This document shows positions 1 through 64,000 of a stretch of 64,000 nt of DNA, one piece after another; within the stretch, counting starts at the first letter, position 1; every line of letters begins with the position of its first letter. The stretch lies in sequence record ON568341.1; one strand, written 5' to 3'. The translations under genes and the position numbers were made by a program. The notes under the pieces were generated by a model. That model had not been told where the DNA came from and did no database searches. It was given only the letters and a program-made list of their open reading frames with translations. Source of the DNA: Escherichia phage UE-S1.

Positions 1-27
1 ACGCACATGAAATGAATTTATTTTGAG

Positions 28-55
28 TTGACAAACACATTCAGTACTGTATAAT
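28..55 (+). promoter_or_regulatory. sigma70-like promoter
   Basis: TTGACA(28-33), 16 nt spacer, TGTATAAT(48-55); upstream of 103..657. Confidence 0.5.
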
Positions 56-102
56 GTTTATCAAGGGGATGAACTTCTCATCCCTACAATCGAGGAACGA
101 CC

Positions 103-657
103 ATGATTACTTTTAAGAAAACTGCTAACCACATCCATGAAATCTACATTAACGGTCACAAAGCTGGCCTTCTTCGTTTACTCAGCCATCATCCTGATGT
201 TACTGTATCTGATAATGAACCTAAAGATTGGCGTGTCTTTTTCTTTGGGAAGTACAGTGATTTTCAAGTATCAAACCTGAAGAACATTCGTTCAGTATGC
301 ACGTTAACTGAAATTAAAGAAAAGTTAGTAAAAGCATTGAAAACTAATCCAGATGCAGTTCTTCCACCAGATAATTTTGTAGAGAAAGGTTATGCCTTAG
401 CTCATTTCAAAGATGGCACTATTCAATCTATCAGTACTGCATATGAATATCAATGGACTGAGTACTTCACTTATGGCTCCCGTGAAACTTTGATGGCTTC
501 ACGTAGTAAATTGGAAGAAGTAATAACTATTATAAATGAACGTGAACGTCATTTATATGATAAACCTGAAATGTGGAGTTCAACTTACATTGACCGTATT
601 GACTATGTTATTATGTCTCCAATCTTTGACACTGCTTACTATGATTCTTTGAAATAA
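103..657 (+). CDS. hypothetical protein (184 aa)
   Basis: Long ORF, GAGGA SD-like upstream, promoter upstream. Confidence 0.6.
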   Translation: MITFKKTANHIHEIYINGHKAGLLRLLSHHPDVTVSDNEPKDWRVFFFGKYSDFQVSNLKNIRSVCTLTEIKEKLVKALKTNPDAVLPPDNFVEKGYALAHFKDGTIQSISTAYEYQWTEYFTYGSRETLMASRSKLEEVITIINERERHLYDKPEMWSSTYIDRIDYVIMSPIFDTAYYDSLK

Positions 658-668
658 GGATAACTTAT

Positions 669-845
669 ATGAAACTTCGTACTCGCAATCGTTTGATGGA
701 TGCACTGTACCACGAACAATGTACATTGAATGACACAAAGCGTCAGTTAATGTATACATATCAGTTACCAGCCCGTGCTGCGAAACAACGTGCCAAAGAA
801 TTACTAAAAGAAGCTATCGAGTACTGGGAATCTGATTCGTACTAA
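669..845 (+). CDS. small hypothetical protein (58 aa)
   Basis: ATG with AAGGA 8 nt upstream; fills intergenic gap; below ORF-track cutoff. Confidence 0.35.
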   Translation: MKLRTRNRLMDALYHEQCTLNDTKRQLMYTYQLPARAAKQRAKELLKEAIEYWESDSY

Positions 846-884
846 TATTACGTGAAATGTCACGTTAATTAATTGAGGCGATAA

Positions 885-1136
885 ATGAAAATTTTATTAG
901 TTCTAATACTACTAGTTGTTTTACCATTTACTTTAGTATCACCTGAACTTGCATGGAATGTGTTTGTGTACTTAGTATGTACTATTGTAGTAAATGGTAT
1001 CTTGTTCTTAGTTCTATTCATAAATGGAATAGGACACGGTGGAGGATGGACCAATACTGCTGATATTGTACATAAAACCACTATGTCTTTATTTGTTGTG
1101 TGGAATTTATTCTGGACTTGGTTTGTGTTCTTCTAA
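885..1136 (+). CDS. small hydrophobic membrane protein (83 aa)
   Basis: GAGG SD; strongly hydrophobic sequence (LLVLILLVVLPF...). Confidence 0.45.
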   Translation: MKILLVLILLVVLPFTLVSPELAWNVFVYLVCTIVVNGILFLVLFINGIGHGGGWTNTADIVHKTTMSLFVVWNLFWTWFVFF

Positions 1137-1145
1137 TTAAAAAAT

Positions 1146-1517
1146 ATGAATATAGATTTGAAAGGTGCAACCCGAACTGTTATTCTCATTGGGGAATACG
1201 CTATCAAGATTCCAACTTTCAAAAGCTGGAAGTTATTCTTAACGGGAATGATAGCTAACCTAAATGAACGTTCGTGGATGCAGTACTCCAATCGTAGTGA
1301 CAGTAGTATCTGTCCTACGTTGTGGTCATCATGTACTGGACTAGTAACTGTACAGAAACGTTGTAAGCCAATACATCATAGGGGTTTATTTTGGGTGGAG
1401 TTGTGTGCTTTAGCATTGAATTCAGAGTTAAGTGCTGACTTCTTCTATTCAGATGCGAAGCCAGAAAACTTTGGGTATCTGGGTGGTAAGTTAGTTAAAC
1501 TTGATTATGGAGATTAA
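1146..1517 (+). CDS. protein-kinase-like mini-protein
   Basis: Motifs YAIKIP (VAIK-like), SDAKPENFG (catalytic-loop-like), KLDYGD (DFG-like); too short for a full kinase. Confidence 0.5.
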   Translation: MNIDLKGATRTVILIGEYAIKIPTFKSWKLFLTGMIANLNERSWMQYSNRSDSSICPTLWSSCTGLVTVQKRCKPIHHRGLFWVELCALALNSELSADFFYSDAKPENFGYLGGKLVKLDYGD

Positions 1518-1518
1518 T

Positions 1519-1788
1519 ATGTACGCACTGTATAATAAAGAAAAGAAACAATTTGCTAAGGTTGAAATTTCGATTGATACATTTGATATGTTGGAGTACT
1601 GTATTGTAACGGACCCATATGCTAATTTGTATTACGTTCATGATGACACATCAGTACTGCAACGATTGCTTGAGAGTTCAAAAAGTCAATGTCAGGGAAT
1701 CCATGATGGTTCATCCTATGAAACTCCTGAGTGTTCATATGGCTGTCTGGATGGATATGAGATTGTTAAGTTGGGGATCGTTGAATAA
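1519..1788 (+). CDS. hypothetical protein (89 aa)
   Basis: GGAGA SD 7 nt before ATG 1519; ends just before terminator hairpin. Confidence 0.45.
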   Translation: MYALYNKEKKQFAKVEISIDTFDMLEYCIVTDPYANLYYVHDDTSVLQRLLESSKSQCQGIHDGSSYETPECSYGCLDGYEIVKLGIVE

Positions 1789-1795
1789 AGAAAAG

Positions 1796-1819
1796 GGTTG
1801 ACTTTGGTCAGCCCTTTTT
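1796..1819 (+). terminator. intrinsic terminator hairpin (overlaps promoter -35)
   Basis: GGGTTGAC-tttg-GTCAGCCC stem followed by TTTTT. Confidence 0.55.
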
Positions 1820-1827
1820 GTTATAAT
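1798..1827 (+). promoter_or_regulatory. sigma70-like promoter embedded in terminator
   Basis: TTGACT(1798-1803), 18 nt spacer, TATAAT(1822-1827); upstream of denV. Confidence 0.45.
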
Positions 1828-1855
1828 TTTTTCATCGAAACGTGAGGATGAATAC

Positions 1856-2371
1856 ATGACACGCATTAACTTAGTACACGTTAAAGAACTTGCAGACCAA
1901 CATCTGATGGCTGAATATCGTGAACTACCACGTGTATTTGGTGCTGTACGAAAACACGTTCACGCACGTAAGCGTGTACGTGATTTCAAAATTAACAGTA
2001 CTTATCTGTTAGGTTCAGGTCATGTGACCTTCTTTTACGACAAGTTGCTGTACTTACAGAAGCGTCATATCGATATTGTCAACGAATGTTTGCGTCGTGG
2101 GATGAAGATTCAAAATACTGAAGTAAACGACATTAGCAGCTTCCCTGCTGAGTTTTGTAATGACTATGTACCATCGGAGTCAGAGATTAAAATGTCTCGT
2201 GATCGTTTGATTGAGAAGCTCCAGATGAAGCCTACGTGGTATAAGTTTACTGACGTTGAACGTCCACAGTACGTTAAAGATATTCAGGACGTAAGTAGTA
2301 ATATAGAATCTAGTACGGATATGTTAGACGAAATTGAAGAACAAATCAAAAATGAAATGAATAATTATTAA
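1856..2371 (+). CDS. denV: pyrimidine-dimer DNA glycosylase / endonuclease V (T4 DenV-like)
   Basis: [52 protein letters not shown] matches T4 endonuclease V as recalled; GAGGA SD. Confidence 0.9.
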
Positions 2372-2409
2372 AGGAAAGGATTGACTTCGGTCACATAAAG
2401 GAACATAAC

Positions 2410-2604
2410 ATGTTATTAGTATATTCAAAGCGTTTCTGGATTTCTTTTATTGTACTATCGCTAATCGGCTTCGGTGTGAGTATGCTCTTTTCGTGGAATG
2501 AATTGGGCACATGGTATTATGAAGTCCCGTGGTACATGAAGATAGCTCCTTGTTACGCGGCTTTGTTCGTATCATTCCTTATTGTTGTCTTCAGCGAGGA
2601 TTAG
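2410..2604 (+). CDS. small membrane protein (64 aa)
   Basis: AAGGAA SD-like; two hydrophobic segments. Confidence 0.45.
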   Translation: MLLVYSKRFWISFIVLSLIGFGVSMLFSWNELGTWYYEVPWYMKIAPCYAALFVSFLIVVFSED

Positions 2605-2656
2605 TTGATGTAGTATGTTCTACATCAAAAGTATTTGGATATTTGAGATATAAACA

Positions 2657-2685
2657 TTGACACATGTTCTATCTTTCTGTATTAT
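2657..2685 (+). promoter_or_regulatory. sigma70-like promoter
   Basis: TTGACA(2657-2662), 17 nt spacer, TATTAT(2680-2685), then GTACATCA start region. Confidence 0.5.
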
Positions 2686-2711
2686 GTACATCACCAAATG
2701 AGGAATACAAC

Positions 2712-3071
2712 ATGGCATCTTTAAGTGAAATCGCGGAATACAATCCACTAACAATCTCAACAATTCAACGTACAAAAACTTTTTATTTCCGTCCTGTTGA
2801 TGGATGGAAACGTGGAATGAATAGTGACTATCGAGTACTGGAAGATTCACTCATCGAGCGTATCAACTCTGAACTACAGAAGTATGAAGGTGTTAAAGTT
2901 GTACGTTCAACTTCTCGTTATTTTGAGTACTATATTGAGTCTTTAACAGTAAATGAAAACTCATCATCATCTGTGGATAACACTGATATTCTTCGTAATG
3001 CAGTTGGTCTGTTATGCAACATTGCAGAAGAAATGGGATTAACTATCACAACAATGAGTGAAATAGAATAA
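2712..3071 (+). CDS. hypothetical protein (119 aa)
   Basis: ATG 2712 with TGAGGA SD; track ORF 2664 trimmed to SD-supported start. Confidence 0.55.
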   Translation: MASLSEIAEYNPLTISTIQRTKTFYFRPVDGWKRGMNSDYRVLEDSLIERINSELQKYEGVKVVRSTSRYFEYYIESLTVNENSSSSVDNTDILRNAVGLLCNIAEEMGLTITTMSEIE

Positions 3072-3078
3072 CAAAAAA

Positions 3079-3104
3079 GGGTTGACTTTAGTCAGCCCTT
3101 TTTG
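3079..3104 (+). terminator. intrinsic terminator hairpin with embedded promoter
   Basis: GGGTTGAC-ttta-GTCAGCCC + TTTTT; TTGACT(3082-3087) and TATAAT(3106-3111) overlap. Confidence 0.55.
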
Positions 3105-3139
3105 CTATAATCATTTCATCAACTGATGAGGATAACGAA

Positions 3140-3913
3140 ATGAACCGTACAGAGAAAGCACTCCAAATTGAAAAGAACTTCAACTCCATGATGGCAGCAC
3201 TGGAATGTCTTCTTGATACACAAACTAACTCGATCAACTCGCTGATCGTTTCTGGTAAAGGTGGTGTTGGTAAAACTTACAATGTTGACCAACGGTTACA
3301 GAAAGCTGATGACAACTTTGAAATCGACTACAAGAAAATCAGTGGTAAAGTAACTACTGTAGGTCTGTACGAAGCACTGTATCGTTCACGTCATGCTGCT
3401 TCAGTACTGTTACTTGACGACGTTGATATCTTCTCTGATGAAACGAATATTGATTTGCTTAAAGCTGTATTGGATACTTCTGAGAAGCGTGTAGTGTCTT
3501 ATGCTACATCTGCGAAGTACCTGGAACAGCAGGGTATCCCTAAACAGTTTGAATTCCGTGGTAAAGTAATCTTTCTGACTAACAAAAATCTGTCACAGAT
3601 TGCTAAAGGTAAAAGCAGTTTAGCACCACACATTGATGCACTGATTACTCGTAGTATCTTTGTTGACCTGCAACTGTTCACCAACGAAGAAGTTATGATT
3701 CACATTGAGAATATCATGAACAAAACTAACATCCTTGAGAACAATGGTGTTAACAAAAATGGTTGTAAAGCAATTTTGAACTGGATGTTGAGTAATGAAG
3801 ATCGTCTGCGTTCACCTTCACTGCGTATGCCAGTACTGATCGCTGGACTGTATAATAAATTCCCATATGATTGGGAGTCAATGGCAGAGAATATGTTCCT
3901 TGAGAAAATTTAA
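3140..3913 (+). CDS. P-loop NTPase
   Basis: Walker A SGKGGVGKT, Walker B-like VLLLDDVD; GAGGA SD. Confidence 0.6.
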   Translation: MNRTEKALQIEKNFNSMMAALECLLDTQTNSINSLIVSGKGGVGKTYNVDQRLQKADDNFEIDYKKISGKVTTVGLYEALYRSRHAASVLLLDDVDIFSDETNIDLLKAVLDTSEKRVVSYATSAKYLEQQGIPKQFEFRGKVIFLTNKNLSQIAKGKSSLAPHIDALITRSIFVDLQLFTNEEVMIHIENIMNKTNILENNGVNKNGCKAILNWMLSNEDRLRSPSLRMPVLIAGLYNKFPYDWESMAENMFLEKI

Positions 3914-3921
3914 TTTCCATA

Positions 3922-3950
3922 TTGACAGTACTAACAATGTGTAGTATTAT
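3922..3950 (+). promoter_or_regulatory. sigma70-like promoter for membrane-protein array
   Basis: TTGACA(3922-3927), 17 nt spacer, TATTAT(3945-3950). Confidence 0.5.
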
Positions 3951-3966
3951 ACACTGGAGACACCTG

Positions 3967-4308
3967 ATGCGTATATTTTTTGAATCTAATATAATGCTTG
4001 GTATTACACTGATATACATGTTTGTATTCTTGTTTTATCATTCAATTGTAATTAGTCTTTGGTATTTTAAAAGGAAAATGGTTTTTAAATTATATTCGTA
4101 TGATAATGTATTCTTAGTTGTATATAGTATCATACAAGGTGGATTTGTTCTATTTGGTGTTATGACGTATGTGATTTATAGATTACAAATTGATAACACA
4201 CCATACATTACACAGTATGTTGTGTTCACAGGACTAATCGTATGGTTGTTGGTGTGTATCATGTATTTCATAATTAAAGCTCGTGATAGAATTAAAGGGG
4301 AGTTCTAA
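3967..4308 (+). CDS. small polytopic membrane protein, tandem family member 1
   Basis: ATG 3967 with GGAGA SD; paralog of 4308..4646 (LGITLIYMFVFLFYH..WYFKRK). Confidence 0.55.
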   Translation: MRIFFESNIMLGITLIYMFVFLFYHSIVISLWYFKRKMVFKLYSYDNVFLVVYSIIQGGFVLFGVMTYVIYRLQIDNTPYITQYVVFTGLIVWLLVCIMYFIIKARDRIKGEF

Positions 4309-4646
4309 TGTTAGAATTTTTTAAATCAGATGTGATGCTTAGTATTACATTGATTTATATGTTTGGGTTTTTATTTTATCATATACTAGTTGTAGTTCTA
4401 TGGTATTTTAAAAAGAAAATAGTTTTCAAACTGTATCCACCTAGTAATATTTTATTGTTTCTTTACACACTTATTCAAGGTATGTTTGTGATTGTTGGTG
4501 TTATCACTCACTTAATTTATTGTACTAATCCACATTTAAACTCGATAACACAATATGTTGTTTTCTTTGGGTTGTTCATTTGGTTAGTTGTATACTTAAT
4601 CCATCTCATTATTCATGGTAGAGATAAAATTCGCGGAGACTTCTAA
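4308..4646 (+). CDS. small polytopic membrane protein, family member 2
   Basis: TAATG stop/start overlap; hydrophobic; C-term GRDKIRGDF parallels ARDRIKGEF of member 1. Confidence 0.55.
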   Translation: MLEFFKSDVMLSITLIYMFGFLFYHILVVVLWYFKKKIVFKLYPPSNILLFLYTLIQGMFVIVGVITHLIYCTNPHLNSITQYVVFFGLFIWLVVYLIHLIIHGRDKIRGDF

Positions 4647-4993
4647 TGTTTGAAGCTTATCTTGAGTTTTTAAGGAGTAGTCCAGTTGCACATTCACTTG
4701 CAGGGATTATTCTAACAACTTATGTAACATTTTGGGTAGTTATGTTTATAGGATGGTATTTTAAACGACAATTCTATAAACGTAATGTTGAAGATTTTAT
4801 GAATTCTGCAATTAATCAATCGTTGTTTGCATCAACATTTATTGCATGTATTGTAGCAACACTCACAGGAAAGGTACTACCAGCTTTTTCCGCAGTTTAC
4901 GGTACACTTGGGATGATATGTTTAACTTTTATATTGACCATTAAAATTTGTTGTGTTATGATTGAACTTCGAAACAAGATACCGGAGGAATGA
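4646..4993 (+). CDS. small polytopic membrane protein, family member 3
   Basis: TAATG overlap; WYFKRQ motif; hydrophobic. Confidence 0.5.
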   Translation: MFEAYLEFLRSSPVAHSLAGIILTTYVTFWVVMFIGWYFKRQFYKRNVEDFMNSAINQSLFASTFIACIVATLTGKVLPAFSAVYGTLGMICLTFILTIKICCVMIELRNKIPEE

Positions 4994-5328
4994 TGGAGTA
5001 CTTTATTGATTTACTACCGTGGTATATGAAAGTTAGTACTTTGTACTATATTATTAGTGCTGGATTCTATTTCCTGATGTGGTTCTTTAAACGACCAATT
5101 TCAGTATTCATCTCTGACAACCTACTGCAATTAAAATTACACGCATGGTTTGGTATGTCCATGATTATGCCAATTATTCATTACTCGATGATTAGTAATG
5201 GTTTTCGTTCTAGTGGTGAGCCAGTTGTAATTGTATTTTATTGGGGTTCAACTATAGTATATGTCGGTTTTCTATTGTTCCCGATCATTCATAAATTACG
5301 TGCTAAAGTTCCTGATGCGAGGTACTAA
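4990..5328 (+). CDS. small polytopic membrane protein, family member 4
   Basis: ATGA overlap; hydrophobic; WFFKRP motif. Confidence 0.5.
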   Translation: MMEYFIDLLPWYMKVSTLYYIISAGFYFLMWFFKRPISVFISDNLLQLKLHAWFGMSMIMPIIHYSMISNGFRSSGEPVVIVFYWGSTIVYVGFLLFPIIHKLRAKVPDARY

Positions 5329-5642
5329 TGGATATAGTAACATTGATTTACACGTTGTATTCATTCTATTTTATTATGTGTTGGGTTGGATTTGTATTTG
5401 TACTCAAGATGTTTGATTATGTTGAAAGACAGATAAAAGATTTTTGTATTCCTTTTATCGGTTCAACCATTATTAGTGTTTCTTGTGTGTATTTTTTGGT
5501 GTTTGATCCACCAGATAACACTGCGATGATTGACTTCATGTTACTACCAACCACTATTATTTTTTTATGTAGTCTGATGCCACCTATTAGTCGTGGATTG
5601 ACTGAATTTAGACGCAAACAAAAGCGTAAAAGAGGGATGTAA
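5328..5642 (+). CDS. small polytopic membrane protein, family member 5
   Basis: TAATG overlap; hydrophobic. Confidence 0.5.
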   Translation: MDIVTLIYTLYSFYFIMCWVGFVFVLKMFDYVERQIKDFCIPFIGSTIISVSCVYFLVFDPPDNTAMIDFMLLPTTIIFLCSLMPPISRGLTEFRRKQKRKRGM

Positions 5643-6010
5643 TGGAAATTGCTCTTATTATCTTAACTGCTATGCTGTTTATTAGTACTGTGGTTATAAT
5701 TGGTAAATTCTTTTGTGTATCATTTTTAGAAACGGTATACGATGAAATTGCTGATGATTATGAATTACAAGCCGGATTTTTTATTACGTATTGGCTTAGT
5801 TTATTTTGTCTAGTCATTGCTTGGATTTTGCATATCTTTAAATGGGGTATGGTAGATGGTGATCCTGTCATGGGAATTATTGTTCTAGTGTTTGGTATCC
5901 TTGGTGGTGCAGTGCATAATCTGATGGTTATCTGGCAAACTGTTCAATATGTTTTGGTTCCCTATTTTGAAAAGATGCACAGTACAATTAAAAAACGTAA
6001 ACGAGGTTAG
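5642..6010 (+). CDS. small polytopic membrane protein, family member 6
   Basis: TAATG overlap; hydrophobic. Confidence 0.5.
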   Translation: MEIALIILTAMLFISTVVIIGKFFCVSFLETVYDEIADDYELQAGFFITYWLSLFCLVIAWILHIFKWGMVDGDPVMGIIVLVFGILGGAVHNLMVIWQTVQYVLVPYFEKMHSTIKKRKRG

Positions 6011-6011
6011 T

Positions 6012-6374
6012 ATGAACGGGATAGAATTATCTTTCATTGGTCAATTACTAGTAATGGTGAATACTTTCATTTTCTCATTTATTGCATTGATGTGCATTGG
6101 AAAGTATTTCCACAAACGACCATTATCAAATTTATATGATGTAATAAAAAAGAAATATAGTCCAGCACACACTGTACTTATTAGTAGTTTCAATTTTGGG
6201 TTTGTTGTATTAATAATTGGATTGTTAACATCAACGTCGAATGTACTAATCTTCGGTCTTATGATTTGTTCATTGGTATTAGCAGCAATTATATGTTGTT
6301 TAGTACTGCACCTTGTAGTACTATTATATATAAAGCTCGTTGAAATCCATCAACGTTTAGGGATGAGGAAATAA
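6012..6374 (+). CDS. small polytopic membrane protein, family member 7
   Basis: ATG 6012 with GAGG SD; track ORF 5949 trimmed. Confidence 0.5.
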   Translation: MNGIELSFIGQLLVMVNTFIFSFIALMCIGKYFHKRPLSNLYDVIKKKYSPAHTVLISSFNFGFVVLIIGLLTSTSNVLIFGLMICSLVLAAIICCLVLHLVVLLYIKLVEIHQRLGMRK

Positions 6375-6375
6375 T

Positions 6376-6747
6376 ATGAGTTACCGTGAGATATTTTCCA
6401 TTATTTCAATTATTATGTTCAGTACTGGAACATTGGTGTGGGTATTATATTTTTTCTGTGTAGCACCAGTGTATAATATGTTATGTAATATTAAATCAAG
6501 TGCTGGATATATTACTTTTATGGTCTTTATGGGATATTATTGTCTAAGCATTTTAGGTGTTGTTTTGGTTGTTATATTAGATGTTGGACCGAATAGGGAT
6601 GGTCTGAAAATGTATGAGTTATTAACTATGTTTGGGTGTATGATACCAACAGCACTAATGTTTGTAGCTATTGGTGGTGGATGCATAAAGTTATACAATT
6701 ATTTAAAATCTATTCATCATTCCATTCACAATAAGCGTATGTCATAA
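6376..6747 (+). CDS. small polytopic membrane protein, family member 8
   Basis: GGAAA SD-like; hydrophobic. Confidence 0.5.
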   Translation: MSYREIFSIISIIMFSTGTLVWVLYFFCVAPVYNMLCNIKSSAGYITFMVFMGYYCLSILGVVLVVILDVGPNRDGLKMYELLTMFGCMIPTALMFVAIGGGCIKLYNYLKSIHHSIHNKRMS

Positions 6748-6788
6748 TAAAAATCCAGTACTGAATAGTACTGGACTAATAAGGAGTT

Positions 6789-7439
6789 ATGATGAAATCA
6801 AAATTAGGTTTGTTTTATGGAAACTACTTCATTAAACAGCGTAAATTCATAAAAAAATACTTCTCTACAGAGAAATCTAGTCCTCTAATTTTTAAAAGAC
6901 CAAAATATAATTTTTACTTAGCTGGTGCTAAACAGTCTAAGAAATTCATTACATTTTTAAATAAAAACAAAATTAAAGCTTCTTATGTTGAAACCAGAAA
7001 GAACTCATCAATAATTCCTGGTGATTTTATTGAATACGGATGTTTCAATATTAAGCACAATGATAACACATACTTTATGGATATTGATTGTAATACATCA
7101 AATCTTTTTAACATTGTAATAAATCCATCAAAACAATATAATGTTTATGGTGATTCAATTATCAAATTAATAAGAAACAAAGATTGGTTTGATTTTGAAA
7201 TAAATGTTTTAGATGAAAACTTTGATGAAGTTCCAGTTAATCCTGAAATATGTGATATATTAAACAGTTTAAAAGGTAGTAGCTACAATATACCATCTGA
7301 TTTAATGTTCCAGTACTCATTAATCCATAAAGATATTGAACAGTACATTATGTGTGCTAAAATCTTGAATTATCTGTATGATGAATTTAAAATGAGTTCT
7401 AAAATAACAGCATATACTCTTTATAATATTTCTATATAA
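6789..7439 (+). CDS. hypothetical protein (216 aa, Lys/Asn-rich)
   Basis: AAGGAG SD; long ORF ending at bidirectional terminator. Confidence 0.5.
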   Translation: MMKSKLGLFYGNYFIKQRKFIKKYFSTEKSSPLIFKRPKYNFYLAGAKQSKKFITFLNKNKIKASYVETRKNSSIIPGDFIEYGCFNIKHNDNTYFMDIDCNTSNLFNIVINPSKQYNVYGDSIIKLIRNKDWFDFEINVLDENFDEVPVNPEICDILNSLKGSSYNIPSDLMFQYSLIHKDIEQYIMCAKILNYLYDEFKMSSKITAYTLYNISI

Positions 7440-7450
7440 TTTAAAATATT

Positions 7451-7476
7451 AAAGCCAGCACAAGAGCACTGGCTTT
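7451..7476. terminator. bidirectional terminator hairpin between convergent genes
   Basis: AAAGCCAG-10 nt loop-CTGGCTTT flanked by A/T runs. Confidence 0.5.
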
Positions 7477-7480
7477 AATA

Positions 7481-8626
7481 TTATTTTTTCCAAGGAAGTA
7501 ACGAAGTTGGAATCTTGATAGGTATATTTGATGCAGCAACATCAGGAAAATTTGCATCTCCACAAACATACAAATTATCGATTTCGTCAATCAATAATGT
7601 ATAGTTGTAACTTCTACAAAAACCGCTTAAGCCTCTTCCCTCTAATGCAGATAAATTCATTTCAGTGAATTGAGTTATATATGTTTCATTTGAACCAACA
7701 CCACATTGACCATTAGCATTTATACCACAAGTAAGCAATTTATTATTGTTTTGAATTACACATGATGGTCCAGCAAGGTTCGTACCTAGTTCACCTACAA
7801 CATTAACTTCACCTTTTAATGATAAATTTTGGATCACTGTACTCATAGGGACACGCGATGTATTTCCAACACCTGCTTGTCCTGAGCCATTAGTGGATGC
7901 AACTTTAACAGTACCGTCATTAAGAAAAATATAAGATGTTTCGATGGTATTAACTGCTTGTGTAGCTGTTGTTATTGTCGTATCCTGCTTGAATTTAAGT
8001 ACATTTGTTGTTGTTGAACCAGATATAAATGTAGCACCTGCGTACCAATAGGTTCCATCTTGAAGTACTAAACCAGTACTTCTAATTGAACACCCTGCAC
8101 TGCGAACATTTTCTATATGACTATATGTAAAGGTTGATACGATTGAAGATTCACCATTACCGAACACCCCACCAGTACCTGCACCACAGAAAAACCATTT
8201 ACCGTTTTTCAAAAATACACGCATACAAGCAGAAATAACCACACTATCAATATCACTTGCAGCTACACCAAAATCGGTAAAGAAATGAGTTATATCAATC
8301 CAATTACCACCAGTATTTGATGGGAGATGGGGAATTACAACTCTAGTCCCTGTGTACCAGATTGTATCATCATCTTTAATAACAAGAGTACCTTGAACAC
8401 CACCCCAATACCTTGTTACATTTGTATTAACAAGCCTCCACTCAGTAGATGATTCAGTGGAGCCATTACCACCTTGACCATAAGATGATGAGCCGTGCCA
8501 GTATAAATTTCCATTTTTATCTAAATAAAATTTTGCATCAGCCGAACATTGCAATCTGTATTTGAATACGGTTTTTGGTGCTGGTGCAATATTTGCATAT
8601 TTTAGCATTCTACCAAAAGGTAACAT
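7481..8626 (-). CDS. RCC1-like beta-propeller protein with MLPFGRM tag (paralog 9)
   Basis: N-term MLPFGRMLKYANI; repeats such as CGINANGQCGVGSNET; AAGGAG SD. Confidence 0.7.
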   Translation of the reverse strand: MLPFGRMLKYANIAPAPKTVFKYRLQCSADAKFYLDKNGNLYWHGSSSYGQGGNGSTESSTEWRLVNTNVTRYWGGVQGTLVIKDDDTIWYTGTRVVIPHLPSNTGGNWIDITHFFTDFGVAASDIDSVVISACMRVFLKNGKWFFCGAGTGGVFGNGESSIVSTFTYSHIENVRSAGCSIRSTGLVLQDGTYWYAGATFISGSTTTNVLKFKQDTTITTATQAVNTIETSYIFLNDGTVKVASTNGSGQAGVGNTSRVPMSTVIQNLSLKGEVNVVGELGTNLAGPSCVIQNNNKLLTCGINANGQCGVGSNETYITQFTEMNLSALEGRGLSGFCRSYNYTLLIDEIDNLYVCGDANFPDVAASNIPIKIPTSLLPWKK

Positions 8627-8704
8627 AATTTTTCTCCTTCATTCATTATACTGTATTTAATCCAATTAAGAAAAGCTAGTATCAAGTACTGGCATTTAAA
8701 AGAA
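8627..8704 (-). promoter_or_regulatory. intergenic cassette: terminator hairpin + TAAATA..TATAAT promoter + SD
   Basis: minus strand reads GCCAGTACTTGATACTAGC hairpin ... TTAAATACAGTATAATGAATGAAGGAG-ATG. Confidence 0.5.
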
Positions 8705-9880
8705 TCAAATTGTCGGAAGTGGGAATTCTTTCATCACCGATGAACTGTTTGCTGCAATATTATCAGGAGATTTACCAGCGTAGTATAATTTATTATTAAT
8801 AAACATATATAGCGTTGCATCGTTCCCTGCTACAAGAGAATTACTTTTCTTAAAAATAACCCCTGGGGGTAAAATAGCTTCAACAAATGAACCTGATTCT
8901 CGTGTTGAATTGTTTGCCAATTGACCATTATTATTATAACCAGTACTATAAATTTTACCTGAACTATAATACACAAGACCACGTGTACTAATGTTTTCTA
9001 TACGAATGAATTCACTATCGTCCGGTACTGTAGTTGATAGAACTGGGTATAACTTATAAGCTGATGTTACATTATTATTACCCAATTGACCATAACCTTG
9101 AAAGCCTAGTGCATACATAGGACATGATTCTGGTGTACCTTTTGTTATAATACCAATATAATTCGAACTACAAAAAATATCCACTGCTTCTACAACATTT
9201 GTACCCTTATATTGAACCCAAGGAAATACATATGATTGTTGTTTGCCATTACCCAAAACACCGGAAGTTGTTGTACCTGTACGCCACATTGTATCATCAA
9301 GTTTAATAATCCAGTTAGCAGTTGTTATAGTTGAACAGAATTTTTTAACATTATCAACCAAGTATGTAAATTTATTATAATATGATGCAGTGTTTATTCC
9401 AAATTTAGCACCAGTATTGTCACCTAACAAATATAAACTATTATCTGTACCTAAAATCAAAACATAATCATGACCCACGTATATCTTTTTGATTTTTGAA
9501 ATACCAAATTGTGTAAAATAGCTGGTACATTCAGTGAATATTGTTACATGATTTGATGTATTATTACCTAGCCATTTATCTAAACCACTATAAAAGAACC
9601 TATCATCATTTGTGCGTATTAGACAAAAAGAATTATTTGTACTGCACCAGAAATCTTTGACATTACTATATATTTTTGTCCATTCAGTTACTTGATTAGT
9701 ATGACCTAAACCAAAAATTCCACCATTTTGTAGTCCCATAGCCCATATTGAACCATTTTTATCAAGAAGCATTGTGCATGTAAATGAATACCCACACGCT
9801 GGAGTAACTAATTTAACAAAATTGGGAATATATGGTAAAACTTTATTCCCATAATTCACCATTCTTCCAAAAGGTAACAT
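8705..9880 (-). CDS. RCC1-like beta-propeller protein with MLPFGRM tag (paralog 8)
   Basis: N-term MLPFGRMVNYGNK; STGYNNNGQLANN, LGFQGYGQLGNNN repeats. Confidence 0.7.
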   Translation of the reverse strand: MLPFGRMVNYGNKVLPYIPNFVKLVTPACGYSFTCTMLLDKNGSIWAMGLQNGGIFGLGHTNQVTEWTKIYSNVKDFWCSTNNSFCLIRTNDDRFFYSGLDKWLGNNTSNHVTIFTECTSYFTQFGISKIKKIYVGHDYVLILGTDNSLYLLGDNTGAKFGINTASYYNKFTYLVDNVKKFCSTITTANWIIKLDDTMWRTGTTTSGVLGNGKQQSYVFPWVQYKGTNVVEAVDIFCSSNYIGIITKGTPESCPMYALGFQGYGQLGNNNVTSAYKLYPVLSTTVPDDSEFIRIENISTRGLVYYSSGKIYSTGYNNNGQLANNSTRESGSFVEAILPPGVIFKKSNSLVAGNDATLYMFINNKLYYAGKSPDNIAANSSSVMKEFPLPTI

Positions 9881-9953
9881 ATTCTCTCCTTATTCATTAT
9901 AATATATATTTAATACAAATAATAATGCCAGTACTCAAATACTGGCATTATTA
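9881..9953 (-). promoter_or_regulatory. intergenic cassette: terminator hairpin + promoter + SD
   Basis: GCCAGTATTTGAGTACTGGC hairpin; GTATTAAATATATATTATAATGAATAAGGAG. Confidence 0.5.
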
Positions 9954-11144
9954 TTACAATTGTCTAGGTGTATCCAGAACATATCTATTTGTGCTAGGAC
10001 CGCCATCATCATAAGTTCCGGTTGAATATATATTTTTCATATCAGCAGTTAGAAATGTACGATACGAACCTCTATATATTTTTATTTTATCATACATATT
10101 ATATGTAATTTGTGCTGGCATTGGACATATAGTAAATCTTCCAATAGTCCCCACTGAACCTACCCCCAATGAGCCAGCATAACTACTCGCATTTAAACCA
10201 GTTGCATATACACCAGAACTCGTAACTAGTATACTAGATTGTGATGGGTATCCAGTATGAATTGAATACAAAGTTCCAGGTGGTAATGTCGTACTATTTC
10301 TCCCTAATACAGCAAGTGCCGAACTGGATGTGGTATTATTACCCCATGCACCATTACTTGCTAAACCACCAACTAGGAACTGACGTACACCCGTACTTGG
10401 ATTTTCCACCAAAGCACTGACTGAACCCATTGAGCATCCAGTGTATTGTAACGTTTTTGTGTATGTTGTACTTGGCTGATATAAAGTATATTCATTATAT
10501 AAAGTCCATGTAGTACTGGAACTTATACCGGATGTACCACCACCAATATATAAATTATTTTGTTTATCAAACAACATTACACAGTTATTTGTTGACATTA
10601 TTTGTGCAATATCAACATTAGGTGTTACTGCTTTTACAAATGAACCATCTGTTATTTGTTGAGTTTTTCCAGTACCATCAGCGAATTGTCTAGCCCCACT
10701 CCAACCAGTACTCCATATTGTATTATTATCCATTAAGAAAGTAAACCACGTAGTACCTGCATACATCTGTTTAATTGAAGTACTTGAACTTTGTTTGTAC
10801 AAATTTTCAATATATTGGTTATAACTTAAAAATGATGTAGTACTGGTTGGTAAACCAATATGACTACCAAATCCACAATAGAAATAATTTAAGTCATTAT
10901 CTTGAACTAACAAAGTTCCTTGTGTGATCCAGCAATCATTAACGTTTTCTCTAATTAATGTCCATGTTCTTAATGCAGTGTTGTTTCCTCTCCCAAACTG
11001 CCCAAAACTATTATTACCTCGTGCATATAGTTGACCATCAGTATAAAGTACAACAACATCAGTATCGGTTGTTAGTATTTTCTTAATTTGAAGTGGGATA
11101 GGTACAATATTCCCGTACTTAACCATTCTTGCAAAAGGTAACAT
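9954..11144 (-). CDS. RCC1-like beta-propeller protein with MLPFGRM tag (paralog 7)
   Basis: N-term MLPFARMVKYGNI; ARGNNSFGQFGRGNNT repeat. Confidence 0.7.
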   Translation of the reverse strand: MLPFARMVKYGNIVPIPLQIKKILTTDTDVVVLYTDGQLYARGNNSFGQFGRGNNTALRTWTLIRENVNDCWITQGTLLVQDNDLNYFYCGFGSHIGLPTSTTSFLSYNQYIENLYKQSSSTSIKQMYAGTTWFTFLMDNNTIWSTGWSGARQFADGTGKTQQITDGSFVKAVTPNVDIAQIMSTNNCVMLFDKQNNLYIGGGTSGISSSTTWTLYNEYTLYQPSTTYTKTLQYTGCSMGSVSALVENPSTGVRQFLVGGLASNGAWGNNTTSSSALAVLGRNSTTLPPGTLYSIHTGYPSQSSILVTSSGVYATGLNASSYAGSLGVGSVGTIGRFTICPMPAQITYNMYDKIKIYRGSYRTFLTADMKNIYSTGTYDDGGPSTNRYVLDTPRQL

Positions 11145-11215
11145 ATTTTCCTCCTTTATTCATTATACTATATTTAATCAAAAAGAAAAGCCAGTATCAA
11201 GTACTGGCCTATATT
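11145..11215 (-). promoter_or_regulatory. intergenic cassette: terminator hairpin + promoter + SD
   Basis: GCCAGTACTTGATACTGGC hairpin; GATTAAATATAGTATAATGAATAAAGGAGG. Confidence 0.5.
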
Positions 11216-11953
11216 TTAGACTGAATTGTTAGGATAATATCTCCCCCTTCCCCATATTATTCGCACAGCACCACCACCAGCAGCCGTATAAGAAGAATTA
11301 TCCCATATACTACCACCACCACCATACCTCTTACCAGCACCACCACTACCAGCACCACCATTATATGAACCACCGTAGCTACCACCAATACCATTAGCAC
11401 CTTGAACAATGATACCAGTACCACCACCCGTACCAATGAACGAGGTACTATAGAATGTACCACCCCCACCGCCGCCACCAGCACCATTTTCACCAGTGAT
11501 TGCATCTCCGTTACCACCTTTACCAGTGTAGCCACCAGCACCACCACCAATGACTGCACCACCACTTACACCAGTGTTGCCACCATTACCACCACCATCA
11601 TTAATAGCGTTAGCAGCTTTTCCACCTAGTCCACCAACCGTATATGCACCAGTGAAGCTAACACATAGTTTTTCAGTTCCACGATATAAACCGTTTTCAA
11701 CTGCTGTAGTAGTGTTGGGATGTGTAAGAGAAACACTTAAGTACTCACCACCAGAAACCGGAATATTATTACGCCACGATAAGCCGCCACCAGCACCACG
11801 TTGACCACCCGGCGAAATAACACATACTGATATTTCGGTAACGCCAGCAGGAACTGTAAATTGTGTTGTTCCTATTGTCGTGATTAATTGTTCACCATGT
11901 GGCTTATATTCAATTTTATTCCCGAACTTAACCATTCTTCCAAAAGGTAACAT
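11216..11953 (-). CDS. glycine-rich protein with MLPFGRM tag (paralog 6, non-propeller)
   Basis: N-term MLPFGRMVKFGNK; long GGxGG runs (..GGGNGGNTGVSGG..GAGGGGGGG..). Confidence 0.65.
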   Translation of the reverse strand: MLPFGRMVKFGNKIEYKPHGEQLITTIGTTQFTVPAGVTEISVCVISPGGQRGAGGGLSWRNNIPVSGGEYLSVSLTHPNTTTAVENGLYRGTEKLCVSFTGAYTVGGLGGKAANAINDGGGNGGNTGVSGGAVIGGGAGGYTGKGGNGDAITGENGAGGGGGGGTFYSTSFIGTGGGTGIIVQGANGIGGSYGGSYNGGAGSGGAGKRYGGGGSIWDNSSYTAAGGGAVRIIWGRGRYYPNNSV

Positions 11954-12024
11954 AATTCCCTCCTTTATTTGTTATACTATATTTAATACAAAAAGAAAAG
12001 CCAGTACTCAGTACTGGCATAATG
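11954..12024 (-). promoter_or_regulatory. intergenic cassette: terminator hairpin + promoter + SD
   Basis: GCCAGTACTGAGTACTGGC hairpin; GTATTAAATATAGTATAACAAATAAAGGAGGG. Confidence 0.5.
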
Positions 12025-13167
12025 TCAATAAGTATCCCAAGGTAATGGTGTCTTCCTAAATCCATACCTGGTTGTGCTCGCACCATCACCAGCAATGTAT
12101 CTACCTATACCACATTGGTATAACTCTGTACTACTACATATAGCACCACCTATAGTACCACTACTCCACTGAATTATATTAGAATATGTTATTGGTAAAT
12201 CACTACATTTAGTATATACAGCAACGGTAGAAGCACCACTAATACCACCAAACATACTTCGCTTAGCACCAGTGTAATATATACCATCTGGACTCATAAA
12301 TGCAGAGGTGTAAGTTGTACTGCAATCCACTGGACTTCTTATTGTATTAAGATCGCCTGGATATGTTCTGACACCAAAGGTGTATACATTACCATCAGTT
12401 GTAATACCATTACCTAACTGCCCACTGTTTTGTCCACCACATGTAAGCAACGATGCAGAACCAGAAACAATTGCAGTAGCATTATACGAAGTGCCCATTG
12501 CAATAGAAGCACCAGACAATAGTTTTGGAGTAACAATAGCTGTTGTATTACCCTGGCCTAATTCACCATTTGTGTTTCGTCCCCATGCGTATATGGAAGT
12601 AGTATCCAACCTACATAGTACTGAACCATAACTAAACGTATATCGCATGTCAATTACCGCAGAAGGCAAATTAACCTTAGTTGCAACACTAATAACACCA
12701 CCAGTAACACCACTGTTTGCGTTCATGTTACGACCATATGCATATAAAGAACCATCTGAAGTTTTAATATGCATCATACCATCTGTACAATATAATGCAT
12801 CTATACTCTCCACCGCAACCGGACCCATACTGGTAGTTATATCGGTCCACCCAAGAGTAGTAGTACTAGAAATTAAGTTATTTCCTGCGTATAGTATTCT
12901 ATTATTATTAGTAACTACAACTGTATATCTGGCAGTAACACCAATTAATCGAACATCAGTATATATCTTAGACCACGCACCTAATGAATTGGTGTTTGCA
13001 TCCAAAAAGCCCAACTGCCCATCTGTATTGTATCCAATGCCCCATACATCACCTGCACTGTCCAATAACACTTCATGTGAAAATCCAATCTTAAAATCTT
13101 TTATTGTAGGAACTACCGGATCTGGTGCAATATTCCCGTACTTAACCATTCTAGTAAAAGGTAACAT
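12025..13167 (-). CDS. RCC1-like beta-propeller protein with MLPFGRM tag (paralog 5)
   Basis: N-term MLPFTRMVKYGNI; WGIGYNTDGQLGF, WGRNTNGELGQGN, CGGQNSGQLGNG repeats. Confidence 0.7.
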   Translation of the reverse strand: MLPFTRMVKYGNIAPDPVVPTIKDFKIGFSHEVLLDSAGDVWGIGYNTDGQLGFLDANTNSLGAWSKIYTDVRLIGVTARYTVVVTNNNRILYAGNNLISSTTTLGWTDITTSMGPVAVESIDALYCTDGMMHIKTSDGSLYAYGRNMNANSGVTGGVISVATKVNLPSAVIDMRYTFSYGSVLCRLDTTSIYAWGRNTNGELGQGNTTAIVTPKLLSGASIAMGTSYNATAIVSGSASLLTCGGQNSGQLGNGITTDGNVYTFGVRTYPGDLNTIRSPVDCSTTYTSAFMSPDGIYYTGAKRSMFGGISGASTVAVYTKCSDLPITYSNIIQWSSGTIGGAICSSTELYQCGIGRYIAGDGASTTRYGFRKTPLPWDTY

Positions 13168-13240
13168 AATTCCCTCCCTTATTCATTATAATATATTTAA
13201 TACAAAAAAGAAAAGCCAGTACTTGAGTACTGGCATTATG
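13168..13240 (-). promoter_or_regulatory. intergenic cassette: terminator hairpin + promoter + SD
   Basis: GCCAGTACTTGAGTACTGGC(13215-13234); GTATTAAATATATTATAATGAATAAGGGAGG. Confidence 0.5.
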
Positions 13241-14350
13241 TTATTTTGGTAAATCAATTTTAGTAAAGACTGCAACATCCTCGCTTGCCCCAGGAATGGC
13301 GTAATACGATCCAGTACTATATACATCTCCGTCTTTGGTTAATATTGATGTTAAACCATCACTAAAAAGAACATCCCTAATCTCACTAACTTCAACGGGT
13401 AATTGTAAATTAGTAGCACTATATATTGCACCAGTTTGAGAATTGTTTAATCCCAAACCACGGTTCGCCCCAACACCCTTCTGATATGTACTAGTAATTA
13501 TCATTTGTGTAGCAGTATTTAAGGCAGGTGAATTCGTCATAAACAACGGAGAACTATTAGGCAAAGTACTTGCAGGAACTGCACGAAATGAAGTTGTATC
13601 TGAACTAAGAAAGTTTGGCGTTTGACCACATACGAAATATGATGTACCATTATAGTAATTAAATGCATTACCACCAATGACTGCATCGATTACACCAGAG
13701 CTACGTAATCCCCACGTGTTAATTTGTGTTCGGTTCCCCGTGCCATGCTGACCCCTGTCATTCCACCCAGAACTATATAACTTATTATCTAATGTAATAT
13801 ACATACTGTCATTTGCATTCGTCATTACTTTACGCACATTAGTAGCACATTGAGTTAATGTGTAAATTGATGATGAACCAATACCTAAAGCACCACGATA
13901 TCCATTAGCTCCTGCACCATAGAGTACTGAACTAGTGCTAAGTACAAATATTAAACCATACGAACATACAATATTAGCAATTTCACTCACTGGTATAGCA
14001 CTGGTAAACCAATTAGTTCTTTCAACTAATACTGTGCTGTAAGAAGTAGTTGTAGACGATGTGAACCAATATGTTTCCCCTGATGTCCATATAGTATTAT
14101 CATTTTTAATAATAACAAGTGCACGATCACCTACGAAAAAATTAGAAACATCTGCACTTACTAATATCCATGAAGATACCGTGTTTTTATTACCATTTCC
14201 AGATTCACCACCTTGATTTCTACCTATGTAATATAAATCATGTGAATCAGTTAATAAGAATTGACCCTGTGTAGATGCACCAACTTTAATTATATTTTTA
14301 GGACCAGGTACAATATTCCCATAATCAAACATTCTTACAAAAGGTAACAT
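13241..14350 (-). CDS. RCC1-like beta-propeller protein with MLPFGRM tag (paralog 4)
   Basis: Start set at conserved MLPFVRMFDYGNI (track ORF extends 5 codons upstream); SSGWNDRGQHGTGN repeat. Confidence 0.65.
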   Translation of the reverse strand: MLPFVRMFDYGNIVPGPKNIIKVGASTQGQFLLTDSHDLYYIGRNQGGESGNGNKNTVSSWILVSADVSNFFVGDRALVIIKNDNTIWTSGETYWFTSSTTTSYSTVLVERTNWFTSAIPVSEIANIVCSYGLIFVLSTSSVLYGAGANGYRGALGIGSSSIYTLTQCATNVRKVMTNANDSMYITLDNKLYSSGWNDRGQHGTGNRTQINTWGLRSSGVIDAVIGGNAFNYYNGTSYFVCGQTPNFLSSDTTSFRAVPASTLPNSSPLFMTNSPALNTATQMIITSTYQKGVGANRGLGLNNSQTGAIYSATNLQLPVEVSEIRDVLFSDGLTSILTKDGDVYSTGSYYAIPGASEDVAVFTKIDLPK

Positions 14351-14425
14351 AACTAAAATCTCCATATAATAATTATAATGTATTTACAAAAAAATACCAG
14401 CACATATTTCAGTACTGGTATAATG
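14351..14425 (-). promoter_or_regulatory. intergenic cassette: terminator hairpin + promoter + SD
   Basis: CCAGTACTGAAATATGTGCTGG hairpin; TGTAAATACATTATAAT...GGAG. Confidence 0.45.
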
Positions 14426-15607
14426 TTATGGTAAAATAATAGCTTGTAACGAACTCATACCCAATGTTGGAACACTCGCCTGTGGTGCTGGAGAATTCAA
14501 TTTTGGTGATGAAACCGCATATGACATTCCTGAACCCAAATCTGGATCAAAAACTACAGCACAATAATTCCCACTATATATAAGTCCATTCTTGTATCCT
14601 TGTGCACTTTGAATGCATTTCGTGAACGTACCAATATCTGTAGTGGCATTTATTAAGTTCCTCCCACGATAACCGCAGGTGTATATGAAATTATCATCGC
14701 CTATGTACATACTAGAATCCCCAGAAGAACTACATAGATACGACATATAAGCACGCATGTTTTTAGGAGCAACTGACAATGTACCTGCATAGAATTTATT
14801 ATTCGAACCCGTAATATTACCATCACCCAATGCACCAAAACTTCCCCAGCCAGTACCGTAATATCTCTTATCACTCAAAAATATAATACAGTTGTTATTA
14901 CACATCTTGATTTGATATATCAATGAAGGATCAATCCCAGGGAATGATTCAGTGAATGTTAGAACAGCCGGATCAGTACTAGCATTACATTGATGATATG
15001 TATTAGTACCAGCGGACAAGATTGTTCCATTAGCTAACAGAATTCTCGCAGTACCAGTACCAGCAGTACAAGCAACTGCACTTCCTGCACTTCCGGTGTA
15101 TATTTGTCTGAAAGTAAAGAAACCAACAGTTTTACTTCCCTGCCCACTCCAACCAGTATTATCAACTCCACACGCCCATACTGAACCATCTTGCATGATC
15201 ATCATTACACCAAAGCGTTCTATTGAAATATAAACAATCTTCGTTGTATCAACTGCACTAAATCTAGAAGTTATATCAGTCCATACCTTAACACTTACCG
15301 CCGTCGCACTGGAAGTAGGATCTTCACCAGCTATCATTATCCTCCCATTGTTAGTAAGATACATTGTCTGACTATAACCAGTACTACAAAACTTAACACT
15401 ATCAGTCTCTGGAACTTTTAACCACTCGTTGTAACGTGTTACGTTAGTGTTATTACCTAACTGATAATAGTTATTCATCCCAGATACATATAACACACCA
15501 TCCTTTATTAAACTATAAGTCGCACTATAGTCACTACAGGTATAACGTGTACCCACAGGTGGCTCAACGACGTTCCCGTACTTAACCATTCTCCCAAAAG
15601 GTAACAT
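14426..15607 (-). CDS. RCC1-like beta-propeller protein with MLPFGRM tag (paralog 3)
   Basis: N-term MLPFGRMVKYGNV; TGWGSFGALGDGN, MNNYYQLGNN repeats. Confidence 0.7.
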   Translation of the reverse strand: MLPFGRMVKYGNVVEPPVGTRYTCSDYSATYSLIKDGVLYVSGMNNYYQLGNNTNVTRYNEWLKVPETDSVKFCSTGYSQTMYLTNNGRIMIAGEDPTSSATAVSVKVWTDITSRFSAVDTTKIVYISIERFGVMMIMQDGSVWACGVDNTGWSGQGSKTVGFFTFRQIYTGSAGSAVACTAGTGTARILLANGTILSAGTNTYHQCNASTDPAVLTFTESFPGIDPSLIYQIKMCNNNCIIFLSDKRYYGTGWGSFGALGDGNITGSNNKFYAGTLSVAPKNMRAYMSYLCSSSGDSSMYIGDDNFIYTCGYRGRNLINATTDIGTFTKCIQSAQGYKNGLIYSGNYCAVVFDPDLGSGMSYAVSSPKLNSPAPQASVPTLGMSSLQAIILP

Positions 15608-15680
15608 AATAAAATCTCCGTAATTAAATTATATAGTATTTACAAAAAATACCAGTACATATTTCAGTACTGACCTATTA
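15608..15680 (-). promoter_or_regulatory. intergenic cassette: terminator hairpin + promoter + SD
   Basis: CAGTACTGAAATATGTACTGG hairpin; TGTAAATACTATATAAT...GGAG. Confidence 0.45.
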
Positions 15681-16802
15681 TTAAAAGGGCAACGGTAACT
15701 CAGTAAAAGTACTTACGTCCGGTAAACCATACATTAAATTAGCATCACCACAGTAATACCACTTCGTAGAATCATGTACCACCGATAAACGCTGTGCACA
15801 TAACACTTCCTGTATGTCATTAAACACCATCGGGACTAACTCATATGTATCTGCAAATGAAGATTCACTACCACTCGCATGAAAAGTATTTGTCCCAGCA
15901 TAAAATAACTGATTAGTGTTCTTACCCACAGCAAATGTTATCAAAACCCCATCATTCTCCCATAAAGAAGAAAACTTATCAACACTACCAGAAAGCTCTG
16001 TGTAAGTACTCGTAATGGCACTCGCCGCCGCCGCATTACCCATCTGTTTATTCAAGTTCTGTCCAGCAATAAAATATCTCGTTCGTGCACTAGAATCAGT
16101 ATATAATAACCCAGTGTTCGTAGTCATCATTCCAATGTCCTTAATCGTCATATCAGTCTGTGAATAACTTAGATACGAAGTTAAATTAACATTATTACCC
16201 AACGAACCGTTAGAACTCATGCCACAACGATGTAATATACCACTTGTATCAACGTAGATAGTACTAACTAAACTCGTATACAACTCTTGTACATTATTCG
16301 CAATAAACACAGCAGTCGCCTTATTACTAACCCCACCAAATGATAGGTTATTATCAAATCCCTTAGCGTATAATTGATTATTAGTAGTCAATAATCCAAT
16401 CGTGTAATAAGACATTTTCATATCCCTTACTGTACTCAAATCTACTGCCCCAAATTGATACGTAACATCTGTCCATTTGAAAATCTGTGCACTACCAACA
16501 CCACCCGTTTCAAACCATTTGTCACCACAGTACAATATGCGATTATCCTTAGTAAAGATAACTGTTAACAATCCACTACCACACGCAAACTTTACATCAC
16601 TTCTAACCTTCGTCCAATCAAGTACATAGGTAGTGGTGTTATTACCTATACCTAACTTGCCATAACGGTTATAACCACGCACCCATAAATCACCACTCTT
16701 AGTAATTAATAGTAATGCGTCTCCTGTACTTATTATTCGAAATCCCGAACTAGGATCAGGGGCAATATTCCCGTACTTAACCATTCTCCCAAAAGGTAAC
16801 AT
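15681..16802 (-). CDS. RCC1-like beta-propeller protein with MLPFGRM tag (paralog 2)
   Basis: N-term MLPFGRMVKYGNI; YNRYGKLGIGNNT, MSSNGSLGNN repeats. Confidence 0.7.
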   Translation of the reverse strand: MLPFGRMVKYGNIAPDPSSGFRIISTGDALLLITKSGDLWVRGYNRYGKLGIGNNTTTYVLDWTKVRSDVKFACGSGLLTVIFTKDNRILYCGDKWFETGGVGSAQIFKWTDVTYQFGAVDLSTVRDMKMSYYTIGLLTTNNQLYAKGFDNNLSFGGVSNKATAVFIANNVQELYTSLVSTIYVDTSGILHRCGMSSNGSLGNNVNLTSYLSYSQTDMTIKDIGMMTTNTGLLYTDSSARTRYFIAGQNLNKQMGNAAAASAITSTYTELSGSVDKFSSLWENDGVLITFAVGKNTNQLFYAGTNTFHASGSESSFADTYELVPMVFNDIQEVLCAQRLSVVHDSTKWYYCGDANLMYGLPDVSTFTELPLPF

Positions 16803-16875
16803 ATTTTCCTCCTTTATTCATTATACTATATTTAATACAAAAAGAAATGCCAGTATCAAGTACTGGCATATTAAT
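16803..16875 (-). promoter_or_regulatory. intergenic cassette: terminator hairpin + promoter + SD
   Basis: GCCAGTACTTGATACTGGC hairpin; GTATTAAATATAGTATAATGAATAAAGGAGG. Confidence 0.5.
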
Positions 16876-18024
16876 TCATTGTATAAATGACATATCTACT
16901 TCTGTATAATTAAGAACGTTCTGTCCAGAAATACCACCCATTACTACTATTGCAAGGCCACAATAATATAATTTTCCAGTATCCGTAAGTATAAGTGATC
17001 CAGATGGACTGCGTACCAAATCACACGAACTATTAAAAGAAGTATAAGAAGGAGTATAGGAGTACTGATTATTATTATTACCAACACCTAATTGCCCAAA
17101 CCCATTCGATCCAGAAGCATATAGAACTTCATCTGCTTTGACAATATGTGATGCCATGTTACCAACACAAGTATATAGAGTATAAACTCCTGAACTCAAT
17201 AATGTCGGAGTTTTATATTGTATATCTGTAGATGTAGAAGTACCACCTGTACCAAATTCGTTCCCATATTGTGCACCGAACTGTTTGCCACAAGCGTACA
17301 AATTATTATCCGATTTGATAAAAAATGTACTCTGATAACTTACATTAAAATCTATAACATCCGAAGAAATCATCGTCACCCCAGTAATAGAAGTTTGATT
17401 ACCCGTGCCCAACTGGTAGTAATAGTTAAAACCACAACCCCATAAAGTATTATCTTCTCGCAAATAAATGTTACCAACTGCCTTTTTAACCGAAGTTATA
17501 GTATCTACTCTTTTGAATGTGTTAAAAGAATTAATGTTTGTACCATCACCAAATGATGATATGTTCGATATATTGTTAACTCCACAACAATACAATGTAC
17601 CATCTTTTGTTATCAAATTCACCTTCATATCATAAAAACTACTCATGTATTTTATATCAGAAACATTAACACCACTTGATGTTATCCACGTAGTACAGTC
17701 CGTCCACAAAGTTTTTCTATCAGTTACACCAGTGAATGCCTTCGTGTTACCAGTGATAAAAACTTTTCCAGTACCTTTCTCTTCATACAATTGACAATCA
17801 CTACTGTTATCTTCCAATAGAACTCGTTTAACATTCTCCGCACAAAGAATAAATTTACTCGATGCTACACCTGTACCAGTACCCCAATTCGTCGCAGAAG
17901 ATGCATACAACTTATCAGTATAAGTATCATGAAGATACATAGAATCACTGGAATATATTTTAAAACGCCCTTCTTTCTCAGGTATAATATTCCCGTACTT
18001 AACCATTCTCCCAAAAGGTAACAT
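16876..18024 (-). CDS. RCC1-like beta-propeller protein with MLPFGRM tag (paralog 1)
   Basis: N-term MLPFGRMVKYGNI; GSNGFGQLGVGNNN, FNYYYQLGTGNQT repeats. Confidence 0.7.
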   Translation of the reverse strand: MLPFGRMVKYGNIIPEKEGRFKIYSSDSMYLHDTYTDKLYASSATNWGTGTGVASSKFILCAENVKRVLLEDNSSDCQLYEEKGTGKVFITGNTKAFTGVTDRKTLWTDCTTWITSSGVNVSDIKYMSSFYDMKVNLITKDGTLYCCGVNNISNISSFGDGTNINSFNTFKRVDTITSVKKAVGNIYLREDNTLWGCGFNYYYQLGTGNQTSITGVTMISSDVIDFNVSYQSTFFIKSDNNLYACGKQFGAQYGNEFGTGGTSTSTDIQYKTPTLLSSGVYTLYTCVGNMASHIVKADEVLYASGSNGFGQLGVGNNNNQYSYTPSYTSFNSSCDLVRSPSGSLILTDTGKLYYCGLAIVVMGGISGQNVLNYTEVDMSFIQ

Positions 18025-18060
18025 ATTCCCTCCTTATTCATTATATCATATTTACCCAAA
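18025..18060 (-). promoter_or_regulatory. promoter + SD of first array gene
   Basis: minus strand GGTAAATATGATATAATGAATAAGGAGGG-ATG. Confidence 0.45.
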
Positions 18061-18065
18061 AAACA

Positions 18066-18094
18066 CTTGACACCCTTTCAGTACTGTTGTACAA
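18066..18094 (+). promoter_or_regulatory. sigma70-like promoter (divergent from array)
   Basis: TTGACA(18066-18071), 17 nt spacer, TACAAT(18089-18094). Confidence 0.5.
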
Positions 18095-18120
18095 TAGAAG
18101 GAATATTAGGAGAACTACAT

Positions 18121-18348
18121 ATGACAAATACCCTTAAGTACTACCTCAATACTCTGCCCGACCTAGAGTACGGGAAGTTTCTCGCAGATAGTTCGTGGCT
18201 GATTGAGCTAAAAAAATATAATAGTCCCGGATGCACCCTTATGATGAACAATGCAATTGATACCCTTATAGTGAGTATTTTACATAGCAACATCTACGGG
18301 GATAACAATAAACAATTAACAAAAATCTTAGTACTGCTATCTCTATGA
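18121..18348 (+). CDS. small protein, MNNHKEYY...LLIYRY-type family (75 aa)
   Basis: ATG 18121 with AGGAG SD; C-term hydrophobic ..TKILVLLSL. Confidence 0.5.
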   Translation: MTNTLKYYLNTLPDLEYGKFLADSSWLIELKKYNSPGCTLMMNNAIDTLIVSILHSNIYGDNNKQLTKILVLLSL

Positions 18349-18557
18349 ACACTATGAGCACTGAACAGTTCTACATCAATGCACTACCAACTAAAAGTCT
18401 TCAAGAAAGCTTACTGTATACACAAAAGAATTTTAAAAACTTCAAACGTTGCCCTAAACTACTGAACTCGTACAGGAATAATATTATAAGAAATGTTTTA
18501 CAAGGAGAAGAAAGTATGCAATACTATCACATCCTTATACTTATATTGGAGTACTAA
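18345..18557 (+). CDS. small protein, tandem family
   Basis: ATGA overlap with previous gene; C-term ..YYHILILILEY. Confidence 0.5.
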   Translation: MNTMSTEQFYINALPTKSLQESLLYTQKNFKNFKRCPKLLNSYRNNIIRNVLQGEESMQYYHILILILEY

Positions 18558-18558
18558 T

Positions 18559-18768
18559 ATGAATACTGAACATAAAGAATTCTACACCAAATACCTCAGT
18601 AACGAAGAACAATTGTTTCTAAGAAGTGTATCACCGGTAAGTACCAATACTCAATTCGGTAGAGATTGCTTTAATAATTGTATACGTAGTACCCTAGAAG
18701 CAATCGAATATAATAACAAAAATATTATGTACTCAGGTTTAATAGGACTAATATTCTTCTATGAATAA
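18559..18768 (+). CDS. small protein, tandem family
   Basis: TAATATG junction; MNTEHKEFYTKYL..; C-term LIGLIFFYE. Confidence 0.5.
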   Translation: MNTEHKEFYTKYLSNEEQLFLRSVSPVSTNTQFGRDCFNNCIRSTLEAIEYNNKNIMYSGLIGLIFFYE

Positions 18769-18955
18769 TCATAAAGATTTCTATGGTAGTAAACTACACA
18801 AACATGAACAGCTATCATTCTCTTTAGCACCACCTATGAGAAAGGATAATCTATATTATAATTACGATTTCAGGATGGCGACACGTTATGCAATAGAACA
18901 TCAGTTCCCTGAAACTAAGTACCGCTCTATCCTGAACCTCATCTTTAAGTTCTAA
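18761..18955 (+). CDS. small protein, tandem family
   Basis: MNNHKDFY N-terminus; overlaps previous stop. Confidence 0.5.
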   Translation: MNNHKDFYGSKLHKHEQLSFSLAPPMRKDNLYYNYDFRMATRYAIEHQFPETKYRSILNLIFKF

Positions 18956-19002
18956 AAACAGCACCAGGGTCCGAGTACTTTAACATAGTAAGGCTAATTA
19001 CA

Positions 19003-19188
19003 ATGAATCATATACGCTACTATTACCAACAACTATCCGACAGGGACAAGTACAGCCACAATTCCCATGTATGGTACTACAAACGCGGCAGTATAAGAGA
19101 CAAACAACATTACTTCTGTATTTCTATTAAAGAAGCACTAACAACTAAGTACACGTACAGAGCAGTACTTAAACTAATCTCTATCTAA
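19003..19188 (+). CDS. small protein (61 aa)
   Basis: ORF in tightly packed array; MNHIRYYYQQL. Confidence 0.45.
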   Translation: MNHIRYYYQQLSDRDKYSHNSHVWYYKRGSIRDKQHYFCISIKEALTTKYTYRAVLKLISI

Positions 19189-19196
19189 GGAATACT

Positions 19197-19376
19197 ATGC
19201 AAGAATTCTATATAGAACATATAACCATAAAAGACCGTTTCATGTACCACACCTTCGTGAAATACTACAAACTGGGAACAAAAAGTACTAAAAATATTAA
19301 TCTCAATAGCTGCATTCATTCTGCACTAACAAAAGATAATCCCTTCAGGGAAATCCTCGCACTAGCATCTGTATAA
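19197..19376 (+). CDS. small protein (59 aa), tandem family
   Basis: AAGGAA SD; MQEFYIEHI..; not in ORF track (under 60 aa). Confidence 0.4.
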   Translation: MQEFYIEHITIKDRFMYHTFVKYYKLGTKSTKNINLNSCIHSALTKDNPFREILALASV

Positions 19377-19386
19377 AGGAAACCAA

Positions 19387-20046
19387 ATGAAACTTAATGC
19401 ACACAGCAAACAATACCTTAAGCACTTTAAGTACCTCAACAGTATTCAAGCAGAATCTTTTACACCAGCATATACGTATCACCCTAATGTACTAAAGAAA
19501 CGAAATAAAAAGAAAAAATCCAGAAATGTTCTCGTATCTAAGAACCTCAAATCGTACTTGAAGAAAAATAATATAGCTCTTGCTTTTATTAATATCTATA
19601 ATACTGATTTAAAAGTATTGAGTACTAATACCAGCACAAAAGCACTAAAGAATGCATCTATCTATATACACATGGATAATATCCCGTGCACTATAATTCT
19701 ATCTTCCGGGAATGTATACTTCTTCGGGAATTGTAATAGCACCCATGATATCAGTACTGCACAATTCCAAATCGGAGATATGTACTGCATGGGTTCAGAA
19801 AAAATACACGATAATATGCACTTCTTCCAAAAGCAACGTACTAACGAAACTGATACAGTACTGCAATTCCTCAAAGAACTAGAACACAAAGAATTATCCG
19901 AGGAAGAAGAATTCATGTACAGTACTGTAATCGATAATCCAGGACTCTATAAAAACGCGTACAAACTAACAAAACATGTACAGGAACTTATCAGTACTGA
20001 TAAGAAAATTCATCACCTCATTACGTATATTTCAAACTATGTATAA
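19387..20046 (+). CDS. hypothetical protein (219 aa)
   Basis: AAGGAAA SD; long ORF inside the small-protein array. Confidence 0.5.
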   Translation: MKLNAHSKQYLKHFKYLNSIQAESFTPAYTYHPNVLKKRNKKKKSRNVLVSKNLKSYLKKNNIALAFINIYNTDLKVLSTNTSTKALKNASIYIHMDNIPCTIILSSGNVYFFGNCNSTHDISTAQFQIGDMYCMGSEKIHDNMHFFQKQRTNETDTVLQFLKELEHKELSEEEEFMYSTVIDNPGLYKNAYKLTKHVQELISTDKKIHHLITYISNYV

Positions 20047-20221
20047 AGAATACTACATAGAGAAACTCCCAATGCATCTACAACACCATATACCAAACGT
20101 TGCATTGGGCATAACCGAGCACGCAAAGATAATGTTCCAACAATGTACTAAGTACACGCTCATATACGATGATAATCCATATATGCTGTACTACGTAGTA
20201 ATGCTAACATTCAGGTACTAA
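20039..20221 (+). CDS. small protein, tandem family
   Basis: MYKEYYIEKLPMHLQ..; C-term YYVVMLTFRY; overlaps previous stop. Confidence 0.5.
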   Translation: MYKEYYIEKLPMHLQHHIPNVALGITEHAKIMFQQCTKYTLIYDDNPYMLYYVVMLTFRY

Positions 20222-20222
20222 T

Positions 20223-20402
20223 ATGAATACTTATAAAGAATTCTACCTCTCGTACCTTAATTCCGATATAGTAACATCCAATACATTCAGTACTAAAATT
20301 ATCTATAATGAAGTAATGAAAGAATGTATTAAAGGTGCTATTAACCCTAAAGATACGTATGACTTGTACTATGCAGTACTAACCCTTGTTTTCACGAAAT
20401 AA
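20223..20402 (+). CDS. small protein (59 aa), tandem family
   Basis: TAATATG junction; MNTYKEFYLSYL..YAVLTLVFTK. Confidence 0.4.
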   Translation: MNTYKEFYLSYLNSDIVTSNTFSTKIIYNEVMKECIKGAINPKDTYDLYYAVLTLVFTK

Positions 20403-20410
20403 CACATAAT

Positions 20411-20602
20411 ATGAATAACCACAAAGAATACTACATAGAGAAACTCCCAATGTATCTCCAACACCTTCTACCAACAGAACCATTGCGTATAGAAAAAAAC
20501 TACGAAAAAGACTACTTCATTCAGTGCACTAAATCCTCGATATATATTGAAGACTATAATCGAGTACTGTATCACATCCTTTTACTAATATATAAGTACT
20601 AA
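20411..20602 (+). CDS. small protein, tandem family
   Basis: MNNHKEYYIEKLPMYLQ..YHILLLIYKY. Confidence 0.55.
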   Translation: MNNHKEYYIEKLPMYLQHLLPTEPLRIEKNYEKDYFIQCTKSSIYIEDYNRVLYHILLLIYKY

Positions 20603-20603
20603 T

Positions 20604-20792
20604 ATGAATAACCACAAAGAATACTACACACAATTTCTCCCCAGCATTTTGGAACAATACGCCAGATATAAAGTCCCCCTCGATAACGATTTGGCAGTAC
20701 TGGGATTCAATAACTGCATAGAACGAAGTATAGAAAATAGTAATAGCTATGAACAATTATATAACACTATCCTACTTATATTCAGGTACTAA
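20604..20792 (+). CDS. small protein, tandem family
   Basis: TAATATG junction; MNNHKEYYTQFL..YNTILLIFRY. Confidence 0.55.
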   Translation: MNNHKEYYTQFLPSILEQYARYKVPLDNDLAVLGFNNCIERSIENSNSYEQLYNTILLIFRY

Positions 20793-20793
20793 T

Positions 20794-20982
20794 ATGTATA
20801 AAGAATACTACGCAAAATATTTCCCAATGTATCTCAGAACTAATCTATTAGATAAACCTCGCGATATCAATGCACAAAACGATAAAGTGTACTTTATTAT
20901 GTGCACTAAAGCATGTATACTAGATCATGACAGCTACCATCGAGTACTGTATCATACACTGTACCTAGCTTTCGTATACTAA
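20794..20982 (+). CDS. small protein, tandem family
   Basis: TAATATG junction; MYKEYYAKYFPMYL..YHTLYLAFVY. Confidence 0.5.
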   Translation: MYKEYYAKYFPMYLRTNLLDKPRDINAQNDKVYFIMCTKACILDHDSYHRVLYHTLYLAFVY

Positions 20983-21017
20983 AATGTACTCCGGTTTAAT
21001 AGGACTAATATTCTTCT

Positions 21018-21197
21018 ATGAATAATCATAAAGATTTCTACATAAGCCATCTGGATATAAACTCCCAAATGCTTATACTACTAAACACAATAGATTTCAA
21101 GGATAAGAAAAAGATCCAACAATTCATTGACCATACGGACCGTGCTGTGAACCAAAATTATATGTACTACATTCTCGCCCTAATATACAGGTACTAA
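21018..21197 (+). CDS. small protein (59 aa), tandem family
   Basis: MNNHKDFYISHL..YYILALIYRY. Confidence 0.45.
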   Translation: MNNHKDFYISHLDINSQMLILLNTIDFKDKKKIQQFIDHTDRAVNQNYMYYILALIYRY

Positions 21198-21198
21198 T

Positions 21199-21384
21199 AT
21201 GCATAGAGAATACTATATACAATTTGTTAAAGAAAACTACAAACACGCCGTCCCCGTAAACCCTTTAAATTCTAATGACCCAAGTACTATATTCTTGTTC
21301 CATGACGCAATACGTACAGTACTCAATACTAAAGATGAACAAGTGCAGTACGTATTCTTACTTTTACTTATATACAGACACTAA
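21199..21384 (+). CDS. small protein, tandem family
   Basis: TAATATG junction; MHREYYIQF..FLLLLIYRH. Confidence 0.5.
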   Translation: MHREYYIQFVKENYKHAVPVNPLNSNDPSTIFLFHDAIRTVLNTKDEQVQYVFLLLLIYRH

Positions 21385-21397
21385 AGCACTAACTAAT

Positions 21398-21598
21398 ATG
21401 AATAAAGAATATAAAGACTTCTATATAAGTAAACTAAAAGAAAATGAACAAGCATGGATTCAACCACTAATAATACTTCCATTTAATAGATATTCATTGA
21501 ACCGATGTACCGAGATTGCTATAGACCCTTGTCCTATTAAAGAGAATGTACAATACAATCAGTACTACTATATCTTAATGCTTATATATAGGAAGTAA
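21398..21598 (+). CDS. small protein, tandem family
   Basis: ATG 21398 (TAATATG-type context); MNKEYKDFYISKL..YYILMLIYRK. Confidence 0.5.
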   Translation: MNKEYKDFYISKLKENEQAWIQPLIILPFNRYSLNRCTEIAIDPCPIKENVQYNQYYYILMLIYRK

Positions 21599-22700
21599 TT
21601 AAACACATATAGACAGGGGAAGCTCCGTAGTGGAAGCATTATACAGGCTTTAACATATGTTGCATATGTTAAAATTCAGCCTGGACAAATGCGATCACTA
21701 GGATTCTCCCCAGGCTAAACCCCGTAACTCTACAGAGAAGCCAATAGCTTCTCTTTGTCATAGGTAGTCATAAGTAATCATATATAAACATTTAAGTAAT
21801 CATTCATACGCACGGTAGTGATTAGTATTGAGTACTAGAGTACAGGAATGTTCACGTTTAATCAAGAACGTAGCAGTACTGCCCCAAAAGTATTCAGTAC
21901 TGAAGGTGTCGATATCCCACTAAGTAGGCAGAGGAAGTCTGCCGTACTTTGTAGTTTCCAAGCTCCTTTTCCATTTTTCAAATTACATCAAATGTATTCA
22001 AAAGTAATCACGTAATGATTAGTACTGAATTATTACTTTCACCTTAATTCCAAATACTCTTTTACCCTTCGGGGAAAATCCCATTACCCCTTGAGGCTCC
22101 AGCAAAAAGTTGGAAAGTACTCCATCGTAAATCTGGATCGTAAAAATTTTGGAGTACCTATGAAATAAAAGTTGGATCTTCGAAAGTTGAAATTTACGTT
22201 GGGACATATAGGATTGATGGGATATAATGAGTTTTGTAGAGATACAGATTATACGATTTCAGTACTGAATAATGAAAGAAAGCTATTGACTTTATGATTC
22301 AGTACTGTATAATGTTCTATATAGAGAGATGAGTTGCCGCAAACAATTCATTCACTCTACCTCCTGTCGTGAGACAGTACAGAAAAGATAGTTCCTCCTA
22401 TGGGTGGTACATCTTTTTATAACCTCTTTTTTCGTAATATAAACAGTACTGATATTAACAGAATGGTGTCAGTACTGATTTTAATCTAATACAATACACC
22501 CACCAGCTTGTGCTGGTGGATTATCCACTAACAGTATTCAGTACTACATGATAGTCTTCATCCTCCTAGGGTAACATAGTGAGGGCTATTGTGGGAGTAC
22601 TGAATACTCCTTTCACAAGATAGATCTATGGTATAGTACTGACGGATTTTGGGCGTAGTAAGCCTAGGTTAAATTTAGACGTAGAGATGTCTAGACCTCC

Positions 22701-22830
22701 AGATGGTTGGAAGTAAAGATGGCTATCCCTCTAGGCGGCTGGATGGCTAGATTTCTAGATGGCTGTACTGCTAGACGTTTGGACGGCTAAACGGCTAGAT
22801 GGTTACACGTCTGGAAGTATAGACGGCTAA
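22701..22830. repeat. iteron-like direct repeats (AGAYGGCT / AGATGGTT), CTAG-rich
   Basis: About 8 copies in 130 bp: agatggtt, agatggct, ggatggctag, agatggct, gacggcta, acggctagatggtt, gacggcta. Confidence 0.6.
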
Positions 22831-23452
22831 ATCAAAATTTTTATTCTGTTTTTTCCAATAGTTCCCCTACCGCGTGAGGATGTTTTTCCCCGCAGTATCT
22901 GGTGTTAGATTTTTCTGAATCTGGAATCATTATCTAATAAACTGGGGGCAATGTCAACGGCCTGGATGAATATTTTTAAAAAATAATCTAGTACTAAATT
23001 TTGGGCGTAACTATGCACCCGGTGGGCTTGAGTCTTTCTCGACTTGATGAAATAATTATATCAGTACTGGAAAAATAAAGCAATACCATGGAAGCAAAAA
23101 AGTTTTAATTAATTTGCTTGCTATCCTGGGCCGGACTATGGTACTATATTTCAGTACTGAGAAAGTGCGTTTACCTGCTAGGGTGCGGGAGTGTATCCTT
23201 TTTTTATATCTTGAATTTTGGGCGTAATTCCGCACCCTCTGGGGTTTCCGCTTTCTCGCGTCTATGTAGTAATTATACGCTTTTTTAGTACTGAGTCAAT
23301 AGCCAAAAACAAAATAATTGAAAATAATTTAACGCGTTTAAACGGCCTGTAAAGCCCTGAAATGATTAGAATGGTGCAAATGTATAGCTTAGGTGTATTA
23401 ATGCGTTAGAATGCGTCTGAGGCCGTTTTACGTGGTATAGGGATGATTTAGT

Positions 23453-23547
23453 GGATTGATTCAGTACTGAATAATAGTACTCCTATATAGAAAGATAGTT
23501 CCCCTGGATTGATTCAGTACTGAATAATAGTACTCCTATATAGAAAG
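23453..23547. repeat. tandem direct repeat (2 x 42 bp, 53-bp period)
   Basis: GGATTGATTCAGTACTGAATAATAGTACTCCTATATAGAAAGA at 23453 and 23506. Confidence 0.7.
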
Positions 23548-23579
23548 AAAACTATTTTAAAAGTATTTGTAGAAAGTAC

Positions 23580-23607
23580 TTGCACAGTACTGAAAAAAGC
23601 GTATAAT
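23580..23607 (+). promoter_or_regulatory. early sigma70-type promoter
   Basis: TTGCAC, 16 nt spacer, TATAAT(23602-23607); GTTTTACATC start region then 5' hairpin. Confidence 0.55.
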
Positions 23608-23661
23608 GTTTTACATCGAGAGCGGGAACACTTCCCTACTCACTTTTAAGAGATTAAAACG

Positions 23662-24024
23662 ATGGCGACTCAAATCACTAAAATCATTGCTAACCTGGTT
23701 AACTTCCGCGACGATATGAAAGATCTTCCGGCGGCAACGGTTAAAACTCACATTGACGCATACCGCGAACTGATTAAAATGTTGCCGCTTAAGCGTGAAC
23801 AATACGCCGCTAAACTGATGCTTGATGCGATGATCCATAAGATGATCGCCAGTGATTTGACGATGGTTTATCAGTATATGGGCGAAAATTTCGCGGTGTA
23901 TAGTAAACCAGTACCAGGAATGGAAAGTACAGAAGTATTACACGGTTTAAATTTAAAACAAGATGCATGGGATAATATGCCTCGTTTCCTGGTATGGGCT
24001 GACAGTGGCAAAATTTACGAATAA
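23662..24024 (+). CDS. hypothetical early protein (120 aa)
   Basis: ORF after promoter + leader hairpin; AAGAGA SD-like. Confidence 0.55.
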   Translation: MATQITKIIANLVNFRDDMKDLPAATVKTHIDAYRELIKMLPLKREQYAAKLMLDAMIHKMIASDLTMVYQYMGENFAVYSKPVPGMESTEVLHGLNLKQDAWDNMPRFLVWADSGKIYE

Positions 24025-24037
24025 GTTAAAAATTAGT

Positions 24038-24065
24038 TTGACAGTACTGAATAAAAGCGTATAAT
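24038..24065 (+). promoter_or_regulatory. early sigma70-type promoter
   Basis: TTGACA(24038-24043), 16 nt spacer, TATAAT(24060-24065). Confidence 0.55.
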
Positions 24066-24116
24066 GTTTTACATCAGGTGGGGAATAGTTCCCCACTATA
24101 TAAGAGGATTAAAAAA

Positions 24117-24356
24117 ATGGCTAAATCAAAAATGTTCTTAGGTCACAAAAACAAAACTCATTGGAATGTAAGCCTGTGGATTAATAACGATGAGGGATTG
24201 TATCGGTTGGCCCTGGACTTTATTGCCGCCCATACTAATCGCAATGATGCGGCCCGTCATATGATGTTATTTTTAGAACAGACTGGACAAGATAAAACAC
24301 CGGACGGATTCAAATATAGCACTACTGCGATCCGTGCGGCGATGGTTGGAATGTAA
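24117..24356 (+). CDS. hypothetical early protein (79 aa)
   Basis: ATG 24117 after AAGAGGA SD; paralog of 26157..26396 (KNKTHWNVSLWINN..TPDGFKYSTTAIRAAMVGM). Confidence 0.55.
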   Translation: MAKSKMFLGHKNKTHWNVSLWINNDEGLYRLALDFIAAHTNRNDAARHMMLFLEQTGQDKTPDGFKYSTTAIRAAMVGM

Positions 24357-24442
24357 TAGAATTTATTTAAAGTACTATCATTTTTTTGCGATAGTACTTT
24401 ATAATAGTGTTTTATTCATACACCAACGATAAGGGCAACAGC

Positions 24443-24709
24443 ATGAATATTAAGTATTTTGCGACGCGTGAACAAGCTCGGATCGCCGCACGCCAGGACG
24501 GGGCAACGTTTAAAGATATGGGCGTACAATCGGAACGTGGTAAACGTTGGGCCATTGTAAAGCGTAGTACCGCCAGATCATTACAGTACTGGTTAGCGGC
24601 CTTAAAAAGTCCCGATAGTGTATCGCGTCGAGTGGTAGAAATAAAGCTCGACCGAAAGGGCAACCGCGTGACTGTGTACCGTACTAAAAAGATTGCAGTA
24701 CTTGAATAA
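24443..24709 (+). CDS. hypothetical early protein (88 aa)
   Basis: ATG 24443; paralog of 36151..36546 (FATREQARIAARQ..DRKGNRVTVY). Confidence 0.5.
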   Translation: MNIKYFATREQARIAARQDGATFKDMGVQSERGKRWAIVKRSTARSLQYWLAALKSPDSVSRRVVEIKLDRKGNRVTVYRTKKIAVLE

Positions 24710-24716
24710 AAAGTAC

Positions 24717-24744
24717 TTGCAAACTATGTTTAAAGGCGTATAAT
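24717..24744 (+). promoter_or_regulatory. early sigma70-type promoter
   Basis: TTGCAA(24717-24722), 16 nt spacer, TATAAT(24739-24744); leader hairpin GCGGGAACTCTTCCCGC. Confidence 0.55.
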
Positions 24745-24796
24745 GTTTTACATCGAGAGCGGGAACTCTTCCCGCCTATAACCTGGAGTAATAAAA

Positions 24797-25027
24797 ATGA
24801 CTAATATGTATATGACTGAAGTTAAAACCGTAAAAGATACTACCACGAATAAAACTACTTACTTACAGCGGATCTGTGGTGTATGGCAACGTATCAGCAA
24901 ATCAAAGTACTTTAAATTAACATCATATGCAAACCGTTCGGATTCATTCAGTACTGAAATAAAAGGTAATAAAGTACACCAATACGGCACTTATTATTAT
25001 TACAGCCTGGACGCGATTGCAGTATAA
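24797..25027 (+). CDS. hypothetical early protein (76 aa)
   Basis: ORF after promoter/hairpin; GGAG SD. Confidence 0.5.
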   Translation: MTNMYMTEVKTVKDTTTNKTTYLQRICGVWQRISKSKYFKLTSYANRSDSFSTEIKGNKVHQYGTYYYYSLDAIAV

Positions 25028-25278
25028 TCATATTTTTTGAAAAATTTACAATTGCCGGTATTGACTTATTTTGTCAGTACTGGCATAATGTATTCATTGG
25101 CAGATAAGCCGTAGCCCATAGGGTGCGGGAGTGTATCTATAGAAAAATTAGTTTAGTATAGTTACAATTGTGCACCCGGTGGGTTAGCTGTTGTCATGGG
25201 GTATATTATGCCAGTACTTGATAATGCTGTCAATACTTTTTTTACTATTCAGTACTGAAAACTATTTTTAAAAAGTAC

Positions 25279-25306
25279 TTGCTAACTATGTTTAAAGGCG
25301 TATAAT
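25279..25306 (+). promoter_or_regulatory. early promoter (upstream of tandem promoter pair)
   Basis: TTGCTA, 16 nt spacer, TATAAT(25301-25306). Confidence 0.5.
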
Positions 25307-25400
25307 GTTTTACATCAGGACGGGGAACGAAATAAGTAACCCCGTTAAGTAGTCCAGGAGTAAGACATACGAAAAACTCCCCTGATAAAATAGTTTGACA
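25301..25400. repeat. 100-bp exact repeat (copy 1) carrying structured leader
   Basis: Appears identical by eye to 35214..35313. Confidence 0.7.
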
Positions 25401-25422
25401 AATGTTTTTAAAAGCGTATAAT
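25395..25422 (+). promoter_or_regulatory. early promoter (downstream of tandem promoter pair)
   Basis: TTGACA(25395-25400), 16 nt spacer, TATAAT(25417-25422). Confidence 0.5.
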
Positions 25423-25454
25423 ACTTACATCAACTACTGAATGAGGGTTACAAA

Positions 25455-26066
25455 ATGAAAACTATCACTACTACTACTTTTGTTATGGCTTTTTCTGAAC
25501 TGAACGCAGAACAAAAAACGGCGGCTATCGAACTGGTTCGGGATCGTGAGCGTTCATGTGAGGATAATTTCTTTGCTGAGGGCGTTATCGAGTACTATAA
25601 AGAAACAGTACTACCAGAATACGGCATAGATGAAGCTGAATTGCAATACAGTGGTTTTTGGTCGCAAGGTGACGGTGCATCAATCAGTACTGACAGCGTG
25701 GACGCGGAGAAGTTTTTACGCAAGATTAAAGCGTTAACGAAATATCGTTCTATCCGTCACTTGTTGAATGAAGATGATTTGGCAATGAGTGTAGAACGTT
25801 CACACTCTCGCTACGCACACGAAAACACGGTAAGCGGTTGCGTTGATACTCGCTACACTGATTTAACTGTAAAACAAGCGGCACTTGCTGATGACCTGGA
25901 AAACTTACTGACTGATGCGATCCGTGAATTATCTCGTAAGTTGTACCGTGATTTAGAGAATGCATATGAGGATCAATTCACTACTGAAAACATTACTGCA
26001 CTGATTGAGGGTAACGAATATCAATTCAATGTTATTGATGGCGTAGTGGAATCAATCGAATATTAA
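25455..26066 (+). CDS. hypothetical early protein (203 aa)
   Basis: ORF after dual promoters; GAGGG SD. Confidence 0.55.
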   Translation: MKTITTTTFVMAFSELNAEQKTAAIELVRDRERSCEDNFFAEGVIEYYKETVLPEYGIDEAELQYSGFWSQGDGASISTDSVDAEKFLRKIKALTKYRSIRHLLNEDDLAMSVERSHSRYAHENTVSGCVDTRYTDLTVKQAALADDLENLLTDAIRELSRKLYRDLENAYEDQFTTENITALIEGNEYQFNVIDGVVESIEY

Positions 26067-26078
26067 TTCAAAAAGTAC

Positions 26079-26106
26079 TTGTAAACTAAGTTTAAAAGCG
26101 TATAAT
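26079..26106 (+). promoter_or_regulatory. early sigma70-type promoter
   Basis: TTGTAA, 16 nt spacer, TATAAT(26101-26106); hairpin GCGGGGAGTGGTTCCCCGC. Confidence 0.5.
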
Positions 26107-26156
26107 ACTTTACATCAAGGCGGGGAGTGGTTCCCCGCTCAAACGAGGATTTAAAA

Positions 26157-26396
26157 ATGGCTAGTACTAAAACTTACAACGGACACAAAAACAAAACTCA
26201 TTGGAATGTAAGCCTTTGGATTAATAACGGTGAGTCATTGTATCGGCTTGCACAAAGTTGCATCGCACAAAGTAGAACTAAAGATATTGCTGCGGAATGT
26301 ATGTACCGCAGATTAAAAGCCAACGGTACTACTACAACACCGGACGGATTCAAATATAGCACTACTGCGATCCGTGCTGCAATGGTTGGAATGTAA
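26157..26396 (+). CDS. hypothetical early protein (79 aa)
   Basis: ATG 26157 after ACGAGGA SD; paralog of 24117..24356. Confidence 0.55.
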   Translation: MASTKTYNGHKNKTHWNVSLWINNGESLYRLAQSCIAQSRTKDIAAECMYRRLKANGTTTTPDGFKYSTTAIRAAMVGM

Positions 26397-26453
26397 TATT
26401 CAGTACTGAGATAATGGCGGGTAATAGTTCCCGCCTTTACTGAGGGTTATCTA

Positions 26454-26714
26454 ATGAGTAAAGTAATTAGCTATACAGCACTAAGCAAGACATTATCTAT
26501 TAGCCAGTGCACCGATGGTTATTGGCTATTTGATGAAACGCGTGGCATGAATTTAGCCATGCGTGCAAAAACTGCTGAGGCGGCGTATCTTGAAGCATTG
26601 GAATACTACCAGGAACGTTTAAAGGAAGTAGAAGAAGATTATAAAAGCCTCAAAGCGAAAGTAGATCATTTCGTCGGTCAATTCATCGAGGAAGACGACG
26701 ACAAACAATATTGA
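26454..26714 (+). CDS. hypothetical early protein (86 aa)
   Basis: ORF with GAGGG SD. Confidence 0.5.
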   Translation: MSKVISYTALSKTLSISQCTDGYWLFDETRGMNLAMRAKTAEAAYLEALEYYQERLKEVEEDYKSLKAKVDHFVGQFIEEDDDKQY

Positions 26715-26722
26715 AAAAGTAC

Positions 26723-26750
26723 TTGCAATTAGTTTTCAGTACTGTATAAT
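26723..26750 (+). promoter_or_regulatory. early sigma70-type promoter
   Basis: TTGCAA(26723-26728), 16 nt spacer, TGTATAAT(26743-26750). Confidence 0.55.
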
Positions 26751-26800
26751 GGTTTACATCAAAGGGAGAAATGGTTCTCCCTGGTAATGAGGAAAATAAA

Positions 26801-27022
26801 ATGGCTAATATCACTACTCTTTCCCAACTGGAAGCACTGGTGAAATCTATGCGGGAACATGCCGACAAAATCGGCGTACAAGATCCAGCCGTTTGCTTCT
26901 GCGACGAATTGAATGATGATACACTGGTAATAGCAGAAGTCCAGGACGTTTCTAACTATTCCTCGCGTTACACTGGCGGCGTAGCAAATAAAGGCGACTT
27001 CTGTTTATACCTTACAAAATAA
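26801..27022 (+). CDS. hypothetical early protein (73 aa)
   Basis: ATG 26801 after TGAGGAAA SD and leader hairpin GGGAGAAATGGTTCTCCC. Confidence 0.5.
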   Translation: MANITTLSQLEALVKSMREHADKIGVQDPAVCFCDELNDDTLVIAEVQDVSNYSSRYTGGVANKGDFCLYLTK

Positions 27023-27190
27023 CAACGCGGGGAGATAATAACTCCCCGTTACTTTTTCAGTACTGAATCATTTAATAGACGGATCTCGGCACCCGGTGGG
27101 TTAGTGACTGTTTCGTCTTGATGTAGTAATTATGCCAGTACTGGATGCACTTGTCAACAACTATTTTTCAAATACTTTTTATTAAAATAC

Positions 27191-27218
27191 TTGCAATTAG
27201 TTTTTAAACGCGTATAAT
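27191..27218 (+). promoter_or_regulatory. early sigma70-type promoter
   Basis: TTGCAA(27191-27196), 16 nt spacer, TATAAT(27213-27218). Confidence 0.55.
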
Positions 27219-27265
27219 GTTTTGCATAGGGGGAGCGGTTCCCCTGGTAACTAAGGAATAAGAAA

Positions 27266-27502
27266 ATGCTCGAACAAATCAAATCAACGTCTGCGAATGT
27301 AACGGGAACTGTATCACACTTTACTAGTGATGAATCGCGTGGTGTTCCTTATTGTGCTGTACATGTAAACACTGATGGCAACTACTGGTTTACGGTTTAC
27401 GGATCATATTCATTTGGTCGGCCAGGACATCAAAAAATCCTGGATAAAGTACAGCCAACGGGTAAAAATATCACTGCTGAAATGTTTTATAAAAAATCAT
27501 AA
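27266..27502 (+). CDS. hypothetical early protein (78 aa)
   Basis: ORF after leader hairpin GGGGGAGCGGTTCCCC; AAGGAA SD. Confidence 0.5.
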   Translation: MLEQIKSTSANVTGTVSHFTSDESRGVPYCAVHVNTDGNYWFTVYGSYSFGRPGHQKILDKVQPTGKNITAEMFYKKS

Positions 27503-27507
27503 AGTAC

Positions 27508-27535
27508 TTGATAATAGTTTTTAGTACTGTATAAT
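27508..27535 (+). promoter_or_regulatory. early sigma70-type promoter
   Basis: TTGATA, 16 nt spacer, TGTATAAT(27528-27535). Confidence 0.5.
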
Positions 27536-27586
27536 ATTTTACATCGCAAGGGGGAGCGGTTCCCCCTGGTAACTAAGGATAATAAA

Positions 27587-27886
27587 ATGAAAATTGCAAT
27601 CATCGCCCTGGCTTTATCTGTTTCCTCTTTCGCTGTTAATGCGTCATTAGATGTAAGTAGTGAAAAATTCATTCAGTGCACTGTTGCAATGACCGATGAA
27701 AGTACTGGCGAGATTGTATTAAAGGATTTAGAGATCCAGCCGGAAGCATTTAAAAACGGCCCGTTCCATGAAGAAGACGAAAACGGTAGCACATCAATTT
27801 ATTATGATGCCAGTACTAAACGCGGTTCGGTCACTGTAATGGATACTGAGAAAGTAACGCATACCGGCGTTATTAATTGCCGTTGA
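27587..27886 (+). CDS. small secreted/periplasmic protein (signal peptide)
   Basis: N-term MKIAIIALALSVSSFAVNA-S resembles Sec signal peptide with AxA cleavage site. Confidence 0.5.
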   Translation: MKIAIIALALSVSSFAVNASLDVSSEKFIQCTVAMTDESTGEIVLKDLEIQPEAFKNGPFHEEDENGSTSIYYDASTKRGSVTVMDTEKVTHTGVINCR

Positions 27887-27907
27887 TAGATACTACGGGG
27901 TAACATC

Positions 27908-28138
27908 ATGACTAAGCGAATTGTTTTACTTAACGAAAGCAGTACTACACAACTACTTAACGCCGTGCATTATGATATTGAAACGAGCGTTAATCTTATC
28001 AGTACTGTAGTACTGTTGGACACTGGAAAGGTCGCCAATGATAAAGCGATTGCAGGTATATTAACGGATCTTGAGCCTGGTAGCAGTGCACCAATAACGT
28101 TAAATGGTAAAGTGTTTAATATTTTACTCACTGATTAA
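27908..28138 (+). CDS. hypothetical early protein (76 aa)
   Basis: ORF with GGGG SD-like; followed by terminator. Confidence 0.45.
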   Translation: MTKRIVLLNESSTTQLLNAVHYDIETSVNLISTVVLLDTGKVANDKAIAGILTDLEPGSSAPITLNGKVFNILLTD

Positions 28139-28144
28139 GTACAT

Positions 28145-28166
28145 AGCCCACCTGGTGGGCTTTTTT
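28145..28166 (+). terminator. intrinsic terminator
   Basis: AGCCCACCTGGTGGGCT hairpin + TTTTTT. Confidence 0.6.
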
Positions 28167-28220
28167 GTTTTTGTAGTATCGTAGTACTGAGATACTTTGA
28201 AAATAGTTTTAAGAAAGTAG

Positions 28221-28248
28221 TTGACATTACCGCAGAAAAGCGTAGAAT
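28221..28248 (+). promoter_or_regulatory. early sigma70-type promoter
   Basis: TTGACA(28221-28226), 16 nt spacer, TAGAAT; followed by ~120 nt structured leader. Confidence 0.45.
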
Positions 28249-28371
28249 GTATTACATCAAGACGGGGAGCACTAAGTAGACCGCCAGTAAGTCGAACGAA
28301 AAACTGGACACGTCGAGAAAACTTTGATACACTAATAAACGTAAACTAAACTTTAATTGAGGATTTATAAA

Positions 28372-28854
28372 ATGGCTAATGTAAAATCATTTCTGAAAGC
28401 ACTGATTTCTAACGACACTGCTATTGCGGCTGAATTGCTGGCGGATCTGGATAGCGATACCATGAAAGCAGTACGCAACAATTTTAACATTGCGTACAGT
28501 GAAGCTAAAGAACTGCAAGCCAAAAAGATAGCAGAACTGGAAGAACAGAAAAAAGCCCGTGAAGAAGAACTACAAGCAACGATTGAAAGTATTCAGGCGG
28601 CGGTTGCAGGGTTGGATCTGGAAGTAGTTATTGAAATGGCACATAAAGCACTGGCAGTTAAGTACGGGGAAGATAAGCCAGTAACTAAACCTAAAAAATG
28701 GATTCAGGAACGCGTAACGGTTGTTCTTGATAATGGCGAGGAACATTTAATTCCCGTGCGTGGTAACTGCATTGCGGTAGTTCTGGATGCTATCAAAGAA
28801 AGCGGATTGACTCGCGAGGAATGGATCGAAGCTCACCGCAAAATTGAAGCATAA
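28372..28854 (+). CDS. hypothetical early protein (160 aa)
   Basis: ATG 28372 after TGAGGA SD; track ORF 28357 trimmed. Confidence 0.5.
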   Translation: MANVKSFLKALISNDTAIAAELLADLDSDTMKAVRNNFNIAYSEAKELQAKKIAELEEQKKAREEELQATIESIQAAVAGLDLEVVIEMAHKALAVKYGEDKPVTKPKKWIQERVTVVLDNGEEHLIPVRGNCIAVVLDAIKESGLTREEWIEAHRKIEA

Positions 28855-28875
28855 CAATTAAAGTACTGAATCACT

Positions 28876-28902
28876 AGCCCACTTCTTATAGTGGGCTTTT
28901 TT
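28876..28902 (+). terminator. intrinsic terminator
   Basis: AGCCCAC-ttcttata-GTGGGCT hairpin + TTTTTT. Confidence 0.6.
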
Positions 28903-29129
28903 GTGTTTATCGTTTACCAGTCCACTAGCACCGCCTAGAATCGATTCTAACGCATTAAACTGATTATCTGATGAATAGCCCTAGCTGGTGGCGTTAATGC
29001 CGTTAGAAAGCGATTGAGGACGTTTAAAGTATTTTGCAAAAAGTAATAAAAAGTACTTGCACGATTAAGAGATTAGAGTATAATTAATTACATCAAGACA
29101 AGACACCTTAACTAACTGAGGATATAAAG

Positions 29130-29282
29130 ATGAATACTTATGAACTGGATTGTTTCACTTTACAAGTAATGTCAGTATGCAGTAAAAAAGATTGGTCATC
29201 AAAGGAATTTAAAGCAGTTATTGCGTGTGCAAAACACGGCAAGACTATCAATGAAACGGCATCAATCATTGATAAACTTTAA
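29130..29282 (+). CDS. small early protein (50 aa)
   Basis: TGAGGA SD; preceded by TTGCAC..TATAAT promoter; under ORF-track cutoff. Confidence 0.4.
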   Translation: MNTYELDCFTLQVMSVCSKKDWSSKEFKAVIACAKHGKTINETASIIDKL

Positions 29283-29290
29283 AAAATAGT

Positions 29291-29319
29291 TTGACAATAG
29301 TTTTAAGTACTGCGATAAT
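29291..29319 (+). promoter_or_regulatory. early sigma70-type promoter
   Basis: TTGACA(29291-29296), 17 nt spacer, GATAAT. Confidence 0.45.
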
Positions 29320-29354
29320 ACATACATCAACTACTGAATAGGAATAAAAAAACA

Positions 29355-29582
29355 ATGGCTATCATCATTACTTACGTATCTGGTACTACTGGCACTGCTT
29401 CAACTGTTGCTGTAATTACTAATAAGAAAGGAGCGGAATTACATTTTGCAATGGATAATTGGGCCGTGAAGGAGTTCGGACCGTGGGCAAGTGTAGCATA
29501 CATTGAAACCTATCAAGTGCCATCGATTAGCTTAACTGATTTAGGTGTAGATCGAATCTTATGCCTGGATGAATTAATTTAA
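29355..29582 (+). CDS. hypothetical early protein (75 aa)
   Basis: ORF downstream of promoter; weak SD. Confidence 0.45.
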   Translation: MAIIITYVSGTTGTASTVAVITNKKGAELHFAMDNWAVKEFGPWASVAYIETYQVPSISLTDLGVDRILCLDELI

Positions 29583-29668
29583 AAAAGTACTTGCAAAGTA
29601 AATCGAATAAAGTATAATACATTACATCAAGGGGAGAAAATGGTTCTCCCCACTAAGAGGAAACTAAT

Positions 29669-29812
29669 ATGAAAACTTGTCAATGTGGTAAAAAATCTAT
29701 TACTGGTTTGAAACGGGGCGTTGCACTTTGCCAGTACCATTATAATTTACAAGTATGGGGTAAAGAATGGGCCGATCAAGTGGAAGCAATTAAGAAAGCA
29801 AAAAGTAAGTAA
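29669..29812 (+). CDS. small Cys-containing early protein (47 aa)
   Basis: AGAGGAAA SD after leader hairpin GGGGAGAAAATGGTTCTCCCC; CxC..C pattern. Confidence 0.4.
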   Translation: MKTCQCGKKSITGLKRGVALCQYHYNLQVWGKEWADQVEAIKKAKSK

Positions 29813-29893
29813 AAATATTATCACAGTACTATTGACATAGATTGATAGTACTGGCATAATAGATTTTATCAAGACAACTAAGAGGAAATTAAA

Positions 29894-30238
29894 ATGGCTA
29901 ACATCAATACTATAGCAGCACAAAATATTAACCTGTCTTCTGTTGAAGTTGTACACATTGCCGCCCGGCGTTGGTTCCAGGCGTCTTATGGTAATACTTA
30001 TTTCTCTTTAACGGTAGATGTTGAAATCAATGGCGAATTTATTGAAGTAGTAAACGTGCCGTTCCAATATGGCTACGGGGATCATTTTGACACTGTAGCA
30101 ATGGAAGAATTTAGCAAGGTTATTAATATGGAAGGTAAAGAGTTTTTACGCGGTTCTTATCTTTCCCGTTTTTGCCGTGATAATAATATTACTGTTTATA
30201 GTTCTGTTAGTGATGTTAAACGCAAAAAAGATCTTTAA
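29894..30238 (+). CDS. hypothetical early protein (114 aa)
   Basis: AGAGGAAA SD; paralog of 35732..36055 (shared ..YGYG.. and C-terminal DVKRKKD). Confidence 0.55.
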   Translation: MANINTIAAQNINLSSVEVVHIAARRWFQASYGNTYFSLTVDVEINGEFIEVVNVPFQYGYGDHFDTVAMEEFSKVINMEGKEFLRGSYLSRFCRDNNITVYSSVSDVKRKKDL

Positions 30239-30318
30239 TTAGCTTTACTTTATGCAGATACTTTGATATAGTGTCTGCATAGGGGAAAGAAATTAAATCA
30301 ACTTAAGAGGATAGTAAA

Positions 30319-30588
30319 ATGAAAAATATCAGTACTTTAATCGATGCAGGCACACATGTTCGTCGGTCTATGGTTGCAACCAGTTCTACAAAACAAGTAG
30401 CGAGCGGTTATCTTGTATTTGTGCACGATGGAAAACTCCTGGAACGTTCAATCAATTTTGATGTTAAAAACAATTGCCGTTTTATTATCTTTAAGCGTGA
30501 GCAATATAAAATTGATTTACCAGCAAAGCCCATTAGTGGGGCGTACAACGTGCAATCATTGTTTGAGCGTCAACCATACACCTATTAA
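30319..30588 (+). CDS. hypothetical early protein (89 aa)
   Basis: AAGAGGA SD. Confidence 0.5.
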   Translation: MKNISTLIDAGTHVRRSMVATSSTKQVASGYLVFVHDGKLLERSINFDVKNNCRFIIFKREQYKIDLPAKPISGAYNVQSLFERQPYTY

Positions 30589-30639
30589 TCAAAACAACGT
30601 TAGCGGTCGATTTAGGCCGCTTATACTGGGGATTATATA

Positions 30640-30810
30640 ATGAATACTAATCAAGTACTGAACGAGATTGAAAGCATCATTAAACCGATGAAGCGTACTG
30701 ATGCAATGTTAACACCGGAAGAATGCCGCTTATATGAGCGTTACAGCGTCGAACAAGTCCAGGCAATGGCCCGTATCCGTCCGGTTGCCAGTACTGATAA
30801 GGCGGCGTAA
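30640..30810 (+). CDS. small early protein (56 aa)
   Basis: GGGG SD-like; TAATATG coupling to next gene. Confidence 0.4.
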   Translation: MNTNQVLNEIESIIKPMKRTDAMLTPEECRLYERYSVEQVQAMARIRPVASTDKAA

Positions 30811-30811
30811 T

Positions 30812-31021
30812 ATGCTTACTGTACAGGATAAGATCGACATCTTAAAGGTTAATATGTATGTGATTGATGCCGTACCTGGTAAAGTATTTGCATACGATGA
30901 CACCACTGTAAGCAATTTCTACTATAGCCAGGACGTGGGGGATCTTTCTGTACAGTCGGTTATTGAAAATGTAGTTAATGCAGCGTATGAGCATTTACTT
31001 TCAAATAGTACTTGCAATTAG
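30812..31021 (+). CDS. hypothetical early protein (69 aa)
   Basis: ATG 30812 immediately after upstream stop; track ORF 30734 trimmed. Confidence 0.45.
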   Translation: MLTVQDKIDILKVNMYVIDAVPGKVFAYDDTTVSNFYYSQDVGDLSVQSVIENVVNAAYEHLLSNSTCN

Positions 31022-31090
31022 TTTTCAGTACTGTATAATGTTTTACATGAAGGGGAGAAATAGTACTCCCCACTAATTAAGGAATATGAA

Positions 31091-31237
31091 ATGAAAGCAT
31101 CAAAAAAGAGTAATACTAAGAAAGCATGTTCACCTTTCGCTGGGGTATTCCCTTTACGTTTCGTTGATGAAGTGGTTTCCTACCCGCCGGGCCTTACTCC
31201 TGAGATGGTAGAAAGTTTGCGTAAATCTAAAAAATAA
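31091..31237 (+). CDS. small early protein (48 aa)
   Basis: AAGGAA SD after promoter TTGCAA..TGTATAAT and leader hairpin. Confidence 0.4.
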   Translation: MKASKKSNTKKACSPFAGVFPLRFVDEVVSYPPGLTPEMVESLRKSKK

Positions 31238-31318
31238 TACTTGCAATTAGTTTTTAGTACTGTATAATGTTTTACATGAAGGGGAGAAATGATTCTCCCC
31301 AAGAACAGGAGAAACAAA

Positions 31319-31471
31319 ATGAAACAATACAACGCTCGGTTTGATGTTACTATCGGCAACGGCAAAGGTCAATTCTCTTTCAGTACTCGTAAGAGTTATA
31401 CAGAAAACTTCTTGCGTAATTGTGCACTGACCGCCGCACAAATTAAACATTATTTTCAGGCTAAAAAATGA
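31319..31471 (+). CDS. small early protein (50 aa)
   Basis: ATG 31319 after CAGGAGAAA SD and leader hairpin GGGGAGAAATGATTCTCCCC. Confidence 0.45.
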   Translation: MKQYNARFDVTIGNGKGQFSFSTRKSYTENFLRNCALTAAQIKHYFQAKK

Positions 31472-31706
31472 AATCATTAGCTTATTATAGTTCGGCCCTG
31501 GTCGGTGCATTGATCGCGGCATTGTTAGTAGCTTATCTATTCTTTATGGTGATTTAAATGAATCCTAACGGTATAATTTACAGTACTCCTAAAACGAAAG
31601 CAGATAAAGCTAAAGCACGTAAAGCGAAAGTAAAGGAATACATCAAGCAAGGCATGACACGAAAGGCGGCGATTCTAAAAGCTAAAAATAAATGAAAAAA
31701 GTGGTT

Positions 31707-31744
31707 GACTTCGGTCAGCCATTTTGCTATTATATAATCATTGA
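31707..31744 (+). terminator. terminator hairpin with embedded promoter (composite element)
   Basis: GTGGTTGACTTCGGTCAGCCA + TTTTGCTATTATATAATC; TTGACT inside stem. Confidence 0.5.
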
Positions 31745-31837
31745 GAGATAGCTCACTAGCCCACGGGGTGCGGGAGTGTATCTATTATATAAGCATTGAG
31801 TACTGAAAACTATTTTAAAAGTATTTGCAGAAAGTAC

Positions 31838-31865
31838 TTGCAAACTATCTCAATTGGCGTATAAT
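31838..31865 (+). promoter_or_regulatory. early sigma70-type promoter
   Basis: TTGCAA(31838-31843), 16 nt spacer, TATAAT(31860-31865). Confidence 0.55.
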
Positions 31866-31916
31866 GTTTTACATCGCAAGGGGAAACGGTTTCCCCTAGT
31901 AATAAGGAATAAAATC

Positions 31917-32258
31917 ATGACTATTGCAATTGTACAATCTAACTTTGAAAATGAAATCATCGCCCAAGCACTGCGTTTAAATGATGGTCGGGCCGAAATT
32001 AATTACGGTTTCAATTCAGGCGGTTGTGAAAAATATCAGTACTTTATAACTGCTGATGGCGGTGTCCTGGGTATTAATACAGTTATTGTAAACATTCAGA
32101 AAATTAATTTCAATGATCCAGACGATAGCCAGTTTTACATTATAGGCGTAGACGTGAACTATGAGGATGACTCACTAACTGATGATTACACTGGCGAGAA
32201 GTTAGAAAGTGCATACGGTGAAGATGATTATCAGTCAGTACCAGAAGATTTCGAATAA
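31917..32258 (+). CDS. hypothetical early acidic protein (113 aa)
   Basis: ATG 31917 after TAAGGAAT SD and leader hairpin GGGGAAACGGTTTCCCC. Confidence 0.55.
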   Translation: MTIAIVQSNFENEIIAQALRLNDGRAEINYGFNSGGCEKYQYFITADGGVLGINTVIVNIQKINFNDPDDSQFYIIGVDVNYEDDSLTDDYTGEKLESAYGEDDYQSVPEDFE

Positions 32259-32358
32259 TATTAAAAAATAGTTTGACAATAGATTATAGTACTGTATAAT
32301 AGTTTACATCAAGAAACGGGAAGTAACAGTACTTCCCTACTAACAGAGAGAAAACAAA

Positions 32359-32571
32359 ATGGCTGATATCCGCACTTTACTGAAAAATGCAAAACGAGTT
32401 TTATTTTCTGATCACGAACATTTAAACAAGGATATTACTGGCGTTCGGAATATCAAAGATGTAAAACGTGTTATGGGTATCTATTGCAATATGAAACGTG
32501 TTGGCACGTTCGGTAATAAATTTCTATACCAGGCGGGGGATTACAATTTTACACTGACTATCATTAACTAA
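32359..32571 (+). CDS. hypothetical early protein (70 aa)
   Basis: AGAGAGAAA SD after hairpin; promoter TTGACA..TGTATAAT upstream. Confidence 0.5.
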   Translation: MADIRTLLKNAKRVLFSDHEHLNKDITGVRNIKDVKRVMGIYCNMKRVGTFGNKFLYQAGDYNFTLTIIN

Positions 32572-32653
32572 AAATATTATCACAGTACTATTGACATAGT
32601 TTGATAGTACTGGCATAATAGATTTTATCAACTACACTACTAAGGAATTAAAA

Positions 32654-32833
32654 ATGGCTATCATCGCAAAAACTGAAATCATCGGCCTGGATTCTATCAT
32701 CATGACGTTTGAAGATCAAAAAGGTATGTATGTAGTTTCCTATGGTGATTATGTTCGGGAGTATGAAACAGTAGACGAAGCCTTTGAAAGTTACATTCGC
32801 CAGGTGAATAAAGCATACGACGATTACCGCTAA
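32654..32833 (+). CDS. small early protein (59 aa)
   Basis: TAAGGAAT SD; promoter TTGACA..GGCATAAT upstream. Confidence 0.45.
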   Translation: MAIIAKTEIIGLDSIIMTFEDQKGMYVVSYGDYVREYETVDEAFESYIRQVNKAYDDYR

Positions 32834-32946
32834 AATATATTACCAGTACTATTAAAGATATTGACAACGTTTGATAGTACTGGCATAATAAGTTTTATAA
32901 ACAGTAGTCAAATAGTAGTTAACTTAACAAAAGAGAGAGAAACAAA

Positions 32947-33090
32947 ATGATCGCACTGGATTCATTCATCGATGCAGTTCTGGCAAAAACTGGCGAGGAT
33001 CTGACCGCAGAACAATACGCAATGATCGAGCAATGCCAGCAAGACGGTAAATCGGTGAAAGATACTGTTAAGATTATCCGCAAGATGTAA
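32947..33090 (+). CDS. small early protein (47 aa)
   Basis: AGAGAGAGAAA SD-like; followed by hairpin AGCCCAT..GGTGGGCT. Confidence 0.4.
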   Translation: MIALDSFIDAVLAKTGEDLTAEQYAMIEQCQQDGKSVKDTVKIIRKM

Positions 33091-33196
33091 GATTATAAGC
33101 CCATTAGTTAACGCTGGTGGGCTTTAATCATTTACCCTATACAATGCCAGTACTAAACCGTTTATCTCATTAGAATGCATTACAGGACGTTTAACA

Positions 33197-33394
33197 ATGA
33201 TTAGCATGAAATCAGTACAAAAACAAATAGAAACATTATCAAAAATTAAACGTAAACAGTACTCATTAGAATATAATATCAATGGTAACTATCATCTAAT
33301 GAAAGAGAATAATTTTATCGTCATTGATGAATCATTGCAAATTATTAGTATAGTACTGAAAGCATTAATTAATGATAGAAAAAGGTTAAAATAA
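33197..33394 (+). CDS. hypothetical protein (65 aa)
   Basis: ORF; TAATG coupling to zinc-finger gene. Confidence 0.45.
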   Translation: MISMKSVQKQIETLSKIKRKQYSLEYNINGNYHLMKENNFIVIDESLQIISIVLKALINDRKRLK

Positions 33395-33651
33395 TGGCAG
33401 TAGGATTCGCGAAAGATGGAGCCGAGCAAGATGAGATTAACGCAGTTATTCAAGCCGCCGTTAACCACGCTAGAAAGCAAATTAACGCACAAATAGAATC
33501 ACTGATACATTGCCTCGACTGCGGCGATAAAATCCCTGAGAATCGCCGACAGGCTGTTAAGGGATGTAAGTACTGCATTAATTGCCAAGTGGATCATGAT
33601 AGTACTTTTAAAAGAGATCCGCGTAATTGTTGGCATAGATCTATGAGATAA
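33394..33651 (+). CDS. C4 zinc-finger protein (DksA/TraR-like)
   Basis: C-x2-C (HCLDCGD) ... C-x2-C (KYCINC) spacing typical of DksA/TraR-type zinc fingers. Confidence 0.55.
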   Translation: MAVGFAKDGAEQDEINAVIQAAVNHARKQINAQIESLIHCLDCGDKIPENRRQAVKGCKYCINCQVDHDSTFKRDPRNCWHRSMR

Positions 33652-33715
33652 AAAGTAATTGACAGTACTGAAAGATAGTGTATAATGTTTTATATCTTAA
33701 CTGAGGATAGAAATC

Positions 33716-34072
33716 ATGGGAATACAACATATCACGCGGACCACTGACAATGGCGAGATCACTGGTTATCAAGTACAGGGCAAAGTAGCACAATTGCAGT
33801 ACTGGTTTGTTAAACGTGGAATCATTGCACCGGATCTTGATTATGACCGTGTAGCGTTTATTGATTCTCTTTATGTTGATCCTGATAGTCGGGGCAATGG
33901 TGAAGGTAACGAATTAATGAATGCCTTTATCGATGCCGCCGATGATTCAGATTGTATCATCTTAGAATGCGATACGGGAGAAGATAACGCCTTTAATCTT
34001 AAAGAATGGTACGAAGGATTCGGATTCGAGGTACTGATCGATAGTGAATATCCTATCATGATTTTATCATAG
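33716..34072 (+). CDS. GNAT-family acetyltransferase-like protein
   Basis: LYVDPDSRGNGEGNELMNAF resembles GNAT motif A (R/Q-x-x-G-x-G/A); promoter TTGACA..TGTATAAT upstream. Confidence 0.5.
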   Translation: MGIQHITRTTDNGEITGYQVQGKVAQLQYWFVKRGIIAPDLDYDRVAFIDSLYVDPDSRGNGEGNELMNAFIDAADDSDCIILECDTGEDNAFNLKEWYEGFGFEVLIDSEYPIMILS

Positions 34073-34150
34073 TACTTGCATTTAGTTTTCAGTACTGTTA
34101 TAGTACTTGCATCAAGGGGAAACATCTTCCCCTACTAAGAGGAAATAAAA

Positions 34151-34339
34151 ATGGAAAACTTATCAAGTATTTTAGTACAAGATGATTTCGGTAATCCTGG
34201 AAGTGCTATCATTGTTCGGGGCAATAAAGCAACGTTTGTTATTGCTGGTGGACCCGTACAGCGTAGCATTAAAAATAATGCTGTTACCATTAATAATGTA
34301 CGCTATCGCTTAGATAAAGAATTAATTCATAAACTGTAA
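34151..34339 (+). CDS. hypothetical early protein (62 aa)
   Basis: AAGAGGAAA SD after leader hairpin. Confidence 0.5.
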   Translation: MENLSSILVQDDFGNPGSAIIVRGNKATFVIAGGPVQRSIKNNAVTINNVRYRLDKELIHKL

Positions 34340-34424
34340 AAAAGTACTGGACAATAGATTATAGTACTGTATAATAGTTTACATGAAGGGGAGAAATGAT
34401 TCTCCCCACTAAGAGGAAAGAAAA

Positions 34425-34637
34425 ATGCAAGGTCAACTAATCGTTCGTAAATGGTCTGATACTAACGAAAAACCGTGGGATGTACAATACATCGCCCCAA
34501 ATGGTGAATCCAGATATCAACCAGGTGTAACGCATAGTACTGAGCAATTCGCCGCCGCTCATCGCGAACGTCTGTTACAATCAATGCAGCACGGTTCCGG
34601 TGAAAAATTCATTCAGGATCATTGGCTGAAAGATTAA
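34425..34637 (+). CDS. hypothetical early protein (70 aa)
   Basis: AAGAGGAAA SD after hairpin GGGGAGAAATGATTCTCCCC. Confidence 0.5.
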   Translation: MQGQLIVRKWSDTNEKPWDVQYIAPNGESRYQPGVTHSTEQFAAAHRERLLQSMQHGSGEKFIQDHWLKD

Positions 34638-34723
34638 AAAGTACTTGCACAGTACTGAATAAAGTGTATAATGTTTTATATCGGAAGGGGAATAGTTCCC
34701 CTCCTAACAAAGAGGAAAGTATA

Positions 34724-34897
34724 ATGGTCCAGGTAGAATTAACAGTACTGAAAGATCTGTTTTATCGGATTGGTACTACTGGCGAATATCCGAAGGGTGA
34801 TAATGCAAAACTTTACGTATCACTCGACTTATGGCAACGCGAACAATTAGCAACGGCCTGGCGTAAAGGCAAAGCAGATAGCGAGGTGAAAGCATGA
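34724..34897 (+). CDS. hypothetical early protein (57 aa)
   Basis: ATG 34724 after AGAGGAAA SD; track ORF 34622 trimmed. Confidence 0.45.
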   Translation: MVQVELTVLKDLFYRIGTTGEYPKGDNAKLYVSLDLWQREQLATAWRKGKADSEVKA

Positions 34898-35057
34898 AAG
34901 AATTCTTATTTGAAGTAGTGTTTCAAGGTGTCGGTAATAACCAACTGATTCGAACAAGTGGTTATAATGTTAACCAGGCATGGAATAACATTAAACAAAT
35001 GTACCCGAACGCTATCACATATCGCAACCCGAAAGAAGTTTAAAAATAATTGAAAAA

Positions 35058-35095
35058 GGGATTGACTCCGGTCAGTCCCTTTGCTATTATATACG
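35058..35095 (+). terminator. terminator hairpin with embedded promoter (composite element)
   Basis: AAAAAGGGATTGACTCCGGTCAGTCCCTTTGCTATTATATA. Confidence 0.55.
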
Positions 35096-35191
35096 CATAG
35101 AAACAAATTAGCCCACCGGGTGCATAAATGTATCTATTGTTTGCTGGTGGCTAGTACTATCAAGTACTGAAAACTATTTTTAAAAAAGTAC

Positions 35192-35219
35192 TTGCAAAGT
35201 ATCACGATAAGCGTATAAT
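35192..35219 (+). promoter_or_regulatory. early promoter (upstream of tandem pair)
   Basis: TTGCAA(35192-35197), 16 nt spacer, TATAAT(35214-35219). Confidence 0.55.
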
Positions 35220-35313
35220 GTTTTACATCAGGACGGGGAACGAAATAAGTAACCCCGTTAAGTAGTCCAGGAGTAAGACATACGAAAAACTCCCCTGATA
35301 AAATAGTTTGACA
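35214..35313. repeat. 100-bp exact repeat (copy 2)
   Basis: Appears identical by eye to 25301..25400. Confidence 0.7.
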
Positions 35314-35335
35314 ATAGAAAGTAAACGAGTATAAT
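35308..35335 (+). promoter_or_regulatory. early promoter (downstream of tandem pair)
   Basis: TTGACA(35308-35313), 16 nt spacer, TATAAT(35330-35335). Confidence 0.5.
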
Positions 35336-35368
35336 ACTTACATCAACCACTGATAAGGAAACATTAAA

Positions 35369-35644
35369 ATGCGGACTTTACTTACAGCTAACGAAATCGA
35401 GCAAGTACTGACTACTAATCTGGAACAATGGAAACGTGAAGCAGATATCCAGGCGGTTCAATGCCTTAACGATAAGTTAACGCCAGATGACTTAAGCACG
35501 ATTGTTGATCCACAATTTTATGAAGATATTCACGACACGTCTTTAAGCGTCGAGGATGTACTTGATAAGCACTACATTGATACTGATTTACATGTTTACG
35601 GTCGTAAAAACTTTATCACTATTCACGACATTTACAATACTTAA
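35369..35644 (+). CDS. hypothetical early protein (91 aa)
   Basis: ORF after dual promoters; AAGGAAA SD. Confidence 0.55.
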   Translation: MRTLLTANEIEQVLTTNLEQWKREADIQAVQCLNDKLTPDDLSTIVDPQFYEDIHDTSLSVEDVLDKHYIDTDLHVYGRKNFITIHDIYNT

Positions 35645-35731
35645 GTATTGACAAAGTATCTTAGTACTGTATAATAGTTTACATCAAGCGAGGGGAATGG
35701 TTCCCCTCCTAACAAAGAGAGAGAAATAAAA

Positions 35732-36055
35732 ATGGCTATGATCCTTACCCAGAAAGTAGAACTGAAAATTGTAACCTCCTTTGACATTAAAGTTAATCGG
35801 TGGACTGATAGCCACGGCAATACTTACCACTCCTGCTACGTGTCCGCATTGATTGGTGATCGCTGGGAAGACCTGGGACACGAAACCTTTACATACGGTT
35901 ACGGCACACAAGGCGAGTACACGGGTTTAGAAATCATTAAGGAAACTGTAATAGGTTTCAACCCGAAAGAGAAAGTACTACACAGAATTGAGAAAGAGAT
36001 CAACAAAGAAATTACAGTTCGCTACTACGATGTAAAACGTAAGAAAGACATGTAA
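35732..36055 (+). CDS. hypothetical early protein (107 aa)
   Basis: AGAGAGAGAAA SD after hairpin; paralog of 29894..30238. Confidence 0.55.
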   Translation: MAMILTQKVELKIVTSFDIKVNRWTDSHGNTYHSCYVSALIGDRWEDLGHETFTYGYGTQGEYTGLEIIKETVIGFNPKEKVLHRIEKEINKEITVRYYDVKRKKDM

Positions 36056-36150
36056 TAGAATCCATTTAAAGTACTATTTGACATTGCCCAGATAGTACTT
36101 TATAATAGACTCTAACTTGTAGTACTAACTCAACTAATAGGATGTATACC

Positions 36151-36546
36151 ATGATTACTAAATTCTACGCTACCCGTGAAGCTGCCCGTATTGTTGCACG
36201 CGAGGAAGGAGCAGCATTTAAAGACATGGGCAAAGATGCAACGAAAGGTCAACGCTGGGCCGTACAGTTCAAAGAAATCTCTGATATTGTGAATTCACCT
36301 GAGCCAGTACTGACAGCAGCAGAACTAAAACGAGCGGATATGCTGGCGGCAATACTTGACGCACAAGATGAGTTTATCGCTGACTCTGATATCAAAGTAC
36401 AGGTAAACCACACCGCATGGACTCACGCGGATCACCTGGCAAACCTTAAGCGTCCAAGTGAACTGATTCGCAACCAGAAAGAGATCCGACATGATCGTAA
36501 GGGTAATCGTGTAACAGTATACAGTAAACGCCGCCAGGTTATCTAA
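36151..36546 (+). CDS. hypothetical early protein (131 aa)
   Basis: ATG 36151 after AGGA; paralog of 24443..24709; followed by hairpin GGCGGGA..TCCCGCC + T-run. Confidence 0.55.
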   Translation: MITKFYATREAARIVAREEGAAFKDMGKDATKGQRWAVQFKEISDIVNSPEPVLTAAELKRADMLAAILDAQDEFIADSDIKVQVNHTAWTHADHLANLKRPSELIRNQKEIRHDRKGNRVTVYSKRRQVI

Positions 36547-36607
36547 TAACTTGCAGTACTAACAACACGGCGGGATCAGTTCCCGCCTTTTTTATAGGAC
36601 AAACAAA

Positions 36608-36862
36608 ATGATTAAGGTTCAACTATATAAAGATAACATCTTACGGGTACACTATAAAGCACCTCAGAGAATCATCACAAAGGCCGTACAGCTTGCTAAT
36701 GAGTTTATTAATGGTAACCTATTACCTAGGAAGTTAAGCAACGGAAAACTGCGTGTAATCGACGTGGACACTAACAACAGGATAGTAATCGAGAACACAG
36801 GAAAAATAAACCTATATGAACACCAACAATACAATAAGAAAATAAAACTAATATCACGTTGA
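36608..36862 (+). CDS. hypothetical early protein (84 aa)
   Basis: ORF with AGGA SD-like. Confidence 0.45.
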   Translation: MIKVQLYKDNILRVHYKAPQRIITKAVQLANEFINGNLLPRKLSNGKLRVIDVDTNNRIVIENTGKINLYEHQQYNKKIKLISR

Positions 36863-36915
36863 CAGTACTCAAATGTTTTAGTATTATGTACACATACCAA
36901 CACGGGAGAAACAAA

Positions 36916-37134
36916 ATGAAATTATCTAAAATCGAAAAGAAAACTATTGATGAAGCAGTTAAGCACGGTTATACCTTTCGTAATGATTCACATTTTACCA
37001 ATTTTCAACAGGGGTATCGTACTATTAAAAAACTAATTGACAAAGGTTTATTAGTTGAAGTCAATAATGGGAACGGTATCGAGTATCAGCCAACCCAAGA
37101 CGCATTATCTTTAAAGAAATATAATATTATCTAA
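36916..37134 (+). CDS. hypothetical early protein (72 aa)
   Basis: ATG 36916 after GGGAGAAA; promoter TTGACA(36860)..TATTAT upstream. Confidence 0.5.
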   Translation: MKLSKIEKKTIDEAVKHGYTFRNDSHFTNFQQGYRTIKKLIDKGLLVEVNNGNGIEYQPTQDALSLKKYNII

Positions 37135-37191
37135 TTGACAGTACTCAAATGTTTTAGTACTATATGTACATACCAACACGGGGGAAACAAA

Positions 37192-37434
37192 ATGATTACT
37201 TTAGAAAAACGTATCAAAGAAACTACATCGCTGGTGGAACTGTTAACAGTACTCAAATGTAAAACAACACCATTTAGCACGCCGGACTTTATTAATATGG
37301 TTGATGTTAATGGTCGCTATCGTATCACGGTCGAACAAGGAGCGGCGAAAGTATTCAGTACTAAAAACACGAAGGAAGTGATCCACGCCGTTAATGTTAA
37401 AAAAGTAGTTGCCATTGATAGTAAAGTACTGTAA
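37192..37434 (+). CDS. hypothetical early protein (80 aa)
   Basis: ATG 37192 after GGGGGAAA; promoter/leader duplicated from 36859-36915. Confidence 0.5.
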   Translation: MITLEKRIKETTSLVELLTVLKCKTTPFSTPDFINMVDVNGRYRITVEQGAAKVFSTKNTKEVIHAVNVKKVVAIDSKVL

Positions 37435-37465
37435 TATAGTTTCATTAACTCAAGGAGAACATGCA

Positions 37466-38050
37466 ATGCGTAATTATACTAAATTCATCCGTACACTGTC
37501 AGAAATGGAAACCAACAAAGAGATCCTTTCAGCTTGTCGGTTAGCTGGCCTGGAGATCATCGGTGCTGGTTCTTCCCGTATAGTTTTCGCTTTAAATGAT
37601 CGGTTAGTGATTAAGGTCGCGAATTGTGATGCGGGTGTAGAACAAAATGAAACTGAATGTAAGGTATGGAATTTTTTAGACTATGACCGCCCTCAGTTGA
37701 AACAGTACTTTGCAAAGGTGCATATGCATTTATGCGATCCTGATAATATGTTTATCGTTATGGATCGGTTGAGTACTGCAAGCAAAGGTAGTGTGAAGCA
37801 CGTAAACGCGTGCAATGAATTAAAGTACAATATTAAACGTAATGCAATCGAACGCCATCACCGCTTTGCTGATGCACTACAACACGTCGATGATACATTA
37901 TCAACACTAACGATAAGAGATATCAGAAAACAGAATATCGGCCAGGATCGTAATGGCCTTATTAAAGTACTTGATTACGGTTTAACCTGCAATATCTGGA
38001 ATCAGTACTATAAAAAGCGTGATGTGGCAGCAAGTAAGGTAACACGATAA
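37466..38050 (+). CDS. protein-kinase-like protein (194 aa)
   Basis: G-loop-like GAGSSRIVF, VIKVA lysine motif, RDIRKQNIG catalytic-loop-like, KVLDYG DFG-like; AAGGAGAA SD. Confidence 0.55.
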   Translation: MRNYTKFIRTLSEMETNKEILSACRLAGLEIIGAGSSRIVFALNDRLVIKVANCDAGVEQNETECKVWNFLDYDRPQLKQYFAKVHMHLCDPDNMFIVMDRLSTASKGSVKHVNACNELKYNIKRNAIERHHRFADALQHVDDTLSTLTIRDIRKQNIGQDRNGLIKVLDYGLTCNIWNQYYKKRDVAASKVTR

Positions 38051-38067
38051 AAAAGATTAAAAAAGGG

Positions 38068-38105
38068 ATTGACTCCGGTCAGTCCCTTTGCTATTATATA
38101 TCCAT
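38068..38105 (+). terminator. terminator hairpin with embedded promoter (composite element)
   Basis: AAAAAAGGGATTGACTCCGGTCAGTCCCTTTGCTATTATATA. Confidence 0.55.
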
Positions 38106-38191
38106 TGAGAGATAACTCACTGACCCATAGGGTGCGGAAGTGTATCTATTATATAAGTATTCAGTACTGAAAACTATTTTTAAAAAAGTAC

Positions 38192-38219
38192 TTGCAAACT
38201 ATCTCAATGAGCGTATAAT
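38192..38219 (+). promoter_or_regulatory. early sigma70-type promoter
   Basis: TTGCAA(38192-38197), 16 nt spacer, TATAAT(38214-38219). Confidence 0.55.
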
Positions 38220-38274
38220 GTTTTATATCGAGAGGGGGAAATGGTTCTCCCTAGTACTAAAAGGAATCAAGACG

Positions 38275-38496
38275 ATGACTACTATGACCTGCGTTCACGC
38301 TTCAAATCTTCTGAATGATGCAGCATTTAAAGCAGGTGAAGAATATCAATGCTATCGGGATGAAAATAAAAAAGTTTTTGTAGTTGATAATAATGGTTTC
38401 CATATTGAATTACAATCCGGCTTCACTGGTTTAAATGGTAAATCAGTATGGGGCGTACAGGATGATAAAGGTACATATCATTTTAAACGTAATTAA
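38275..38496 (+). CDS. hypothetical early protein (73 aa)
   Basis: ATG 38275 after AAAAGGAAT SD and leader hairpin GGGGGAAATGGTTCTCCC. Confidence 0.5.
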   Translation: MTTMTCVHASNLLNDAAFKAGEEYQCYRDENKKVFVVDNNGFHIELQSGFTGLNGKSVWGVQDDKGTYHFKRN

Positions 38497-38577
38497 GTAT
38501 TGACAAAGTATATCAGTACTGTATAATAGTTTACATCAAGGGGAGAATGGTTCTCCCCACTAAAAGGAAACAAAATT

Positions 38578-38850
38578 ATGTCCAGCTACTCCGCTACTAT
38601 GATCATTAAAGATATGAACGGTAATCCTACTTCTGCTGGTGGATCATTTGGAAACATTAATTTAGATGGTCGGTTATCCATGCAATCAGCCATCGATGCA
38701 GCGAAAGAAGTTTTTAAGAATGAATGTACTGTTAGTAAGCTGGATTATATGGGTTTCGCTATCGAGAAAACTACTCGTTTTGTGAACTACAAAAATCCAC
38801 TGATGATTGATACTAACCTGAAAGCTAACGAAGTGGGGTACTTATTATGA
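38578..38850 (+). CDS. hypothetical early protein (90 aa)
   Basis: AAAAGGAAA SD after hairpin; promoter TTGACA..TGTATAAT. Confidence 0.55.
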   Translation: MSSYSATMIIKDMNGNPTSAGGSFGNINLDGRLSMQSAIDAAKEVFKNECTVSKLDYMGFAIEKTTRFVNYKNPLMIDTNLKANEVGYLL

Positions 38851-39038
38851 CAGTAGAAGAAGTAAAAAAAGTACTGGCAGTACTACGATATCATAATCAT
38901 TGCAAGGTGAAGAATGATCCTGATTATCTTGATTCATCCCTGGAGGAAGACACCTTGAACGCTATAAGCCATATGCAGACATTAGCAAAGCGTATGACTG
39001 AAAAGAACATGCCGGACTATATCGGAAATAAAATTTAA
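38847..39038 (+). CDS. hypothetical early protein (63 aa)
   Basis: ATGA overlap with previous gene. Confidence 0.45.
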   Translation: MTVEEVKKVLAVLRYHNHCKVKNDPDYLDSSLEEDTLNAISHMQTLAKRMTEKNMPDYIGNKI

Positions 39039-39124
39039 AAAGTACTTGCATTGTAGTTAGATTAACGTATAATGTTTTATATCGAGAGGGGAAATGGTTT
39101 CCCCTCAAGTCCAGGAGATACACC

Positions 39125-39388
39125 ATGAACACTATCGAAATCACTATCAATGCACACGTATACGACAACGTAGTACTGCAAACTACTATGACCGCCAATG
39201 ATACCAGTACTTTGCGGAATACTGTTATTAGTGCTGTATGTGCCGCTATCGGTGATGTATCCCTGGAAAATTCAGAACACATCAACAACGGTTTCACTAT
39301 GTGCAAACGTGATAACGCAAAACATATCATCGTGGAAGGTTACGGCGGTGTAGAATTTAATGTTTATATGAAAAAAGTACTTGCATAA
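39125..39388 (+). CDS. hypothetical early protein (87 aa)
   Basis: CAGGAGA SD after hairpin GGGGAAATGGTTTCCCC. Confidence 0.5.
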   Translation: MNTIEITINAHVYDNVVLQTTMTANDTSTLRNTVISAVCAAIGDVSLENSEHINNGFTMCKRDNAKHIIVEGYGGVEFNVYMKKVLA

Positions 39389-39455
39389 TAACTAAAACAA
39401 AGTATAATGTTTTGCATAGGGGGAGATATCCTCCCCCACTAAAAGGAGTAATAAA

Positions 39456-39680
39456 ATGGCTAACTTTGATGAACTGATGCGGGAAGTAGCTTACCTGGCA
39501 GAAGAGAAGAAATCATTCGATTCTATCTATAACACCGCTCACCGTGATTCAGTACTGGCATGTAACCAGGATCAAAAAGATGAACTAATCGCCACCTATC
39601 ATGAAGCATGGAAGTACTACCGACAATGGGAGAAAGAAGAAAGTGAGTCTACCATTGACGGCCTCAATAATCTAATCTAA
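39456..39680 (+). CDS. hypothetical early protein (74 aa)
   Basis: AAAAGGAG SD after hairpin GGGGGAGATATCCTCCCCC. Confidence 0.5.
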   Translation: MANFDELMREVAYLAEEKKSFDSIYNTAHRDSVLACNQDQKDELIATYHEAWKYYRQWEKEESESTIDGLNNLI

Positions 39681-39756
39681 AAGTTTTATTTCAGTACTAT
39701 TGACATAGCTTGATAGTACTGATGTAATAACTTTACTAACTACAAGGGGAAACATA

Positions 39757-40014
39757 ATGGATCAATTCACACAATATCGGGTAAATCCTCAAGCTATGGC
39801 CTACGTAGAAGACCATAAAACGTTACCAGTACTGCAACCAGTTAAAGGCCGTATCTATCGTGGCCTTGCCTGGGATACGGCCCAGGATGGATATAAAACC
39901 GTCGCCGTGGGTATGTATTGCGGTGATGGTGAATGGTTTGATCCAAATAATCCGGTATCCATTGACAGTACTGAAAAAATGAAATGGGCCGACTACATCG
40001 AAGATATTTCATAA
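39757..40014 (+). CDS. hypothetical early protein (85 aa)
   Basis: AAGGGGAAA SD; promoter TTGACA..GATGTAAT. Confidence 0.5.
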   Translation: MDQFTQYRVNPQAMAYVEDHKTLPVLQPVKGRIYRGLAWDTAQDGYKTVAVGMYCGDGEWFDPNNPVSIDSTEKMKWADYIEDIS

Positions 40015-40104
40015 AAACTATTTGACAGTACTAACCAGTAATGTATAATGTTTTACATAGAGCGGGGGAATAGTTCTCCCGCCAATAGTTTGGAGTAAAA
40101 CATT

Positions 40105-40305
40105 ATGTCTATCGCTATCGCCCTGGTTGAAGTACTGAAAGAAGCTAAAGCCAACCTTATCGACGTAAAGATCCAGGAACTACAAAACGGCTTAATCGGC
40201 TGTACTTGTACCGCTGGTGGAGCGGCAGACTATCGAGAACACGAATCACTCGAATCACTGGTTCGGTATCTTACCATGATCGTTGATGATTGGAGAATCA
40301 TCTAA
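40105..40305 (+). CDS. hypothetical early protein (66 aa)
   Basis: TGGAG SD after hairpin GCGGGGGAATAGTTCTCCCGC. Confidence 0.5.
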   Translation: MSIAIALVEVLKEAKANLIDVKIQELQNGLIGCTCTAGGAADYREHESLESLVRYLTMIVDDWRII

Positions 40306-40322
40306 CAAAAAAGAATAAAAAA

Positions 40323-40360
40323 AGGGATTGACTCCGGTCAGTCCCTTTGCTATTATATAC
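40323..40360 (+). terminator. terminator hairpin with embedded promoter (composite element)
   Basis: AAAAAAAGGGATTGACTCCGGTCAGTCCCTTTGCTATTATATA. Confidence 0.55.
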
Positions 40361-40550
40361 GCATAGACAAAAACTAGCCCACAGGGTGCATAGGTGTATC
40401 CAAAATATATAGTTAATAACGGTGAGTAACTATCTGCTGGTGGAACTAAAACTATTAATAAAAAAGTATTGACAAAGTATATCAGTACTGCAATAATGTA
40501 TCTCGTAGGGCGGCAATGGTGCGACGGCCCACAAAGTTAGGAGATTCACC

Positions 40551-40883
40551 ATGAGTACTTCAATCGCTATCGTTAAAGCTTTCATCCGTACTAATGTTTC
40601 CTCTGTATTCATCGACGGCCTCGACCGTAACGTAGAATACTCAATCATTATCGCACAAACGGCAAACGGTTCTCGGTACATCCTGAATGATAGTGAAGCA
40701 AATCACTACTACTTCACTAAAGCCACTGGCTTTAAACGCATCGATGCTGATGTAGTATACGCTAAGATGAATAAGCTGGTAGACAAGATTAACGCGAAAG
40801 GTACTATCGATTTACAGTACTGGACCGAAACCGATCCAGAATATGGATCTCACCGCTACCTGAATCCAGGTATCAAAATGTAA
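40551..40883 (+). CDS. hypothetical early protein (110 aa)
   Basis: TAGGAGA SD; promoter TTGACA(40470)..TGCAATAAT. Confidence 0.5.
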   Translation: MSTSIAIVKAFIRTNVSSVFIDGLDRNVEYSIIIAQTANGSRYILNDSEANHYYFTKATGFKRIDADVVYAKMNKLVDKINAKGTIDLQYWTETDPEYGSHRYLNPGIKM

Positions 40884-40972
40884 AAAGTACTTGCATAGTA
40901 CTTAGATTCATGTATAATGTTTTACATAGAGAGGGGGAAATGGTTCTCCCTCCTAAATTAAGGAGTTTTATC

Positions 40973-41374
40973 ATGACCTTCTCAATCACTTCCTTCGCTG
41001 ACGTTTTAGTACTGGCCCGGACTTTTGGTAAAGCTGGCCTTGAGCACGCTGTAAGTAATGGTCATATGCACCCTGAATATTGCCGCATCATCGGTAGCTG
41101 CAAACGTTGGGCCGTGTCCCGTAACATTGAGATTGAAAACTTCAATGACGGCAACAACGAATATACAGTTGATGCAGTATTCGAAGCCGTTGATCTCGGC
41201 GGTATCTATAACACTAACCTGAATGATGTGCGTATCGTTCGCACGGGGTTCGGTGCTTATGATGTATCTATCCGTGAAGCTATGGACAAGGGATACATTA
41301 GCAAGGACCAGTTAGCTTACATCATGCAGCAAACTAAGGAACGTAACGAAGCACGTACTATCTTAGGGTTGTAA
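40973..41374 (+). CDS. hypothetical early protein (133 aa)
   Basis: ATG 40973 after TAAGGAG SD and hairpin GAGGGGGAAATGGTTCTCCCTCC. Confidence 0.55.
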   Translation: MTFSITSFADVLVLARTFGKAGLEHAVSNGHMHPEYCRIIGSCKRWAVSRNIEIENFNDGNNEYTVDAVFEAVDLGGIYNTNLNDVRIVRTGFGAYDVSIREAMDKGYISKDQLAYIMQQTKERNEARTILGL

Positions 41375-41442
41375 GCGTTACACATCACCAAACATCATAG
41401 GCCGCCTTGTAGCGGCCTTAACTATATCAGGAGTTCATACAC

Positions 41443-41652
41443 ATGAACTATACAGTATACAGCGTTCTAGGCACTATTGCAGGCGTACATGATAACGTCG
41501 ATGGTGCTATGCGTACAGTACTGCAACAGGTTCCACTAAAGCCTAAGACCATTAAGCAGATGACAGCACGACTAACCAGGGCGACGGCTGGCGTGGAAGT
41601 ATGGCAGGACTATGGGGATACACAGATAATCGTAAGCGTAACGAAGGATTAA
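41443..41652 (+). CDS. hypothetical protein (69 aa)
   Basis: CAGGAG SD; last gene of higher-GC block. Confidence 0.5.
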   Translation: MNYTVYSVLGTIAGVHDNVDGAMRTVLQQVPLKPKTIKQMTARLTRATAGVEVWQDYGDTQIIVSVTKD

Positions 41653-41680
41653 TGCGTAAAAGGATTTAGTACTGATTCAG

Positions 41681-41747
41681 AAAAAAGTCAAGGCGTTTTT
41701 TAAATTATGCGTTAAAAAAATGCATAGGTAATCCCTTGACTTTTTTG
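41681..41747. promoter_or_regulatory. large inverted repeat between early block and LGTNYQE array
   Basis: AAAAAAGTCAAGG (41681-41693) vs CCTTGACTTTTTT (41734-41747); AATGCGTA-like motif three times nearby. Confidence 0.4.
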
Positions 41748-41871
41748 AAATAAAAGGGATTGGACTATGGCAAAATGCGTAGGGGGCTAAAGGGCGGGTA
41801 ACCTTAGCGACTTCGTTAAAGGGGTATTACGAATAAAATGTTATTGACTTTTTATATAAATCGTATAAAAT

Positions 41872-42099
41872 ATGATTGATAATAATTTTAAGGGAGTCCC
41901 TGTGCGTATTTTAACTCAAGCAGAACACCACGAAAGACTTATCAATAACATGGCTATGATAATGTATAAGTCCCATGACCGTGGTATTGCATATAAGCGT
42001 GAATTAGTACTGGAACTATTCATTGGGACTAACTATCAGGAAAGGTATGTCAACGATTGGATTTGGTATTTAATTGAAGATATAACGAGTAAACTATGA
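41872..42099 (+). CDS. LGTNYQE-family small protein (first of tandem array)
   Basis: Motif FIGTNYQERYV; ATG is only 2 nt after TATAAA, so start may be leaderless or internal. Confidence 0.45.
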   Translation: MIDNNFKGVPVRILTQAEHHERLINNMAMIMYKSHDRGIAYKRELVLELFIGTNYQERYVNDWIWYLIEDITSKL

Positions 42100-42290
42100 T
42101 AATTTTAACTAAAGAAGAATATCAATCACTGTTACGTAAAAACTACGTAAAGATTTACAATACAGCCACACACGTAGAACGAATGGAGTTATACCTTTTG
42201 ATTACATTGGGAACTAACTATCAGGAAAGATGGGTGATTCAATATATGGATACATTGAAAAATAAAATATTGTCCACGAGGAAACAATGA
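42096..42290 (+). CDS. LGTNYQE-family small protein
   Basis: ATGA overlap; motif LGTNYQERWV. Confidence 0.55.
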   Translation: MIILTKEEYQSLLRKNYVKIYNTATHVERMELYLLITLGTNYQERWVIQYMDTLKNKILSTRKQ

Positions 42291-42496
42291 AAATCATAAC
42301 ACACAGACAAGCATTGAGTCGTATGGTGAAGTATCTTGAATTGATGGTGTCTATACCAAAGAGCTTACCAAAAACTGAAAGAGAGATACATTCAGCAGAG
42401 TATCGTCTATTAGCAGTACTGAATACTAACTACCAAGATGAATATGTTGACGATTGGATTCTATCATTAATAGAAGATATAAAGAGTAAACTATGA
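42287..42496 (+). CDS. LGTNYQE-family small protein
   Basis: ATGA overlap; motif LNTNYQDEYV. Confidence 0.55.
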   Translation: MKIITHRQALSRMVKYLELMVSIPKSLPKTEREIHSAEYRLLAVLNTNYQDEYVDDWILSLIEDIKSKL

Positions 42497-42708
42497 ATAT
42501 CATTGCGAACTCACATCAATATACCGAACGCGTCGCTGCCAGACAACTTGAAATCCTCATAATATACGAAGAAACTTCTGATTTAAACTTAGCTGAGGTA
42601 TTGGAAAATGAAATACTTTTGGGTGCATTCTTGGGAACAGACTATCAGGAGTATTATGAGGAAAAGTATTTGTCATCTCTTGAGAAATACATCAGGAGTA
42701 AACAATGA
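42493..42708 (+). CDS. LGTNYQE-family small protein
   Basis: ATGA overlap; motif LGTDYQEYYE. Confidence 0.55.
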   Translation: MNIIANSHQYTERVAARQLEILIIYEETSDLNLAEVLENEILLGAFLGTDYQEYYEEKYLSSLEKYIRSKQ

Positions 42709-42932
42709 AACATTTAAGTATAAGAGAGAAGAATAAAATTATCATCAATGTCATGAACCGATATAATCAACTATTGGATAGAGAATACTCAAGTTCATAT
42801 GTGCACAGGATAAACACTACGGATGTACGCATGATGGCTGTACTGGGGACAAACTATCAGGAAAGTTATGTTCATGAGCACATAGTTGCACTCACTAATT
42901 ACATAATGGACAAATGTAATGAACATCATTAA
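42705..42932 (+). CDS. LGTNYQE-family small protein
   Basis: ATGA overlap; motif LGTNYQESYV. Confidence 0.55.
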   Translation: MKHLSIREKNKIIINVMNRYNQLLDREYSSSYVHRINTTDVRMMAVLGTNYQESYVHEHIVALTNYIMDKCNEHH

Positions 42933-43143
42933 TAACTTTGAATACGAGGCCCGTGTTAAGAGTGCCAGAGAAAAAGAGAACACCATTTACTTCACTATGA
43001 TGTACTTACAATGGACTGAAATTGAAGAAAAGGTTGCTGAAGTATGGATGTTGGAATTCATGGGGACGCAGTATCAGAATATGTTTGCGGGTGAGTATAT
43101 CAATGTTCTTATGAAACAAATAGAAAGGAAGGAAAAGAACTAA
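42919..43143 (+). CDS. LGTNYQE-family small protein
   Basis: motif MGTQYQNMFA. Confidence 0.55.
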   Translation: MNIINNFEYEARVKSAREKENTIYFTMMYLQWTEIEEKVAEVWMLEFMGTQYQNMFAGEYINVLMKQIERKEKN

Positions 43144-43179
43144 TGGAGGGATGCTGTACTTTATTTGAACTTTTATATA

Positions 43180-43228
43180 TTCATGAACACATAGTTGCCC
43201 TCACAAATCTAATAAAGGATAAATGTAA
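43180..43228 (+). pseudogene. remnant 3' fragment of an LGTNYQE-family gene
   Basis: ~85% identical by eye to 3' end of 42705..42932 (..HEHIVALTN..DKC..); no start codon. Confidence 0.45.
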
Positions 43229-43486
43229 ATGAAACACTTGACTGATGATGAACATGAAACTATAATTCGTAAACTAACCCCCATCACAAGGATAGTATAC
43301 GGTGATCCCAGCCTTACATGGAACCAAATGCAAGCTAAAGTTAATGAGCTATGGTTGCTGTACTTTATGGGGACTCAATATCAAGATAAGTTTTGCACAG
43401 AATATATCGAACAATTAACGAATGTTATACAGGATAAACTAAATGAACGAATTGTGGAAAAATATGAAAACTTTATCAAGCATTGA
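43229..43486 (+). CDS. LGTNYQE-family small protein
   Basis: motif MGTQYQDKFC; AAAGGA SD. Confidence 0.55.
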   Translation: MKHLTDDEHETIIRKLTPITRIVYGDPSLTWNQMQAKVNELWLLYFMGTQYQDKFCTEYIEQLTNVIQDKLNERIVEKYENFIKH

Positions 43487-43715
43487 GTATCAGACTGCCC
43501 TCTTCTCTCTTCTAAATACCCTCCGCACGAACAATAAACTTTATAATTCCCGTGAAGCTGATATTGTCAACGCTGATGTATATCTTAATAAATTCATTGG
43601 GACTAACTATCAAGAACTGTTTGTTTTACGATATATCTCTGCACTAAGAAACGAAATATCAGATAAAACCCGACAAGCCAGAAGAGAATGGAAGAAACAA
43701 TGCGACACAGACTAA
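43443..43715 (+). CDS. LGTNYQE-family small protein
   Basis: motif IGTNYQELFV; overlaps previous gene end. Confidence 0.5.
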   Translation: MNELWKNMKTLSSIEYQTALFSLLNTLRTNNKLYNSREADIVNADVYLNKFIGTNYQELFVLRYISALRNEISDKTRQARREWKKQCDTD

Positions 43716-43951
43716 ATCACAAAATGTATTGTAAACTATTACAGGAACTGACACAGAAACACTATAATACAATATCTTCCATATTACCCTATGATATCAT
43801 GCGTTTAATTCATAGTGAGGCAGAGATGTTAGTACTGATGACCGGTACTGATAAAATAGCAATCACCAGATCGATAGAGCAATATATTGATGCACACTGT
43901 CAATGTATTAGAACTGAGATATGGAGGCGAGTAAATGAAAGTACTGAATGA
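43688..43951 (+). CDS. LGTNYQE-family small protein (divergent)
   Basis: motif MTGTDKIAITR. Confidence 0.45.
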   Translation: MEETMRHRLNHKMYCKLLQELTQKHYNTISSILPYDIMRLIHSEAEMLVLMTGTDKIAITRSIEQYIDAHCQCIRTEIWRRVNESTE

Positions 43952-44150
43952 GTATCAGTATCATTGGAGGTTACAAACTATAAGAGGGAAAGTTGTTAGT
44001 ATTTCTTTAGACAAGTCTATTGCACAAGAGGACAAATGTGTTATAATAGCTGAAATGAAGTTGGGTGTATTTGTAGGAACAAACTATCAAAACATCTACA
44101 CTGACGTATTATTAAGTGCCTTACGCAACAAGGTGTTATCCAGAGAATGA
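43935..44150 (+). CDS. LGTNYQE-family small protein
   Basis: motif VGTNYQNIYT. Confidence 0.55.
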   Translation: MKVLNEYQYHWRLQTIRGKVVSISLDKSIAQEDKCVIIAEMKLGVFVGTNYQNIYTDVLLSALRNKVLSRE

Positions 44151-44365
44151 GAAAATTAATAGGTTACGAATATGTTAAGCTTCTGAAAACCTGTAGTATT
44201 AGCAGGGTAAAGATTCAATCTGATAAGAGTATTCCTGTTGAACTAAAGTACGCAATGATGGCTGAACTTTATGTAGGTGCACTATTGGGGACAAACTATC
44301 AACAAATGTATGTAGACCTATGGGTTGACGCTCTACAGAAAGAGGTCCAAAGTAAATGCAAATGA
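44147..44365 (+). CDS. LGTNYQE-family small protein
   Basis: ATGA overlap; motif LGTNYQQMYV. Confidence 0.55.
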   Translation: MRKLIGYEYVKLLKTCSISRVKIQSDKSIPVELKYAMMAELYVGALLGTNYQQMYVDLWVDALQKEVQSKCK

Positions 44366-44577
44366 TTCATTTATCTTACTATGAATATCAAAAACGTTTA
44401 AATGCATCAAGAGGTATAAGGATTCAAATCTTCAATAACAAAAGATTGAAATCTGAAGCCAAAAAAATCAAAATCATAGAAGCAGAGTTGTGCAACTTTC
44501 TAGGGACGAACTATCAGGAAGGTAAGATAAAAAACTATCTTAGAGAACTAATGATTAGTATCAAGAGTAAATGTTAG
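44356..44577 (+). CDS. LGTNYQE-family small protein
   Basis: motif LGTNYQEGKI. Confidence 0.55.
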   Translation: MQMIHLSYYEYQKRLNASRGIRIQIFNNKRLKSEAKKIKIIEAELCNFLGTNYQEGKIKNYLRELMISIKSKC

Positions 44578-44581
44578 GCAG

Positions 44582-44839
44582 ATGTACATGAAAATGATTA
44601 AATTATCTCAAGCAAAATATAAAGAACGCCTGGAAAAAATTACACCTAAACTTAATGAAATCCATCACGGAGAAGTCATTAAACACGGAAATAAGATGAT
44701 TATGAAACTTGAGTTAAAGGTGGGTGCATTCATAGGAACAAACTATCAGGAGTATTATGTAGATGAATACATAATCGCACTTAAGAGATACATTGGAAGA
44801 AAACTATATCTACAAACTAAAGAATTGTATTGCAAATAA
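44582..44839 (+). CDS. LGTNYQE-family small protein
   Basis: motif IGTNYQEYYV; true start may be ATG 44588. Confidence 0.5.
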   Translation: MYMKMIKLSQAKYKERLEKITPKLNEIHHGEVIKHGNKMIMKLELKVGAFIGTNYQEYYVDEYIIALKRYIGRKLYLQTKELYCK

Positions 44840-45120
44840 ATGTGAGGTTGATGAACATGCAAATGATTAATTTAAGTAAAGATGAATATACCGAGCGTAT
44901 GACAAAAATTACGCACAAACGTAATACAATCTATCACAACCCAGAAATTCAACACAGTAAGAAAATGATTATGATGCGTGAGTTAAAGATGGGTGTATTC
45001 TTAGGAACAAACTATCAAGATACAGAAGTAAATCGCTTAATCGCGGAGTTACTACTGGAAATCAGAGGTAAGCTGTACTTTCATCAAATGACCCAACCAC
45101 TGAGGTGTACTAAGAAATGA
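44830..45120 (+). CDS. LGTNYQE-family small protein
   Basis: motif LGTNYQDTEV; true start may be an internal ATG near 44857. Confidence 0.5.
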   Translation: MQINVRLMNMQMINLSKDEYTERMTKITHKRNTIYHNPEIQHSKKMIMMRELKMGVFLGTNYQDTEVNRLIAELLLEIRGKLYFHQMTQPLRCTKK

Positions 45121-45332
45121 TCAACATCACATTGCAAGAAAGATTCATCCGAATCAACTATGCAATTACCAAATTAGATGCTACTATAGGATTCCAAAGT
45201 CTACCGTTCCAAACAAGAATGATATTAGAGTGCGAAGCTAAATTGGGTGTACTGTTAGGAACGCAACACCAACAACGATATGTGGAAATCTGGATTGATC
45301 TTTTAACCCAAAATGTACATGAGAAAATGTAA
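45117..45332 (+). CDS. LGTNYQE-family small protein
   Basis: ATGA overlap; motif LGTQHQQRYV. Confidence 0.55.
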   Translation: MINITLQERFIRINYAITKLDATIGFQSLPFQTRMILECEAKLGVLLGTQHQQRYVEIWIDLLTQNVHEKM

Positions 45333-45569
45333 ATGAAAAATGAAATGATATACTTAACGAATGAAGAGTTTCAAGAGAAGATGTTAAAAATCTATGATAA
45401 TACTCTTGAGTACGTTCCAAATCAATCAATATATGAAGTGTCTGCGAATGTATTATTTCAGAAGCTACCATACGTTCTTGGTACTGATAAACAAGAATTT
45501 ATGGTCAAAAATATGATTGAACATCTTATGATGAGTATTAAGGAAAAAGTAAATGCAAAAACAAAATAA
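45333..45569 (+). CDS. LGTNYQE-family small protein
   Basis: TAAATG junction; motif LGTDKQEFMV. Confidence 0.55.
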   Translation: MKNEMIYLTNEEFQEKMLKIYDNTLEYVPNQSIYEVSANVLFQKLPYVLGTDKQEFMVKNMIEHLMMSIKEKVNAKTK

Positions 45570-45816
45570 AATGATATACTTAACACCTGCTGAGTTAACA
45601 GAAAGACTAGTTAAATCCAGAAGATATACAAATCAACTTCCTCACAACCCAAATCAAAGCCCAGCGGAAAGGAGTGCAGAAGTTTTATTCCAATCACTAC
45701 CATACCTTCTTGGAACTAATAGACAAGAGTATCATATCGAACGTATAATTAAATATCTTAAAATTACTATTAAGGAAAAGATACATGCTCAAGAATTTAA
45801 AAATCCTAACAGCTAA
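45553..45816 (+). CDS. LGTNYQE-family small protein
   Basis: motif LGTNRQEYHI. Confidence 0.55.
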   Translation: MQKQNKMIYLTPAELTERLVKSRRYTNQLPHNPNQSPAERSAEVLFQSLPYLLGTNRQEYHIERIIKYLKITIKEKIHAQEFKNPNS

Positions 45817-46027
45817 TGAATATCATAAGATTGTAATGACGACTAATAGTGCAATTTCTAAAAAATCAAATCCCAAATACATACTGGAACACACATTTGA
45901 AGAACGACAATTAACTTTAGTTGAAGCAAAACTTCTTGCACTCCTAGGAACAAACTATCAAGAAGAGTACGTTAGAAAACTAATATACCTTTTAACTAAA
46001 CATATTAGAAAAAAGAAAAACGCATGA
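45785..46027 (+). CDS. LGTNYQE-family small protein
   Basis: motif LGTNYQEEYV. Confidence 0.55.
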   Translation: MLKNLKILTANEYHKIVMTTNSAISKKSNPKYILEHTFEERQLTLVEAKLLALLGTNYQEEYVRKLIYLLTKHIRKKKNA

Positions 46028-46254
46028 AACACTTGACAGATGATGAACATGGGCTTATAGTAATGGATGTAATCAACATCGAATACAAAAAGTTGATACG
46101 CTACCGTTGTTATGAAGATAAGCAACTCGTTCTAGAAGAACAGAAGTTGTTTCGACTCTTAAACACAAACTACCAAGCACAATACGAAGAATCGTATATG
46201 TACCTTTTGGCGAGGAAAGCAAAAAGAGATTATGAAAATTTTAAGCGAAGGTGA
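46024..46254 (+). CDS. LGTNYQE-family small protein
   Basis: ATGA overlap; motif LNTNYQAQYE. Confidence 0.55.
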   Translation: MKHLTDDEHGLIVMDVINIEYKKLIRYRCYEDKQLVLEEQKLFRLLNTNYQAQYEESYMYLLARKAKRDYENFKRR

Positions 46255-46447
46255 TGCAGTAATATTACTTATCGAGAATTCACGTAAATTCGTAAACATA
46301 ACACTGTCTGATATAGATGAAGATGACAAAGAAGTACTGAGAGCAGATTTAAGAGTACTGTTACATCTCGGAACAAACCTACAAGAAAGATATGTAGAGT
46401 TCTACATTGATGAACTTAAAGAATCAGTACTGAAAAGATGCAAATGA
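46232..46447 (+). CDS. LGTNYQE-family small protein
   Basis: motif LGTNLQERYV. Confidence 0.55.
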   Translation: MKILSEGDAVILLIENSRKFVNITLSDIDEDDKEVLRADLRVLLHLGTNLQERYVEFYIDELKESVLKRCK

Positions 46448-46665
46448 AAATCATTACTGACGAAGAATACCTAACAATCATAAATGGACTGTTTTTGAAG
46501 CTATATGCTATTAACATATCAAACCTACCAGATATGGATAAAATTATTAAGAGAAATGAAATCTATGTTCTAGCTACCCTGGGAACTAACTATCAAGAAT
46601 ACGATATTAATGATTATATTAAGACACTTAAACGAGCGATTGAACTAAAATGCCAAAACCACTAG
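46438..46665 (+). CDS. LGTNYQE-family small protein
   Basis: motif LGTNYQEYDI. Confidence 0.55.
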   Translation: MQMKIITDEEYLTIINGLFLKLYAINISNLPDMDKIIKRNEIYVLATLGTNYQEYDINDYIKTLKRAIELKCQNH

Positions 46666-46865
46666 GAACAGCAGAATACATTGAACTCATGGGATTACAC
46701 TTCTCATCCTTTCAGAAACTTATGCGAGAATCAAAGAATGATTTAGAATATACCATCAGAGGTTCAGATTTAAGAATGCTTCTCACCCTAGACACAGATT
46801 CCCAAGAGCGATTTGTCAATGAGCACATTAGAGCACTTTTAATGGAAATTCAAAGTAAACTATGA
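46650..46865 (+). CDS. LGTNYQE-family small protein (divergent)
   Basis: motif LDTDSQERFV. Confidence 0.5.
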   Translation: MPKPLGTAEYIELMGLHFSSFQKLMRESKNDLEYTIRGSDLRMLLTLDTDSQERFVNEHIRALLMEIQSKL

Positions 46866-47077
46866 AGGAAATATCAAACCAAGAGTACTTGGCACTATTC
46901 AGAAAGAATAATCATAAATTTATGGCACTTGATACAAGAACTGATATAGGGGAACTTGAAAAAAATCTTTTGCGTTCAGAGATGATAGTACTGACACTTT
47001 TAGGAACACAGCATCAAGAGAGAACTGTTAATTCATATATTGAGATTCTTACGAAGCTTATACAGGAAAAACTATGA
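46862..47077 (+). CDS. LGTNYQE-family small protein
   Basis: ATGA overlap; motif LGTQHQERTV. Confidence 0.55.
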   Translation: MKEISNQEYLALFRKNNHKFMALDTRTDIGELEKNLLRSEMIVLTLLGTQHQERTVNSYIEILTKLIQEKL

Positions 47078-47295
47078 GAATCATAACACAAACAGACATA
47101 TTTAAGTTAGCAAGAGAACATACATCTGAAATTGATGCTATAGTATCAAAAAGTTACAATGACCCTTATACACAAGATGTACACTACAATGAATTATGGG
47201 TGTATATACTTTTAGGTACAAATTATCAAGAGCAAGCAGTACAGAAGTATTTGACAGCCTTAAGTACTGCTATTGCTAATGGAATAGGTGTTTAA
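47074..47295 (+). CDS. LGTNYQE-family small protein
   Basis: ATGA overlap; motif LGTNYQEQAV. Confidence 0.55.
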   Translation: MRIITQTDIFKLAREHTSEIDAIVSKSYNDPYTQDVHYNELWVYILLGTNYQEQAVQKYLTALSTAIANGIGV

Positions 47296-47539
47296 AATGC
47301 TAGTACTGACAGAACTAGAAATGTATCATAGATTTAACAAGTACTATCATTTACTTAAGCCTATACAGAGGATTAAATGTCCATTTGAAGAGAAACAGGT
47401 ATTAATTTATGAGCATAAGTTATTTGTATCATTAGGTACGAATGAACAAGAGTATTATTTGAAGTTGTACTTAATTACTTTAATTGAATTGATTAATCAC
47501 AAAACTCAGAAAGCTAAGAAATCTAAAAATGAAAACTAA
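47288..47539 (+). CDS. LGTNYQE-family small protein
   Basis: motif LGTNEQEYYL. Confidence 0.55.
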   Translation: MFKMLVLTELEMYHRFNKYYHLLKPIQRIKCPFEEKQVLIYEHKLFVSLGTNEQEYYLKLYLITLIELINHKTQKAKKSKNEN

Positions 47540-47867
47540 TATTCAACTCAAGGTATACATATCTTATGAATCTATATACATCAAATGCAGTCTATGTAAA
47601 GATGTAATGGATTATAAAGGTAAGCCATTCACAATTACTTACAGTCTAACAGGAGGTTTTTATATATCTTTTGTTGATTACGAAAATAAAATATACAAGC
47701 ACATTGATATTAAAGATTTAAGTACCTTGTCAGATGAGGAATACTTTCAAGAATCATTAGTATGGGATTTAGAGTTTCCTATGACATTAGTACACAAAAT
47801 GATAGTTCTAATGAAAGAAACTAAACCTGAGCCGAGTGGTTATGAAGAATTCATTATTGAGTATTAA
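47529..47867 (+). CDS. FQxSLVxD-family protein (first member, interleaved with LGTNYQE array)
   Basis: motif EEYFQESLVWDLEFPM. Confidence 0.55.
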   Translation: MKTNIQLKVYISYESIYIKCSLCKDVMDYKGKPFTITYSLTGGFYISFVDYENKIYKHIDIKDLSTLSDEEYFQESLVWDLEFPMTLVHKMIVLMKETKPEPSGYEEFIIEY

Positions 47868-47879
47868 GAGTACTGATAT

Positions 47880-48095
47880 ATGAAAATATTATCATACAAA
47901 GATTATAGTAAGCTTATCAGTGCTTTGCAACCAGAAATTAGGAGAATTAATTCTCTTCCTGTATCTAATGCAGAATGTACAGTACTGAAAAAAGAGTTAA
48001 TATTAAAACGCACAGTAGGTACTAACTATCAGGATAATAGTGTTCGAGATTTAATTAGAGGGTTAATGAACACAATAAAGGCCAAGTGCCATTGA
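47880..48095 (+). CDS. LGTNYQE-family small protein
   Basis: motif VGTNYQDNSV. Confidence 0.55.
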   Translation: MKILSYKDYSKLISALQPEIRRINSLPVSNAECTVLKKELILKRTVGTNYQDNSVRDLIRGLMNTIKAKCH

Positions 48096-48159
48096 CAGTA
48101 CTTGACGGAGCTTTTCATTACTGATATAGTACACAAACGTTAATCATAGGGTAGAAATT

Positions 48160-48405
48160 ATGTTAAAATTTTTAAATTTCCTTATCGTCTTGTGTATTGT
48201 TCTTGGGATTGCACCGTTTGTACTGGTGTATATGGATTCAGATGAAATGCAAAAGATGAATTGCACAAAGACGGGACAGAGTAGAGAAGAGACGATTCTT
48301 ATGCCTGTTACCGTTATTGTTAATAATATGCCCATTACAAACATGGTCCCTAACCTAACGACAACGTACCAGTACTCTTGTACAGACGGGGAGAGGTGGA
48401 GATGA
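48160..48405 (+). CDS. small membrane protein (81 aa)
   Basis: Hydrophobic N-terminus FLNFLIVLCIVLGIAPFVLV; promoter-like TTGACG-17-TATAGT upstream. Confidence 0.45.
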   Translation: MLKFLNFLIVLCIVLGIAPFVLVYMDSDEMQKMNCTKTGQSREETILMPVTVIVNNMPITNMVPNLTTTYQYSCTDGERWR

Positions 48406-48722
48406 AATTTAATATAGCAAAAACATCGAATGTATGTATATTTGGTTATGCAGATGAGTTAGGTGATCTTGACATTCTTTTGTACAAAAAGGATGGTGTT
48501 ATGCATTTCAAGTACCAGGATGAAGAGGCAGACAATTATCCTTTACCTAATTTAGTACAAATGCAGGAAGAGGAATTATTCCAGTACAGCTTAGTATATG
48601 ACATTGATATTTGCACGATGCCAGTACTAATTAATATTCAAAAAGTGATGCTCGATGTGTTTGATAGGCTAATACAAGGCACACAAGGAAGAACCATATA
48701 TGTCAATGTACAAGACAATTAA
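48402..48722 (+). CDS. FQxSLVxD-family protein
   Basis: ATG 48402 after GGAGAGGTGGAG SD; motif EEELFQYSLVYDIDICTMP. Confidence 0.55.
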   Translation: MKFNIAKTSNVCIFGYADELGDLDILLYKKDGVMHFKYQDEEADNYPLPNLVQMQEEELFQYSLVYDIDICTMPVLINIQKVMLDVFDRLIQGTQGRTIYVNVQDN

Positions 48723-48915
48723 TCAAGAATGGAAGACCCAAAAATACAGAGAATTCAATAGGAATTTTACAAAAGACGAATTGAATATAAAAACAACAGA
48801 ATTTGATATGTTTATTTTTCTCGGAACACGTTCACAGGAGCAATTTGTTCATTATTATATAAATTCGTTGCGAACGGAGATAGTATGCAAAACAAAGGGT
48901 ATTATAAAAAGGTAA
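48700..48915 (+). CDS. LGTNYQE-like small protein (divergent)
   Basis: motif LGTRSQEQFV. Confidence 0.5.
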   Translation: MSMYKTINQEWKTQKYREFNRNFTKDELNIKTTEFDMFIFLGTRSQEQFVHYYINSLRTEIVCKTKGIIKR

Positions 48916-49151
48916 ACCAACATTTGTACGCTACAAAGTACAGGGATTTTTGTTTAAAGGGTGGTGATGAAGATTTTTCTTTGCGATTATCAGAATTTAA
49001 TCTGTTATTTTATCTTGGTACATCGGAACAAGAAGAAATGGCACAGAAATTTATCAAGCACCTTGTACAAAAAATTAATATGCAAATTTTGATGCTTAAG
49101 TTACAGAATGAGATAAATGAATATGAACCCAACAATAGTACTGGATCTTAA
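48885..49151 (+). CDS. LGTNYQE-like small protein (divergent)
   Basis: motif LGTSEQEEMA. Confidence 0.5.
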   Translation: MQNKGYYKKVNQHLYATKYRDFCLKGGDEDFSLRLSEFNLLFYLGTSEQEEMAQKFIKHLVQKINMQILMLKLQNEINEYEPNNSTGS

Positions 49152-49506
49152 AAAAGTAATATTTCTATTGAATGCCAGAAGTGAATTGTATACAGAGTTA
49201 AAAGAGATTAATGCATTTTATCAGAATTTTGTAATCCAAGAGTTCAGTGATTTAATTACAGATGCATTATTTGAATTCTCGGAGAAATACAAAGGAGCCG
49301 AGTTCAGTGTTAAGAATGTATTACGTCCTTTATCTAAGCGTATAATAAAATTGGATCATTTTAAATTTGACAATAAAGATTTATTCAGCTATAATCCTAA
49401 TACAGCTTTATATTTTATTCCTGATTCAGACAAAGATCACCCAATTCATTACGGATGGATTCTGTCGTACATAGAACAAGGAAAGGAGTATCCTATTAAA
49501 TGGTAA
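49117..49506 (+). CDS. hypothetical protein (129 aa)
   Basis: ORF in array; no family motif recognised. Confidence 0.45.
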   Translation: MNMNPTIVLDLKKVIFLLNARSELYTELKEINAFYQNFVIQEFSDLITDALFEFSEKYKGAEFSVKNVLRPLSKRIIKLDHFKFDNKDLFSYNPNTALYFIPDSDKDHPIHYGWILSYIEQGKEYPIKW

Positions 49507-49660
49507 GATTATGGCGTTTAGATTATTACACAATTAATGTAAATTATTTGCTGAGTAATATAAAATCCGATTACAAAATATGGATAAAGAACAGAGATAG
49601 TATGTGTTATGAATTTTATTTAGATTATGCTATCAAACGATTTTTAAGAGAAGAACATTA

Positions 49661-49864
49661 GTGCAAAATAGTAATACGATAACATTAAATGCATTACAGG
49701 ATTCATTATTAGATAGTATTAAGATGTATTACAATATACATTTGAGGGGTGGCATTGATGATTATAATTATTATTTGAGTTTAATTGTAATTGAGCACCT
49801 TTCAGTACAGGACAGGATTTTACATCCTACAAATCCTATGTATCCATCAATAGGTAAATTATGA
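49661..49864 (+). CDS. hypothetical protein (67 aa)
   Basis: ORF; ATGA coupling to next gene. Confidence 0.4.
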   Translation: MQNSNTITLNALQDSLLDSIKMYYNIHLRGGIDDYNYYLSLIVIEHLSVQDRILHPTNPMYPSIGKL

Positions 49865-50418
49865 ATGAGATAGAGTTATTAGCACACAAGATAAGTACAA
49901 TAATGCTTATCCTCAATAACAACCATCCTATATCGCAGATAGATGGAATCCTGAGTCAGAGGACAGGTGGTAGTTTATATTTGTCCATAAACGCAAATAT
50001 CGCAAGGAAATACATTGACATTGGTGATGTTGATGCTGAAATCGAATGTGATACAACTGGAATTGTTGATGTAGGTGCATTAATCAGTTCAAATCCTGTA
50101 TCAGTATCCCCATTGACCAAAGGTGTTAGTACAGGATTCGAAGGATATTTGTGGTATAATGCTAATGATAATTATTTTATATATCAGCATTCCAATACAA
50201 ATTATGATGAAGATAAATTTGAGTTCATTGACCCTTATGATGAAGCTGGAGTATTTCAACAATCATTAATCACAAAACCACATCAAATGATGTATCTAAT
50301 GTTATTCAGTACAATGAATTTGAATCCATTAATTAATGGTTTAAAGTTTTATATTCAATTGAATCTGGTTCATATAGTTTATGATTTATTAATGCAAGGA
50401 TATAGTTATGAAGTATAA
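49861..50418 (+). CDS. FQxSLVxD-family protein (185 aa)
   Basis: motif DEAGVFQQSLITKPHQ. Confidence 0.5.
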   Translation: MNEIELLAHKISTIMLILNNNHPISQIDGILSQRTGGSLYLSINANIARKYIDIGDVDAEIECDTTGIVDVGALISSNPVSVSPLTKGVSTGFEGYLWYNANDNYFIYQHSNTNYDEDKFEFIDPYDEAGVFQQSLITKPHQMMYLMLFSTMNLNPLINGLKFYIQLNLVHIVYDLLMQGYSYEV

Positions 50419-50710
50419 AATGATGTATACTCCAGATATGATTTATGTTGAATTAGAAGACGATGACGACGGGTGGAATTTGATTTATTCAATTAGTTCA
50501 GGTTGGTACATGGCACATTTAAATGATAACAAAGTTACAGATTATTTTGTAGATTTCAACACCTTATCCGATGAAGAATTGTTTCAACAACAATTAGTGA
50601 TTGATACAGGTGGTTATGATGTGTTATTATTAAAAAAGATACAGAAAGCTGTTATTGATTTTAAGCCCAATATGTTGCAAAGGAAATATTATGACATCGA
50701 AGTACAATAA
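50408..50710 (+). CDS. FQxSLVxD-family protein
   Basis: motif DEELFQQQLVIDTGGYD. Confidence 0.55.
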   Translation: MKYKMMYTPDMIYVELEDDDDGWNLIYSISSGWYMAHLNDNKVTDYFVDFNTLSDEELFQQQLVIDTGGYDVLLLKKIQKAVIDFKPNMLQRKYYDIEVQ

Positions 50711-51044
50711 TGTATTTGATATTAAGAAATTAAAAGAATGGGTTTATAGTATTGAAATTGAAGCAATTCCTTATCATAGATACAAACAATATGATTTATG
50801 TAATATAGATATTCGTGAGTTGTACGCATATTATCAGAGTGCATTAGAGATGCATAAGATATTTTTGAGTTCAAATTACATGACACGTTGTAATGATGCT
50901 TTTAAAGAATTTAATAATTATAATTTAGTACAAAAATATGTAGTATCAAAGTACATGTACAATCAAGGAATTAAAGGTTGTATTGAATTCAATTCGGTCT
51001 TTGCTTTAGTTGAGATAATTTTATGCAGTACATGTCTGATTTAG
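50691..51044 (+). CDS. hypothetical protein (117 aa)
   Basis: ATG 50691 after AGGAAA; track ORF 50655 trimmed. Confidence 0.45.
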   Translation: MTSKYNNVFDIKKLKEWVYSIEIEAIPYHRYKQYDLCNIDIRELYAYYQSALEMHKIFLSSNYMTRCNDAFKEFNNYNLVQKYVVSKYMYNQGIKGCIEFNSVFALVEIILCSTCLI

Positions 51045-51520
51045 AGTTTAGTTTAGATGCTGCTTTTAAATTTGTACACAAGATAGAAACAATATATCGT
51101 ACATTATGTGCAATACGATTAGTAACATCTGAACTTGATGTTGGTAAAAGGTATCAGGTATGGAATAACACATTTCTAGACAAAGAGCGTTGTTCAACTG
51201 GGTTTAATATTTTATCATTTAATCCAAGTAATTGTTACCCAGAGAAGCATGAGCGTTATCCGAATGATGACATGTGGTTTGAGTACAAAGAAGATGGTGA
51301 TATGTCGTTCATTGAAGTTCCTGATGATTTTAATGCACAAGATTTAACTGAAGAATGGTGGTTCCAGCAGAATTTAGTCCACGATGATATTGATTTATTT
51401 TTTTATGTAGTATTTAAAATGCTTTATCATAACAAGATAGTACAAGATAGTGTATTTTTTTCATGTCTATATATTGATGATTTGTACAATGAAATTCAAA
51501 TCAACATGCCTGTATCGTAA
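51023..51520 (+). CDS. FQxSLVxD-family protein
   Basis: motif EEWWFQQNLVHDDIDLF. Confidence 0.55.
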   Translation: MQYMSDLEFSLDAAFKFVHKIETIYRTLCAIRLVTSELDVGKRYQVWNNTFLDKERCSTGFNILSFNPSNCYPEKHERYPNDDMWFEYKEDGDMSFIEVPDDFNAQDLTEEWWFQQNLVHDDIDLFFYVVFKMLYHNKIVQDSVFFSCLYIDDLYNEIQINMPVS

Positions 51521-51600
51521 GATATGGGCTTTTTTTGTTTTGGTATTGACATAGAAGTACAAAACTGTTATCATGGGTAATCATTTTAAAGGAGGAATTT

Positions 51601-52134
51601 ATGGCGAGTTTTATGGTTCCAAGTACATACGAAGATGCATCAAGTGCAGTGCATAAGGTTCATCATATTTTTAATTTAATTATTAATGCATCAAAAAATA
51701 AAATGTATGCACCTCTAGTGAAATTTAATAAAAATGAGGAAATTTTTGTTAGTACAGAACAAACGATTTTTCCATATTTCAATAAAGATAGATTATGGTT
51801 CATGCATTCAGTCGCATTACAAAGATATAATATAACAAGATCCAACGAAAATCATAATCCAAGATATTTGCATATATCGTTATACCATCCCGATATTGGA
51901 GAGGATGAATATTTTCAGTACAGCACAGTACACCACCATGAAGATATCTTTGCTGCTATGCTTATTGCTAAATTGAACACCGTTGATTTGGAGAAGCACA
52001 AATACAATAATAAATCATGTAAGATCATAATCCCTGCATTCATAGCTCTTTATGATTATGTGGTGCATAACAAAAAAGATGATACATATGCTTTCAATGA
52101 AGAGTATTTGAATTTTTTTAAGGAGAACATATGA
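51601..52134 (+). CDS. FQxSLVxD-family protein
   Basis: AAGGAGGA SD; motif EDEYFQYSTVHHHEDIF; promoter-like TTGACA-17-TATCAT upstream. Confidence 0.55.
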   Translation: MASFMVPSTYEDASSAVHKVHHIFNLIINASKNKMYAPLVKFNKNEEIFVSTEQTIFPYFNKDRLWFMHSVALQRYNITRSNENHNPRYLHISLYHPDIGEDEYFQYSTVHHHEDIFAAMLIAKLNTVDLEKHKYNNKSCKIIIPAFIALYDYVVHNKKDDTYAFNEEYLNFFKENI

Positions 52135-52661
52135 GCAGTACAACAGTACAGAAAGCAATGACATTCAATGAAATTGGTACATTTAAAGATAAGATCATTG
52201 ATTGCCTTGAATACATGATTTGTAGTAATATTGAGAGTATCGAAATATTTAACAAGAGAAATCGCTCTTACCATATGATGTACACTGCAAAAAATACTGG
52301 TATCATTCCATTTATTTCGGATAGCACAATATGGTACGCATGTGATACGAAAAAATACACAGCAGGTTCGTATAGCGTAGGGTCACATACGGAATTGATT
52401 ATTCCTGAGCATTGTATACAAGAAGAAGAATATTTTCAAATGCAATGTGTACATTCACCATTAGAGTTGTTTAGTTTATATATGATACCGTATATTTCTA
52501 AATGTGTTCATGAGAATAAAGCTCCGTGGAATCATGAATTTGTATCGTTGAAGTTATTGTATAATGTATTAGTAGAATATTATGATTACAGGCACAATGG
52601 TACAATCAGTGATGTATGGGATTTTGAATCGCTAAGGGTGAAAACATACACAGGTGAATGA
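52131..52661 (+). CDS. FQxSLVxD-family protein
   Basis: ATGA overlap; motif EEEYFQMQCVHSPLELF. Confidence 0.55.
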   Translation: MSSTTVQKAMTFNEIGTFKDKIIDCLEYMICSNIESIEIFNKRNRSYHMMYTAKNTGIIPFISDSTIWYACDTKKYTAGSYSVGSHTELIIPEHCIQEEEYFQMQCVHSPLELFSLYMIPYISKCVHENKAPWNHEFVSLKLLYNVLVEYYDYRHNGTISDVWDFESLRVKTYTGE

Positions 52662-53277
52662 TATGACCAGAATTAAAATGTATGATTTGATGCAGTACAG
52701 TAAAATTGCAATTCCAGTACTTAATAAAGTGCTGGATGCATTCATTGCCAAATACCCTGAGAATTCAGAGTTACGCATTCCATTTCGTGTACCAGATAAA
52801 GATGATATATTCCAAGTGAATGTCAGTACACGTGGTATTACATTGCAGCAGAAATACATGGATACAGAATATTATGGAATAAAGTTGGATTCAGTTCAGG
52901 GTTCGAAATCAGCCTATGATTTTTTTGTTCCTAATAATATAGAGTCATGGGAAACAAACATTTCAAAGAAAGATGAAAATGATGTTCCTATTAGCGGTGA
53001 ATTAAACAATAAAGTTTTTTATTATTACGAAACTGATAAATTCCCTGAAGAGTTATATTACAATTCAGAAATGAGTGAAGATGTAGATGCATTTATGTTT
53101 CAATTATCTTTAGTACATGATATCATCGACGTTCAAGAGTTAAGAGCAGAAATCAATTTAGCTAAAGAGTTGTCGGACATGTTGCCACCGTTTAGTATGA
53201 TTTTTTGTGAAGGAGGTTATTTTACAAAAGAAGTGTTTGAACATTTCGTAGATGTTGTAAAAGGGTTGGATATATAG
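52654..53277 (+). CDS. FQxSLVxD-family protein
   Basis: motif DAFMFQLSLVHDIIDV. Confidence 0.55.
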   Translation: MNDMTRIKMYDLMQYSKIAIPVLNKVLDAFIAKYPENSELRIPFRVPDKDDIFQVNVSTRGITLQQKYMDTEYYGIKLDSVQGSKSAYDFFVPNNIESWETNISKKDENDVPISGELNNKVFYYYETDKFPEELYYNSEMSEDVDAFMFQLSLVHDIIDVQELRAEINLAKELSDMLPPFSMIFCEGGYFTKEVFEHFVDVVKGLDI

Positions 53278-53278
53278 T

Positions 53279-53473
53279 ATGCTTACTGATGATATTAAAC
53301 AAAAATACCGTAAGTTTGATTGGTTCACCGACAGTTTCCAGCTTGAATTACTGCATTTGAATATAAGTGAGACATTATGTGCAGAAACACAAGATGAATT
53401 TGATGACAGAGTTCTTAACATAGTAATGCTTTCTTGCTTTAAACATTTTGGTTATTTTTTCGAACAGGATTAA
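53279..53473 (+). CDS. hypothetical protein (64 aa)
   Basis: ORF tightly following previous gene. Confidence 0.4.
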   Translation: MLTDDIKQKYRKFDWFTDSFQLELLHLNISETLCAETQDEFDDRVLNIVMLSCFKHFGYFFEQD

Positions 53474-53481
53474 GGTACAAA

Positions 53482-53997
53482 ATGCATCAACACAAGCATC
53501 ATTCATATGATTTTGCAATTAACATTATGAAGTTCATTCGAGCGTTGGAGGATGGGAAGCTTAGTCATAAGTACAGGAAAGAGGGTAACAATTGGTTCAG
53601 AAATGATTCCGAGTTCAGGAGTCATAACATCGTGTATAGCAATCAGTACAGTGCCAATTACCTACAAGATGTAGTGATGTGTTTTGAATATGTATTGCAG
53701 TTCAGGGGTACAATCCAGAATGAATTAATGGATCACATGTACATCCGATACCTTCCAATGCATAAAGATGAAAATGCATTATTAGGTTCAATATACCAAC
53801 GAGTAAGGGAAATTGAGTGCAGGGATATATTAGATACAGAAGAATCGTATTTCCAGCAATCTCTTATTACTGCACCTGATTCATTACAGGCACATAATTT
53901 GTTTAATACATTACGTCAGAACATCAGTACAGACATATTTTTGTCATTATTGGATTATGATACATTTGTCAAAGATTTAGAGGAAATAGGTTTATGA
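53482..53997 (+). CDS. FQxSLVxD-family protein
   Basis: motif EESYFQQSLITAPDSL. Confidence 0.55.
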   Translation: MHQHKHHSYDFAINIMKFIRALEDGKLSHKYRKEGNNWFRNDSEFRSHNIVYSNQYSANYLQDVVMCFEYVLQFRGTIQNELMDHMYIRYLPMHKDENALLGSIYQRVREIECRDILDTEESYFQQSLITAPDSLQAHNLFNTLRQNISTDIFLSLLDYDTFVKDLEEIGL

Positions 53998-54350
53998 GTA
54001 TATTTTCGGTTTGTGTGGTAAACATAAAAAGTGATGGTAGTTTAATTGAATTTGAACTAGTTGATGACGATTATAATGCATATGGTATTAAAGTACAGGG
54101 CAATGATGTACAGTTCAGTGCAAGAACAGATTATGAAAATCCAGTCCATGTTCCTAATTTCATAGAAGATGAAGCAACCCGATTCCAATACGAAACGGTA
54201 TATGACAATGTACATATGCATATTGTTATGCAACAAAGTTTAGTTCAATTAGTTCCTTTGTTCAGACAAAATATATATGTACACGAGATAACGATTGGTG
54301 GCATAAGTAAATCCGTGTTATTCCGTACAATTGATTCCTATGATATGTAA
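53994..54350 (+). CDS. FQxSLVxD-family protein
   Basis: ATGA overlap; motif EATRFQYETVYDNVHMH. Confidence 0.5.
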   Translation: MSIFSVCVVNIKSDGSLIEFELVDDDYNAYGIKVQGNDVQFSARTDYENPVHVPNFIEDEATRFQYETVYDNVHMHIVMQQSLVQLVPLFRQNIYVHEITIGGISKSVLFRTIDSYDM

Positions 54351-54359
54351 GGAAGTACA

Positions 54360-54908
54360 ATGAGTTTATTAGATACATTAGAAAAAGACAGAAGTGCAAT
54401 TAAGCGTTTAAAAGAGCAAGTACAAAAGATTGTATACAACGTTGATAAGTTTGAGGTTCCCGGAAGATTTGGTGATATTTCCCATACGGAGATCAAATCC
54501 CTGAAGTCAGATTTGTTGATTAAAAATAAAAATGAGTTGATTTTAGTTTTGAGTTCAGATATGATGGGGGCAAGATATGGTTTTAATTCAATATCAGTAC
54601 ATCCTAAGAGTGAAGGGTTATATCTATCACAGGGTTTCAATAGCAACGAGCAGAAGTGTTTTTGTGATGCCGTGCATGATCCTATGAAGTTCAGGAGAAG
54701 TGAAGCCCAAGCGTTATTAGAGCTATCAGACGAAAGTTTGTTTCAGTACAGTACAATATACGACAATGACAAGCTTCGTTGTATGTACGCAGTGAAGCAT
54801 TATGCACATGAGTTCTCTGGATTTGAATACCTTTTAGTCAGAACCAATACAATGTATCTTGATATGTTAGAAGAATACATCGATAAAGTTGTCAATGAGT
54901 ATTACTAA
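54360..54908 (+). CDS. FQxSLVxD-family protein
   Basis: AAGGAAG SD; motif DESLFQYSTIYDNDKL. Confidence 0.55.
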   Translation: MSLLDTLEKDRSAIKRLKEQVQKIVYNVDKFEVPGRFGDISHTEIKSLKSDLLIKNKNELILVLSSDMMGARYGFNSISVHPKSEGLYLSQGFNSNEQKCFCDAVHDPMKFRRSEAQALLELSDESLFQYSTIYDNDKLRCMYAVKHYAHEFSGFEYLLVRTNTMYLDMLEEYIDKVVNEYY

Positions 54909-55069
54909 TGAAAGAGTTATTTGAAGATCAGTTCAATACCTATGTGGATAATATTCTTTATTCCAGTCGTGACAGTCAACGAGGGAATCGTGCTTACAAT
55001 ATTGATTACCTATTAGTGGTACTGAGTTCACAGTACACACACGCTGTACAGAGGATGTATTATGAATAG
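54908..55069 (+). CDS. small hypothetical protein (53 aa)
   Basis: TAATG coupling; under ORF-track cutoff. Confidence 0.3.
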   Translation: MKELFEDQFNTYVDNILYSSRDSQRGNRAYNIDYLLVVLSSQYTHAVQRMYYE

Positions 55070-55265
55070 TTATCACGATATTGCAAAGGAGAAGTTGGAG
55101 TGCAGTTTAGATTACGGTTTAAATGATTTTCTTACATGCACAATGTACAGGAATGATGATTATGAGCAATCCGTAATTTCGTTGCACAGATATTTCGAAA
55201 TAATTTACGCAAGATATCTTAGAAGGTTAGAGGGAATAGGGGATTGGAATTATGATTACGTTTGA
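55062..55265 (+). CDS. hypothetical protein (67 aa)
   Basis: ORF with GAGGA SD-like. Confidence 0.4.
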   Translation: MNSYHDIAKEKLECSLDYGLNDFLTCTMYRNDDYEQSVISLHRYFEIIYARYLRRLEGIGDWNYDYV

Positions 55266-55497
55266 AGAGCCGGAAACAATGAGTCCATATACGATGAAAG
55301 GTTTTGAATTCATGATGGATTCGATTTTGAAGAGTTCGTGTTTAGTACACAATCCTGGATGTGCTACAGTGAGGGAATATCAGGACAATGCATTGCATCG
55401 TGTAATGAATATGTACAGGAATACGAGCCGTAAGCTTTGTGCGATTAAAAGGATTAAAGAAATCAAGGCTTCTAAGATGAATAAAATCAATCCGTGA
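55252..55497 (+). CDS. hypothetical protein (81 aa)
   Basis: ORF overlapping previous stop. Confidence 0.4.
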   Translation: MITFEEPETMSPYTMKGFEFMMDSILKSSCLVHNPGCATVREYQDNALHRVMNMYRNTSRKLCAIKRIKEIKASKMNKINP

Positions 55498-55542
55498 GAT
55501 TTTTGAAATCTTCGTATTCATATATCATAAGGTTTAATAAAA

Positions 55543-56271
55543 ATGAAATATAAAGAATTTTGTATAAAAACATGGATGTACACTGGTGAATTGCTTACGT
55601 GTTGTAATTTGTACAAGCGTGATGTAAACTTCACAAAGGACAAAGTTATCAAGTATGAAAATTCTCAATTTTATTTGATGGATTTTAGTACTGGGTTTCA
55701 TGGTAAATCAACCGAGATGCTGGATTATACATTAATGGATGAGGCGGCACTATTTCAAGAATCATTAGTATTTGATAAGAAGTACATCTGTACATTAGAA
55801 GAGATGATTGAAATTCAGAATAAAATTAAATGTGTTCACAGGGAATGTATTGATAAATGGTGTAAAACTGGTGAAACTGATTTTAGTAATCATTTTAATC
55901 TAGGAGAAAGAGTGATGGAATTTGATTTTTTAATATCAGTGCATACATTCAAGAATACACATCAGTACTTTTGTAATTTAAACAAAGGTGATTTAATGCA
56001 CAGTGCGAATGAGTATATTCATTTTATGGATGGTAAATTCACATTCATTGATTACAGTTCATTACAATATCCACATCAAGATATGCCGGACTATACAATA
56101 ATGAATGAGGCTGAACTATTTCAAGCTTCATTAGTATTTGACAAGAAGTACATCTGTACATTTGAAGAAGTAATTACTATACAAAATGAAATGAAGGAGT
56201 ATGCATCTTTGAATAAACCCAATGAAGGTATTAATCAAGAATACAAATTCAATATAGAGATTCCAAAATGA
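55543..56271 (+). CDS. FQxSLVxD-family protein with internally duplicated domain (242 aa)
   Basis: Two copies: TLMDEAALFQESLVFDKKYICTLEEMIEIQNKIK and TIMNEAELFQASLVFDKKYICTFEEVITIQNEMK. Confidence 0.6.
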   Translation: MKYKEFCIKTWMYTGELLTCCNLYKRDVNFTKDKVIKYENSQFYLMDFSTGFHGKSTEMLDYTLMDEAALFQESLVFDKKYICTLEEMIEIQNKIKCVHRECIDKWCKTGETDFSNHFNLGERVMEFDFLISVHTFKNTHQYFCNLNKGDLMHSANEYIHFMDGKFTFIDYSSLQYPHQDMPDYTIMNEAELFQASLVFDKKYICTFEEVITIQNEMKEYASLNKPNEGINQEYKFNIEIPK

Positions 56272-56627
56272 CATATGATTACTCTATGTACTATTATAAG
56301 TTACCTAAAGGATGGGACTTGTGCTGTAATCTTATTAAGGGAGACTCGGAACATGAGTTGAATTTATATATGCACTACAAAGATTCTTGTTTTAAATTTA
56401 TTCATGTATCACATGATGACTATGACTATGAATCTGAGAGTCTTATAGATTATACAGTACTGGACGATGGCGAACTATTTCAGGAAGCATTAGTGTTTGA
56501 TAAGAATAAGTACTCCTGTACATTTGAAGAAATGGTTTCTTTGCAAACTGAAATGAAGAGATTTGAAAAAGAAAACGTATTTAATCCATCCCCATCAAGA
56601 ACGAATAATTATTATTTCAATATATGA
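56268..56627 (+). CDS. FQxSLVxD-family protein
   Basis: ATGA overlap; motif DGELFQEALVFDKNKYSCTFEE. Confidence 0.55.
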   Translation: MTYDYSMYYYKLPKGWDLCCNLIKGDSEHELNLYMHYKDSCFKFIHVSHDDYDYESESLIDYTVLDDGELFQEALVFDKNKYSCTFEEMVSLQTEMKRFEKENVFNPSPSRTNNYYFNI

Positions 56628-56636
56628 GATTATAAA

Positions 56637-57110
56637 ATGACATTACAGAGTTCATTGGAAAAAGCAAAGAAGATCCATGAGTACATGAATATGGCAAAAG
56701 AAGGTTCAGTTTACGGTGTTTTCAAAGACACAAGTACTCAATATTATGTGCCGGATAACCTCCTTTATAATGACTACTCAGATACAGAAACGTGCGTACT
56801 GGATACCGACCCTAAAGATTATGAATGTTTCATTGATATGCATTATGAGTACATGGTCTATATTAATGATGCAGATATTACCATCTACAGTACTGACAGC
56901 GATTCCGATGACATTATAATTCCGAGTGAAGTTCTGGAAGGTCCGTGGGATAGTGAAGAGTATTACTTCCAACAAAGTACTGTGTATGATGAAGAAGTTT
57001 TAGATGTTATTGTAATTATGTGGTATTTTAAAAGTATTGGTTCTGGGAACTTCTATTTCGATTACAAATACGTAAAGAAAACTGTAGATAACGGTATTAA
57101 CAGGGGTTGA
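56637..57110 (+). CDS. FQxSLVxD-family protein (MSLQSxLEKAK subfamily)
   Basis: motif EEYYFQQSTVYDEEVLDVIVIMWYFKSIG. Confidence 0.6.
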   Translation: MTLQSSLEKAKKIHEYMNMAKEGSVYGVFKDTSTQYYVPDNLLYNDYSDTETCVLDTDPKDYECFIDMHYEYMVYINDADITIYSTDSDSDDIIIPSEVLEGPWDSEEYYFQQSTVYDEEVLDVIVIMWYFKSIGSGNFYFDYKYVKKTVDNGINRG

Positions 57111-57111
57111 A

Positions 57112-57582
57112 ATGAGTTTAGAAAGAGCATTAGAGATTGCGAAGTTAATTGATTTATGCAGCAAAGAAATTGTATCAAATTGTCTCAATGGATATCTATT
57201 CAAGGAAGGTAAATCATATTGTCGAATGAGATACGATGACAGTAGTGAGTATATTCACATGTATGAAGAAGACCTTGATGATTCCGAAATAACACTGAAT
57301 GGGTGTGATGTTAATCTGGAAGATAATTACATTTACTTCAGTCGTGGTGCTGATATTTTAATACAAGAAACATCAATTCAACATGTGAATCCAGATGTAT
57401 ATCTTCCATATTCAGTACTGGATAATGACTGGGGAAGTGAAGAGGTTTACTTTCAGCATAATACTATCTATGATGAAGATGTGCTTGACAAGCTTGTCAT
57501 TCTGTGGTACTTTAAGAACACTGATACTCCCAACTTCTATATGGATTTGGATCTACTACGAGTTATAAAAGAGGATATATGA
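57112..57582 (+). CDS. FQxSLVxD-family protein (MSL subfamily)
   Basis: motif EEVYFQHNTIYDEDVLDKLVILWYFKNT. Confidence 0.6.
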   Translation: MSLERALEIAKLIDLCSKEIVSNCLNGYLFKEGKSYCRMRYDDSSEYIHMYEEDLDDSEITLNGCDVNLEDNYIYFSRGADILIQETSIQHVNPDVYLPYSVLDNDWGSEEVYFQHNTIYDEDVLDKLVILWYFKNTDTPNFYMDLDLLRVIKEDI

Positions 57583-58022
57583 GTTTAGCAAGTGCACTTA
57601 AACTGGCACACAAAATACATCACTTCCACGATAACATAAAAAGTGGGTTTTATGGTGATAAAGTACATACATATGGAAATGAATATTATCTATCAGGTGT
57701 GACAAGATACTCTAATGATATTTTACTTATGGGATGTGATAAAGATAACTTCATGCAGTACACGTCATGTAGCTTATACACTAATTTTATTGTATATATG
57801 CCTGGTGCTAATATTACATTTGACACATCAAATACCTCGGTAGATTTTGGAATACTGGATGGGCCGTGGGGGACTGAAGAGTATTACTTCCAACAGAGTT
57901 TTATTTTCAGCCAAGAAATGCTTGATTCCTTGGTTGTTTTGTGGTACTTTAAGGAATTAGATATAGAACCCTTCTTTATGGACTGGGGGGCGTGTGAGTA
58001 TTTAGAGACAGAGGTATATTAA
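57579..58022 (+). CDS. FQxSLVxD-family protein (MSL subfamily)
   Basis: ATGA overlap; motif EEYYFQQSFIFSQEMLDSLVVLWYFKEL. Confidence 0.6.
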   Translation: MSLASALKLAHKIHHFHDNIKSGFYGDKVHTYGNEYYLSGVTRYSNDILLMGCDKDNFMQYTSCSLYTNFIVYMPGANITFDTSNTSVDFGILDGPWGTEEYYFQQSFIFSQEMLDSLVVLWYFKELDIEPFFMDWGACEYLETEVY

Positions 58023-58510
58023 TGTCATTGCAGAGTGCATTAAAAGAGGCAAAGAAGATTCATGAGTACATGATTATGGTACAGGAAGGTTTAGTGCCTG
58101 GTGTATACAAAACATCAGATACGGAATTCTTTGTTCTGGACAGGGATGATTATGATGAGTCCGAGGTACATGCTGAAACATTAGTTCTGCACACTGATAC
58201 TGGTGATAGTGACAACTGTGAATATCATATGTACAATCAATACATTAGTTATTGCCGTAATGAAGATATTACCATCTACAACACAGATATTGATGCTGAT
58301 GACACTATCATTCCATATTCAGTTCTGGAAGGTCCGTGGGATAGTGAAGAGTATTACTTTCAGAATAGTACTATCTACAGTGAAGAAGAACTGGATGTTA
58401 TTGTGATTATGTGGTACTTTAAAAGTATTGACTCCAGTAGTTTCTATTTTGATTATGAATATGTAGAGAATACAGTAGGAGAAGGTAATGTCATTACAAA
58501 GTGCTCTTGA
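58022..58510 (+). CDS. FQxSLVxD-family protein (MSL subfamily)
   Basis: TAATG overlap; motif EEYYFQNSTIYSEEELDVIVIMWYFKSI. Confidence 0.6.
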   Translation: MSLQSALKEAKKIHEYMIMVQEGLVPGVYKTSDTEFFVLDRDDYDESEVHAETLVLHTDTGDSDNCEYHMYNQYISYCRNEDITIYNTDIDADDTIIPYSVLEGPWDSEEYYFQNSTIYSEEELDVIVIMWYFKSIDSSSFYFDYEYVENTVGEGNVITKCS

Positions 58511-58934
58511 AAAAGCAAAAGAACTACATGGATACTTTGAAGATATAAAGGCAGGAAAGTTCAAAGAAGTATACAAAACCGAGAACGGTAACTACTACAA
58601 AGATGAAATATATAATAATTCCGTTGGTGTAAGGGTTATTCTTGGGTTGAATTCCAATAGTCCTGTGTCGTTTTCTGAATACAATAGAGATGCAGAATTC
58701 ATTAGTTATGTTGAAAATGGTAGCATTCGTTTTATTAATAGACAAAAACCATTAATTTTGAATTATGAAGTTCTGGATGGTCAGTGGAATAATGAAGAGT
58801 ATTACTTCCAAAACAGTACTGTATACGACGATGAAGTACTTGAAGCATTAGTTATTATGTGGTACTTCAAGAGTATTAACTGTCCTCGATTTTATTTGGA
58901 TTTCGAAGAACTTGGTAAAGATCCAGAGGTATAG
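58488..58934 (+). CDS. FQxSLVxD-family protein (MSL subfamily)
   Basis: motif EEYYFQNSTVYDDEVLEALVIMWYFKSI. Confidence 0.6.
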   Translation: MSLQSALEKAKELHGYFEDIKAGKFKEVYKTENGNYYKDEIYNNSVGVRVILGLNSNSPVSFSEYNRDAEFISYVENGSIRFINRQKPLILNYEVLDGQWNNEEYYFQNSTVYDDEVLEALVIMWYFKSINCPRFYLDFEELGKDPEV

Positions 58935-58935
58935 A

Positions 58936-59250
58936 ATGAAAAACTTATTCAGTGTTCAGTACGTTCCAGGTGAAATTAGTTTATTGTATCTCTTTGACCA
59001 TGATAATTCATTATTACTAGTAGTGAAGAAATGCCAAGCTAGTTCGTTTGTTGAATACATTCACGATAATGAATATATACCTGATTTTTTAGAGTGTGAT
59101 TATCACGATGAACATGAATCATTTATTTTCCAGGAATCGCTAGTATGGGATAAGTCGATTAACTTTTTTACGTTAATTGAATTACAAAAGCAGGTGAAAT
59201 ATCATTGGGATTACTTAATTACCCAAGACTACATAGAGATAGAAATATAA
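58936..59250 (+). CDS. FQxSLVxD-family protein
   Basis: ATG 58936; motif SFIFQESLVWDKSINFF. Confidence 0.5.
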   Translation: MKNLFSVQYVPGEISLLYLFDHDNSLLLVVKKCQASSFVEYIHDNEYIPDFLECDYHDEHESFIFQESLVWDKSINFFTLIELQKQVKYHWDYLITQDYIEIEI

Positions 59251-59558
59251 TGACTAAAAATGAATTTGATTCACTTTGTACGGTTTATAATTCATTGACA
59301 GCAATACCTGACTTTATTAATTATATTTCAGCTTTAAATCACATTATGCATAGTTTTGAACAATCATTTGAAGAGAAATATGCTGGAAGAAAAGTTCTAT
59401 GTCATATGACAATGTACTTAGGAGATGGTGAGCCTTACACTACAAGTACTACATGTGAAATAAAAAAATATAATATATTATTGGGAACTATAGAATTCAC
59501 AGTATCCAATGGCGGTAGTTATATGTACTTTAGAGATGGAGTGGTTGAATTATTATGA
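59250..59558 (+). CDS. hypothetical protein (102 aa)
   Basis: TAATG coupling; no family motif. Confidence 0.45.
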   Translation: MTKNEFDSLCTVYNSLTAIPDFINYISALNHIMHSFEQSFEEKYAGRKVLCHMTMYLGDGEPYTTSTTCEIKKYNILLGTIEFTVSNGGSYMYFRDGVVELL

Positions 59559-60004
59559 GTTACGAAAGTGCAATCAAGAAAGCAAATGATATTCTACGCG
59601 TCGTTCAATTCTTCAAAGAAAATCCTGAATACGTAGATGATAAAAACCAAGAGAACGATGAGAGATTGAGACGAAAAATTATCTCTTTATTTGACACTAA
59701 TAAAGATAATTGGAGTCTATGTGAGTTAGCATACGATTATATTTCATTGAACCGAAATGATGATGTAGTTAAGATAGAAAGGCATGAATCAGAAGAATCT
59801 TTTAAAATTTCAGATATTTTATCCCTGAGTACTGAAGAAGGGTACTTCCAGGGTAGCACTCTTTATAATGAAGAAACACTTGACAATCTATGCACATTCA
59901 GTGTAATATATCAGAAATCTGTACTAGATATATTTTATCTTGACACTGCTGAACTGCATACCCTAACCAATTTTGTTACTACCGAAGAGGCTACATTCGA
60001 GTGA
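59555..60004 (+). CDS. FQxSLVxD-family protein
   Basis: ATGA overlap; N-term MSYESAIKKAN; motif EEGYFQGSTLYNEETLDNL. Confidence 0.55.
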   Translation: MSYESAIKKANDILRVVQFFKENPEYVDDKNQENDERLRRKIISLFDTNKDNWSLCELAYDYISLNRNDDVVKIERHESEESFKISDILSLSTEEGYFQGSTLYNEETLDNLCTFSVIYQKSVLDIFYLDTAELHTLTNFVTTEEATFE

Positions 60005-60537
60005 TGAAAGTTAACATTAATGACTTTGATGCATTACAAGATTTATCAAAAAAGATTCGCACCATCGTACCAGTACTTAAAAAATGCAGTACTGGTTTAA
60101 TCGATCCTAGTACTGTTGTTAATGAGAAGTACAATTTTCATCGTGTATTACAGGGGACAGGTGCATTTCAGAAGTGTGAGGTACGTGAGAAACATGTAAT
60201 TGATACATCGTTGTTTTCTATTGGTGCACCTGTGTCAAACAATACTATTTTCCTGGATGCCTCTGGAAATATTCAACAATTAACATTTAAGAAAAGGAAA
60301 AAGAATAATAACATTGGTGTGTACGCGATGAAGTGGGGACAGCCAGCGTTGATGCGTGACATTCACATTCCTAAGTACAATTTCAATGCATTTGAAGAAC
60401 AGTGTTTTCAACTTTCTTGTACTGACCCTGACTATGCTATCATTCAATTCTATATGGAATTGCAGATTGCATTTAATAGTAATTTGTATATTAACTTATT
60501 GGCAATGAACATAGATGAAGTATTCAAAAACATTTAA
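60001..60537 (+). CDS. FQxSLVxD-like protein (divergent)
   Basis: ATGA overlap; motif EEQCFQLSCTDPDYA. Confidence 0.5.
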   Translation: MMKVNINDFDALQDLSKKIRTIVPVLKKCSTGLIDPSTVVNEKYNFHRVLQGTGAFQKCEVREKHVIDTSLFSIGAPVSNNTIFLDASGNIQQLTFKKRKKNNNIGVYAMKWGQPALMRDIHIPKYNFNAFEEQCFQLSCTDPDYAIIQFYMELQIAFNSNLYINLLAMNIDEVFKNI

Positions 60538-60733
60538 TCGAATTGAATACATGAGAACTGTGAGAGCGGTGTGGAATATATGGTACACTACTAAACCAAA
60601 AATGGATTACCATGATTTTAAGCTCTTGTTCTTTGTTGGCTCTAACAAACAGGATGTTGCAATGAAGGGTTATATTCAGCACTTACAGGAACTAATCCAG
60701 AAGAGAATATATGAAAATAATAGACCAAAATGA
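60515..60733 (+). CDS. LGTNYQE-like small protein
   Basis: motif FVGSNKQDVAMKGYIQHL. Confidence 0.5.
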   Translation: MKYSKTFNRIEYMRTVRAVWNIWYTTKPKMDYHDFKLLFFVGSNKQDVAMKGYIQHLQELIQKRIYENNRPK

Positions 60734-60902
60734 CATTGCTAAACTATTCAATATATATTCTACTAGAATGATGCAAACAGATTCATATAGTACTAAATTC
60801 AAAGAGTTGAAAGTACTGATGTACTTGGGAACACAATATCAGGAACAAGTTATTTTAGAATATATTAATTCATTAAAGAAGGATATCCGTGATGTACGAT
60901 GA
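60711..60902 (+). CDS. LGTNYQE-family small protein
   Basis: motif LGTQYQEQVILEYINSL. Confidence 0.55.
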   Translation: MKIIDQNDIAKLFNIYSTRMMQTDSYSTKFKELKVLMYLGTQYQEQVILEYINSLKKDIRDVR

Positions 60903-61452
60903 TTTAGATCTTGCGTTTGAACGCATGAAAATTTTAATGCAATGCAATGAAATGCATGAGACAATCCGTCGCACCAAAGGGATTGAATATACAAGTAAAC
61001 TATTCTCATACGAAAGTCGTCGAGGGATGGATCATTTTTACTGCACTGATTGTTCAAAGTTTTCAGTACTGAAATATTATCATCCTACTGTTTCCAATAA
61101 TAGTTTAATATCCACATATGACGGTGATCTGTTTAGTGTAATGTATGACACATTACATCCATCAATTTCAATATATAAAGATTGCGATAGTAGTCTATCG
61201 TATATAATTGAAGATTACTTATCTCCTAATACTGAAGAGAATATATTTCAAAACAGTGTATTGCATGATGAATTAAGTATAAAATGCATCTATATGTTCA
61301 ATAAGTTAAAAGAATACGTTGATAATAATTACTTAATTGATGAGTTAGCTGTGTTTTCGGTTTCAGTTTTCAATACAAATGATGTTGATATGAAATACTA
61401 TAATGAAATTTGTAAAGTACATAACATGTATAAGGAACTCTTATGCTACTAA
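60889..61452 (+). CDS. FQxSLVxD-family protein
   Basis: motif EENIFQNSVLHDELSIKCIYMF. Confidence 0.55.
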   Translation: MMYDDLDLAFERMKILMQCNEMHETIRRTKGIEYTSKLFSYESRRGMDHFYCTDCSKFSVLKYYHPTVSNNSLISTYDGDLFSVMYDTLHPSISIYKDCDSSLSYIIEDYLSPNTEENIFQNSVLHDELSIKCIYMFNKLKEYVDNNYLIDELAVFSVSVFNTNDVDMKYYNEICKVHNMYKELLCY

Positions 61453-62045
61453 ATGCCAATAAATGTTGTAGTGCAGATGTGCATTTGTTTTTTAAGAAAT
61501 TGGCAAATGATATTATATATATGCAGGAAATGATTTACCACAAACGAACAGATTTAGAAAAAGCATTAGTACAGTTCTCCTTTATGCTTGATGGTGATAT
61601 ATTTCTACATGGTGATACATTGCGAACAGTACTGGACGGAAATTCAAATAGAAGTTTCATTTGTACAAATAATAAATTTTCTTCCACGATGTGCCGTACT
61701 TTTTATAATCCTGATTCGGACTTATATCAAGTGTCGTATTCTAAAGGTGCAGTTGAATCATCATATTGTGATAGTTCAGCTTTAGGTAAAAGTCGTCCAT
61801 ATATGCAATCATTTGAAATTGAACTCATCAGTACTGATGAAGATGCAATGTTCACAAATGATATAACGATGGATCGTGAATCGGCAATGATATATATTAC
61901 AAATTCTATGCATACATTCTTTCAACGATTAGAATTTGATAATGTATATATATCAAATGTAAATATTTTCAATGATCTGTGTCAGTACTTGAAAAGTGTT
62001 TGTGATTTTGATGAAAGCTATTGTAAGCTTTATACTGAGGTATAA
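61443..62045 (+). CDS. hypothetical protein (200 aa), possibly divergent family member
   Basis: Degenerate motif DEDAMFTNDITMD. Confidence 0.45.
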   Translation: MLLNANKCCSADVHLFFKKLANDIIYMQEMIYHKRTDLEKALVQFSFMLDGDIFLHGDTLRTVLDGNSNRSFICTNNKFSSTMCRTFYNPDSDLYQVSYSKGAVESSYCDSSALGKSRPYMQSFEIELISTDEDAMFTNDITMDRESAMIYITNSMHTFFQRLEFDNVYISNVNIFNDLCQYLKSVCDFDESYCKLYTEV

Positions 62046-62050
62046 AACAA

Positions 62051-62413
62051 ATGAACACATTAAGTATTACATACTATACAACTAAAAAATTAATTACTTG
62101 TTTAATATCATTGAAGTCAAAAAATGATGATATGTTTGATATGGCTGCATATGAATTAGAATTATCAGAAGATGGTTTCAAGATCTATGAAGTATATAGC
62201 TATGTTCGTGAAGATGTAATTGACACTACACTAATGCAAGAGGATGAGTTATTCCAAGAAAGTTTAGTATGGGATAATAAGTACGATTGTAACTTTGATT
62301 TCTTATGTTTAATCCAAAAAGAAATGAAAAGAATCTTTGATAATTATCCAATCAAACGTTTCAGTACTGCACCTGAGCAATATAAAAGGATTATATTCAC
62401 CTATGAAGATTGA
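62051..62413 (+). CDS. FQxSLVxD-family protein
   Basis: motif EDELFQESLVWDNKYDCNFDF. Confidence 0.55.
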   Translation: MNTLSITYYTTKKLITCLISLKSKNDDMFDMAAYELELSEDGFKIYEVYSYVREDVIDTTLMQEDELFQESLVWDNKYDCNFDFLCLIQKEMKRIFDNYPIKRFSTAPEQYKRIIFTYED

Positions 62414-62780
62414 ATTTGAAGTTATTACATATAGTATAGGTGATGGTATCCGTTGCTACGTACAAGCAAGGCATATTGTTCCTGATGATAAACTGTCACC
62501 CAAAAGTTTCCTTATTACACAAGAACTCTTAGATATTAACAGAGAGAACAAGTATACATATTATCTCACTAAGGGTTATTGTGGTTCGCGTGGATTTAAT
62601 ATTGTAGCTGTTTCTAGAGATGAAATTGATGATTTAACTGAGTACGGTGAAGAAGAGATGTTCCAGTACAGTACTGTTTTTAATGAACTGGATGTGTTTC
62701 TGTTACGAAAAATACAACACATTATGAAAGAATGTTTGCATCATAAGAGAGGTATTGTATGCGACGTGAATCTGAATTAG
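62403..62780 (+). CDS. FQxSLVxD-family protein
   Basis: ATG 62403; motif EEEMFQYSTVFNELDVF. Confidence 0.55.
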   Translation: MKIEFEVITYSIGDGIRCYVQARHIVPDDKLSPKSFLITQELLDINRENKYTYYLTKGYCGSRGFNIVAVSRDEIDDLTEYGEEEMFQYSTVFNELDVFLLRKIQHIMKECLHHKRGIVCDVNLN

Positions 62781-63100
62781 TTAAAGTAATGTACGCTACT
62801 CATATTAAACTACTACTTGTGAAATTTGATTATAATATAAAACATAATAATTTCTATACGTTGATTCGTGATGAAAATTCATTCTCATTGCGATGCAACA
62901 ATATACAGTGGACGATAAGTGATTTTACTTCACTTGACGAGGGTGAATTATTTCAAGAATCATTAGTTTTTAATAGTAATATAAAAGTTGATATAGAAGC
63001 AATTAAACAGTATCAAATATTATTAAACAAAATTATGGATTGTTATCCATGTGAAATAGGTGGTCATATGCAGTTCAAATCAAAAATGTACGAGTTATGA
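62759..63100 (+). CDS. FQxSLVxD-family protein
   Basis: motif EGELFQESLVFNSNIKV. Confidence 0.55.
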   Translation: MRRESELVKVMYATHIKLLLVKFDYNIKHNNFYTLIRDENSFSLRCNNIQWTISDFTSLDEGELFQESLVFNSNIKVDIEAIKQYQILLNKIMDCYPCEIGGHMQFKSKMYEL

Positions 63101-63107
63101 GGTCTTT

Positions 63108-63644
63108 ATGTTAGATAAAAAAATGAACACTGGAACTCTATACAATCATCTTAAGTTGGATACTTTCGAATCAGCTATCAGTACTGCACAAGATATTATC
63201 GATATTATTAAGTACATTAAAGAAAATAAGTTAAAATGTGTGAAAACACCCGAACGTACAATGTATAAAGATGACTGTATTCACGTATCTGTTGTTAATC
63301 CAAAAGATAAGGATGGTAATAGAGATTTCTATAATAACAGTGAGCAGTTCGAATGTGAATATGATCCAGAATTCAGAGGTGGTTTCATGTGTTACAGTAT
63401 GAAGGATACCTCACACATTGAGATACGTTCATCTAAAGGTGGCATACGTACATTAGAGTTCATTGATATAGTTTTAAATCAGGAATACTACTTTCAACTA
63501 TCATTATTGTTTCCTGCATACGATTTAGGAGTTCTATTCATGTATAAGTACTTTCATGAGCACTGGAATGAAGACTTCTATCTGGACTTAGAAGATTACC
63601 AATTAGTTTGGGAAGAAATGGTAGAACTTCGCAACCACTCTTGA
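63108..63644 (+). CDS. FQxSLVxD-family protein
   Basis: ATG 63108; motif QEYYFQLSLLFPAYDLG. Confidence 0.55.
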   Translation: MLDKKMNTGTLYNHLKLDTFESAISTAQDIIDIIKYIKENKLKCVKTPERTMYKDDCIHVSVVNPKDKDGNRDFYNNSEQFECEYDPEFRGGFMCYSMKDTSHIEIRSSKGGIRTLEFIDIVLNQEYYFQLSLLFPAYDLGVLFMYKYFHEHWNEDFYLDLEDYQLVWEEMVELRNHS

Positions 63645-63670
63645 CACCCACCGATTTTTTGTGATATAAT
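63641..63670 (+). promoter_or_regulatory. sigma70-like promoter
   Basis: TTGACA(63641-63646), 18 nt spacer, TATAAT(63665-63670); hairpin CCCTTTA..TAAAGGG follows. Confidence 0.5.
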
Positions 63671-63703
63671 CCCTTTATATTAATTTTAAAGGGTTATAAC
63701 ACA

Positions 63704-64000
63704 ATGTCCAACGAACTCACATTCACCAATGCACAAAAAATAGCAAAAGACATTATCAGGGTTTATAAATTCCTTGCGAATGTTACTGAAGATTTTTTAA
63801 TTGATAAAAATAAAGTTATTAAGCGAAATGGATACCTTTCCTTTATGGATGGGTTGCTCTATAGTTCAGATGAGTCAGCTTGTAGTATTAGAGTACTTGA
63901 TACTGTACCAAGTGGTGATTTTATTTCATACCATTTTCCAAGTTCAGATAAGTTCAAATACTACAATAGTATTCTCATAGCAGAAGACTTTGATACGATT
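63704..64000 (+). CDS. hypothetical protein (partial, runs off window end)
   Basis: ATG 63704 downstream of promoter; ORF open to window end. Confidence 0.45.
   Translation, partial: MSNELTFTNAQKIAKDIIRVYKFLANVTEDFLIDKNKVIKRNGYLSFMDGLLYSSDESACSIRVLDTVPSGDFISYHFPSSDKFKYYNSILIAEDFDTI

Follow-up and report, generated by a model that had tools for sequence, protein, structure and literature searches.

The window analysed here is a 64,000-nt stretch of sequence record ON568341.1 from Escherichia phage UE-S1, an Asteriusvirus (121Q/PBECO4-like jumbo coliphage). The locus at 21,600–23,661 consists of the end of unique sequence, with an ~100-nt palindrome (21,600–21,922), and an ORF-free leader of 1.74 kb (21,923–23,661; 1,739 bp) that opens a 19.9-kb direct terminal repeat. 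The first repeat gene begins at an ATG at 23,662 and matches phrog_7352 at 1e-58. The biggest ORFs within 21,600–23,640 are 62, 59, 56 and 55 aa long, and these small ORFs were rejected as genes since none of the four has a PHROG match, in contrast to the two flanking genes; a strain comparison moreover places a 1-nt indel within the 62-aa ORF. A known RNA gene was rejected as well: ARAGORN finds no tRNA in the region, Rfam returns no match there at the gathering threshold, and its best match at E ≤ 1 is a 20-bit plant miRNA model, so that neither threshold yields anything usable. The original prediction of a repeat-rich, gene-free region without a convincing tRNA is thus borne out, but it missed the main content, namely a terminus at 21,923, a 19-unit array of 8-bp boxes (22,677–22,828) and a Chi palindrome (22,500–22,519). 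Far from being absent in close relatives, the region is kept in 41 phage records and, in part, across four genera. We consider it likely that the ORF-free 2 kb contains the left physical chromosome end together with the conserved untranslated leader of the 20-kb terminal repeat.

In seven independent GenBank records the first base, or the last base when the record is in reverse complement, coincides with AGTAGGCAGAGG at position 21,923 of the window; the seven record ends align there, with 90 nt nearly identical, and one of these records carries an annotated repeat at 1..21,525. In fEgEco12, a 20,993-bp terminal repeat has been described with termini from PhageTerm and restriction digests (PMC13070987), and the end of that record, ...GGGCGGGTAACCT, sets the right boundary at window position 41,804. 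The left terminus therefore coincides with experimentally determined ends of close relatives, and the second repeat boundary falls at the expected distance. Judged from these aligned ends, the stretch 21,923–41,804 (+) is established as a direct terminal repeat of 19,882 bp, which would be present as a single copy in the collapsed window and at both ends of the virion DNA. There are likewise solid comparative grounds for placing the start of the packaged DNA at 21,923, directly after CCACTA (21,917–21,922, +), the final six bases before a cut between 21,922 and 21,923. For the UE-S1 isolate, the termini are predicted through identity to its relatives. A G+C-rich hairpin, GGCAGA-GGAAG-TCTGCC (21,927–21,943, +), was picked up by the terminator scan 5 nt from the DNA end and is invariant in all seven record ends.

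The terminus sequence is identical to the base in the Asteriusvirus/Rak2-like phages fEgEco12, vB_Ec-M-J, Sharanji and CBB. The repeat is similar in length (19.9 kb here versus 20.7–22.5 kb in that group; 20,668 bp in Sharanji) and, as in those phages, holds many small genes with host-type promoters. Its GC content is 0.383, compared with 0.32–0.34 outside; this compositional break and a cumulative G−C minimum at 22,090 both speak for the mapped terminus. In our literature search, accounts of Asteriusvirus/Rak2-like terminal repeats gave lengths only and described neither leader, array, Chi polarity nor cut-site motif; the anatomy of a gene-free leader at a jumbo phage chromosome end is first given here. 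With the exact terminus and cut motif in hand, the many circularly permuted Asteriusvirus records can be re-oriented.

The last unique sequence, 210–310 nt before the terminal repeat, contains an ~100-nt imperfect palindrome (21,616–21,712). Folded as DNA, 21,612–21,760 reaches −31.8 kcal/mol (z = −6.9; 0 of 200 shuffles as stable), confirming the palindromic stretches that had been noted at 21,601–21,760. The inner stem varies by strain yet stays paired (ACATATG/CATATGT versus ACAATT/AATTGT), and CBB and GAP32 have, in the corresponding position, a block similar to the palindrome core GCGATCACTAGGATTC. The motif CCRCTA, with the cut after its last base, also precedes the repeat boundary of CBB and its equivalent in GAP32. 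We regard the palindrome as a candidate packaging or repeat-duplication element. The step of the proposed mechanism in which we place most confidence, among four that are inferred, is that the palindrome and CCRCTA would mark where the packaging machinery cuts concatemers and begins repeat duplication, and a packaging cut defined by these two elements is a testable idea. The earlier suggestion of a packaging control region came close, in that the packaged chromosome has its left physical end here and the direct terminal repeat of ~20 kb its boundary.

The leader, which forms the first 1,739 bp of the repeat, is gene-free and under purifying selection. Its identity over nine relatives is 0.86–0.94, against 0.78 at codon position 3 of the next gene and 0.58 in the pre-terminus sequence, making it more conserved than the synonymous sites of that gene. 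Leaders of ~1.7–1.8 kb with alignable blocks are also found in CBB, BF, pEa12, XbC2 and GAP32; they are essentially gene-free, with only two small annotated CDSs in CBB, and the layout recurs in Mimasvirus, Eneladusvirus and Alcyoneusvirus. The most conserved upstream block (22,101–22,200, +; 0.93 identity over nine relatives) carries three copies of AAAGTTGRA plus AAATTTTGGAGTACC and can be aligned in all five of these phages. The triple element predicted near 22,110–22,180 corresponds to AAAGTTGRA at 22,106, 22,168 and 22,183, which has one other copy in the window. A nearly invariant block with TTTAACGCGTTTAAAC and GCGTTAGAATGCGTCTGAGGCCGTTTTACG occupies 23,301–23,440 (0.91 identity). The leader is thus under stronger constraint than the neighbouring genes, and it is common to several genera.

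Several repeat families are distributed along the leader. The palindromic CAGTACTG motifs are present as predicted, with 11 copies, and are enriched in the region (5.4 per kb, versus 1.8 per kb in the terminal repeat and 0.6–0.8 per kb elsewhere), but the motif is genome-wide, and with 68 copies across the window, where 0.87 are expected, we rejected it as a region-specific feature. A literature search for the CAGTACTG string gave primer-type hits only. The two-copy AATTTTGGGCGTAA..GCACCC..GGG..TTTCTCG element also holds up, as 64-nt copies at 22,997 and 23,214 that are 75% alike (family D3), and has a third, 12-nt copy at 22,646. Copy 1 of the resulting module B (AATTTTGGGCGTAA-GCACCC-GGG-TTTCTCG-ATAATTATA-CAGTACTG; 22,997–23,070, +) shows 0.91 identity in relatives and has paralogous copies near 25,170 and 27,090 as well as cross-genus copies, and copy 2 (23,214–23,299) overlaps a leftward promoter found by the promoter scan. 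As minus-strand RNA, the core hairpin of module B gains somewhat in stability (−4.8 versus −3.2 kcal/mol; seven variants).

The most conserved stretch, at 23,118–23,199 (+; 0.94 identity), consists of a weak promoter-like TTGCTA-N18-TACTAT, which reads TTGACA-N18-TACTAT in the CBB equivalent, followed by module A (GAGAAAG...AGGGTGCGGGAGTGTATCC) and a run of seven T. A terminator-like site occupies 23,180–23,199, and GGGTGCGGGAGTGTATC of module A recurs at 25,121, 31,766 and 38,130 against 0.03 expected occurrences. The tandem repeat described earlier as 2 × 42 bp is real, although it is actually composed of two identical 44-nt copies (23,452–23,495 and 23,505–23,548) with a 53-bp period. This duplication (23,452–23,548, +; family D6) carries TTCAGTACTGAATAAT and varies in copy number among strains, with one copy in G17 and more in JNE01. 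A long-range pairing between AGGGTGCGG (23,180) and CCGCACCCT (23,231) looked compensatory in XbC2 and was dropped because fEgEco12 and JNE01 change one arm only.

Promoters are predicted on both strands of the leader. P1 (22,286–22,313, +) is a sigma70-type TTGACT-N16-TATAAT promoter with CAGTACTG abutting the −10 element; it matches 11 of 12 consensus positions, shows 0.90 identity, and has both hexamers invariant in ten genomes. A candidate ncRNA of ~100 nt from P1 (22,320–22,436, +) would fold into three hairpins; one carries a GTGA tetraloop, and U-runs follow the last. Its minimum free energy is −30 kcal/mol (z = −2.67), and RNAalifold on six strains yields 33 pairs, eight of them with compensatory double changes; a 20-codon ORF inside it is lost in JNE01 and EJP2. 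As predicted from sequence, the unit combines a promoter, conserved structure, and a hairpin with U-run, as in intrinsically terminated small RNAs, and the short RNA at 22,320–22,436 is probably a small RNA. On the minus strand, TTGACA-N17-GATAAT (22,929–22,957; 11 of 12 positions) points through the array toward the Chi hairpin, and its TGTCAA and ATTATC are kept in 10/10 aligned genomes. A second predicted leftward promoter, TTGACT-N16-TATAAT (23,299–23,272, −), is the one overlapping module B copy 2, with invariant −35 and −10 elements and a variable spacer. No ORF lies downstream of either conserved leftward promoter. Reading the sequence at 23,580–23,661 (+) reveals, for the first repeat gene, a predicted TTGCAC-N16-TATAAT promoter, a hairpin in the 5′ leader and a ribosome-binding site, and this promoter–leader cassette recurs at 24,053 (D13). 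Transcripts of the leader would begin near 22,320 (+), 22,922 (−), 23,153 (+), 23,265 (−) and 23,614 (+) and terminate near 22,420–22,435 (+) and 22,495 (−). Over the whole repeat, 106 sigma70-like sites were counted against 67.7 ± 7.5 in shuffles, including nine perfect 12/12 sites on the + strand. Second in our confidence among the inferred steps, the terminal repeat would be a module for early takeover of the host, transcribed rightward by the host's sigma70 polymerase, with the leader supplying the first promoters and at least one short structured RNA (22,320–22,436).

The conserved promoter–hairpins–terminator unit at 22,286–22,436, with its compensatory changes, and the ORF-less leftward promoters make the ncRNAs of the original prediction plausible, though no tRNA or Rfam family is among them. 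A more sweeping alternative is that the region is mainly a non-coding RNA locus, in which several early small RNAs regulate host or phage genes and the repeats are RNA paralogues. This would account for conserved ORF-less promoters on both strands (22,286, +; 22,957, −; 23,299, −), for the terminator and eight compensatory pairs of the P1 RNA, for the recurrence of modules A and B downstream of promoters elsewhere in the repeat, and for the greater stability of the module B hairpin as minus-strand RNA. We nonetheless judge it improbable, as Rfam and tRNA scans give no match, the z-score of the best candidate is modest (−2.67), the AGGGTGCGG/CCGCACCCT pairing is lost in fEgEco12 and JNE01, and RNA genes would leave the terminus, the Chi sites and the 8-bp array unexplained.

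Chi octamers are strongly over-represented, with 14 in the window against 0.47 expected. Ten lie within the repeat, nine on the + strand and one on the minus strand, the latter being the nearest to the left end. This site belongs to a double Chi, CCACCAGC-TTGT-GCTGGTGG (22,498–22,521), a two-way palindrome 578 nt from the left end that is kept in relatives while its loop flips between TTGT and ACAA; its hairpin was also detected by the terminator scan as terminator-like for leftward transcripts (− strand). The exact GCTGGTGG lies on the correct strand for RecBCD entry at both ends, namely the one with its 3′ end at the DNA end of entry, as the minus copy at 22,500 faces the left end and the nine plus copies face the right. 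The same pattern is seen in fEgEco12 (12 Chi sites versus 0.34 expected) and in CBB (12 versus 0.40 expected), where the leftmost Chi is on the minus strand. These sites resemble known Chi in the exact octamer, the strong over-representation and the correct orientation to DNA ends, and differ in being clustered in a phage terminal repeat and, at the left end, in being built as a two-way palindrome. Third in our confidence is the step in which the Chi palindrome and the nine rightward Chi sites deeper in the repeat would turn RecBCD entering from either end from a nuclease into a RecA loader; such a conversion would keep the genome protected and favour recombination of one repeat copy with the other. 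Protection and recombination of the ends through RecBCD at oriented repeat Chi sites is a second testable idea. The left end is guarded by a single Chi site, a point that we count against our overall explanation.

The 8-bp array (22,677–22,828) comprises 19 contiguous units with the consensus AGAYGKCT and is predicted by a published matrix to be an array of met boxes, the operator units of MetJ. The criteria of Augustus and Spicer (2011; PMC3228920) call for at least two adjacent 8-bp boxes of at least 3.145 bits each and a total of at least 12.58 bits. Here, 16 of the 19 boxes pass, there are runs of 4, 4 and 7 boxes, and the sum of 111.8 bits exceeds the required total about nine-fold (simulation maximum −87). 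No other site in the 64 kb qualifies, and the scan recovered the E. coli metB/metJ and metF operators as positive controls. The number of boxes ranges from 16 to 26 across strains, with the register kept through changes in unit number. A logo of 137 phage boxes has the consensus AGACGTCT; like genuine operators, it lacks T at position 3 and A at position 6. The base-frequency profile matches that of genuine boxes except for an excess of G at position 6, which occurs in 44% of boxes, its mirror being found in 10% of genuine half-boxes. The array shares with E. coli MetJ operators the contiguous 8-bp boxes, the consensus, TA at the junctions, and the same secondary base preferences and avoided bases, at 5.9 bits per box versus 6.2–7.8 in metF and metB. 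MetJ operators usually have two to five boxes, and the metB/metJ and metF controls four each, compared with 19 here. Unlike these operators, moreover, the array is sited not at a methionine gene but in the terminal repeat of a phage, and its second half-site is biased to GGCT. Operators of MetJ overlap methionine-gene promoters, typically ~75 bp from the start, whereas no gene lies within 830 nt of the array and the nearest promoters are 100 nt (the leftward one at 22,929–22,957) and 360 nt away.

Met-box arrays were found in 67 phage records of three morphotypes, comprising other jumbo phages, T5-like phages (termini unmapped) and the T7-like PGT2. Their position is 650–900 nt from the left terminus in four jumbo genera and 38–109 nt in PGT2. 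MetJ is confined to Enterobacterales, Vibrionales, Aeromonadales, Pasteurellales and Alteromonadales (PMC3228920), and the listed host genera of array phages all belong to Enterobacterales, Vibrionales or Aeromonadales, except for one Xanthomonas phage. The relatives of UE-S1 infect E. coli and Salmonella, and MetJ is encoded in Enterobacterales, including MG1655. When 50,697 phage records were queried with E. coli MetJ by tblastn, the only hits were three records contaminated with host sequence. In IMG/VR, a strict scan for a three-box pattern gave two contigs only, so at that stringency arrays are uncommon there. Our literature searches on MetJ or met boxes with phages or terminal repeats, and on transcription-factor decoy arrays in phages, found no prior description.

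On this evidence the array is predicted to bind host MetJ. In the step that we hold with least confidence of the four, it would bind up to 19 dimers of host MetJ with S-adenosylmethionine (SAM), coating ~150 bp at a fixed 650–900 nt from the left end. Such a coat could stop the two transcripts that converge there, could hold or ratchet the DNA as it enters, or could serve as a sink for MetJ. Counted against the MetJ reading are the box asymmetry, the lack of an adjacent methionine gene, the array in Xanthomonas phage XbC2 although Xanthomonads are without MetJ, and the array-less Klebsiella relatives (Muenster) although their host has MetJ. The asymmetry from G at position 6 could indicate a different, direction-sensitive binding protein. 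One such alternative is that the array provides iteron-like sites for a phage-encoded protein (for instance a terminase small subunit, an end-binding protein or a ribbon-helix-helix protein) and that its resemblance to met boxes is convergent or irrelevant. The fixed position in four jumbo genera (650–900 nt) and PGT2 (38–109 nt) suggests an end-related role, the asymmetric units all share one orientation (AGAYGGCT), and XbC2, reported on a MetJ-less host, keeps the array. We find this alternative rather unlikely, however, as jumbo myoviruses, T5-like siphoviruses and T7-like podoviruses are not known to share such a protein, the base preferences follow the MetJ matrix even in which bases are avoided, and the hosts fall almost entirely in MetJ-bearing orders; the tblastn search with MetJ itself found no homologue in phage records.

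Returning to MetJ binding, a broader proposal, to which we give slightly less than even credence, is that three unrelated families of direct-terminal-repeat lytic phages independently placed long host MetJ-operator arrays of 9–40 units within their terminal repeats or nearby and, where the terminus is mapped, not far from the left end. Through these arrays, incoming or replicating phage DNA would recruit a SAM-dependent repressor coat, either as a physical DNA-end device (a ratchet for entry, a stop signal or a roadblock to transcription) or to act like a sponge, de-repressing host methionine/SAM synthesis. If true, the array and the end-facing Chi sites would make the leader a dedicated "host-protein docking" module, and bulk recruitment of MetJ to a phage DNA end, a third testable idea, would link infection to, or let it manipulate, the SAM/methionine state of the cell. 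The array and Chi sites are also obvious engineering targets in therapeutic phages of this group.

The repeats could also be read as a replication origin, where tandem repeats bind an initiator beside an A+T-rich unwinding stretch. The cumulative G−C minimum of the window is at 22,090, where the skew changes sign even though the genes to its left and right are all + strand; the array is followed by an A+T-rich run (22,829–22,860), and repeats are dense. The skew break coincides with the physical genome end and is explained without an origin. The DnaA box TTWTNCACA does not occur in 21,600–23,661, its ten copies in the window all lying elsewhere; the contiguous 8-bp units are unlike the spaced 17–22-bp iterons of established plasmid and phage origins; and no initiator gene is adjacent. 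An origin here is therefore highly unlikely, and of the replication control considered in the original prediction, only the skew minimum fits.

At the inner edge of its repeat, T5 carries untranslated repeat region 3, a repeat-rich stretch of 1.2 kb where host DnaA boxes are proposed to stop injection (bioRxiv 10.1101/866236). By analogy, if the right end of the UE-S1 chromosome enters first, the right-copy leader would lie 20 kb in, and a bound host protein could halt transfer until early proteins are made. Both regions are large, conserved, repeat-rich and gene-free, lie in a long terminal repeat and carry sites resembling binding sites of host proteins. In addition, nine of the ten Chi sites in the repeat are oriented toward the right end, which is what an exposed right end would predict, T5-like phages of Vibrio and Aeromonas carry met-box arrays, and the Muenster leader and the T5 injection stop signal (iss) both have Fur-box-like repeats. 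The details differ, as met boxes are absent from the T5 region, which instead contains DnaA boxes and Fur-like repeats, whereas the UE-S1 leader has met boxes and lies at the outer left edge of its repeat. Neither DnaA boxes, including the paired boxes in inverted repeats of the T5-type stop, nor Fur boxes occur in the UE-S1 leader, and Fur-like repeats were seen only in the Muenster, BF/pEa12 and T5 regions. The resemblance of 23,301–23,440 to T5 iss 9,346–9,376 is not significant (best match 28/32 nt, E = 0.05), and homology through the GCGTTAGAATGCG match was rejected (E = 0.05–0.3). The papers examined on Asteriusvirus/Rak2-like phages report no two-step transfer, and every gene of the repeat is directed away from the left end, which is also the arrangement of T7, whose left end is the first to enter. 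A T5-like stop thus appears distinctly improbable.

Taken as a whole, the locus is probably a terminal control region of a jumbo phage chromosome, and the left end of T7 offers a comparison. The leading end of T7 is likewise free of genes: arrays of short repeats lie next to its terminal repeat, strong host-polymerase promoters come after them, and a palindrome left of the concatemer junction is proposed to prime repeat duplication. The UE-S1 end is similar in its gene-free sequence with short repeats, its predicted host-type promoters and its palindrome left of the junction. The short repeats of T7 are 7-bp units unrelated to met boxes, and its terminal repeat is 160 bp compared with 20 kb here. 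T7 inhibits RecBCD with a protein, in contrast to the Chi sites of UE-S1.

The ORF-free region of about 2 kb (21,600–23,640) matches 41 phage records at 80–99% identity, and its best matches are all Asteriusvirus, the 121Q/PBECO4-like jumbo phages with E. coli and Salmonella hosts and genomes of 310–386 kb. As the original prediction held, genes are absent: the longest ORFs span just 55–62 aa, and a search of these largest ORFs returned no PHROG family, whereas both flanking genes have one. That prediction had seen no convincing tRNA by eye; a tRNA search of the region was likewise negative, and an Rfam search of the region matched no family.

In the related phage fEgEco12, direct terminal repeats of 20,993 bp were determined by PhageTerm, and restriction digests agree (PMC13070987); the terminal repeats of Sharanji and of CBB, a jumbo phage of another genus, are 20,668 and 22,456 bp long. 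The first bases of the fEgEco12 record, AGTAGGCAGAGGAAGTCTGCC, correspond to position 21,923, which is also the start, or the reverse-complement end, of six more records (vB_Ec-M-J, BF17, G17, E9.1, CRJP21 and ELP-22), and vB_Ec-M-J annotates a repeat at 1..21,525. The last base of the fEgEco12 record is equivalent to 41,804. Judged by these ends, the window shows the chromosome in collapsed form. Placed by these records, the terminal repeat of UE-S1 is 21,923–41,804 (19,882 bp), 21,600–21,922 is the final unique sequence ahead of the right-hand repeat copy, and 21,923–23,661 is a gene-free leader of 1,739 bp at the left end; with its ends taken from relatives, we hold this reading to be very probably correct. 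At the terminus GC content rises from 0.34 to 0.38 and GC skew, −0.18 before it, becomes +0.10; the cumulative G−C minimum falls at 22,090. A replication origin might also be sought at such a minimum, and is very unlikely beside the coincident record ends. Although the genes of 18,100–21,922 are on the + strand, that segment combines a strongly negative GC skew (−0.18) with an AT skew of +0.17, the reverse of what the + strand genes right of the terminus show; the sign flips at 22,090.

The cut is directly preceded by CCACTA in the window, by CCGCTA at the CBB repeat boundary, which was defined independently from read depth, and by CCACTA at the equivalent site of GAP32, another jumbo phage; TTCAGTACTG lies 5–14 nt upstream of the cut in all three. 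The cut site sits between an imperfect palindrome of about 100 nt (21,616–21,712), whose inner stem varies by strain with pairing kept, and a hairpin rich in G+C at 5 nt from the DNA end. The palindromic stretch noticed in the original prediction is borne out, with 21,612–21,760 folding at −31.8 kcal/mol (z = −6.9), far better than shuffles. Concatemer cutting and repeat duplication have a familiar model in T7, and by analogy the palindrome and CCRCTA would direct both. The right boundary of the terminal repeat, GGGTAACCT/TAGCG (slash, boundary), has a different cut context and directly follows two nested inverted repeats, AAAAGTCAAGG...CCTTGACTTTT and AATCCCTT...AAGGGATT, in the final 125 nt of the repeat (41,680–41,804).

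Mean identity to the window across nine Asteriusvirus genomes is 0.86–0.94 in the leader, compared with 0.88–0.91 at codon positions 1–2 and 0.78 at position 3 of the next gene, and 0.58 in the indel-rich sequence ahead of the terminus. Leaders of 1.7–1.8 kb also occur in the jumbo phages CBB, BF, pEa_SNUABM_12 (pEa12) and XbC2, where they contain blocks alignable to the window and lack genes, except that CBB has two small CDSs annotated there.

Within the leader, a strongly conserved block that holds AAAGTTGRA three times separates the end hairpin from P1, a predicted rightward sigma70-type promoter (22,286–22,313, + strand) matching the consensus at 11 of 12 positions. A candidate RNA follows (22,320–22,436, z = −2.67), with three hairpins, U-runs at its end and compensatory changes in 8 of 33 pairs; a 20-codon ORF within it is not conserved. 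From this modelling we predict, at even chances, that the leader yields at least one real RNA. A locus devoted purely to RNA would explain these hairpins, and is improbable in a leader that also carries a Chi palindrome (22,498–22,521) and an array of 8-bp units (22,677–22,828). Further right, a conserved leftward promoter is predicted at 22,957–22,929 (− strand). The AATTTTGGGCGTAA element, here called module B, occurs twice beyond it, on either side of a promoter-like site and its adjacent module A, which consists of GGGTGCGGGAGTGTATC and a T-run. Next come another conserved leftward promoter, likewise predicted (23,299–23,272, − strand), and a near-invariant block (23,301–23,440). After this block comes a duplication whose copy number differs among strains. 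The original prediction located the repeats correctly and missized this one as 2 x 42 bp; its period is 53 bp, and its copies share 44 identical bases. At the right edge, a predicted promoter and a leader hairpin precede the start codon of the first gene.

Modules A and B are both found again deeper in the terminal repeat, where sigma70-like sites number 106 against 68 expected, nine of them perfect. The terminal repeat would be an early module, to which the leader would contribute its earliest promoters as well as a short RNA. A 28-nt hairpin, AAAGGGATTGACTCCGGTCAGTCCCTTT, is repeated at 31,698–31,725, 35,055–35,082, 38,062–38,089 and 40,321–40,348; the promoter that comes next, TTGACT-N17-TATTAT, has its −35 hexamer within the stem, and module A comes after the hairpin, making a recurring putative terminator/promoter cassette of the terminal repeat. 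A motif of the leader, GCGTTAGAA-GCG-T-GAGG-CGTTT, reappears with its inverse (ATTCTAACGCATT) at 28,945–29,030, around the Chi site at 28,984, and is thus a dispersed element of the terminal repeat.

The array comprises 19 units in register from 22,677, with the consensus AGAYGKCT. MetJ operators consist of contiguous 8-bp units with the consensus AGACGTCT (PMC3228920). By the published information matrix and its thresholds (PMC3228920), 16 of the 19 units pass, in runs of 4, 4 and 7 boxes, and the array totals 111.8 bits, where a site needs only about one ninth of that. The 64-kb window holds no other qualifying site, any 19 in-register units in simulated sequences reach at most −87 bits, and the E. 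coli metJ-metB-metL-metF locus, as a positive control, returned exactly its two known operators (4 boxes each; 31.2 and 24.9 bits). The array is statistically real. Other Asteriusvirus genomes carry 16–26 in-register boxes, variable in number and constant in register, with the single exception of CMSTMSU (7), a low-quality record marked UNVERIFIED_ORG; CBB, BF, pEa12, XbC2 and GAP32 carry 15–17 boxes 650–810 nt from the left end.

An array-only search, seeded by BLAST and so biased toward relatives of the query, gave 67 phage records. Among them are phages of T5 type that infect Aeromonas (28 contiguous boxes), Vibrio (15–17) or Providencia, T7-like ones, for example PGT2 (9 boxes, nt 38–109), and two IMG/VR contigs. 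The uncultivated 17-kb IMGVR_UViG_3300031658_004036 has 40 in-register AGATGTCY boxes (7,241–7,560, 359 bits), and IMGVR_UViG_2974638963_000001 (118.5 kb) has two identical 9-box arrays far apart. All hosts belong to Enterobacterales, Vibrionales or Aeromonadales, which are among the five orders with MetJ (PMC3228920), except that of the 'Xanthomonas' phage XbC2. The logo of 137 non-redundant boxes matches the operator profile, with T at position 3 and A at position 6 wholly absent; its one deviation is G at position 6 in 44% of boxes, and the half-sites are asymmetric. These last features might suit a phage-encoded binding protein, which is unlikely given the host pattern and profile. In 50,697 phage records, tblastn with E. 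coli MetJ matched only three, all host-contaminated, and no phage-encoded homologue emerged. From the sequence we slightly favour host MetJ as the selected binding partner.

The array is absent from T5 and from Klebsiella phage Muenster, in which seven Fur-box-like sites (GATAATGATTCTCATTT, AAATGAGAATCATT; 787–1,306) occupy the matching slot. Similar repeats lie in the T5 injection-stop region (9,653–9,718) and near 1,034–1,060 in BF and pEa12, a hint that different phages put different host-regulator sites in terminal untranslated regions. Among known systems, MetJ operators come closest, with the same boxes in far smaller number and at a different location; the untranslated repeat region of T5 and the left end of T7 rank next. 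The T5 region is the same kind of element; its sites differ and it has no significant homology to the leader, and a T5-like injection stop is accordingly quite improbable here. The terminal repeat was already known in relatives; the literature examined describes neither the cut motif, nor the polarity of Chi, nor how the leader is built, and the most notable novelty is the met-box array, of which a literature search found no description in phages.

MetJ with SAM would coat the array. It lies between the rightward P1 unit and a leftward promoter whose transcript would run across it and end at the Chi hairpin; a transcription roadblock or a SAM sensor is therefore possible. Its fixed distance from the end and its occurrence in three phage families suggest instead a physical role related to the DNA end, and a third option is a sponge de-repressing methionine and SAM synthesis.

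Chi octamers (GCTGGTGG) are likewise genuinely enriched, with 14 in the window against 0.47 expected. Ten lie in the terminal repeat, an approximately 60-fold, polarised over-representation in unrelated coding and intergenic contexts (22,500−, 22,512+, 28,984+, 33,113+, 34,244+, 35,143+, 37,230+, 38,635+, 40,213+ and 40,436+). Nine are on the + strand, facing the right DNA end, the orientation read by RecBCD entering from that end. The sole − strand copy is the closest to the left end, 578 nt in, and pairs with a + strand copy as the palindrome CCACCAGC-TTGT-GCTGGTGG. Enrichment and polarity are the same in fEgEco12 (12 against 0.34 expected) and in CBB (12 against 0.40), whose leftmost copy is on the − strand. 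These sites would blunt RecBCD at both ends and favour RecA-mediated joining of the two repeat copies, a function we predict with moderate confidence.

CAGTACTG palindromes, described in the original prediction as a feature of the region, are present there and are not specific to it: the window holds 68 copies against about 0.9 expected (e.g. 42, 14,410, 26,737, 31,026 and 38,514), the extended form of the palindrome being TTTCAGTACTGAAA. AGTACT is genome-wide as well, with 257 occurrences where 21.6 are expected. Sixteen copies abut the −10 TATAAT of early promoters; most lie elsewhere, including within genes. The palindrome is also frequent in the leaders of CBB, GAP32, BF and Muenster, and may serve as a target for modification or as the operator of a dimeric protein. 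At 58,070–58,154 ARAGORN makes an unusual call on a tRNA-like gene of 85 nt, tRNA-Cys, and places the anticodon ACA at position 38; across the whole window, the Rfam tRNA model nowhere reaches its gathering score. Nine tandem paralogous ORFs (373–396 aa) occupy 7,481–18,024 (− strand) together with one 245-aa ORF, whose Gly-rich ACC/ACCACC repeats account for the four other Chi-like octamers (11,274–11,794).

Follow-up and report, generated by a model that had tools for sequence, protein, structure and literature searches.

Here, an array of short direct repeats in Escherichia phage UE-S1 was found to consist of strictly phased 8-bp units that match the operator of the host repressor MetJ, and to start within 1 kb of the predicted left physical end of the phage genome. 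MetJ is a ribbon-helix-helix (RHH) dimer for which S-adenosylmethionine (SAM) serves as the co-repressor. We put a probability of roughly one half on the reading that the array is a nucleoprotein landmark, linked to the genome end and bound by MetJ and SAM of the host. The whole 64-kb stretch of DNA that was analyzed is called the window, and all coordinates refer to it unless another genome is named (Table 1).

Read unit by unit, the array comprises 19 units of 8 bp placed head to tail with zero indels, starting with TAGACGTA, GAGATGTC, TAGACCTC, and CAGATGGT and ending with TAGACGGC. One base further on, over 22677-22828, the same units read A-G-A-Y-G-K-C-T. An earlier note on this DNA had described an iteron-like cluster in which the motif AGA(T/C)GG(C/T)T recurred about 8 times within 22701-22830, and all hits to that motif share one register modulo 8. 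The cluster is real and far beyond chance, but its extent had been understated, given the 19 strictly 8-bp-phased units. Within 22701-22830, the pattern AGAYGGYT occurs 5 times, RGAYGGYT 7 times, and RGAYGKYT 8 times, whereas the form GGCTAGATGG, said to be frequent, occurs once. The segment was rightly called dense in CTAG, which is present 5 times in 22701-22830 and 6 times in the full array, or 39/kb against a window average of 1.3/kb (30-fold). A unit scan found this to be the single such array within the 64-kb window. It was not reported by Tandem Repeats Finder because its units are degenerate. Two other candidates were set aside. An array of Chi-like sites (GCTGGATGG compared with GCTGGTGG) was rejected, since the units have an additional base and genuine Chi sites exist apart from the array. 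A sponge for CsrA or another RNA-binding protein (GGA motifs) was also rejected; just four units contain GGA, and the strict period fits a DNA reading.

Table 1. Positions of the array, its MetJ-scored runs, and the surrounding features in the window
Feature	Coordinates	Strand	Basis
Direct terminal repeat, single copy in the collapsed assembly (predicted)	21923..41804	+	Homology to relatives with determined ends
ORF-free terminal leader (terminus, promoter- and terminator-like sites, Chi hairpin, array)	21599..23661	.	ORF list
Sigma-70-like promoter TTGACT-16-TATAAT, between terminus and array	22286..22313	+	Consensus match only
Inverted Chi pair, hairpin	22498..22521	.	CCACCAGC at 22500, GCTGGTGG at 22512
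ATTTTGGGCGTA motif	22646..22657	+	Directly upstream of array
Phased array, 19 eight-bp units	22676..22828	.	T-R-G-A-N-G-K-C register and unit list
Run 1, four contiguous met boxes	22677..22708	.	23.9 bits, MetJ matrix
Run 2, four contiguous met boxes	22733..22764	.	25.9 bits, MetJ matrix
Run 3, seven contiguous met boxes	22773..22828	.	53.2 bits, MetJ matrix
Conserved block, A/T-rich tract then TAGTTCCCCTACCGCG	22829..22882	+	Cross-genus conservation, directly downstream of array
Sigma-70-like promoter TTGACA-17-GATAAT, leftward into array	22929..22957	-	Consensus match only

In the shifted register, the array units match the MetJ met box, whose consensus is AGACGTCT. MetJ is a SAM-dependent repressor that binds as one homodimer per 8-bp box and requires at least two adjacent boxes (PMC3228920, PMC4239095, PMC2775130). 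The units were scored with the published weight matrix and thresholds according to the criteria of Augustus and Spicer (PMC3228920, Table 3), in which a box must reach 3.15 bits, a quarter of the consensus score (12.58), and a site is formed by at least two adjacent boxes in the same register that together sum to at least the consensus score. The threshold was reached by 16 of the 19 units. The highest-scoring unit had 11.19 of the possible 12.58 bits, and the total came to about 111 bits. The three runs listed in Table 1 share one register, with single sub-threshold units between them, and are the sole MetJ sites in the 64-kb window. Run 3 terminates in TAGACGTTTRGACGGCTAAA, which is common to Mimasvirus, Eneladusvirus, and the T7-like phage PGT2. 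When a 9-kb control region of Escherichia coli (4126000-4135000) was scanned, solely the metJ/metB (4 boxes, 31.2 bits) and metF (4 boxes, 24.9 bits) operators were returned. In 100 Markov-1 random sequences of 64 kb, a mean of 1.9 small sites was obtained, with a maximum of 3 boxes per run.

A similar agreement was obtained when 150 units pooled from 9 phages were compared with the MetJ matrix, with r = 0.92 in this register and values from -0.28 to 0.03 in the other seven. The base preferences of MetJ, both primary and secondary, were reproduced at seven of the eight box positions. For example, A exceeds G at position 1, C exceeds T and T exceeds A at position 4, and at position 3 the pooled frequencies of A and C (0.89 and 0.10) compare with 0.87 and 0.10 in the matrix. 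The suggestion that this is a binding-site array for a regulator is thus supported by the sequence, as the units match the host MetJ operator by the published matrix.

Box position 6 departs from this agreement. There, 51% of the pooled units have T and 47% have G, against 87% with T and 10% with G among chromosomal met boxes, and the G departure is found in all lineages. Positions 1 to 3 and 7 to 8 mirror each other, and it is position 6 that breaks the mirror. A G at this position removes one predicted contact per dimer, and the deviation, being common to all lineages, could reflect either another binder or common descent. This asymmetry departs from the symmetric MetJ site and favors a rather unlikely alternative, in which the array would be bound by another host factor or by a phage protein (a small terminase subunit, a virion DNA-anchoring protein, or an unrecognized RHH protein) and would resemble met boxes through partial convergence on CTAG-phased DNA. 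Such convergence would have to follow the primary and secondary preferences of MetJ at seven of eight positions, and TrpR-type ACTAGT cores are absent from the array. The TrpR operator, which consists of tandem CTAG sites 8 bp apart with an ACTAGT core consensus, was itself rejected as a candidate, with no ACTAGT in the array and the CTAG flanks reading T/G-CTAG-A/G.

The setting of the array is unusual for a MetJ operator. The nearest gene start lies 834 bp away, at 23662, whereas met operators are typically found within about 75 bp of a start codon, and no methionine- or SAM-pathway family was found by Pfam among the ORFs of the terminal repeat. The array has 19 boxes (7 to 28 in relatives), compared with 4 in each of the two E. 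coli operators scanned and 2 to 5 in MetJ operators in general. The phage array is also strand-asymmetric at position 6 and is located in a terminal repeat, away from methionine genes and from gene starts of any kind. In its 8-bp unit, lack of spacers, CTAG at box junctions, base preferences at seven of eight positions, and passage of the published thresholds, it is like the known operators (PMC3228920, PMC4239095). Judged by sequence, the array is therefore of the met-box operator class; judged by context, it is outside the met regulon, because no gene begins beside it and none with a methionine-related function was recognized in its vicinity.

The position of the array was examined relative to the genome ends. 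The array region shares 87 to 96% identity with jumbo coliphages of the genus Asteriusvirus, among them 121Q, PBECO4, and G17. Base 1 of phage vB_Ec-M-J aligns to window position 21923, and the end of its repeat aligns to 41804. From this homology, we infer a left physical end at about 21923, a right repeat boundary at about 41804, and a repeat of about 19.9 kb that is collapsed in this assembly. The array would then start 753 bp inside the left end, and a second occurrence, carried by the other copy of the terminal repeat, would be found about 19 kb in from the right physical end. No second array was found at the other repeat boundary by the unit scan and the MetJ matrix scan of the window.

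Relatives whose records begin at or near the left repeat end provide a comparison. In such records of Asteriusvirus, Mimasvirus, and Eneladusvirus, the homologous array starts at nt 647 to 764; records that start at the physical end are those of vB_Ec-M-J, fEgEco12, BF17, CRJP21, E9.1, CBB, XbC2, Serratia phage BF, and the Erwinia SNUABM phages. A direct terminal repeat is annotated at 1-21525 in vB_Ec-M-J, and a "redundant repeat" is annotated at 1-22456 in CBB. Among the array-bearing relatives, the left ends of fEgEco12 and XbC2 were determined experimentally. The ends of XbC2 were placed by PhageTerm, with the repeat at the start of the record (PMC11273794).

The earlier note had read the cluster as typical of a replication origin, with the repeats as iterons. 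This reading found no support and is now very unlikely, whether the array is taken as a set of iterons or as a DNA-unwinding organizer near the repeat boundary. It would draw on the direct-repeat array itself, the A/T-rich tract 3' of it, the promoter-rich and ORF-free region, and a change in GC skew from negative to positive at 21.5 to 22.0 kb, and it is for this nearby sign change that a small residual probability is kept. However, the skew switch coincides with the physical terminus and lies about 0.7 kb away from the array, and minus-strand genes account for 10.5 kb of the negative-skew stretch. The period is 8 bp, with no iteron of 17 to 22 bp. No DnaA box (TT[AT]TNCACA) was found in 21000-24500, where one near-match, TTATCCACT, occurs at 22521, and no initiator-like or Rep family was found by Pfam among the 49 ORFs of the terminal repeat. 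In addition, the position of the array is tied to the genome end in three phage families. The homologous arrays of T5-like phages lie in the first-step-transfer region, whereas T5 origins are reported near the genome center (Davison, 10.1101/866236).

The description of the surroundings as a stretch of about 2 kb without convincing ORFs was confirmed. Over the leader of about 2.06 kb, all ORFs are 62 aa or shorter, and in most relatives the region is left without annotation. Conservation of this leader across genera is highest in the array and the roughly 50 bp that follow it. The conserved block that follows the array opens with an A/T-rich tract of about 30 bp, and at its place T5-like phages carry CCCTCCTGCGCC, their nick-site motif. 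Two further copies of the motif that immediately precedes the array are found at 22998 and 23215, and the motif is kept ahead of the array in CBB, GAP32, BF, and SNUABM_12. The Chi hairpin lies 577 bp from the left end and 155 bp ahead of the array. The leftward promoter-like site is kept in Asteriusvirus, and none was seen in CBB. Among the 49 terminal-repeat ORFs, Pfam recognized DksA/TraR, ParE-like, GNAT, and DUF families, none of which accounts for the array.

Promoter-like sites face the array from two sides, and the number of units shifts fast between close relatives. These observations would suit a noncoding RNA or a neutral, slippage-prone minisatellite without function, explanations to which we attach hardly any probability. 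No Rfam match was found at the gathering score in the window, and permissive thresholds gave only chance-level matches in 21500-23700. The folding z-scores of the two strands were just -2.4 and -1.8, modest values that are due to the half-palindromic nature of the units, and the RNA reading was dropped on account of these weak scores. As for a neutral satellite, the consensus, register, and position are kept across genera in which the flanks are at about 70% identity or undetectable.

The number of units varies from 7 to 24 in Asteriusvirus, from 15 to 16 in Mimasvirus (CBB, GAP32, and XbC2), and from 12 to 17 in Eneladusvirus (BF, SNUABM_12, and fHe-Yen9-04); across all phages beyond Asteriusvirus the range is 9 to 28. 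Length always changes by whole 8-bp units, and the register for binding of tandem dimers is thereby kept.

Arrays of the same kind were found in two further phage families. Among T5-like phages, they are carried by phages of Vibrio (Pontus, KIT04, Chester, and about 30 more), by Aeromonas phage AhSzq-1, with 28 boxes and 221 bits, and by Providencia phage PR1. In PR1, the array occupies 9620-9691 of the annotated 10,461-bp left terminal repeat, and KIT04 has the same layout, with its array at 6385-6480. A degenerate-pattern scan of IMG/VR led to the T7-like coliphage PGT2 (Autographiviridae), whose exact terminal repeat of 260 bp contains a 9-box array at nt 38-109; phiKT, a relative of PGT2, likewise has the array. 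The same scan also picked up metagenomic contigs that carry arrays at their ends (L033, L038, and L042-L044), which were not counted for terminal position because tandem repeats break assemblies.

In each of these lineages, one copy of the array lies less than 1 kb from a physical end, which is the left end in the jumbo phages, both ends in PGT2, and the right end in the T5-like phages. The distance from array to repeat boundary ranges from 38 to 770 bp across phages, and with respect to the nearest end, the array of jumbo and T7-like phages points the opposite way to that of T5-like phages. The three lineages are not fully independent observations, in view of a 21-mer, TAGACGTTTAGACGGCTAAAT, that is common to the PGT2 and Mimasvirus arrays and suggests transfer. 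PGT2 and the jumbo-phage repeat also have a small early gene in common, at 85% DNA identity. The shared 21-mer and early gene make horizontal transfer of the array module likely.

These distributions also bear on the identity of the binder. The location of arrays near ends fits recognition by terminase or of the pac type, and T7 has a different short-repeat array (CCTAAAG) adjoining its terminal repeat; both points favor a protein other than MetJ. On the other hand, three unrelated families would each need a protein of equal specificity, and no DNA-binding family common to these phages was seen. When the window was compared by tblastx with the T5-like loci (a few kb of the T5-like genomes), they had nothing but the array in common. 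The idea that the phages encode their own MetJ was also rejected, since a tblastn search of 50,697 phage records with E. coli MetJ gave no phage homologue and hit solely host contamination. By Pfam, no MetJ or RHH family was found among the 49 terminal-repeat ORFs of the window. With neither a phage MetJ homologue nor an RHH/MetJ family among the repeat ORFs, a host protein is the simplest binder common to the three families.

The host range of the array points in the same general direction, with one exception. The 95 BLAST array records came from phages of Escherichia, Vibrio, Erwinia, Aeromonas, Salmonella, Providencia, Pectobacterium, Cronobacter, and Serratia and from one phage of Xanthomonas, and phages of Yersinia and Klebsiella were also matched by the window-array query. 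MetJ is confined to Enterobacterales, Pasteurellales, Vibrionales, Aeromonadales, and Alteromonadales, among which its motif is conserved, and Xanthomonadales use a different regulator (PMC3228920, PMC4239095). All the listed host genera except Xanthomonas thus fall in MetJ-bearing orders. Relatives of the phage studied here infect E. coli and Salmonella, and MetJ is universal in Enterobacterales and present in MG1655.

The exception is XbC2, which is reported on Xanthomonas, a host without MetJ. It keeps a 16-unit array and is more than 50% similar to enterobacterial Mimasviruses. Its array counts against a strict requirement for MetJ and is a further point in favor of another binder. XaC1, a divergent Rak2-like phage of Xanthomonas, has the same kind of ORF-free leader and a PhageTerm-placed repeat of 32 kb, and the MetJ matrix gave no met-box site in its first 35 kb, which cover the terminal repeat; this absence speaks for MetJ.

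If MetJ does bind, the array might serve to titrate it. The array would then act as a sponge for the host repressor, offering about 19 boxes per repeat copy as genomes multiply, drawing MetJ off its chromosomal operators of 2 to 5 boxes, and derepressing the methionine/SAM regulon (metA, metB, metE, metF, metK, and others). The methionine and SAM so obtained would feed protein synthesis and DNA methylation of the phage. Its terminal position would be incidental, providing a noncoding site, a double dose, and early entry. We consider this possible though unlikely. It shares the sequence evidence for MetJ binding, and the array is 4 to 7 times longer than the chromosomal operators scanned, as a competitor should be. 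The early region of the T7-like PGT2 contains a gene for a SAM-dependent methyltransferase, and jumbo phages use host-type sigma-70 promoters, so host transcription may last for a while. However, the occurrence of the array less than 1 kb from the repeat boundary in three families is left unexplained, and the one or two copies present at entry are too few to titrate the repressor. T7-like phages, moreover, degrade the host DNA early. The same is reported for T5-like phages (10.64898/2026.04.02.716235). With host DNA degraded early, derepressing host genes would be pointless in both groups.

An end-linked role is favored because one array copy lies less than 1 kb from a physical end in each lineage. 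In the mechanism we propose, the array would be a "super-operator" of 19 contiguous in-phase met boxes and a candidate target of host MetJ. MetJ-SAM would coat it co-operatively, giving a protein filament about 150 bp long, and this host protein would serve as an accessory factor at the ends, as IHF does at lambda cosB. The most likely action of the complex would be in the start of packaging at the repeat boundary, in a pause of DNA transfer as at the T5 injection-stop region, or in both. In phages with long repeats, the other array copy would lie where a first-step transfer of the T5 type would halt. Both the binding of MetJ and the action of the complex are what we infer from sequence and position. 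An accessory role at the packaging start and a role as a transfer pause or anchor may both fit the present evidence. If the DNA packaged last is the first to be ejected, as in lambda, T7, and T5, the T5-like and T7-like phages carry the array close to the end that enters the capsid first. By analogy, the jumbo-phage array would also be near the first-packaged end.

The T5 iss region resembles the array of the window in several respects, being ORF-free and repeat-dense and lying within a long direct terminal repeat, about 0.5 to 1 kb from one of its boundaries. It differs in lying at the right boundary, so that the window array, at the left, is mirrored, and two-step DNA transfer is to our knowledge not known for the Rak2-like jumbo group. 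In T5-like PR1, KIT04, Pontus, and AhSzq-1, the met-box array is placed between DnaA/LexA-type boxes and a CTGCGC nick-site motif, and it fills the slot that the DRE/DRC repeats occupy in T5. The calculated first-step-transfer shear point of T5, at 9618, falls within this slot (10.1101/866236). T5 itself carries no met-box array by the unit scan and the MetJ matrix, though it infects a MetJ host, and the array is therefore not essential for that life style.

DnaA-box pairs, a LexA-type palindrome, the nick-site motif, and DRD repeats are all present in PR1, Pontus, and T5. In the window, no DnaA-box pairs or LexA-type palindrome were found in 21000-24500, and no nick-site motif or DRD repeats were seen in the sequence. 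The A1/A2 families had no match among the repeat ORFs in Pfam, whose coverage of A1/A2 may be incomplete. By analogy, then, the window array would work like the T5 injection-stop region but is no member of it, as judged by DnaA-box pairs, DRD repeats, and A1/A2.

Other known systems share single aspects with the array. The SRL/SRR (CCTAAAG) arrays of T7 are likewise short direct repeats beside or inside an exact terminal repeat, but they consist of irregularly spaced 7-mers of unrelated sequence with no met-box score. The function of the T7 SRL/SRR repeats is unsettled. Lambda cosB (an IHF site) and P1 pac (IHF and Dam sites) are host-factor sites beside the terminase cut, and in concept they are alike in placing a site for a host DNA-binding protein next to that cut. 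They differ in the protein and in having a single bend site instead of a long co-operative array; here the distance to the end is 38 to 770 bp, and a link to terminase would be hypothetical. The heptads of omega (pSM19035) and the centromere repeats of ParR/ParG are arrays of short repeats that RHH dimers coat co-operatively, one per unit. The resemblance lies in long, contiguous series of very short repeats and a small RHH dimer, the coating by MetJ being a prediction here. The omega and ParR/ParG systems, however, have a 7-bp or a 10- to 12-bp period and a plasmid-encoded binder, and their arrays are partition sites or operators; no such protein was found in the terminal repeat of the window.

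A wider proposal, which we regard as tentative and somewhat doubtful, is that three unrelated families, namely Rak2-like jumbo myoviruses, T5-like siphoviruses, and a T7-like podovirus, recruited MetJ as a SAM-gated architectural protein of the genome end. A MetJ filament on an array of 70 to 230 bp would mark the packaging start, a transfer pause, or both, and a step of the phage cycle would read the SAM status of the host. In the T5-like phages, the filament would be a host-factor part of the injection stop signal, which has long lacked an explanation.

No paper linking MetJ or met boxes to phage or to terminal repeats was found in the literature searched. A term search of the CBB, fEgEco12, and XbC2 genome papers and of the Davison survey, which covers 25 T5-like injection-stop regions including that of PR1, found no mention of the array. 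Met-box arrays at phage ends thus seem not to have been described before.

The met-box array can serve as a sequence marker for the physical end of Rak2-like jumbo phages in assemblies with collapsed repeats. If MetJ binds, the operator of a metabolic repressor would be a structural element of phage chromosome ends. The array would also offer a handle on two old questions, the definition of the injection stop in T5-like phages and the marking of the repeat boundary in phages with long exact terminal repeats. In addition, it suggests that phage development is possibly coupled to the SAM and methionine status of the host.

All nine plus-strand Chi sites (GCTGGTGG) in the window were located within the terminal repeat, compared with 0.2 sites expected from composition. 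The orientation of all nine makes them readable by RecBCD arriving from the right genome end. An additional Chi at 22500, in the opposite orientation, forms a hairpin with the Chi at 22512, and the left genome end is 577 bp away. This reverse Chi would serve RecBCD arriving from the left end. The Chi pair of the hairpin was also present in the relative vB_Ec-M-J. In the injection-stop region of the T5-like Providencia phage PR1, one Chi was found in each orientation, at 9865 and 10024.

The inferred physical terminus coincided with a change in GC skew from about -0.2 to about +0.1 within 21500-22000. Gene orientation alone is insufficient to account for this switch, because the skew was still negative across the plus-strand genes at 18.1-21.6 kb, which lie at the far right of the unique genome.

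Two duplications were found in the ORF-free leader, and their coordinates are listed in the table together with those of the other features. The first is a noncoding element, and a motif of the same AATTTTGGGCGTAA type also occurred at 22646. This element was far better conserved than the neighboring noncoding DNA, with up to 88% identity across 77 bp to Xanthomonas phage XbC2, and it was found as well in CBB, GAP32, fHe-Yen9-04, and XaC1. The element may represent a special promoter or a small RNA. In the second, a sequence of about 42 bp is directly repeated.

Coordinates of the features described in this part (window positions unless another sequence is named)
Feature	Position	Strand	Remark
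Nine successive ORFs of similar size	7481-18024	-	eight of 373-396 aa, one of 245 aa
Chi (GCTGGTGG)	22512, 28984, 33113, 34244, 35143, 37230, 38635, 40213, 40436	+	22512 belongs to the pair at 22500-22520
Noncoding leader element, two copies	22997-23083 and 23200-23276		starts AATTTTGGGCGTAA; includes GCACCC..GGG
Direct duplication of ~42 bp, two copies	~23452-23548		GGATTGATTCAGTACTGAATAATAGTACTCCTATATAGAAAG; just 5' of the first terminal-repeat gene
Series of ~8 small ORFs	41872-43951		64-90 aa each; directly beyond the right repeat boundary
tRNA-Cys	58070-58154		
EcMJ_003	vB_Ec-M-J 2557-2772		small early gene, third in the terminal repeat
8-bp arrays on IMG/VR contigs	L044 7257-7544; L033 3337-3456; L038 8193-8304; L042 18-81		

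The hexamer AGTACT occurred 257 times in the 64-kb window (for example, at 24038-24065), against approximately 16 expected, and CAGTACTG occurred 68 times. The density of AGTACT was greatest at 18-42 kb and lower beyond 42 kb, with no occurrence at 44-46 kb or 50-52 kb. It often lay directly 3' of the -35 hexamer in sigma-70-like promoters (TTGACAGTACTGAATAAAAGCGTATAAT), and the leaders of CBB and XaC1 were likewise rich in AGTACT. The hexamer could be recognized by a regulator, or it could be a signature of early promoters.

The minus-strand ORF block lies in the opposite orientation shortly before the unique region ends on the right, and its nine ORFs are probably paralogues. Among the small ORFs past the repeat, seven had a GT(N/D/Q)YQ(E/D/N) motif near the C terminus and the eighth had a looser variant; this common motif suggests a small-gene family amplified in tandem. 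The lone tRNA in the window, detected with ARAGORN, has ACA as its anticodon rather than the GCA that is usual for Cys.

Four other viral contigs (IMG/VR) carried highly regular arrays of 8-bp units scoring as met boxes, namely (AGATGTCY)x36 (356 bits), (GGACGGTT)x15, and (GGATGGCT)x8-14. In three of the four, a contig end lay within a few hundred base pairs of the array, and the array of L033 was internal. The contig-end location could be real, or the assembly could have broken at the repeat.

Over 216 bp, EcMJ_003 was approximately 85% identical at the DNA level to gp03 of the T7-like coliphage PGT2, and it was 82% identical to genes in phi92/phAPEC8-like phages. These similarities indicate a recent exchange of genes between the early regions of unrelated coliphages.

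Follow-up and report, generated by a model that had tools for sequence, protein, structure and literature searches.

A proposed portable unit of strong host-type promoter, RNA hairpin and ribosome site precedes nearly half of about 50 tiny early genes in the terminal repeat of a giant Escherichia coli phage

The cassettes known as PeSLs (promoter-early stem-loops) have been reported from the phages RB49/phi1/JSE, PST and nt-1 (Arbiol et al. 2010, PMC2839356; Comeau et al. 2014, PMC4122927). In the published examples, the stem-loop lies 5' of the transcription start and terminates or attenuates transcription arriving from upstream (PMC2839356, PMC4122927). Here we describe a variant of these T4-like shuffling cassettes, undescribed so far, in a 64-kb stretch of Escherichia phage UE-S1 (ON568341.1; hereafter the window, to which all coordinates refer). 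The source phage is an Asteriusvirus (PBECO4/121Q-like) jumbo coliphage, and the early-gene block at 23580–41652 is its direct terminal repeat (DTR). Positions 1 and 20993 of the fEgEco12 record correspond, in a mapping between records, to positions 21923 and 41804 of the window; the fEgEco12 DTR is confirmed by PhageTerm and by restriction (PMC13070987), and the same region is labelled DTR in the annotations of relatives. By analogy with other DTR phages, the block would serve as an immediate-early region transcribed by the host sigma-70 RNA polymerase.

Genes, promoters and cassettes of the terminal repeat

The block contains 51 plus-strand ORFs of 29–203 amino acids, among whose products domain matches were found to a DksA-type zinc finger, GNAT, a kinase-like domain, a ParE-like domain and DUFs. 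A first-pass annotation had described about 48 single-gene units; the block of small early genes is real, but the count is 51. A strict promoter pattern (TTGNNN-N16-18-TA[TGC]AAT) matched 28 plus-strand sites in the block, with a spacer of 16 bp in all except one, and about 39 near-consensus sigma-70 promoters are present once CATAAT, GATAAT and TATAGT are admitted as -10 boxes. The promoter scan returned 102 promoter-like sites (63.9 ± 6.7 in shuffles), and the nine sites matching at 12 of 12 positions are all on the plus strand. About 37 of the 51 genes thus have a promoter of their own, and about 12 have none. The first-pass claim that nearly every gene has the hairpin does not stand, as it is seen at 22 promoters, or 23 with one variant (40505–40532), so that 45% of the genes and 59% of the promoters carry it. 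Overall, the early-block observation is partly confirmed: it is real but overstated.

These 22 promoters (23 with the variant) belong to a cassette of about 85 nt (Table 1). Its 5' part comprises an AT-rich/AGTACT UP region, TTGCAA or TTGACA, a 16-bp spacer, TATAAT, GTTTTAC and a predicted +1 at the A of ATC, and its 3' part a GGGRA..TYCCC stem-loop, 5–8 nt, the SD and the ATG. The stem has 5–9 bp (7–9 bp in 20 of 22) and the loop 3–8 nt. Stem onset is 8–17 nt past the -10 box in all 22 cassettes (12–15 nt in most), that is, inside the predicted transcript; the hairpin ends 17–19 nt from the ATG in 16 of 22 (range 12–22), 5–8 nt ahead of the SD. With +1 taken as the A of CAT, 8 nt past the -10 box, a position predicted from sigma-70 geometry only, the unpaired 5' tail before the hairpin has a median length of 5 nt (range 1–10).

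A hairpin-less class of 13 promoters has a short, unstructured leader. Median leader length is 44 nt in the hairpin class and 25 nt in the hairpin-less class, and the 16-bp spacer occurs at 21 of 22 hairpin promoters versus 4 of 13 others (Fisher 9e-5). Over the first 34 nt, 23 of the 39 leaders reach an MFE of -10 kcal/mol or lower, far more than chance would give, since only 1.8% of 34-nt windows overall do so (binomial 3e-30). Mean MFE is -12.9 kcal/mol in the hairpin class and -1.1 kcal/mol in the hairpin-less class. One class thus combines a 16-bp spacer with the hairpin, the other a 17-bp spacer with an extended -10 and no hairpin, and the two probably mark sets of early messages that are handled differently.

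Table 1. Coordinates of cassettes and other elements in the window
Feature	Position	Strand	Hairpin	Details
DTR, ~19.9 kb	21923–41804	+		encloses entire early block
Cassette g23662	23580–23664	+	23624–23636	promoter 23580–23607; weak hairpin, MFE -7.7; ATG 23662; stronger hairpin in orthologues (AGCGGGAAcacTTCCCGCT)
Cassette g24117	24038–24119	+	24077–24097	TTGACA-16-TATAAT; ATG 24117
Cassette g24797	24717–24799	+	24759–24775	hairpin GCGGGAActcTTCCCGC
Cassette g26157	26079–26159	+	26119–26139	synteny break 26159
Cassette g26801	26723–26803	+	26763–26782	breaks 26698–26710 and 26760
Cassette g27266	27191–27268	+	27227–27246	
Cassette g27587	27508–27589	+	27549–27567	
Cassette g29669	29591–29671	+	29631–29651	entire cassette 85% identical to Vequintavirinae phage W70
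Cassette g31091	31012–31093	+	31052–31071	
Cassette g31319	31241–31321	+	31281–31300	
Cassette g31917	31838–31919	+	31879–31897	
Cassette g32359	32273–32361	+	32318–32337	hairpin GGGAAGTAacagTACTTCCC; five different hairpins among orthologues
Cassette g34151	34076–34153	+	34115–34133	TTGCAT-17-TATAGT
Cassette g34425	34348–34427	+	34388–34407	breaks 34339 and 34419–34430
Cassette g34724	34645–34726	+	34686–34702	
Cassette g35732	35648–35734	+	35690–35708	breaks 35631 and 35738
Cassette g38275	38192–38277	+	38233–38252	internal G.U
Cassette g38578	38500–38580	+	38540–38558	break 38495
Cassette g39125	39046–39127	+	39086–39106	
Cassette g39456	39381–39458	+	39419–39437	
Cassette g40105	40022–40107	+	40062–40082	internal G.U
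Cassette g40973	40891–40975	+	40931–40952	internal G.U
Variant cassette g40551	40469–40553	+	40505–40532	TTGACA-17-AATAAT; different, imperfect hairpin
ORF-less unit, copy 1	25279–25394	+		cassette-type promoter, ~72-nt structured leader, then second promoter; MFE -22.8
ORF-less unit, copy 2	35192–35307	+		near-identical to copy 1; MFE -22.0
Promoter-less hairpin	26416–26435	+	26416–26435	GGCGGG..CCCGCC; 18 nt 5' of ATG 26454
Hairpin-less promoter (example)	29832–29896	+		TTGACA-17-TGgCATAAT; short leader
Further hairpin-less promoters	29291, 32591, 32861, 39700			
Canonical intrinsic terminator	36569–36593	+	36569–36593	hairpin plus T6; 20 nt ahead of ATG 36608
Other intrinsic terminators	27027–27058, 28145–28170, 28876–28905			

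Conservation of the leader stem-loop

On the plus strand of the window, a GGG..CCC hairpin scan found 32 hairpins, 29 of them inside the block, and all matches of a covariance model built from the cassette hairpins are confined to 24073–40956. Both sides have changed at 6 of the 9 stem pairs (exceeded in 0 of 500 shuffles) and 91% of cells are paired, against at most 72% with the partner slid, in a covariation seed that was selected for pairing and whose paralogous and orthologous copies are non-independent. The stem is kept in all 92 distinct hairpin leaders from seven phages, with loops (tgg, tag, cgg, atgg, atga, acatc and others) and upper stems varying freely. Internal mismatches comprise 10 G.T versus 1 A.C, a G.U count that, with non-independent copies, reflects about 5–6 loci. 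This pattern of compensatory substitution shows a stem-loop under selection for sense-strand pairing.

In 37 orthologue groups from the seven phages, the hairpin is always present in 22, never in 12 and mixed in 3; its sequence is swapped among orthologues while its presence stays gene-specific. Hairpins at the same position, with different stems, are found in the DTR of the Klebsiella Alcyoneusvirus phage Muenster and in the phages W70 (rV5-like, with which 12 of the 51 DTR proteins are shared) and muut (phi92-like), and the stem keeps its GGGRA..TYCCC base from genus to genus. It has to be considered whether the hairpin is just a functionless passenger of one ancestral cassette that spread by repeated duplication. 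The paralogy of the cassettes is clear, their promoter parts having a mean pairwise identity of 63% (up to 88%) compared with 28% for the adjoining ORF starts. However, the pairing survives many substitutions, other genera have different stems, and per-gene presence is stable across the seven phages despite sequence turnover, so that such hitch-hiking, already disfavoured, is most improbable.

The hairpin could alternatively matter as a DNA palindrome, by promoting recombination or template switching, by forming a cruciform or by binding a dimeric protein near +10 to +30, the RNA fold being incidental. The stems are indeed near-perfect palindromes that score on both strands, one orthologue carries a loop inversion (tag to cta) typical of palindrome mutation, and crossovers at PeSLs have been located within the stem-loop or adjacent to it (PMC2839356). 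Yet the asymmetry of G.T over A.C favours the sense strand, plus-strand stems exceed minus-strand stems in length at several loci, and the hairpin keeps a fixed position with respect to both transcription start and ATG. Nor would a dimeric DNA-binding protein tolerate stems of differing sequence and half-sites whose spacing varies by up to 5 bp. A role at the DNA level is thus very unlikely.

Cassette shuffling and the comparison with PeSLs

The PeSL likeness noted in the first pass is sound as an analogy. Both units comprise an AT-rich UP region, a near-consensus sigma-70 early promoter, a G-run/loop/C-run stem with G-T pairs, an SD and an ATG; both occur in many copies in a hypervariable region, beside small ORFs whose function is not known, and in both, close relatives differ by indels and replacements whose junctions lie at cassettes. 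Here, synteny breakpoints against close relatives map to the cassette edges marked in Table 1 and to those at 29098/29349, 36835/36919 and 37117/37195, although intergenic breakpoints would also result from selection for intact ORFs alone. Where phAPEC6 has a single cassette, the window has gene 29130 and a second promoter inserted between its -10 box and its ATG. Whole cassettes are also shared between phage families, as with g29669 and W70 (Table 1). The UP/-35 (AAAAGTAGTTGACA) and the CATCGA start of the cassette resemble those of the JSE PeSL, and a homologue of the g40973 gene in the RB49-like phage JSE stands behind a true PeSL whose UP/-35 and CATCGA start are the same. Membership, by contrast, fails because the stem-loop is part of the transcribed leader and lacks a U-tract. 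The PeSL stem precedes the -35/-10 boxes, falls between them or overlaps them, or lies shortly ahead of the start site, whereas here it is wholly 3' of the predicted +1; the cassettes described here also belong to a Rak2-like jumbo phage and lie in its terminal repeat. The true PeSL layout, with the stem over the -35, also occurs in the window, at 1790, 3074, 31698, 35055, 38062 and 40321.

A PeSL-type insulator would attenuate or terminate polymerase coming from upstream units, so that each small gene would be transcribed chiefly from its own promoter, and polymerase initiated 5 nt upstream would pass the stem. Read-through is to be expected, since canonical terminators are few in the block. 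The RB49/phi1 PeSL stems share the G-run/C-run composition, one of them having reduced lacZ as strongly as rrnB T1 (PMC2839356), and JSE PeSL stems likewise have no obvious U-tract. But no U-tract follows any of the 22 stems (0–3 T in the following 8 nt), none was flagged as a plus-strand terminator, and the phage has canonical hairpin-plus-T-run terminators where they are needed (27027, 28145, 28876 and 36569). The hairpin is also found where there is no read-through to stop, on the first DTR gene and right after terminators, and the stem would also act on its own transcript. Insulation is therefore unlikely, as is a terminator role in general because the stem-loop is wholly downstream of the predicted +1.

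Proposed role of the hairpin and known leader elements

Since it is present on the first DTR gene and at promoters directly after canonical terminators, the hairpin appears to act on its own transcript. It is not required for expression as such, because 13 promoters lack one, and the free variation of loops and upper stems favours a role based on structure rather than on specific sequence. From these patterns we infer that the leader hairpin affects mRNA fate. Folding in the nascent leader RNA, it would be a cis-acting element setting the fate of early messages: its compact 5' end may slow 5'-end-dependent decay or, alternatively, may provide a stable 5' boundary once read-through transcripts are cut in AU-rich promoter sequence, and the A-rich SD region would be left unpaired. 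The whole cassette would be a portable expression unit, its conserved ~60–90 nt giving homology for ORF insertion, deletion and swapping, like PeSLs in T4-like phages. Taken as a whole (a DTR early block, a selected leader hairpin setting mRNA fate and a portable, shuffled cassette), this explanation is the best we have and is tentative, its chances falling slightly short of even.

The predicted 5-nt single-stranded tail weakens the classical 5'-terminal stabiliser idea; Emory, Bouvet and Belasco reportedly found in 1992 that protection by a 5'-terminal stem-loop needs 2–4 nt or fewer unpaired. The scanning-block form of that idea is removed by the finding that a simple orthogonal stem-loop is readily bypassed by scanning RNase E (PMC9943677).

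Recognition in trans has also been weighed, with a phage or host RNA-binding protein, endonuclease or antiterminator binding the hairpin and about 23 genes forming a co-regulated regulon that is jointly shut off, processed or made termination-resistant. Such an operator would fit the gene-by-gene conservation of presence and absence, tied to one promoter class, the stem base kept across genera and several very basic small early proteins in the block (for example g31558, 45 aa, Lys-rich). It is nonetheless quite unlikely, given loops (3–8 nt) and upper stems that vary freely, unlike boxB, MS2 or RegA-type sites, and given that domain searches of the 51 block proteins yielded neither an RNA-binding nor a nuclease domain and that there is no Rfam match.

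Lambda-type nut/boxB sites resemble the cassette in having a small G/C hairpin transcribed shortly after an early promoter, but the cassette hairpins have no conserved GNRA-like pentaloop, no N-like protein was identified, and there is one copy per promoter at 22 promoters instead of one per operon. The pre-early/early regions in the T5-like and Rak2-like (CBB, PA5oct) DTRs, which are 10–22 kb in length, share the dense strong sigma-70 promoters and small host-takeover ORFs (PMC5259590) and the ORF-less transcripts (PMC7318152); the hairpin-less promoter class resembles the T5 N25 type, and descriptions of these DTRs report no leader hairpin (PMC5259590, PMC7318152). The ompA-type 5' stem-loops of E. 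coli and synthetic 5' stabilisers likewise place a short stable hairpin near the 5' end, followed by an unstructured ribosome-binding region; they differ in an unpaired tail of 0–4 nt, versus about 5 nt predicted here, and the element described here is multi-copy and cassette-borne.

The early block within the terminal repeat

The early-gene block at 23580-41652 lies in a mosaic region, because its best relatives match it partially and in pieces. With 23580-33580 as the megablast query, 199 phage records were matched, the best being Asteriusvirus jumbo phages of Escherichia (ph0011, SHEFM2K, WPEC5, phAPEC6, SP27 and fEgEco12; 91-95% identity), which span just 37-73% of the query in 5-12 pieces. 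Six relatives were fetched for local alignment with the window, and positions 1 and 20993 of the fEgEco12 record fell at window 21923 and 41804, respectively. The fEgEco12 genome has a 20,993-bp direct terminal repeat (DTR), confirmed by PhageTerm and restriction digests (PMC13070987), and the homologous stretch is annotated as a terminal repeat in vB_Ec-M-J and in the Klebsiella phages Muenster and fENko-Kae01. By alignment, the block is the gene-bearing part of the ~19.9-kb DTR, which explains its sharp edges. Upstream of it, at the left genome end, lie 1.7 kb of non-coding DNA (21923-23580) without an ORF, carrying repeats that resemble CTAGA(C/T)GG (22640-22830), a 43-bp direct repeat (copies at 23453-23496 and 23507-23549) and three CCCAYNGGGTGC units, all possibly packaging or ejection-related signals. 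A search for tandem repeats at the DTR left end returned trivial ones only, and no tRNAs were found in the block. Just past the DTR, at 41872-43700 and beyond, is a tightly packed array of overlapping ~65-75-aa paralogues that have a common G-T-N-Y-Q-E motif, are labelled phrog_4148 in the relatives' annotation and lack individual promoters.

The block holds 51 curated + strand ORFs of 29-203 aa. Pfam matches among their products comprise a DksA/TraR zinc finger, GNAT, kinase-like and ParE-like domains and DUF7249 (carried by two ORFs), and the recognisable domains fit a host-takeover set. A strict regular expression found 28 + strand promoters. Their spacer is 16 bp in all cases except one, and GTTTTACATC comes next in most; admitting CATAAT, GATAAT and TATAGT as -10 boxes raised the number to ~39. 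The promoter scan returned 102 promoter-like sites, compared with 63.9 +/- 6.7 in shuffles, and nine perfect 12/12 matches, every one on the + strand. Cassettes combine a TTGACA/TTGCAA-16-TATAAT promoter, with upstream region AAAAAGTAC, with a leader stem-loop, a Shine-Dalgarno sequence (SD) and ATG. The first-pass annotation had assigned such a unit to nearly every gene, which is wrong: the cassette serves 45% of the genes, the leader is short and unstructured at 13 promoters, and ~12 genes lack their own promoter.

With 257 copies in 64 kb, the motif AGTACT is 12-fold as frequent as the zero-order expectation (21.6); its density is 20-31 copies per 4 kb over 20-40 kb compared with 3-16 elsewhere. 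Copies of the motif sit in promoter spacers, in UP regions and also within ORFs; 65 of the 117 in the block lie within its non-coding 28%, and CAGTACTG makes up 68 of the 257. AGTACT could be a binding or modification motif.

Ten ORF-less units have a single layout, consisting of a strong promoter, ~25 nt and the conserved motif CCCAYNGGGTGC(R)(R)RAGTGTATC (9 matches versus 0.34 expected); some are oriented face to face. A folded small RNA was rejected for these units, as RNAalifold gave just a 4-bp CCC/GGG helix and no covariation. In the related phage PA5oct, highly transcribed non-coding RNAs come from the DTR (PMC7318152). A separate near-identical pair of promoter-driven, ORF-less predicted transcripts has 5' and 3' ends that pair (AUCAGGACGGGG...CUCCCCUGAU); each may be a small structured RNA, and in both cases another promoter with an unrelated gene comes directly after it.

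Coordinates of cassette-related features, ORF-less units and synteny breaks in the window
Feature	Coordinates	Strand	Remark
Variant hairpin, different and imperfect	40505-40532	+	Same position in cassette; counted beyond the 22
Early proteins with recognisable domains	33394-33651, 33716-34072, 37466-38050, and one ParE-like ORF		DksA/TraR-type zinc finger, GNAT acetyltransferase, protein-kinase-like protein, ParE-like toxin domain
CCCAYNGGGTGC ORF-less units	25061-25160, 31698-31800, 35055-35150, 38062-38165, 40321-40415, 23100-23215	+	
CCCAYNGGGTGC ORF-less units	23095-22985, 23310-23205, 25245-25145, 27170-27062	-	
ORF-less ~72-nt predicted transcripts, near-identical pair	25279-25394 and 35192-35307	+	Promoter-driven; MFE -22.8 and -22.0 kcal/mol
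Genuine PeSL layout, before genes	1790 and 3074		12-13-bp stem around -35 TTGACT
Genuine PeSL layout, before ORF-less units	31698, 35055, 38062, 40321	+	12-13-bp stem around -35 TTGACT
Synteny breaks at cassette features	26159, 26698-26710, 26760, 27589, 29098, 29349, 29878, 31231, 34339, 34419-34430, 35631, 35738, 36835, 36919, 37117, 37195, 38495		Versus six relatives
Breaks away from cassettes	30161, 30770-30803, 33383-33395, 27480		Only about four

Anatomy and pairing of the leader hairpin

A scan of the 64-kb window found 32 GGG..CCC hairpins on the + strand, 29 of them inside the block, and 22 stand directly 3' of a promoter and 5' of an SD. Their stems (GGGRA..TYCCC) are 5-9 bp long, mostly 7-9, and for all 22 the distance from the -10 box to the stem is 8-17 nt, mostly 12-15, which places the stem ~5 nt past the predicted start site (+1). 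The unpaired 5' tail has a predicted median of 5 nt (range 1-10) on the assumption that transcription starts at the A of CAT, eight nucleotides past the -10 box. The SD follows the stem by 5-8 nt and the ATG follows the hairpin by 17-19 nt in most (range 12-22), a distance also found at the promoter-less hairpins 26416, 30600 and 36569. That the leaders fold, as the first-pass annotation had it, holds for 23 of 39, which reach an MFE of -10 kcal/mol or lower in 34 nt (1.8% of all windows do; binomial ~3e-30), and does not hold for the 13 promoters with unstructured leaders. Mean MFE over the first 40 nt is -12.9 kcal/mol for hairpin leaders and -1.1 for the hairpin-less class, with median leader lengths of 44 and 25 nt, respectively.

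Hairpin presence is tied to promoter class: 21 of the 22 hairpin promoters have a 16-bp spacer, compared with 4 of the 13 others (Fisher 9e-5), and most hairpin-less promoters read TTGACA-17-TGgCATAAT, with AGATTTTATCAA as their leader. Plain MAFFT put the stems out of register, and an equal-length seed set with a covariance model was used instead. Within the window, matches to this model were confined to 24073-40956. One more copy of the element is at 28-85. An E-value scan of 20000-44000 against Rfam gave no relevant match, just a chance Trp_leader (E = 0.7).

The copies differ in their stems yet stay paired (GGGGAGAA/TTCTCCCC, GCGGGAA/TTCCCGC, GGGAAGTA/TACTTCCC and GGGGGAG/CTCCCCC). In the 19-sequence seed, 6 of 9 stem pairs have changes on both sides, none of 500 shuffles reached the observed values, and pairing falls from 91% to at most 72% when the 3' partner is slid; these seed-based tests overstate the case, because the seeds were picked for pairing. 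Among leaders defined by their promoters, in the window and six relatives, there are 92 distinct hairpin sequences, every one with the stem kept. Thirty-seven orthologue groups are represented in four or more of the seven compared genomes; the hairpin is always there in 22 of these groups, never in 12 and mixed in 3, and orthologues often exchange the hairpin sequence itself (g32359, the gene with its ATG at 32359, has five versions). Internal mismatches are G·T in 10 cases and A·C in 1, from ~5-6 independent loci, an excess that is the signature of sense-strand pairing and hence of pairing at the RNA level. Purines make up nearly the whole 5' arm and pyrimidines the entire 3' arm, which fits, as we infer it, a single ancestor with transition-only, G·U-mediated compensation. 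The hairpin at L006 17683 and its orthologue at window 38540-38558 have exactly inverted loops (GGGGAGAAtggTTCTCCCC; ..tag.. versus ..cta..), which marks a template-switch mutation in a palindrome.

In Klebsiella phage Muenster (Alcyoneusvirus), ~35 promoters lie in the DTR, and ~9-11 of them have a leader hairpin in the same place. The stems there are quite different (GGGGATAC.., GAGATTCCAG.., GGGAATGAA.. and GGGAAATTAG..) and keep only the GGGRA/TYCCC base, so function looks structure-based rather than sequence-specific. Two promoter/leader classes, one carrying a selected RNA hairpin, give a defined regulatory grammar to the otherwise anonymous terminal repeats (20 kb) of Rak2-like jumbo phages, and the split provides a simple handle on the stabilization or shut-off of early phage messages.

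Candidate roles of the hairpin

An intrinsic (rho-independent) terminator was rejected, since the 8 nt after each stem hold 0-3 T and none was flagged as terminator-like; canonical terminators stand elsewhere in the block, at 27027, 28145, 28876 and 36569. A read-through barrier as the sole role was rejected as well, as the hairpin is also found on the first DTR gene and at promoters just after terminators. For an anti-SD switch, in which the 3' arm pairs with the SD, the pairings lie on the minus strand, where G·T corresponds to C·A on the sense strand, and this candidate was dropped. Lambda nut/boxB has a conserved 5-bp stem and a GNRA-like pentaloop to which an Arg-rich antiterminator binds; the window loops are variable and 3-8 nt long, and Pfam found no Arg-rich antiterminator among the 51 proteins. 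A sequence-specific protein site is unlikely, judging from loops and upper stems that are free to vary.

The most economical reading, which we hold with modest confidence, is that the hairpin would be a cis-acting leader structure affecting mRNA fate, with the A-rich SD region left open. Stabilizing stem-loops of the ompA type reportedly lie within ~2-4 unpaired nucleotides of the 5' end (attributed to Emory et al. 1992), and the predicted tail, with its 5-nt median, would be longer than such classical 5'-terminal stabilizers allow. A block to RNase E scanning was dropped as an argument, because orthogonal simple stem-loops are readily bypassed by the scanning enzyme (PMC9943677). Tail length and bypass are what keep confidence in a leader structure modest. 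In a variant of it, the hairpin would form a stable 5' boundary for fragments cut from read-through transcripts in AU-rich promoter sequence, which agrees with the constant 17-19-nt spacing between hairpin and ATG. Anatomy, conservation and distribution of the hairpin are observed; its functional steps are all our deductions.

A further proposal, which we regard as improbable, is that a phage factor recognizes the hairpin and ties ~23 immediate-early genes into one post-initiation regulon, spread by cassette exchange to at least three enterobacterial myovirus families. Such a factor might be a nuclease for the early-to-middle switch, repress translation or act as a processive antiterminator; Pfam and PHROGs returned no RNA-binding or nuclease candidate among all 51 proteins. 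If true, the regulon would be common to Rak2-like, rV5-like and phi92-like large virulent enterobacterial myoviruses.

Probable cassette exchange and comparison with PeSLs

Pairwise identity is 63% (up to 88%) for the promoter parts of cassettes and 28% for the adjoining ORF starts. By our tally, ~20 of the 24 distinct breakpoints against the six relatives are no more than ~25 nt from a cassette edge. These breaks map to the hairpin, the -10 box, the ATG or the stop-codon/UP edge. In ph0011, an extra promoter-less ORF lies between the g34151 stop and the next cassette, with a junction within the promoter spacer. The phAPEC6 homologue of g29355 is driven by one hairpin-bearing cassette. The window has two promoters here: the one found in phAPEC6 leads, through a leader lacking the hairpin, to an extra 50-aa gene, after which the second precedes g29355, with junctions at the -10 box and the ATG. 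This break pattern is what PeSL-mediated shuffling predicts (PeSLs being the promoter-early stem-loop cassettes of T4-like phages), although selection for intact ORFs alone also leaves intergenic junctions.

A 96-nt cassette query matched 69 phage records, including Vequintavirinae (W70, A73), Justusliebigvirus (muut, VEcB), Klebsiella Rak2-like phages and Salmonella and Erwinia jumbo phages, and W70 and muut each have several promoter-hairpin-SD units. Of the 51 DTR proteins, W70 has homologues of 12 (within 18 kb), muut of 6 and the Muenster DTR of 19. The g29669 cassette is 85% identical to W70 across promoter, hairpin and ORF, the regulatory ~95 nt being best conserved. The same promoter-hairpin-ORF cassettes circulate among unrelated coliphage families, and as predicted compact, very strong and naturally insulated expression units they may serve phage engineering.

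The leader hairpin is not described in the PeSL, phAPEC6, Asteriusvirus, rV5 or jumbo-phage RNA-seq (Rak2, terminal-repeat) literature searched. For Asteriusvirus, CBB, rV5 and PA5oct, the papers searched report RpoD-like promoters and terminal repeats without the hairpin, and no paper found connects PeSLs with these phages.

As defined in the literature (PMC2839356, PMC4122927), a PeSL has an AT-rich region, a sigma-70-like early promoter and a G-tract/C-tract stem-loop, and its 3' end carries an SD followed by the ATG. The stem-loop can be sited in the AT-rich stretch upstream, at the -35/-10 boxes (between them or over them) or immediately ahead of the start site, and it terminates or attenuates transcription arriving from upstream. 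Indels are mediated by these cassettes, which also give rise to minicircles. Two sites outside the DTR (1790-1827 and 3074-3111), with one gene each, have a 13-bp hairpin (GAAAAGGGTTGACtttgGTCAGCCCTTTTT) enclosing the -35 box of a TTGACT-18-TATAAT promoter, and in four CCCAYNGGGTGC units the -35 box lies within a 12-bp AAAGGG..CCCTTT hairpin, the canonical PeSL layout.

The PeSL resemblance noted in the first-pass annotation stands in part. Like PeSLs, the window cassettes have an AT-rich region with a near-consensus sigma-70-like early promoter, a stable stem-loop whose G tract precedes its C tract, and an SD and start codon at the end. They also lie beside ORFans in a hyperplastic region, at the junctions of indels or replacements between close relatives; selection by itself likewise favours junctions between genes. 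Unlike PeSLs, whose stems are upstream of the transcription start, their stems follow the predicted +1, and they have no U-tract. The homologue of g40973 in the RB49-like phage JSE is preceded by AAAAGTAGTTGACAgcctgaaacGGGGGTAgtaagaTACCCCATCGAAAC.., so its PeSL stem spans the -10 box. The JSE PeSL and the window cassettes are alike in the UP/-35 region and the CATCGA start; the window stem-loop is ~25 nt further downstream and is predicted to be transcribed from its own promoter. The window cassettes are thus PeSL-like as shuffling units but depart from PeSLs in stem position and probably in terminator function. The idea of mobile regulatory cassettes now reaches beyond T4-like phages, here with a stem-loop predicted to be transcribed.
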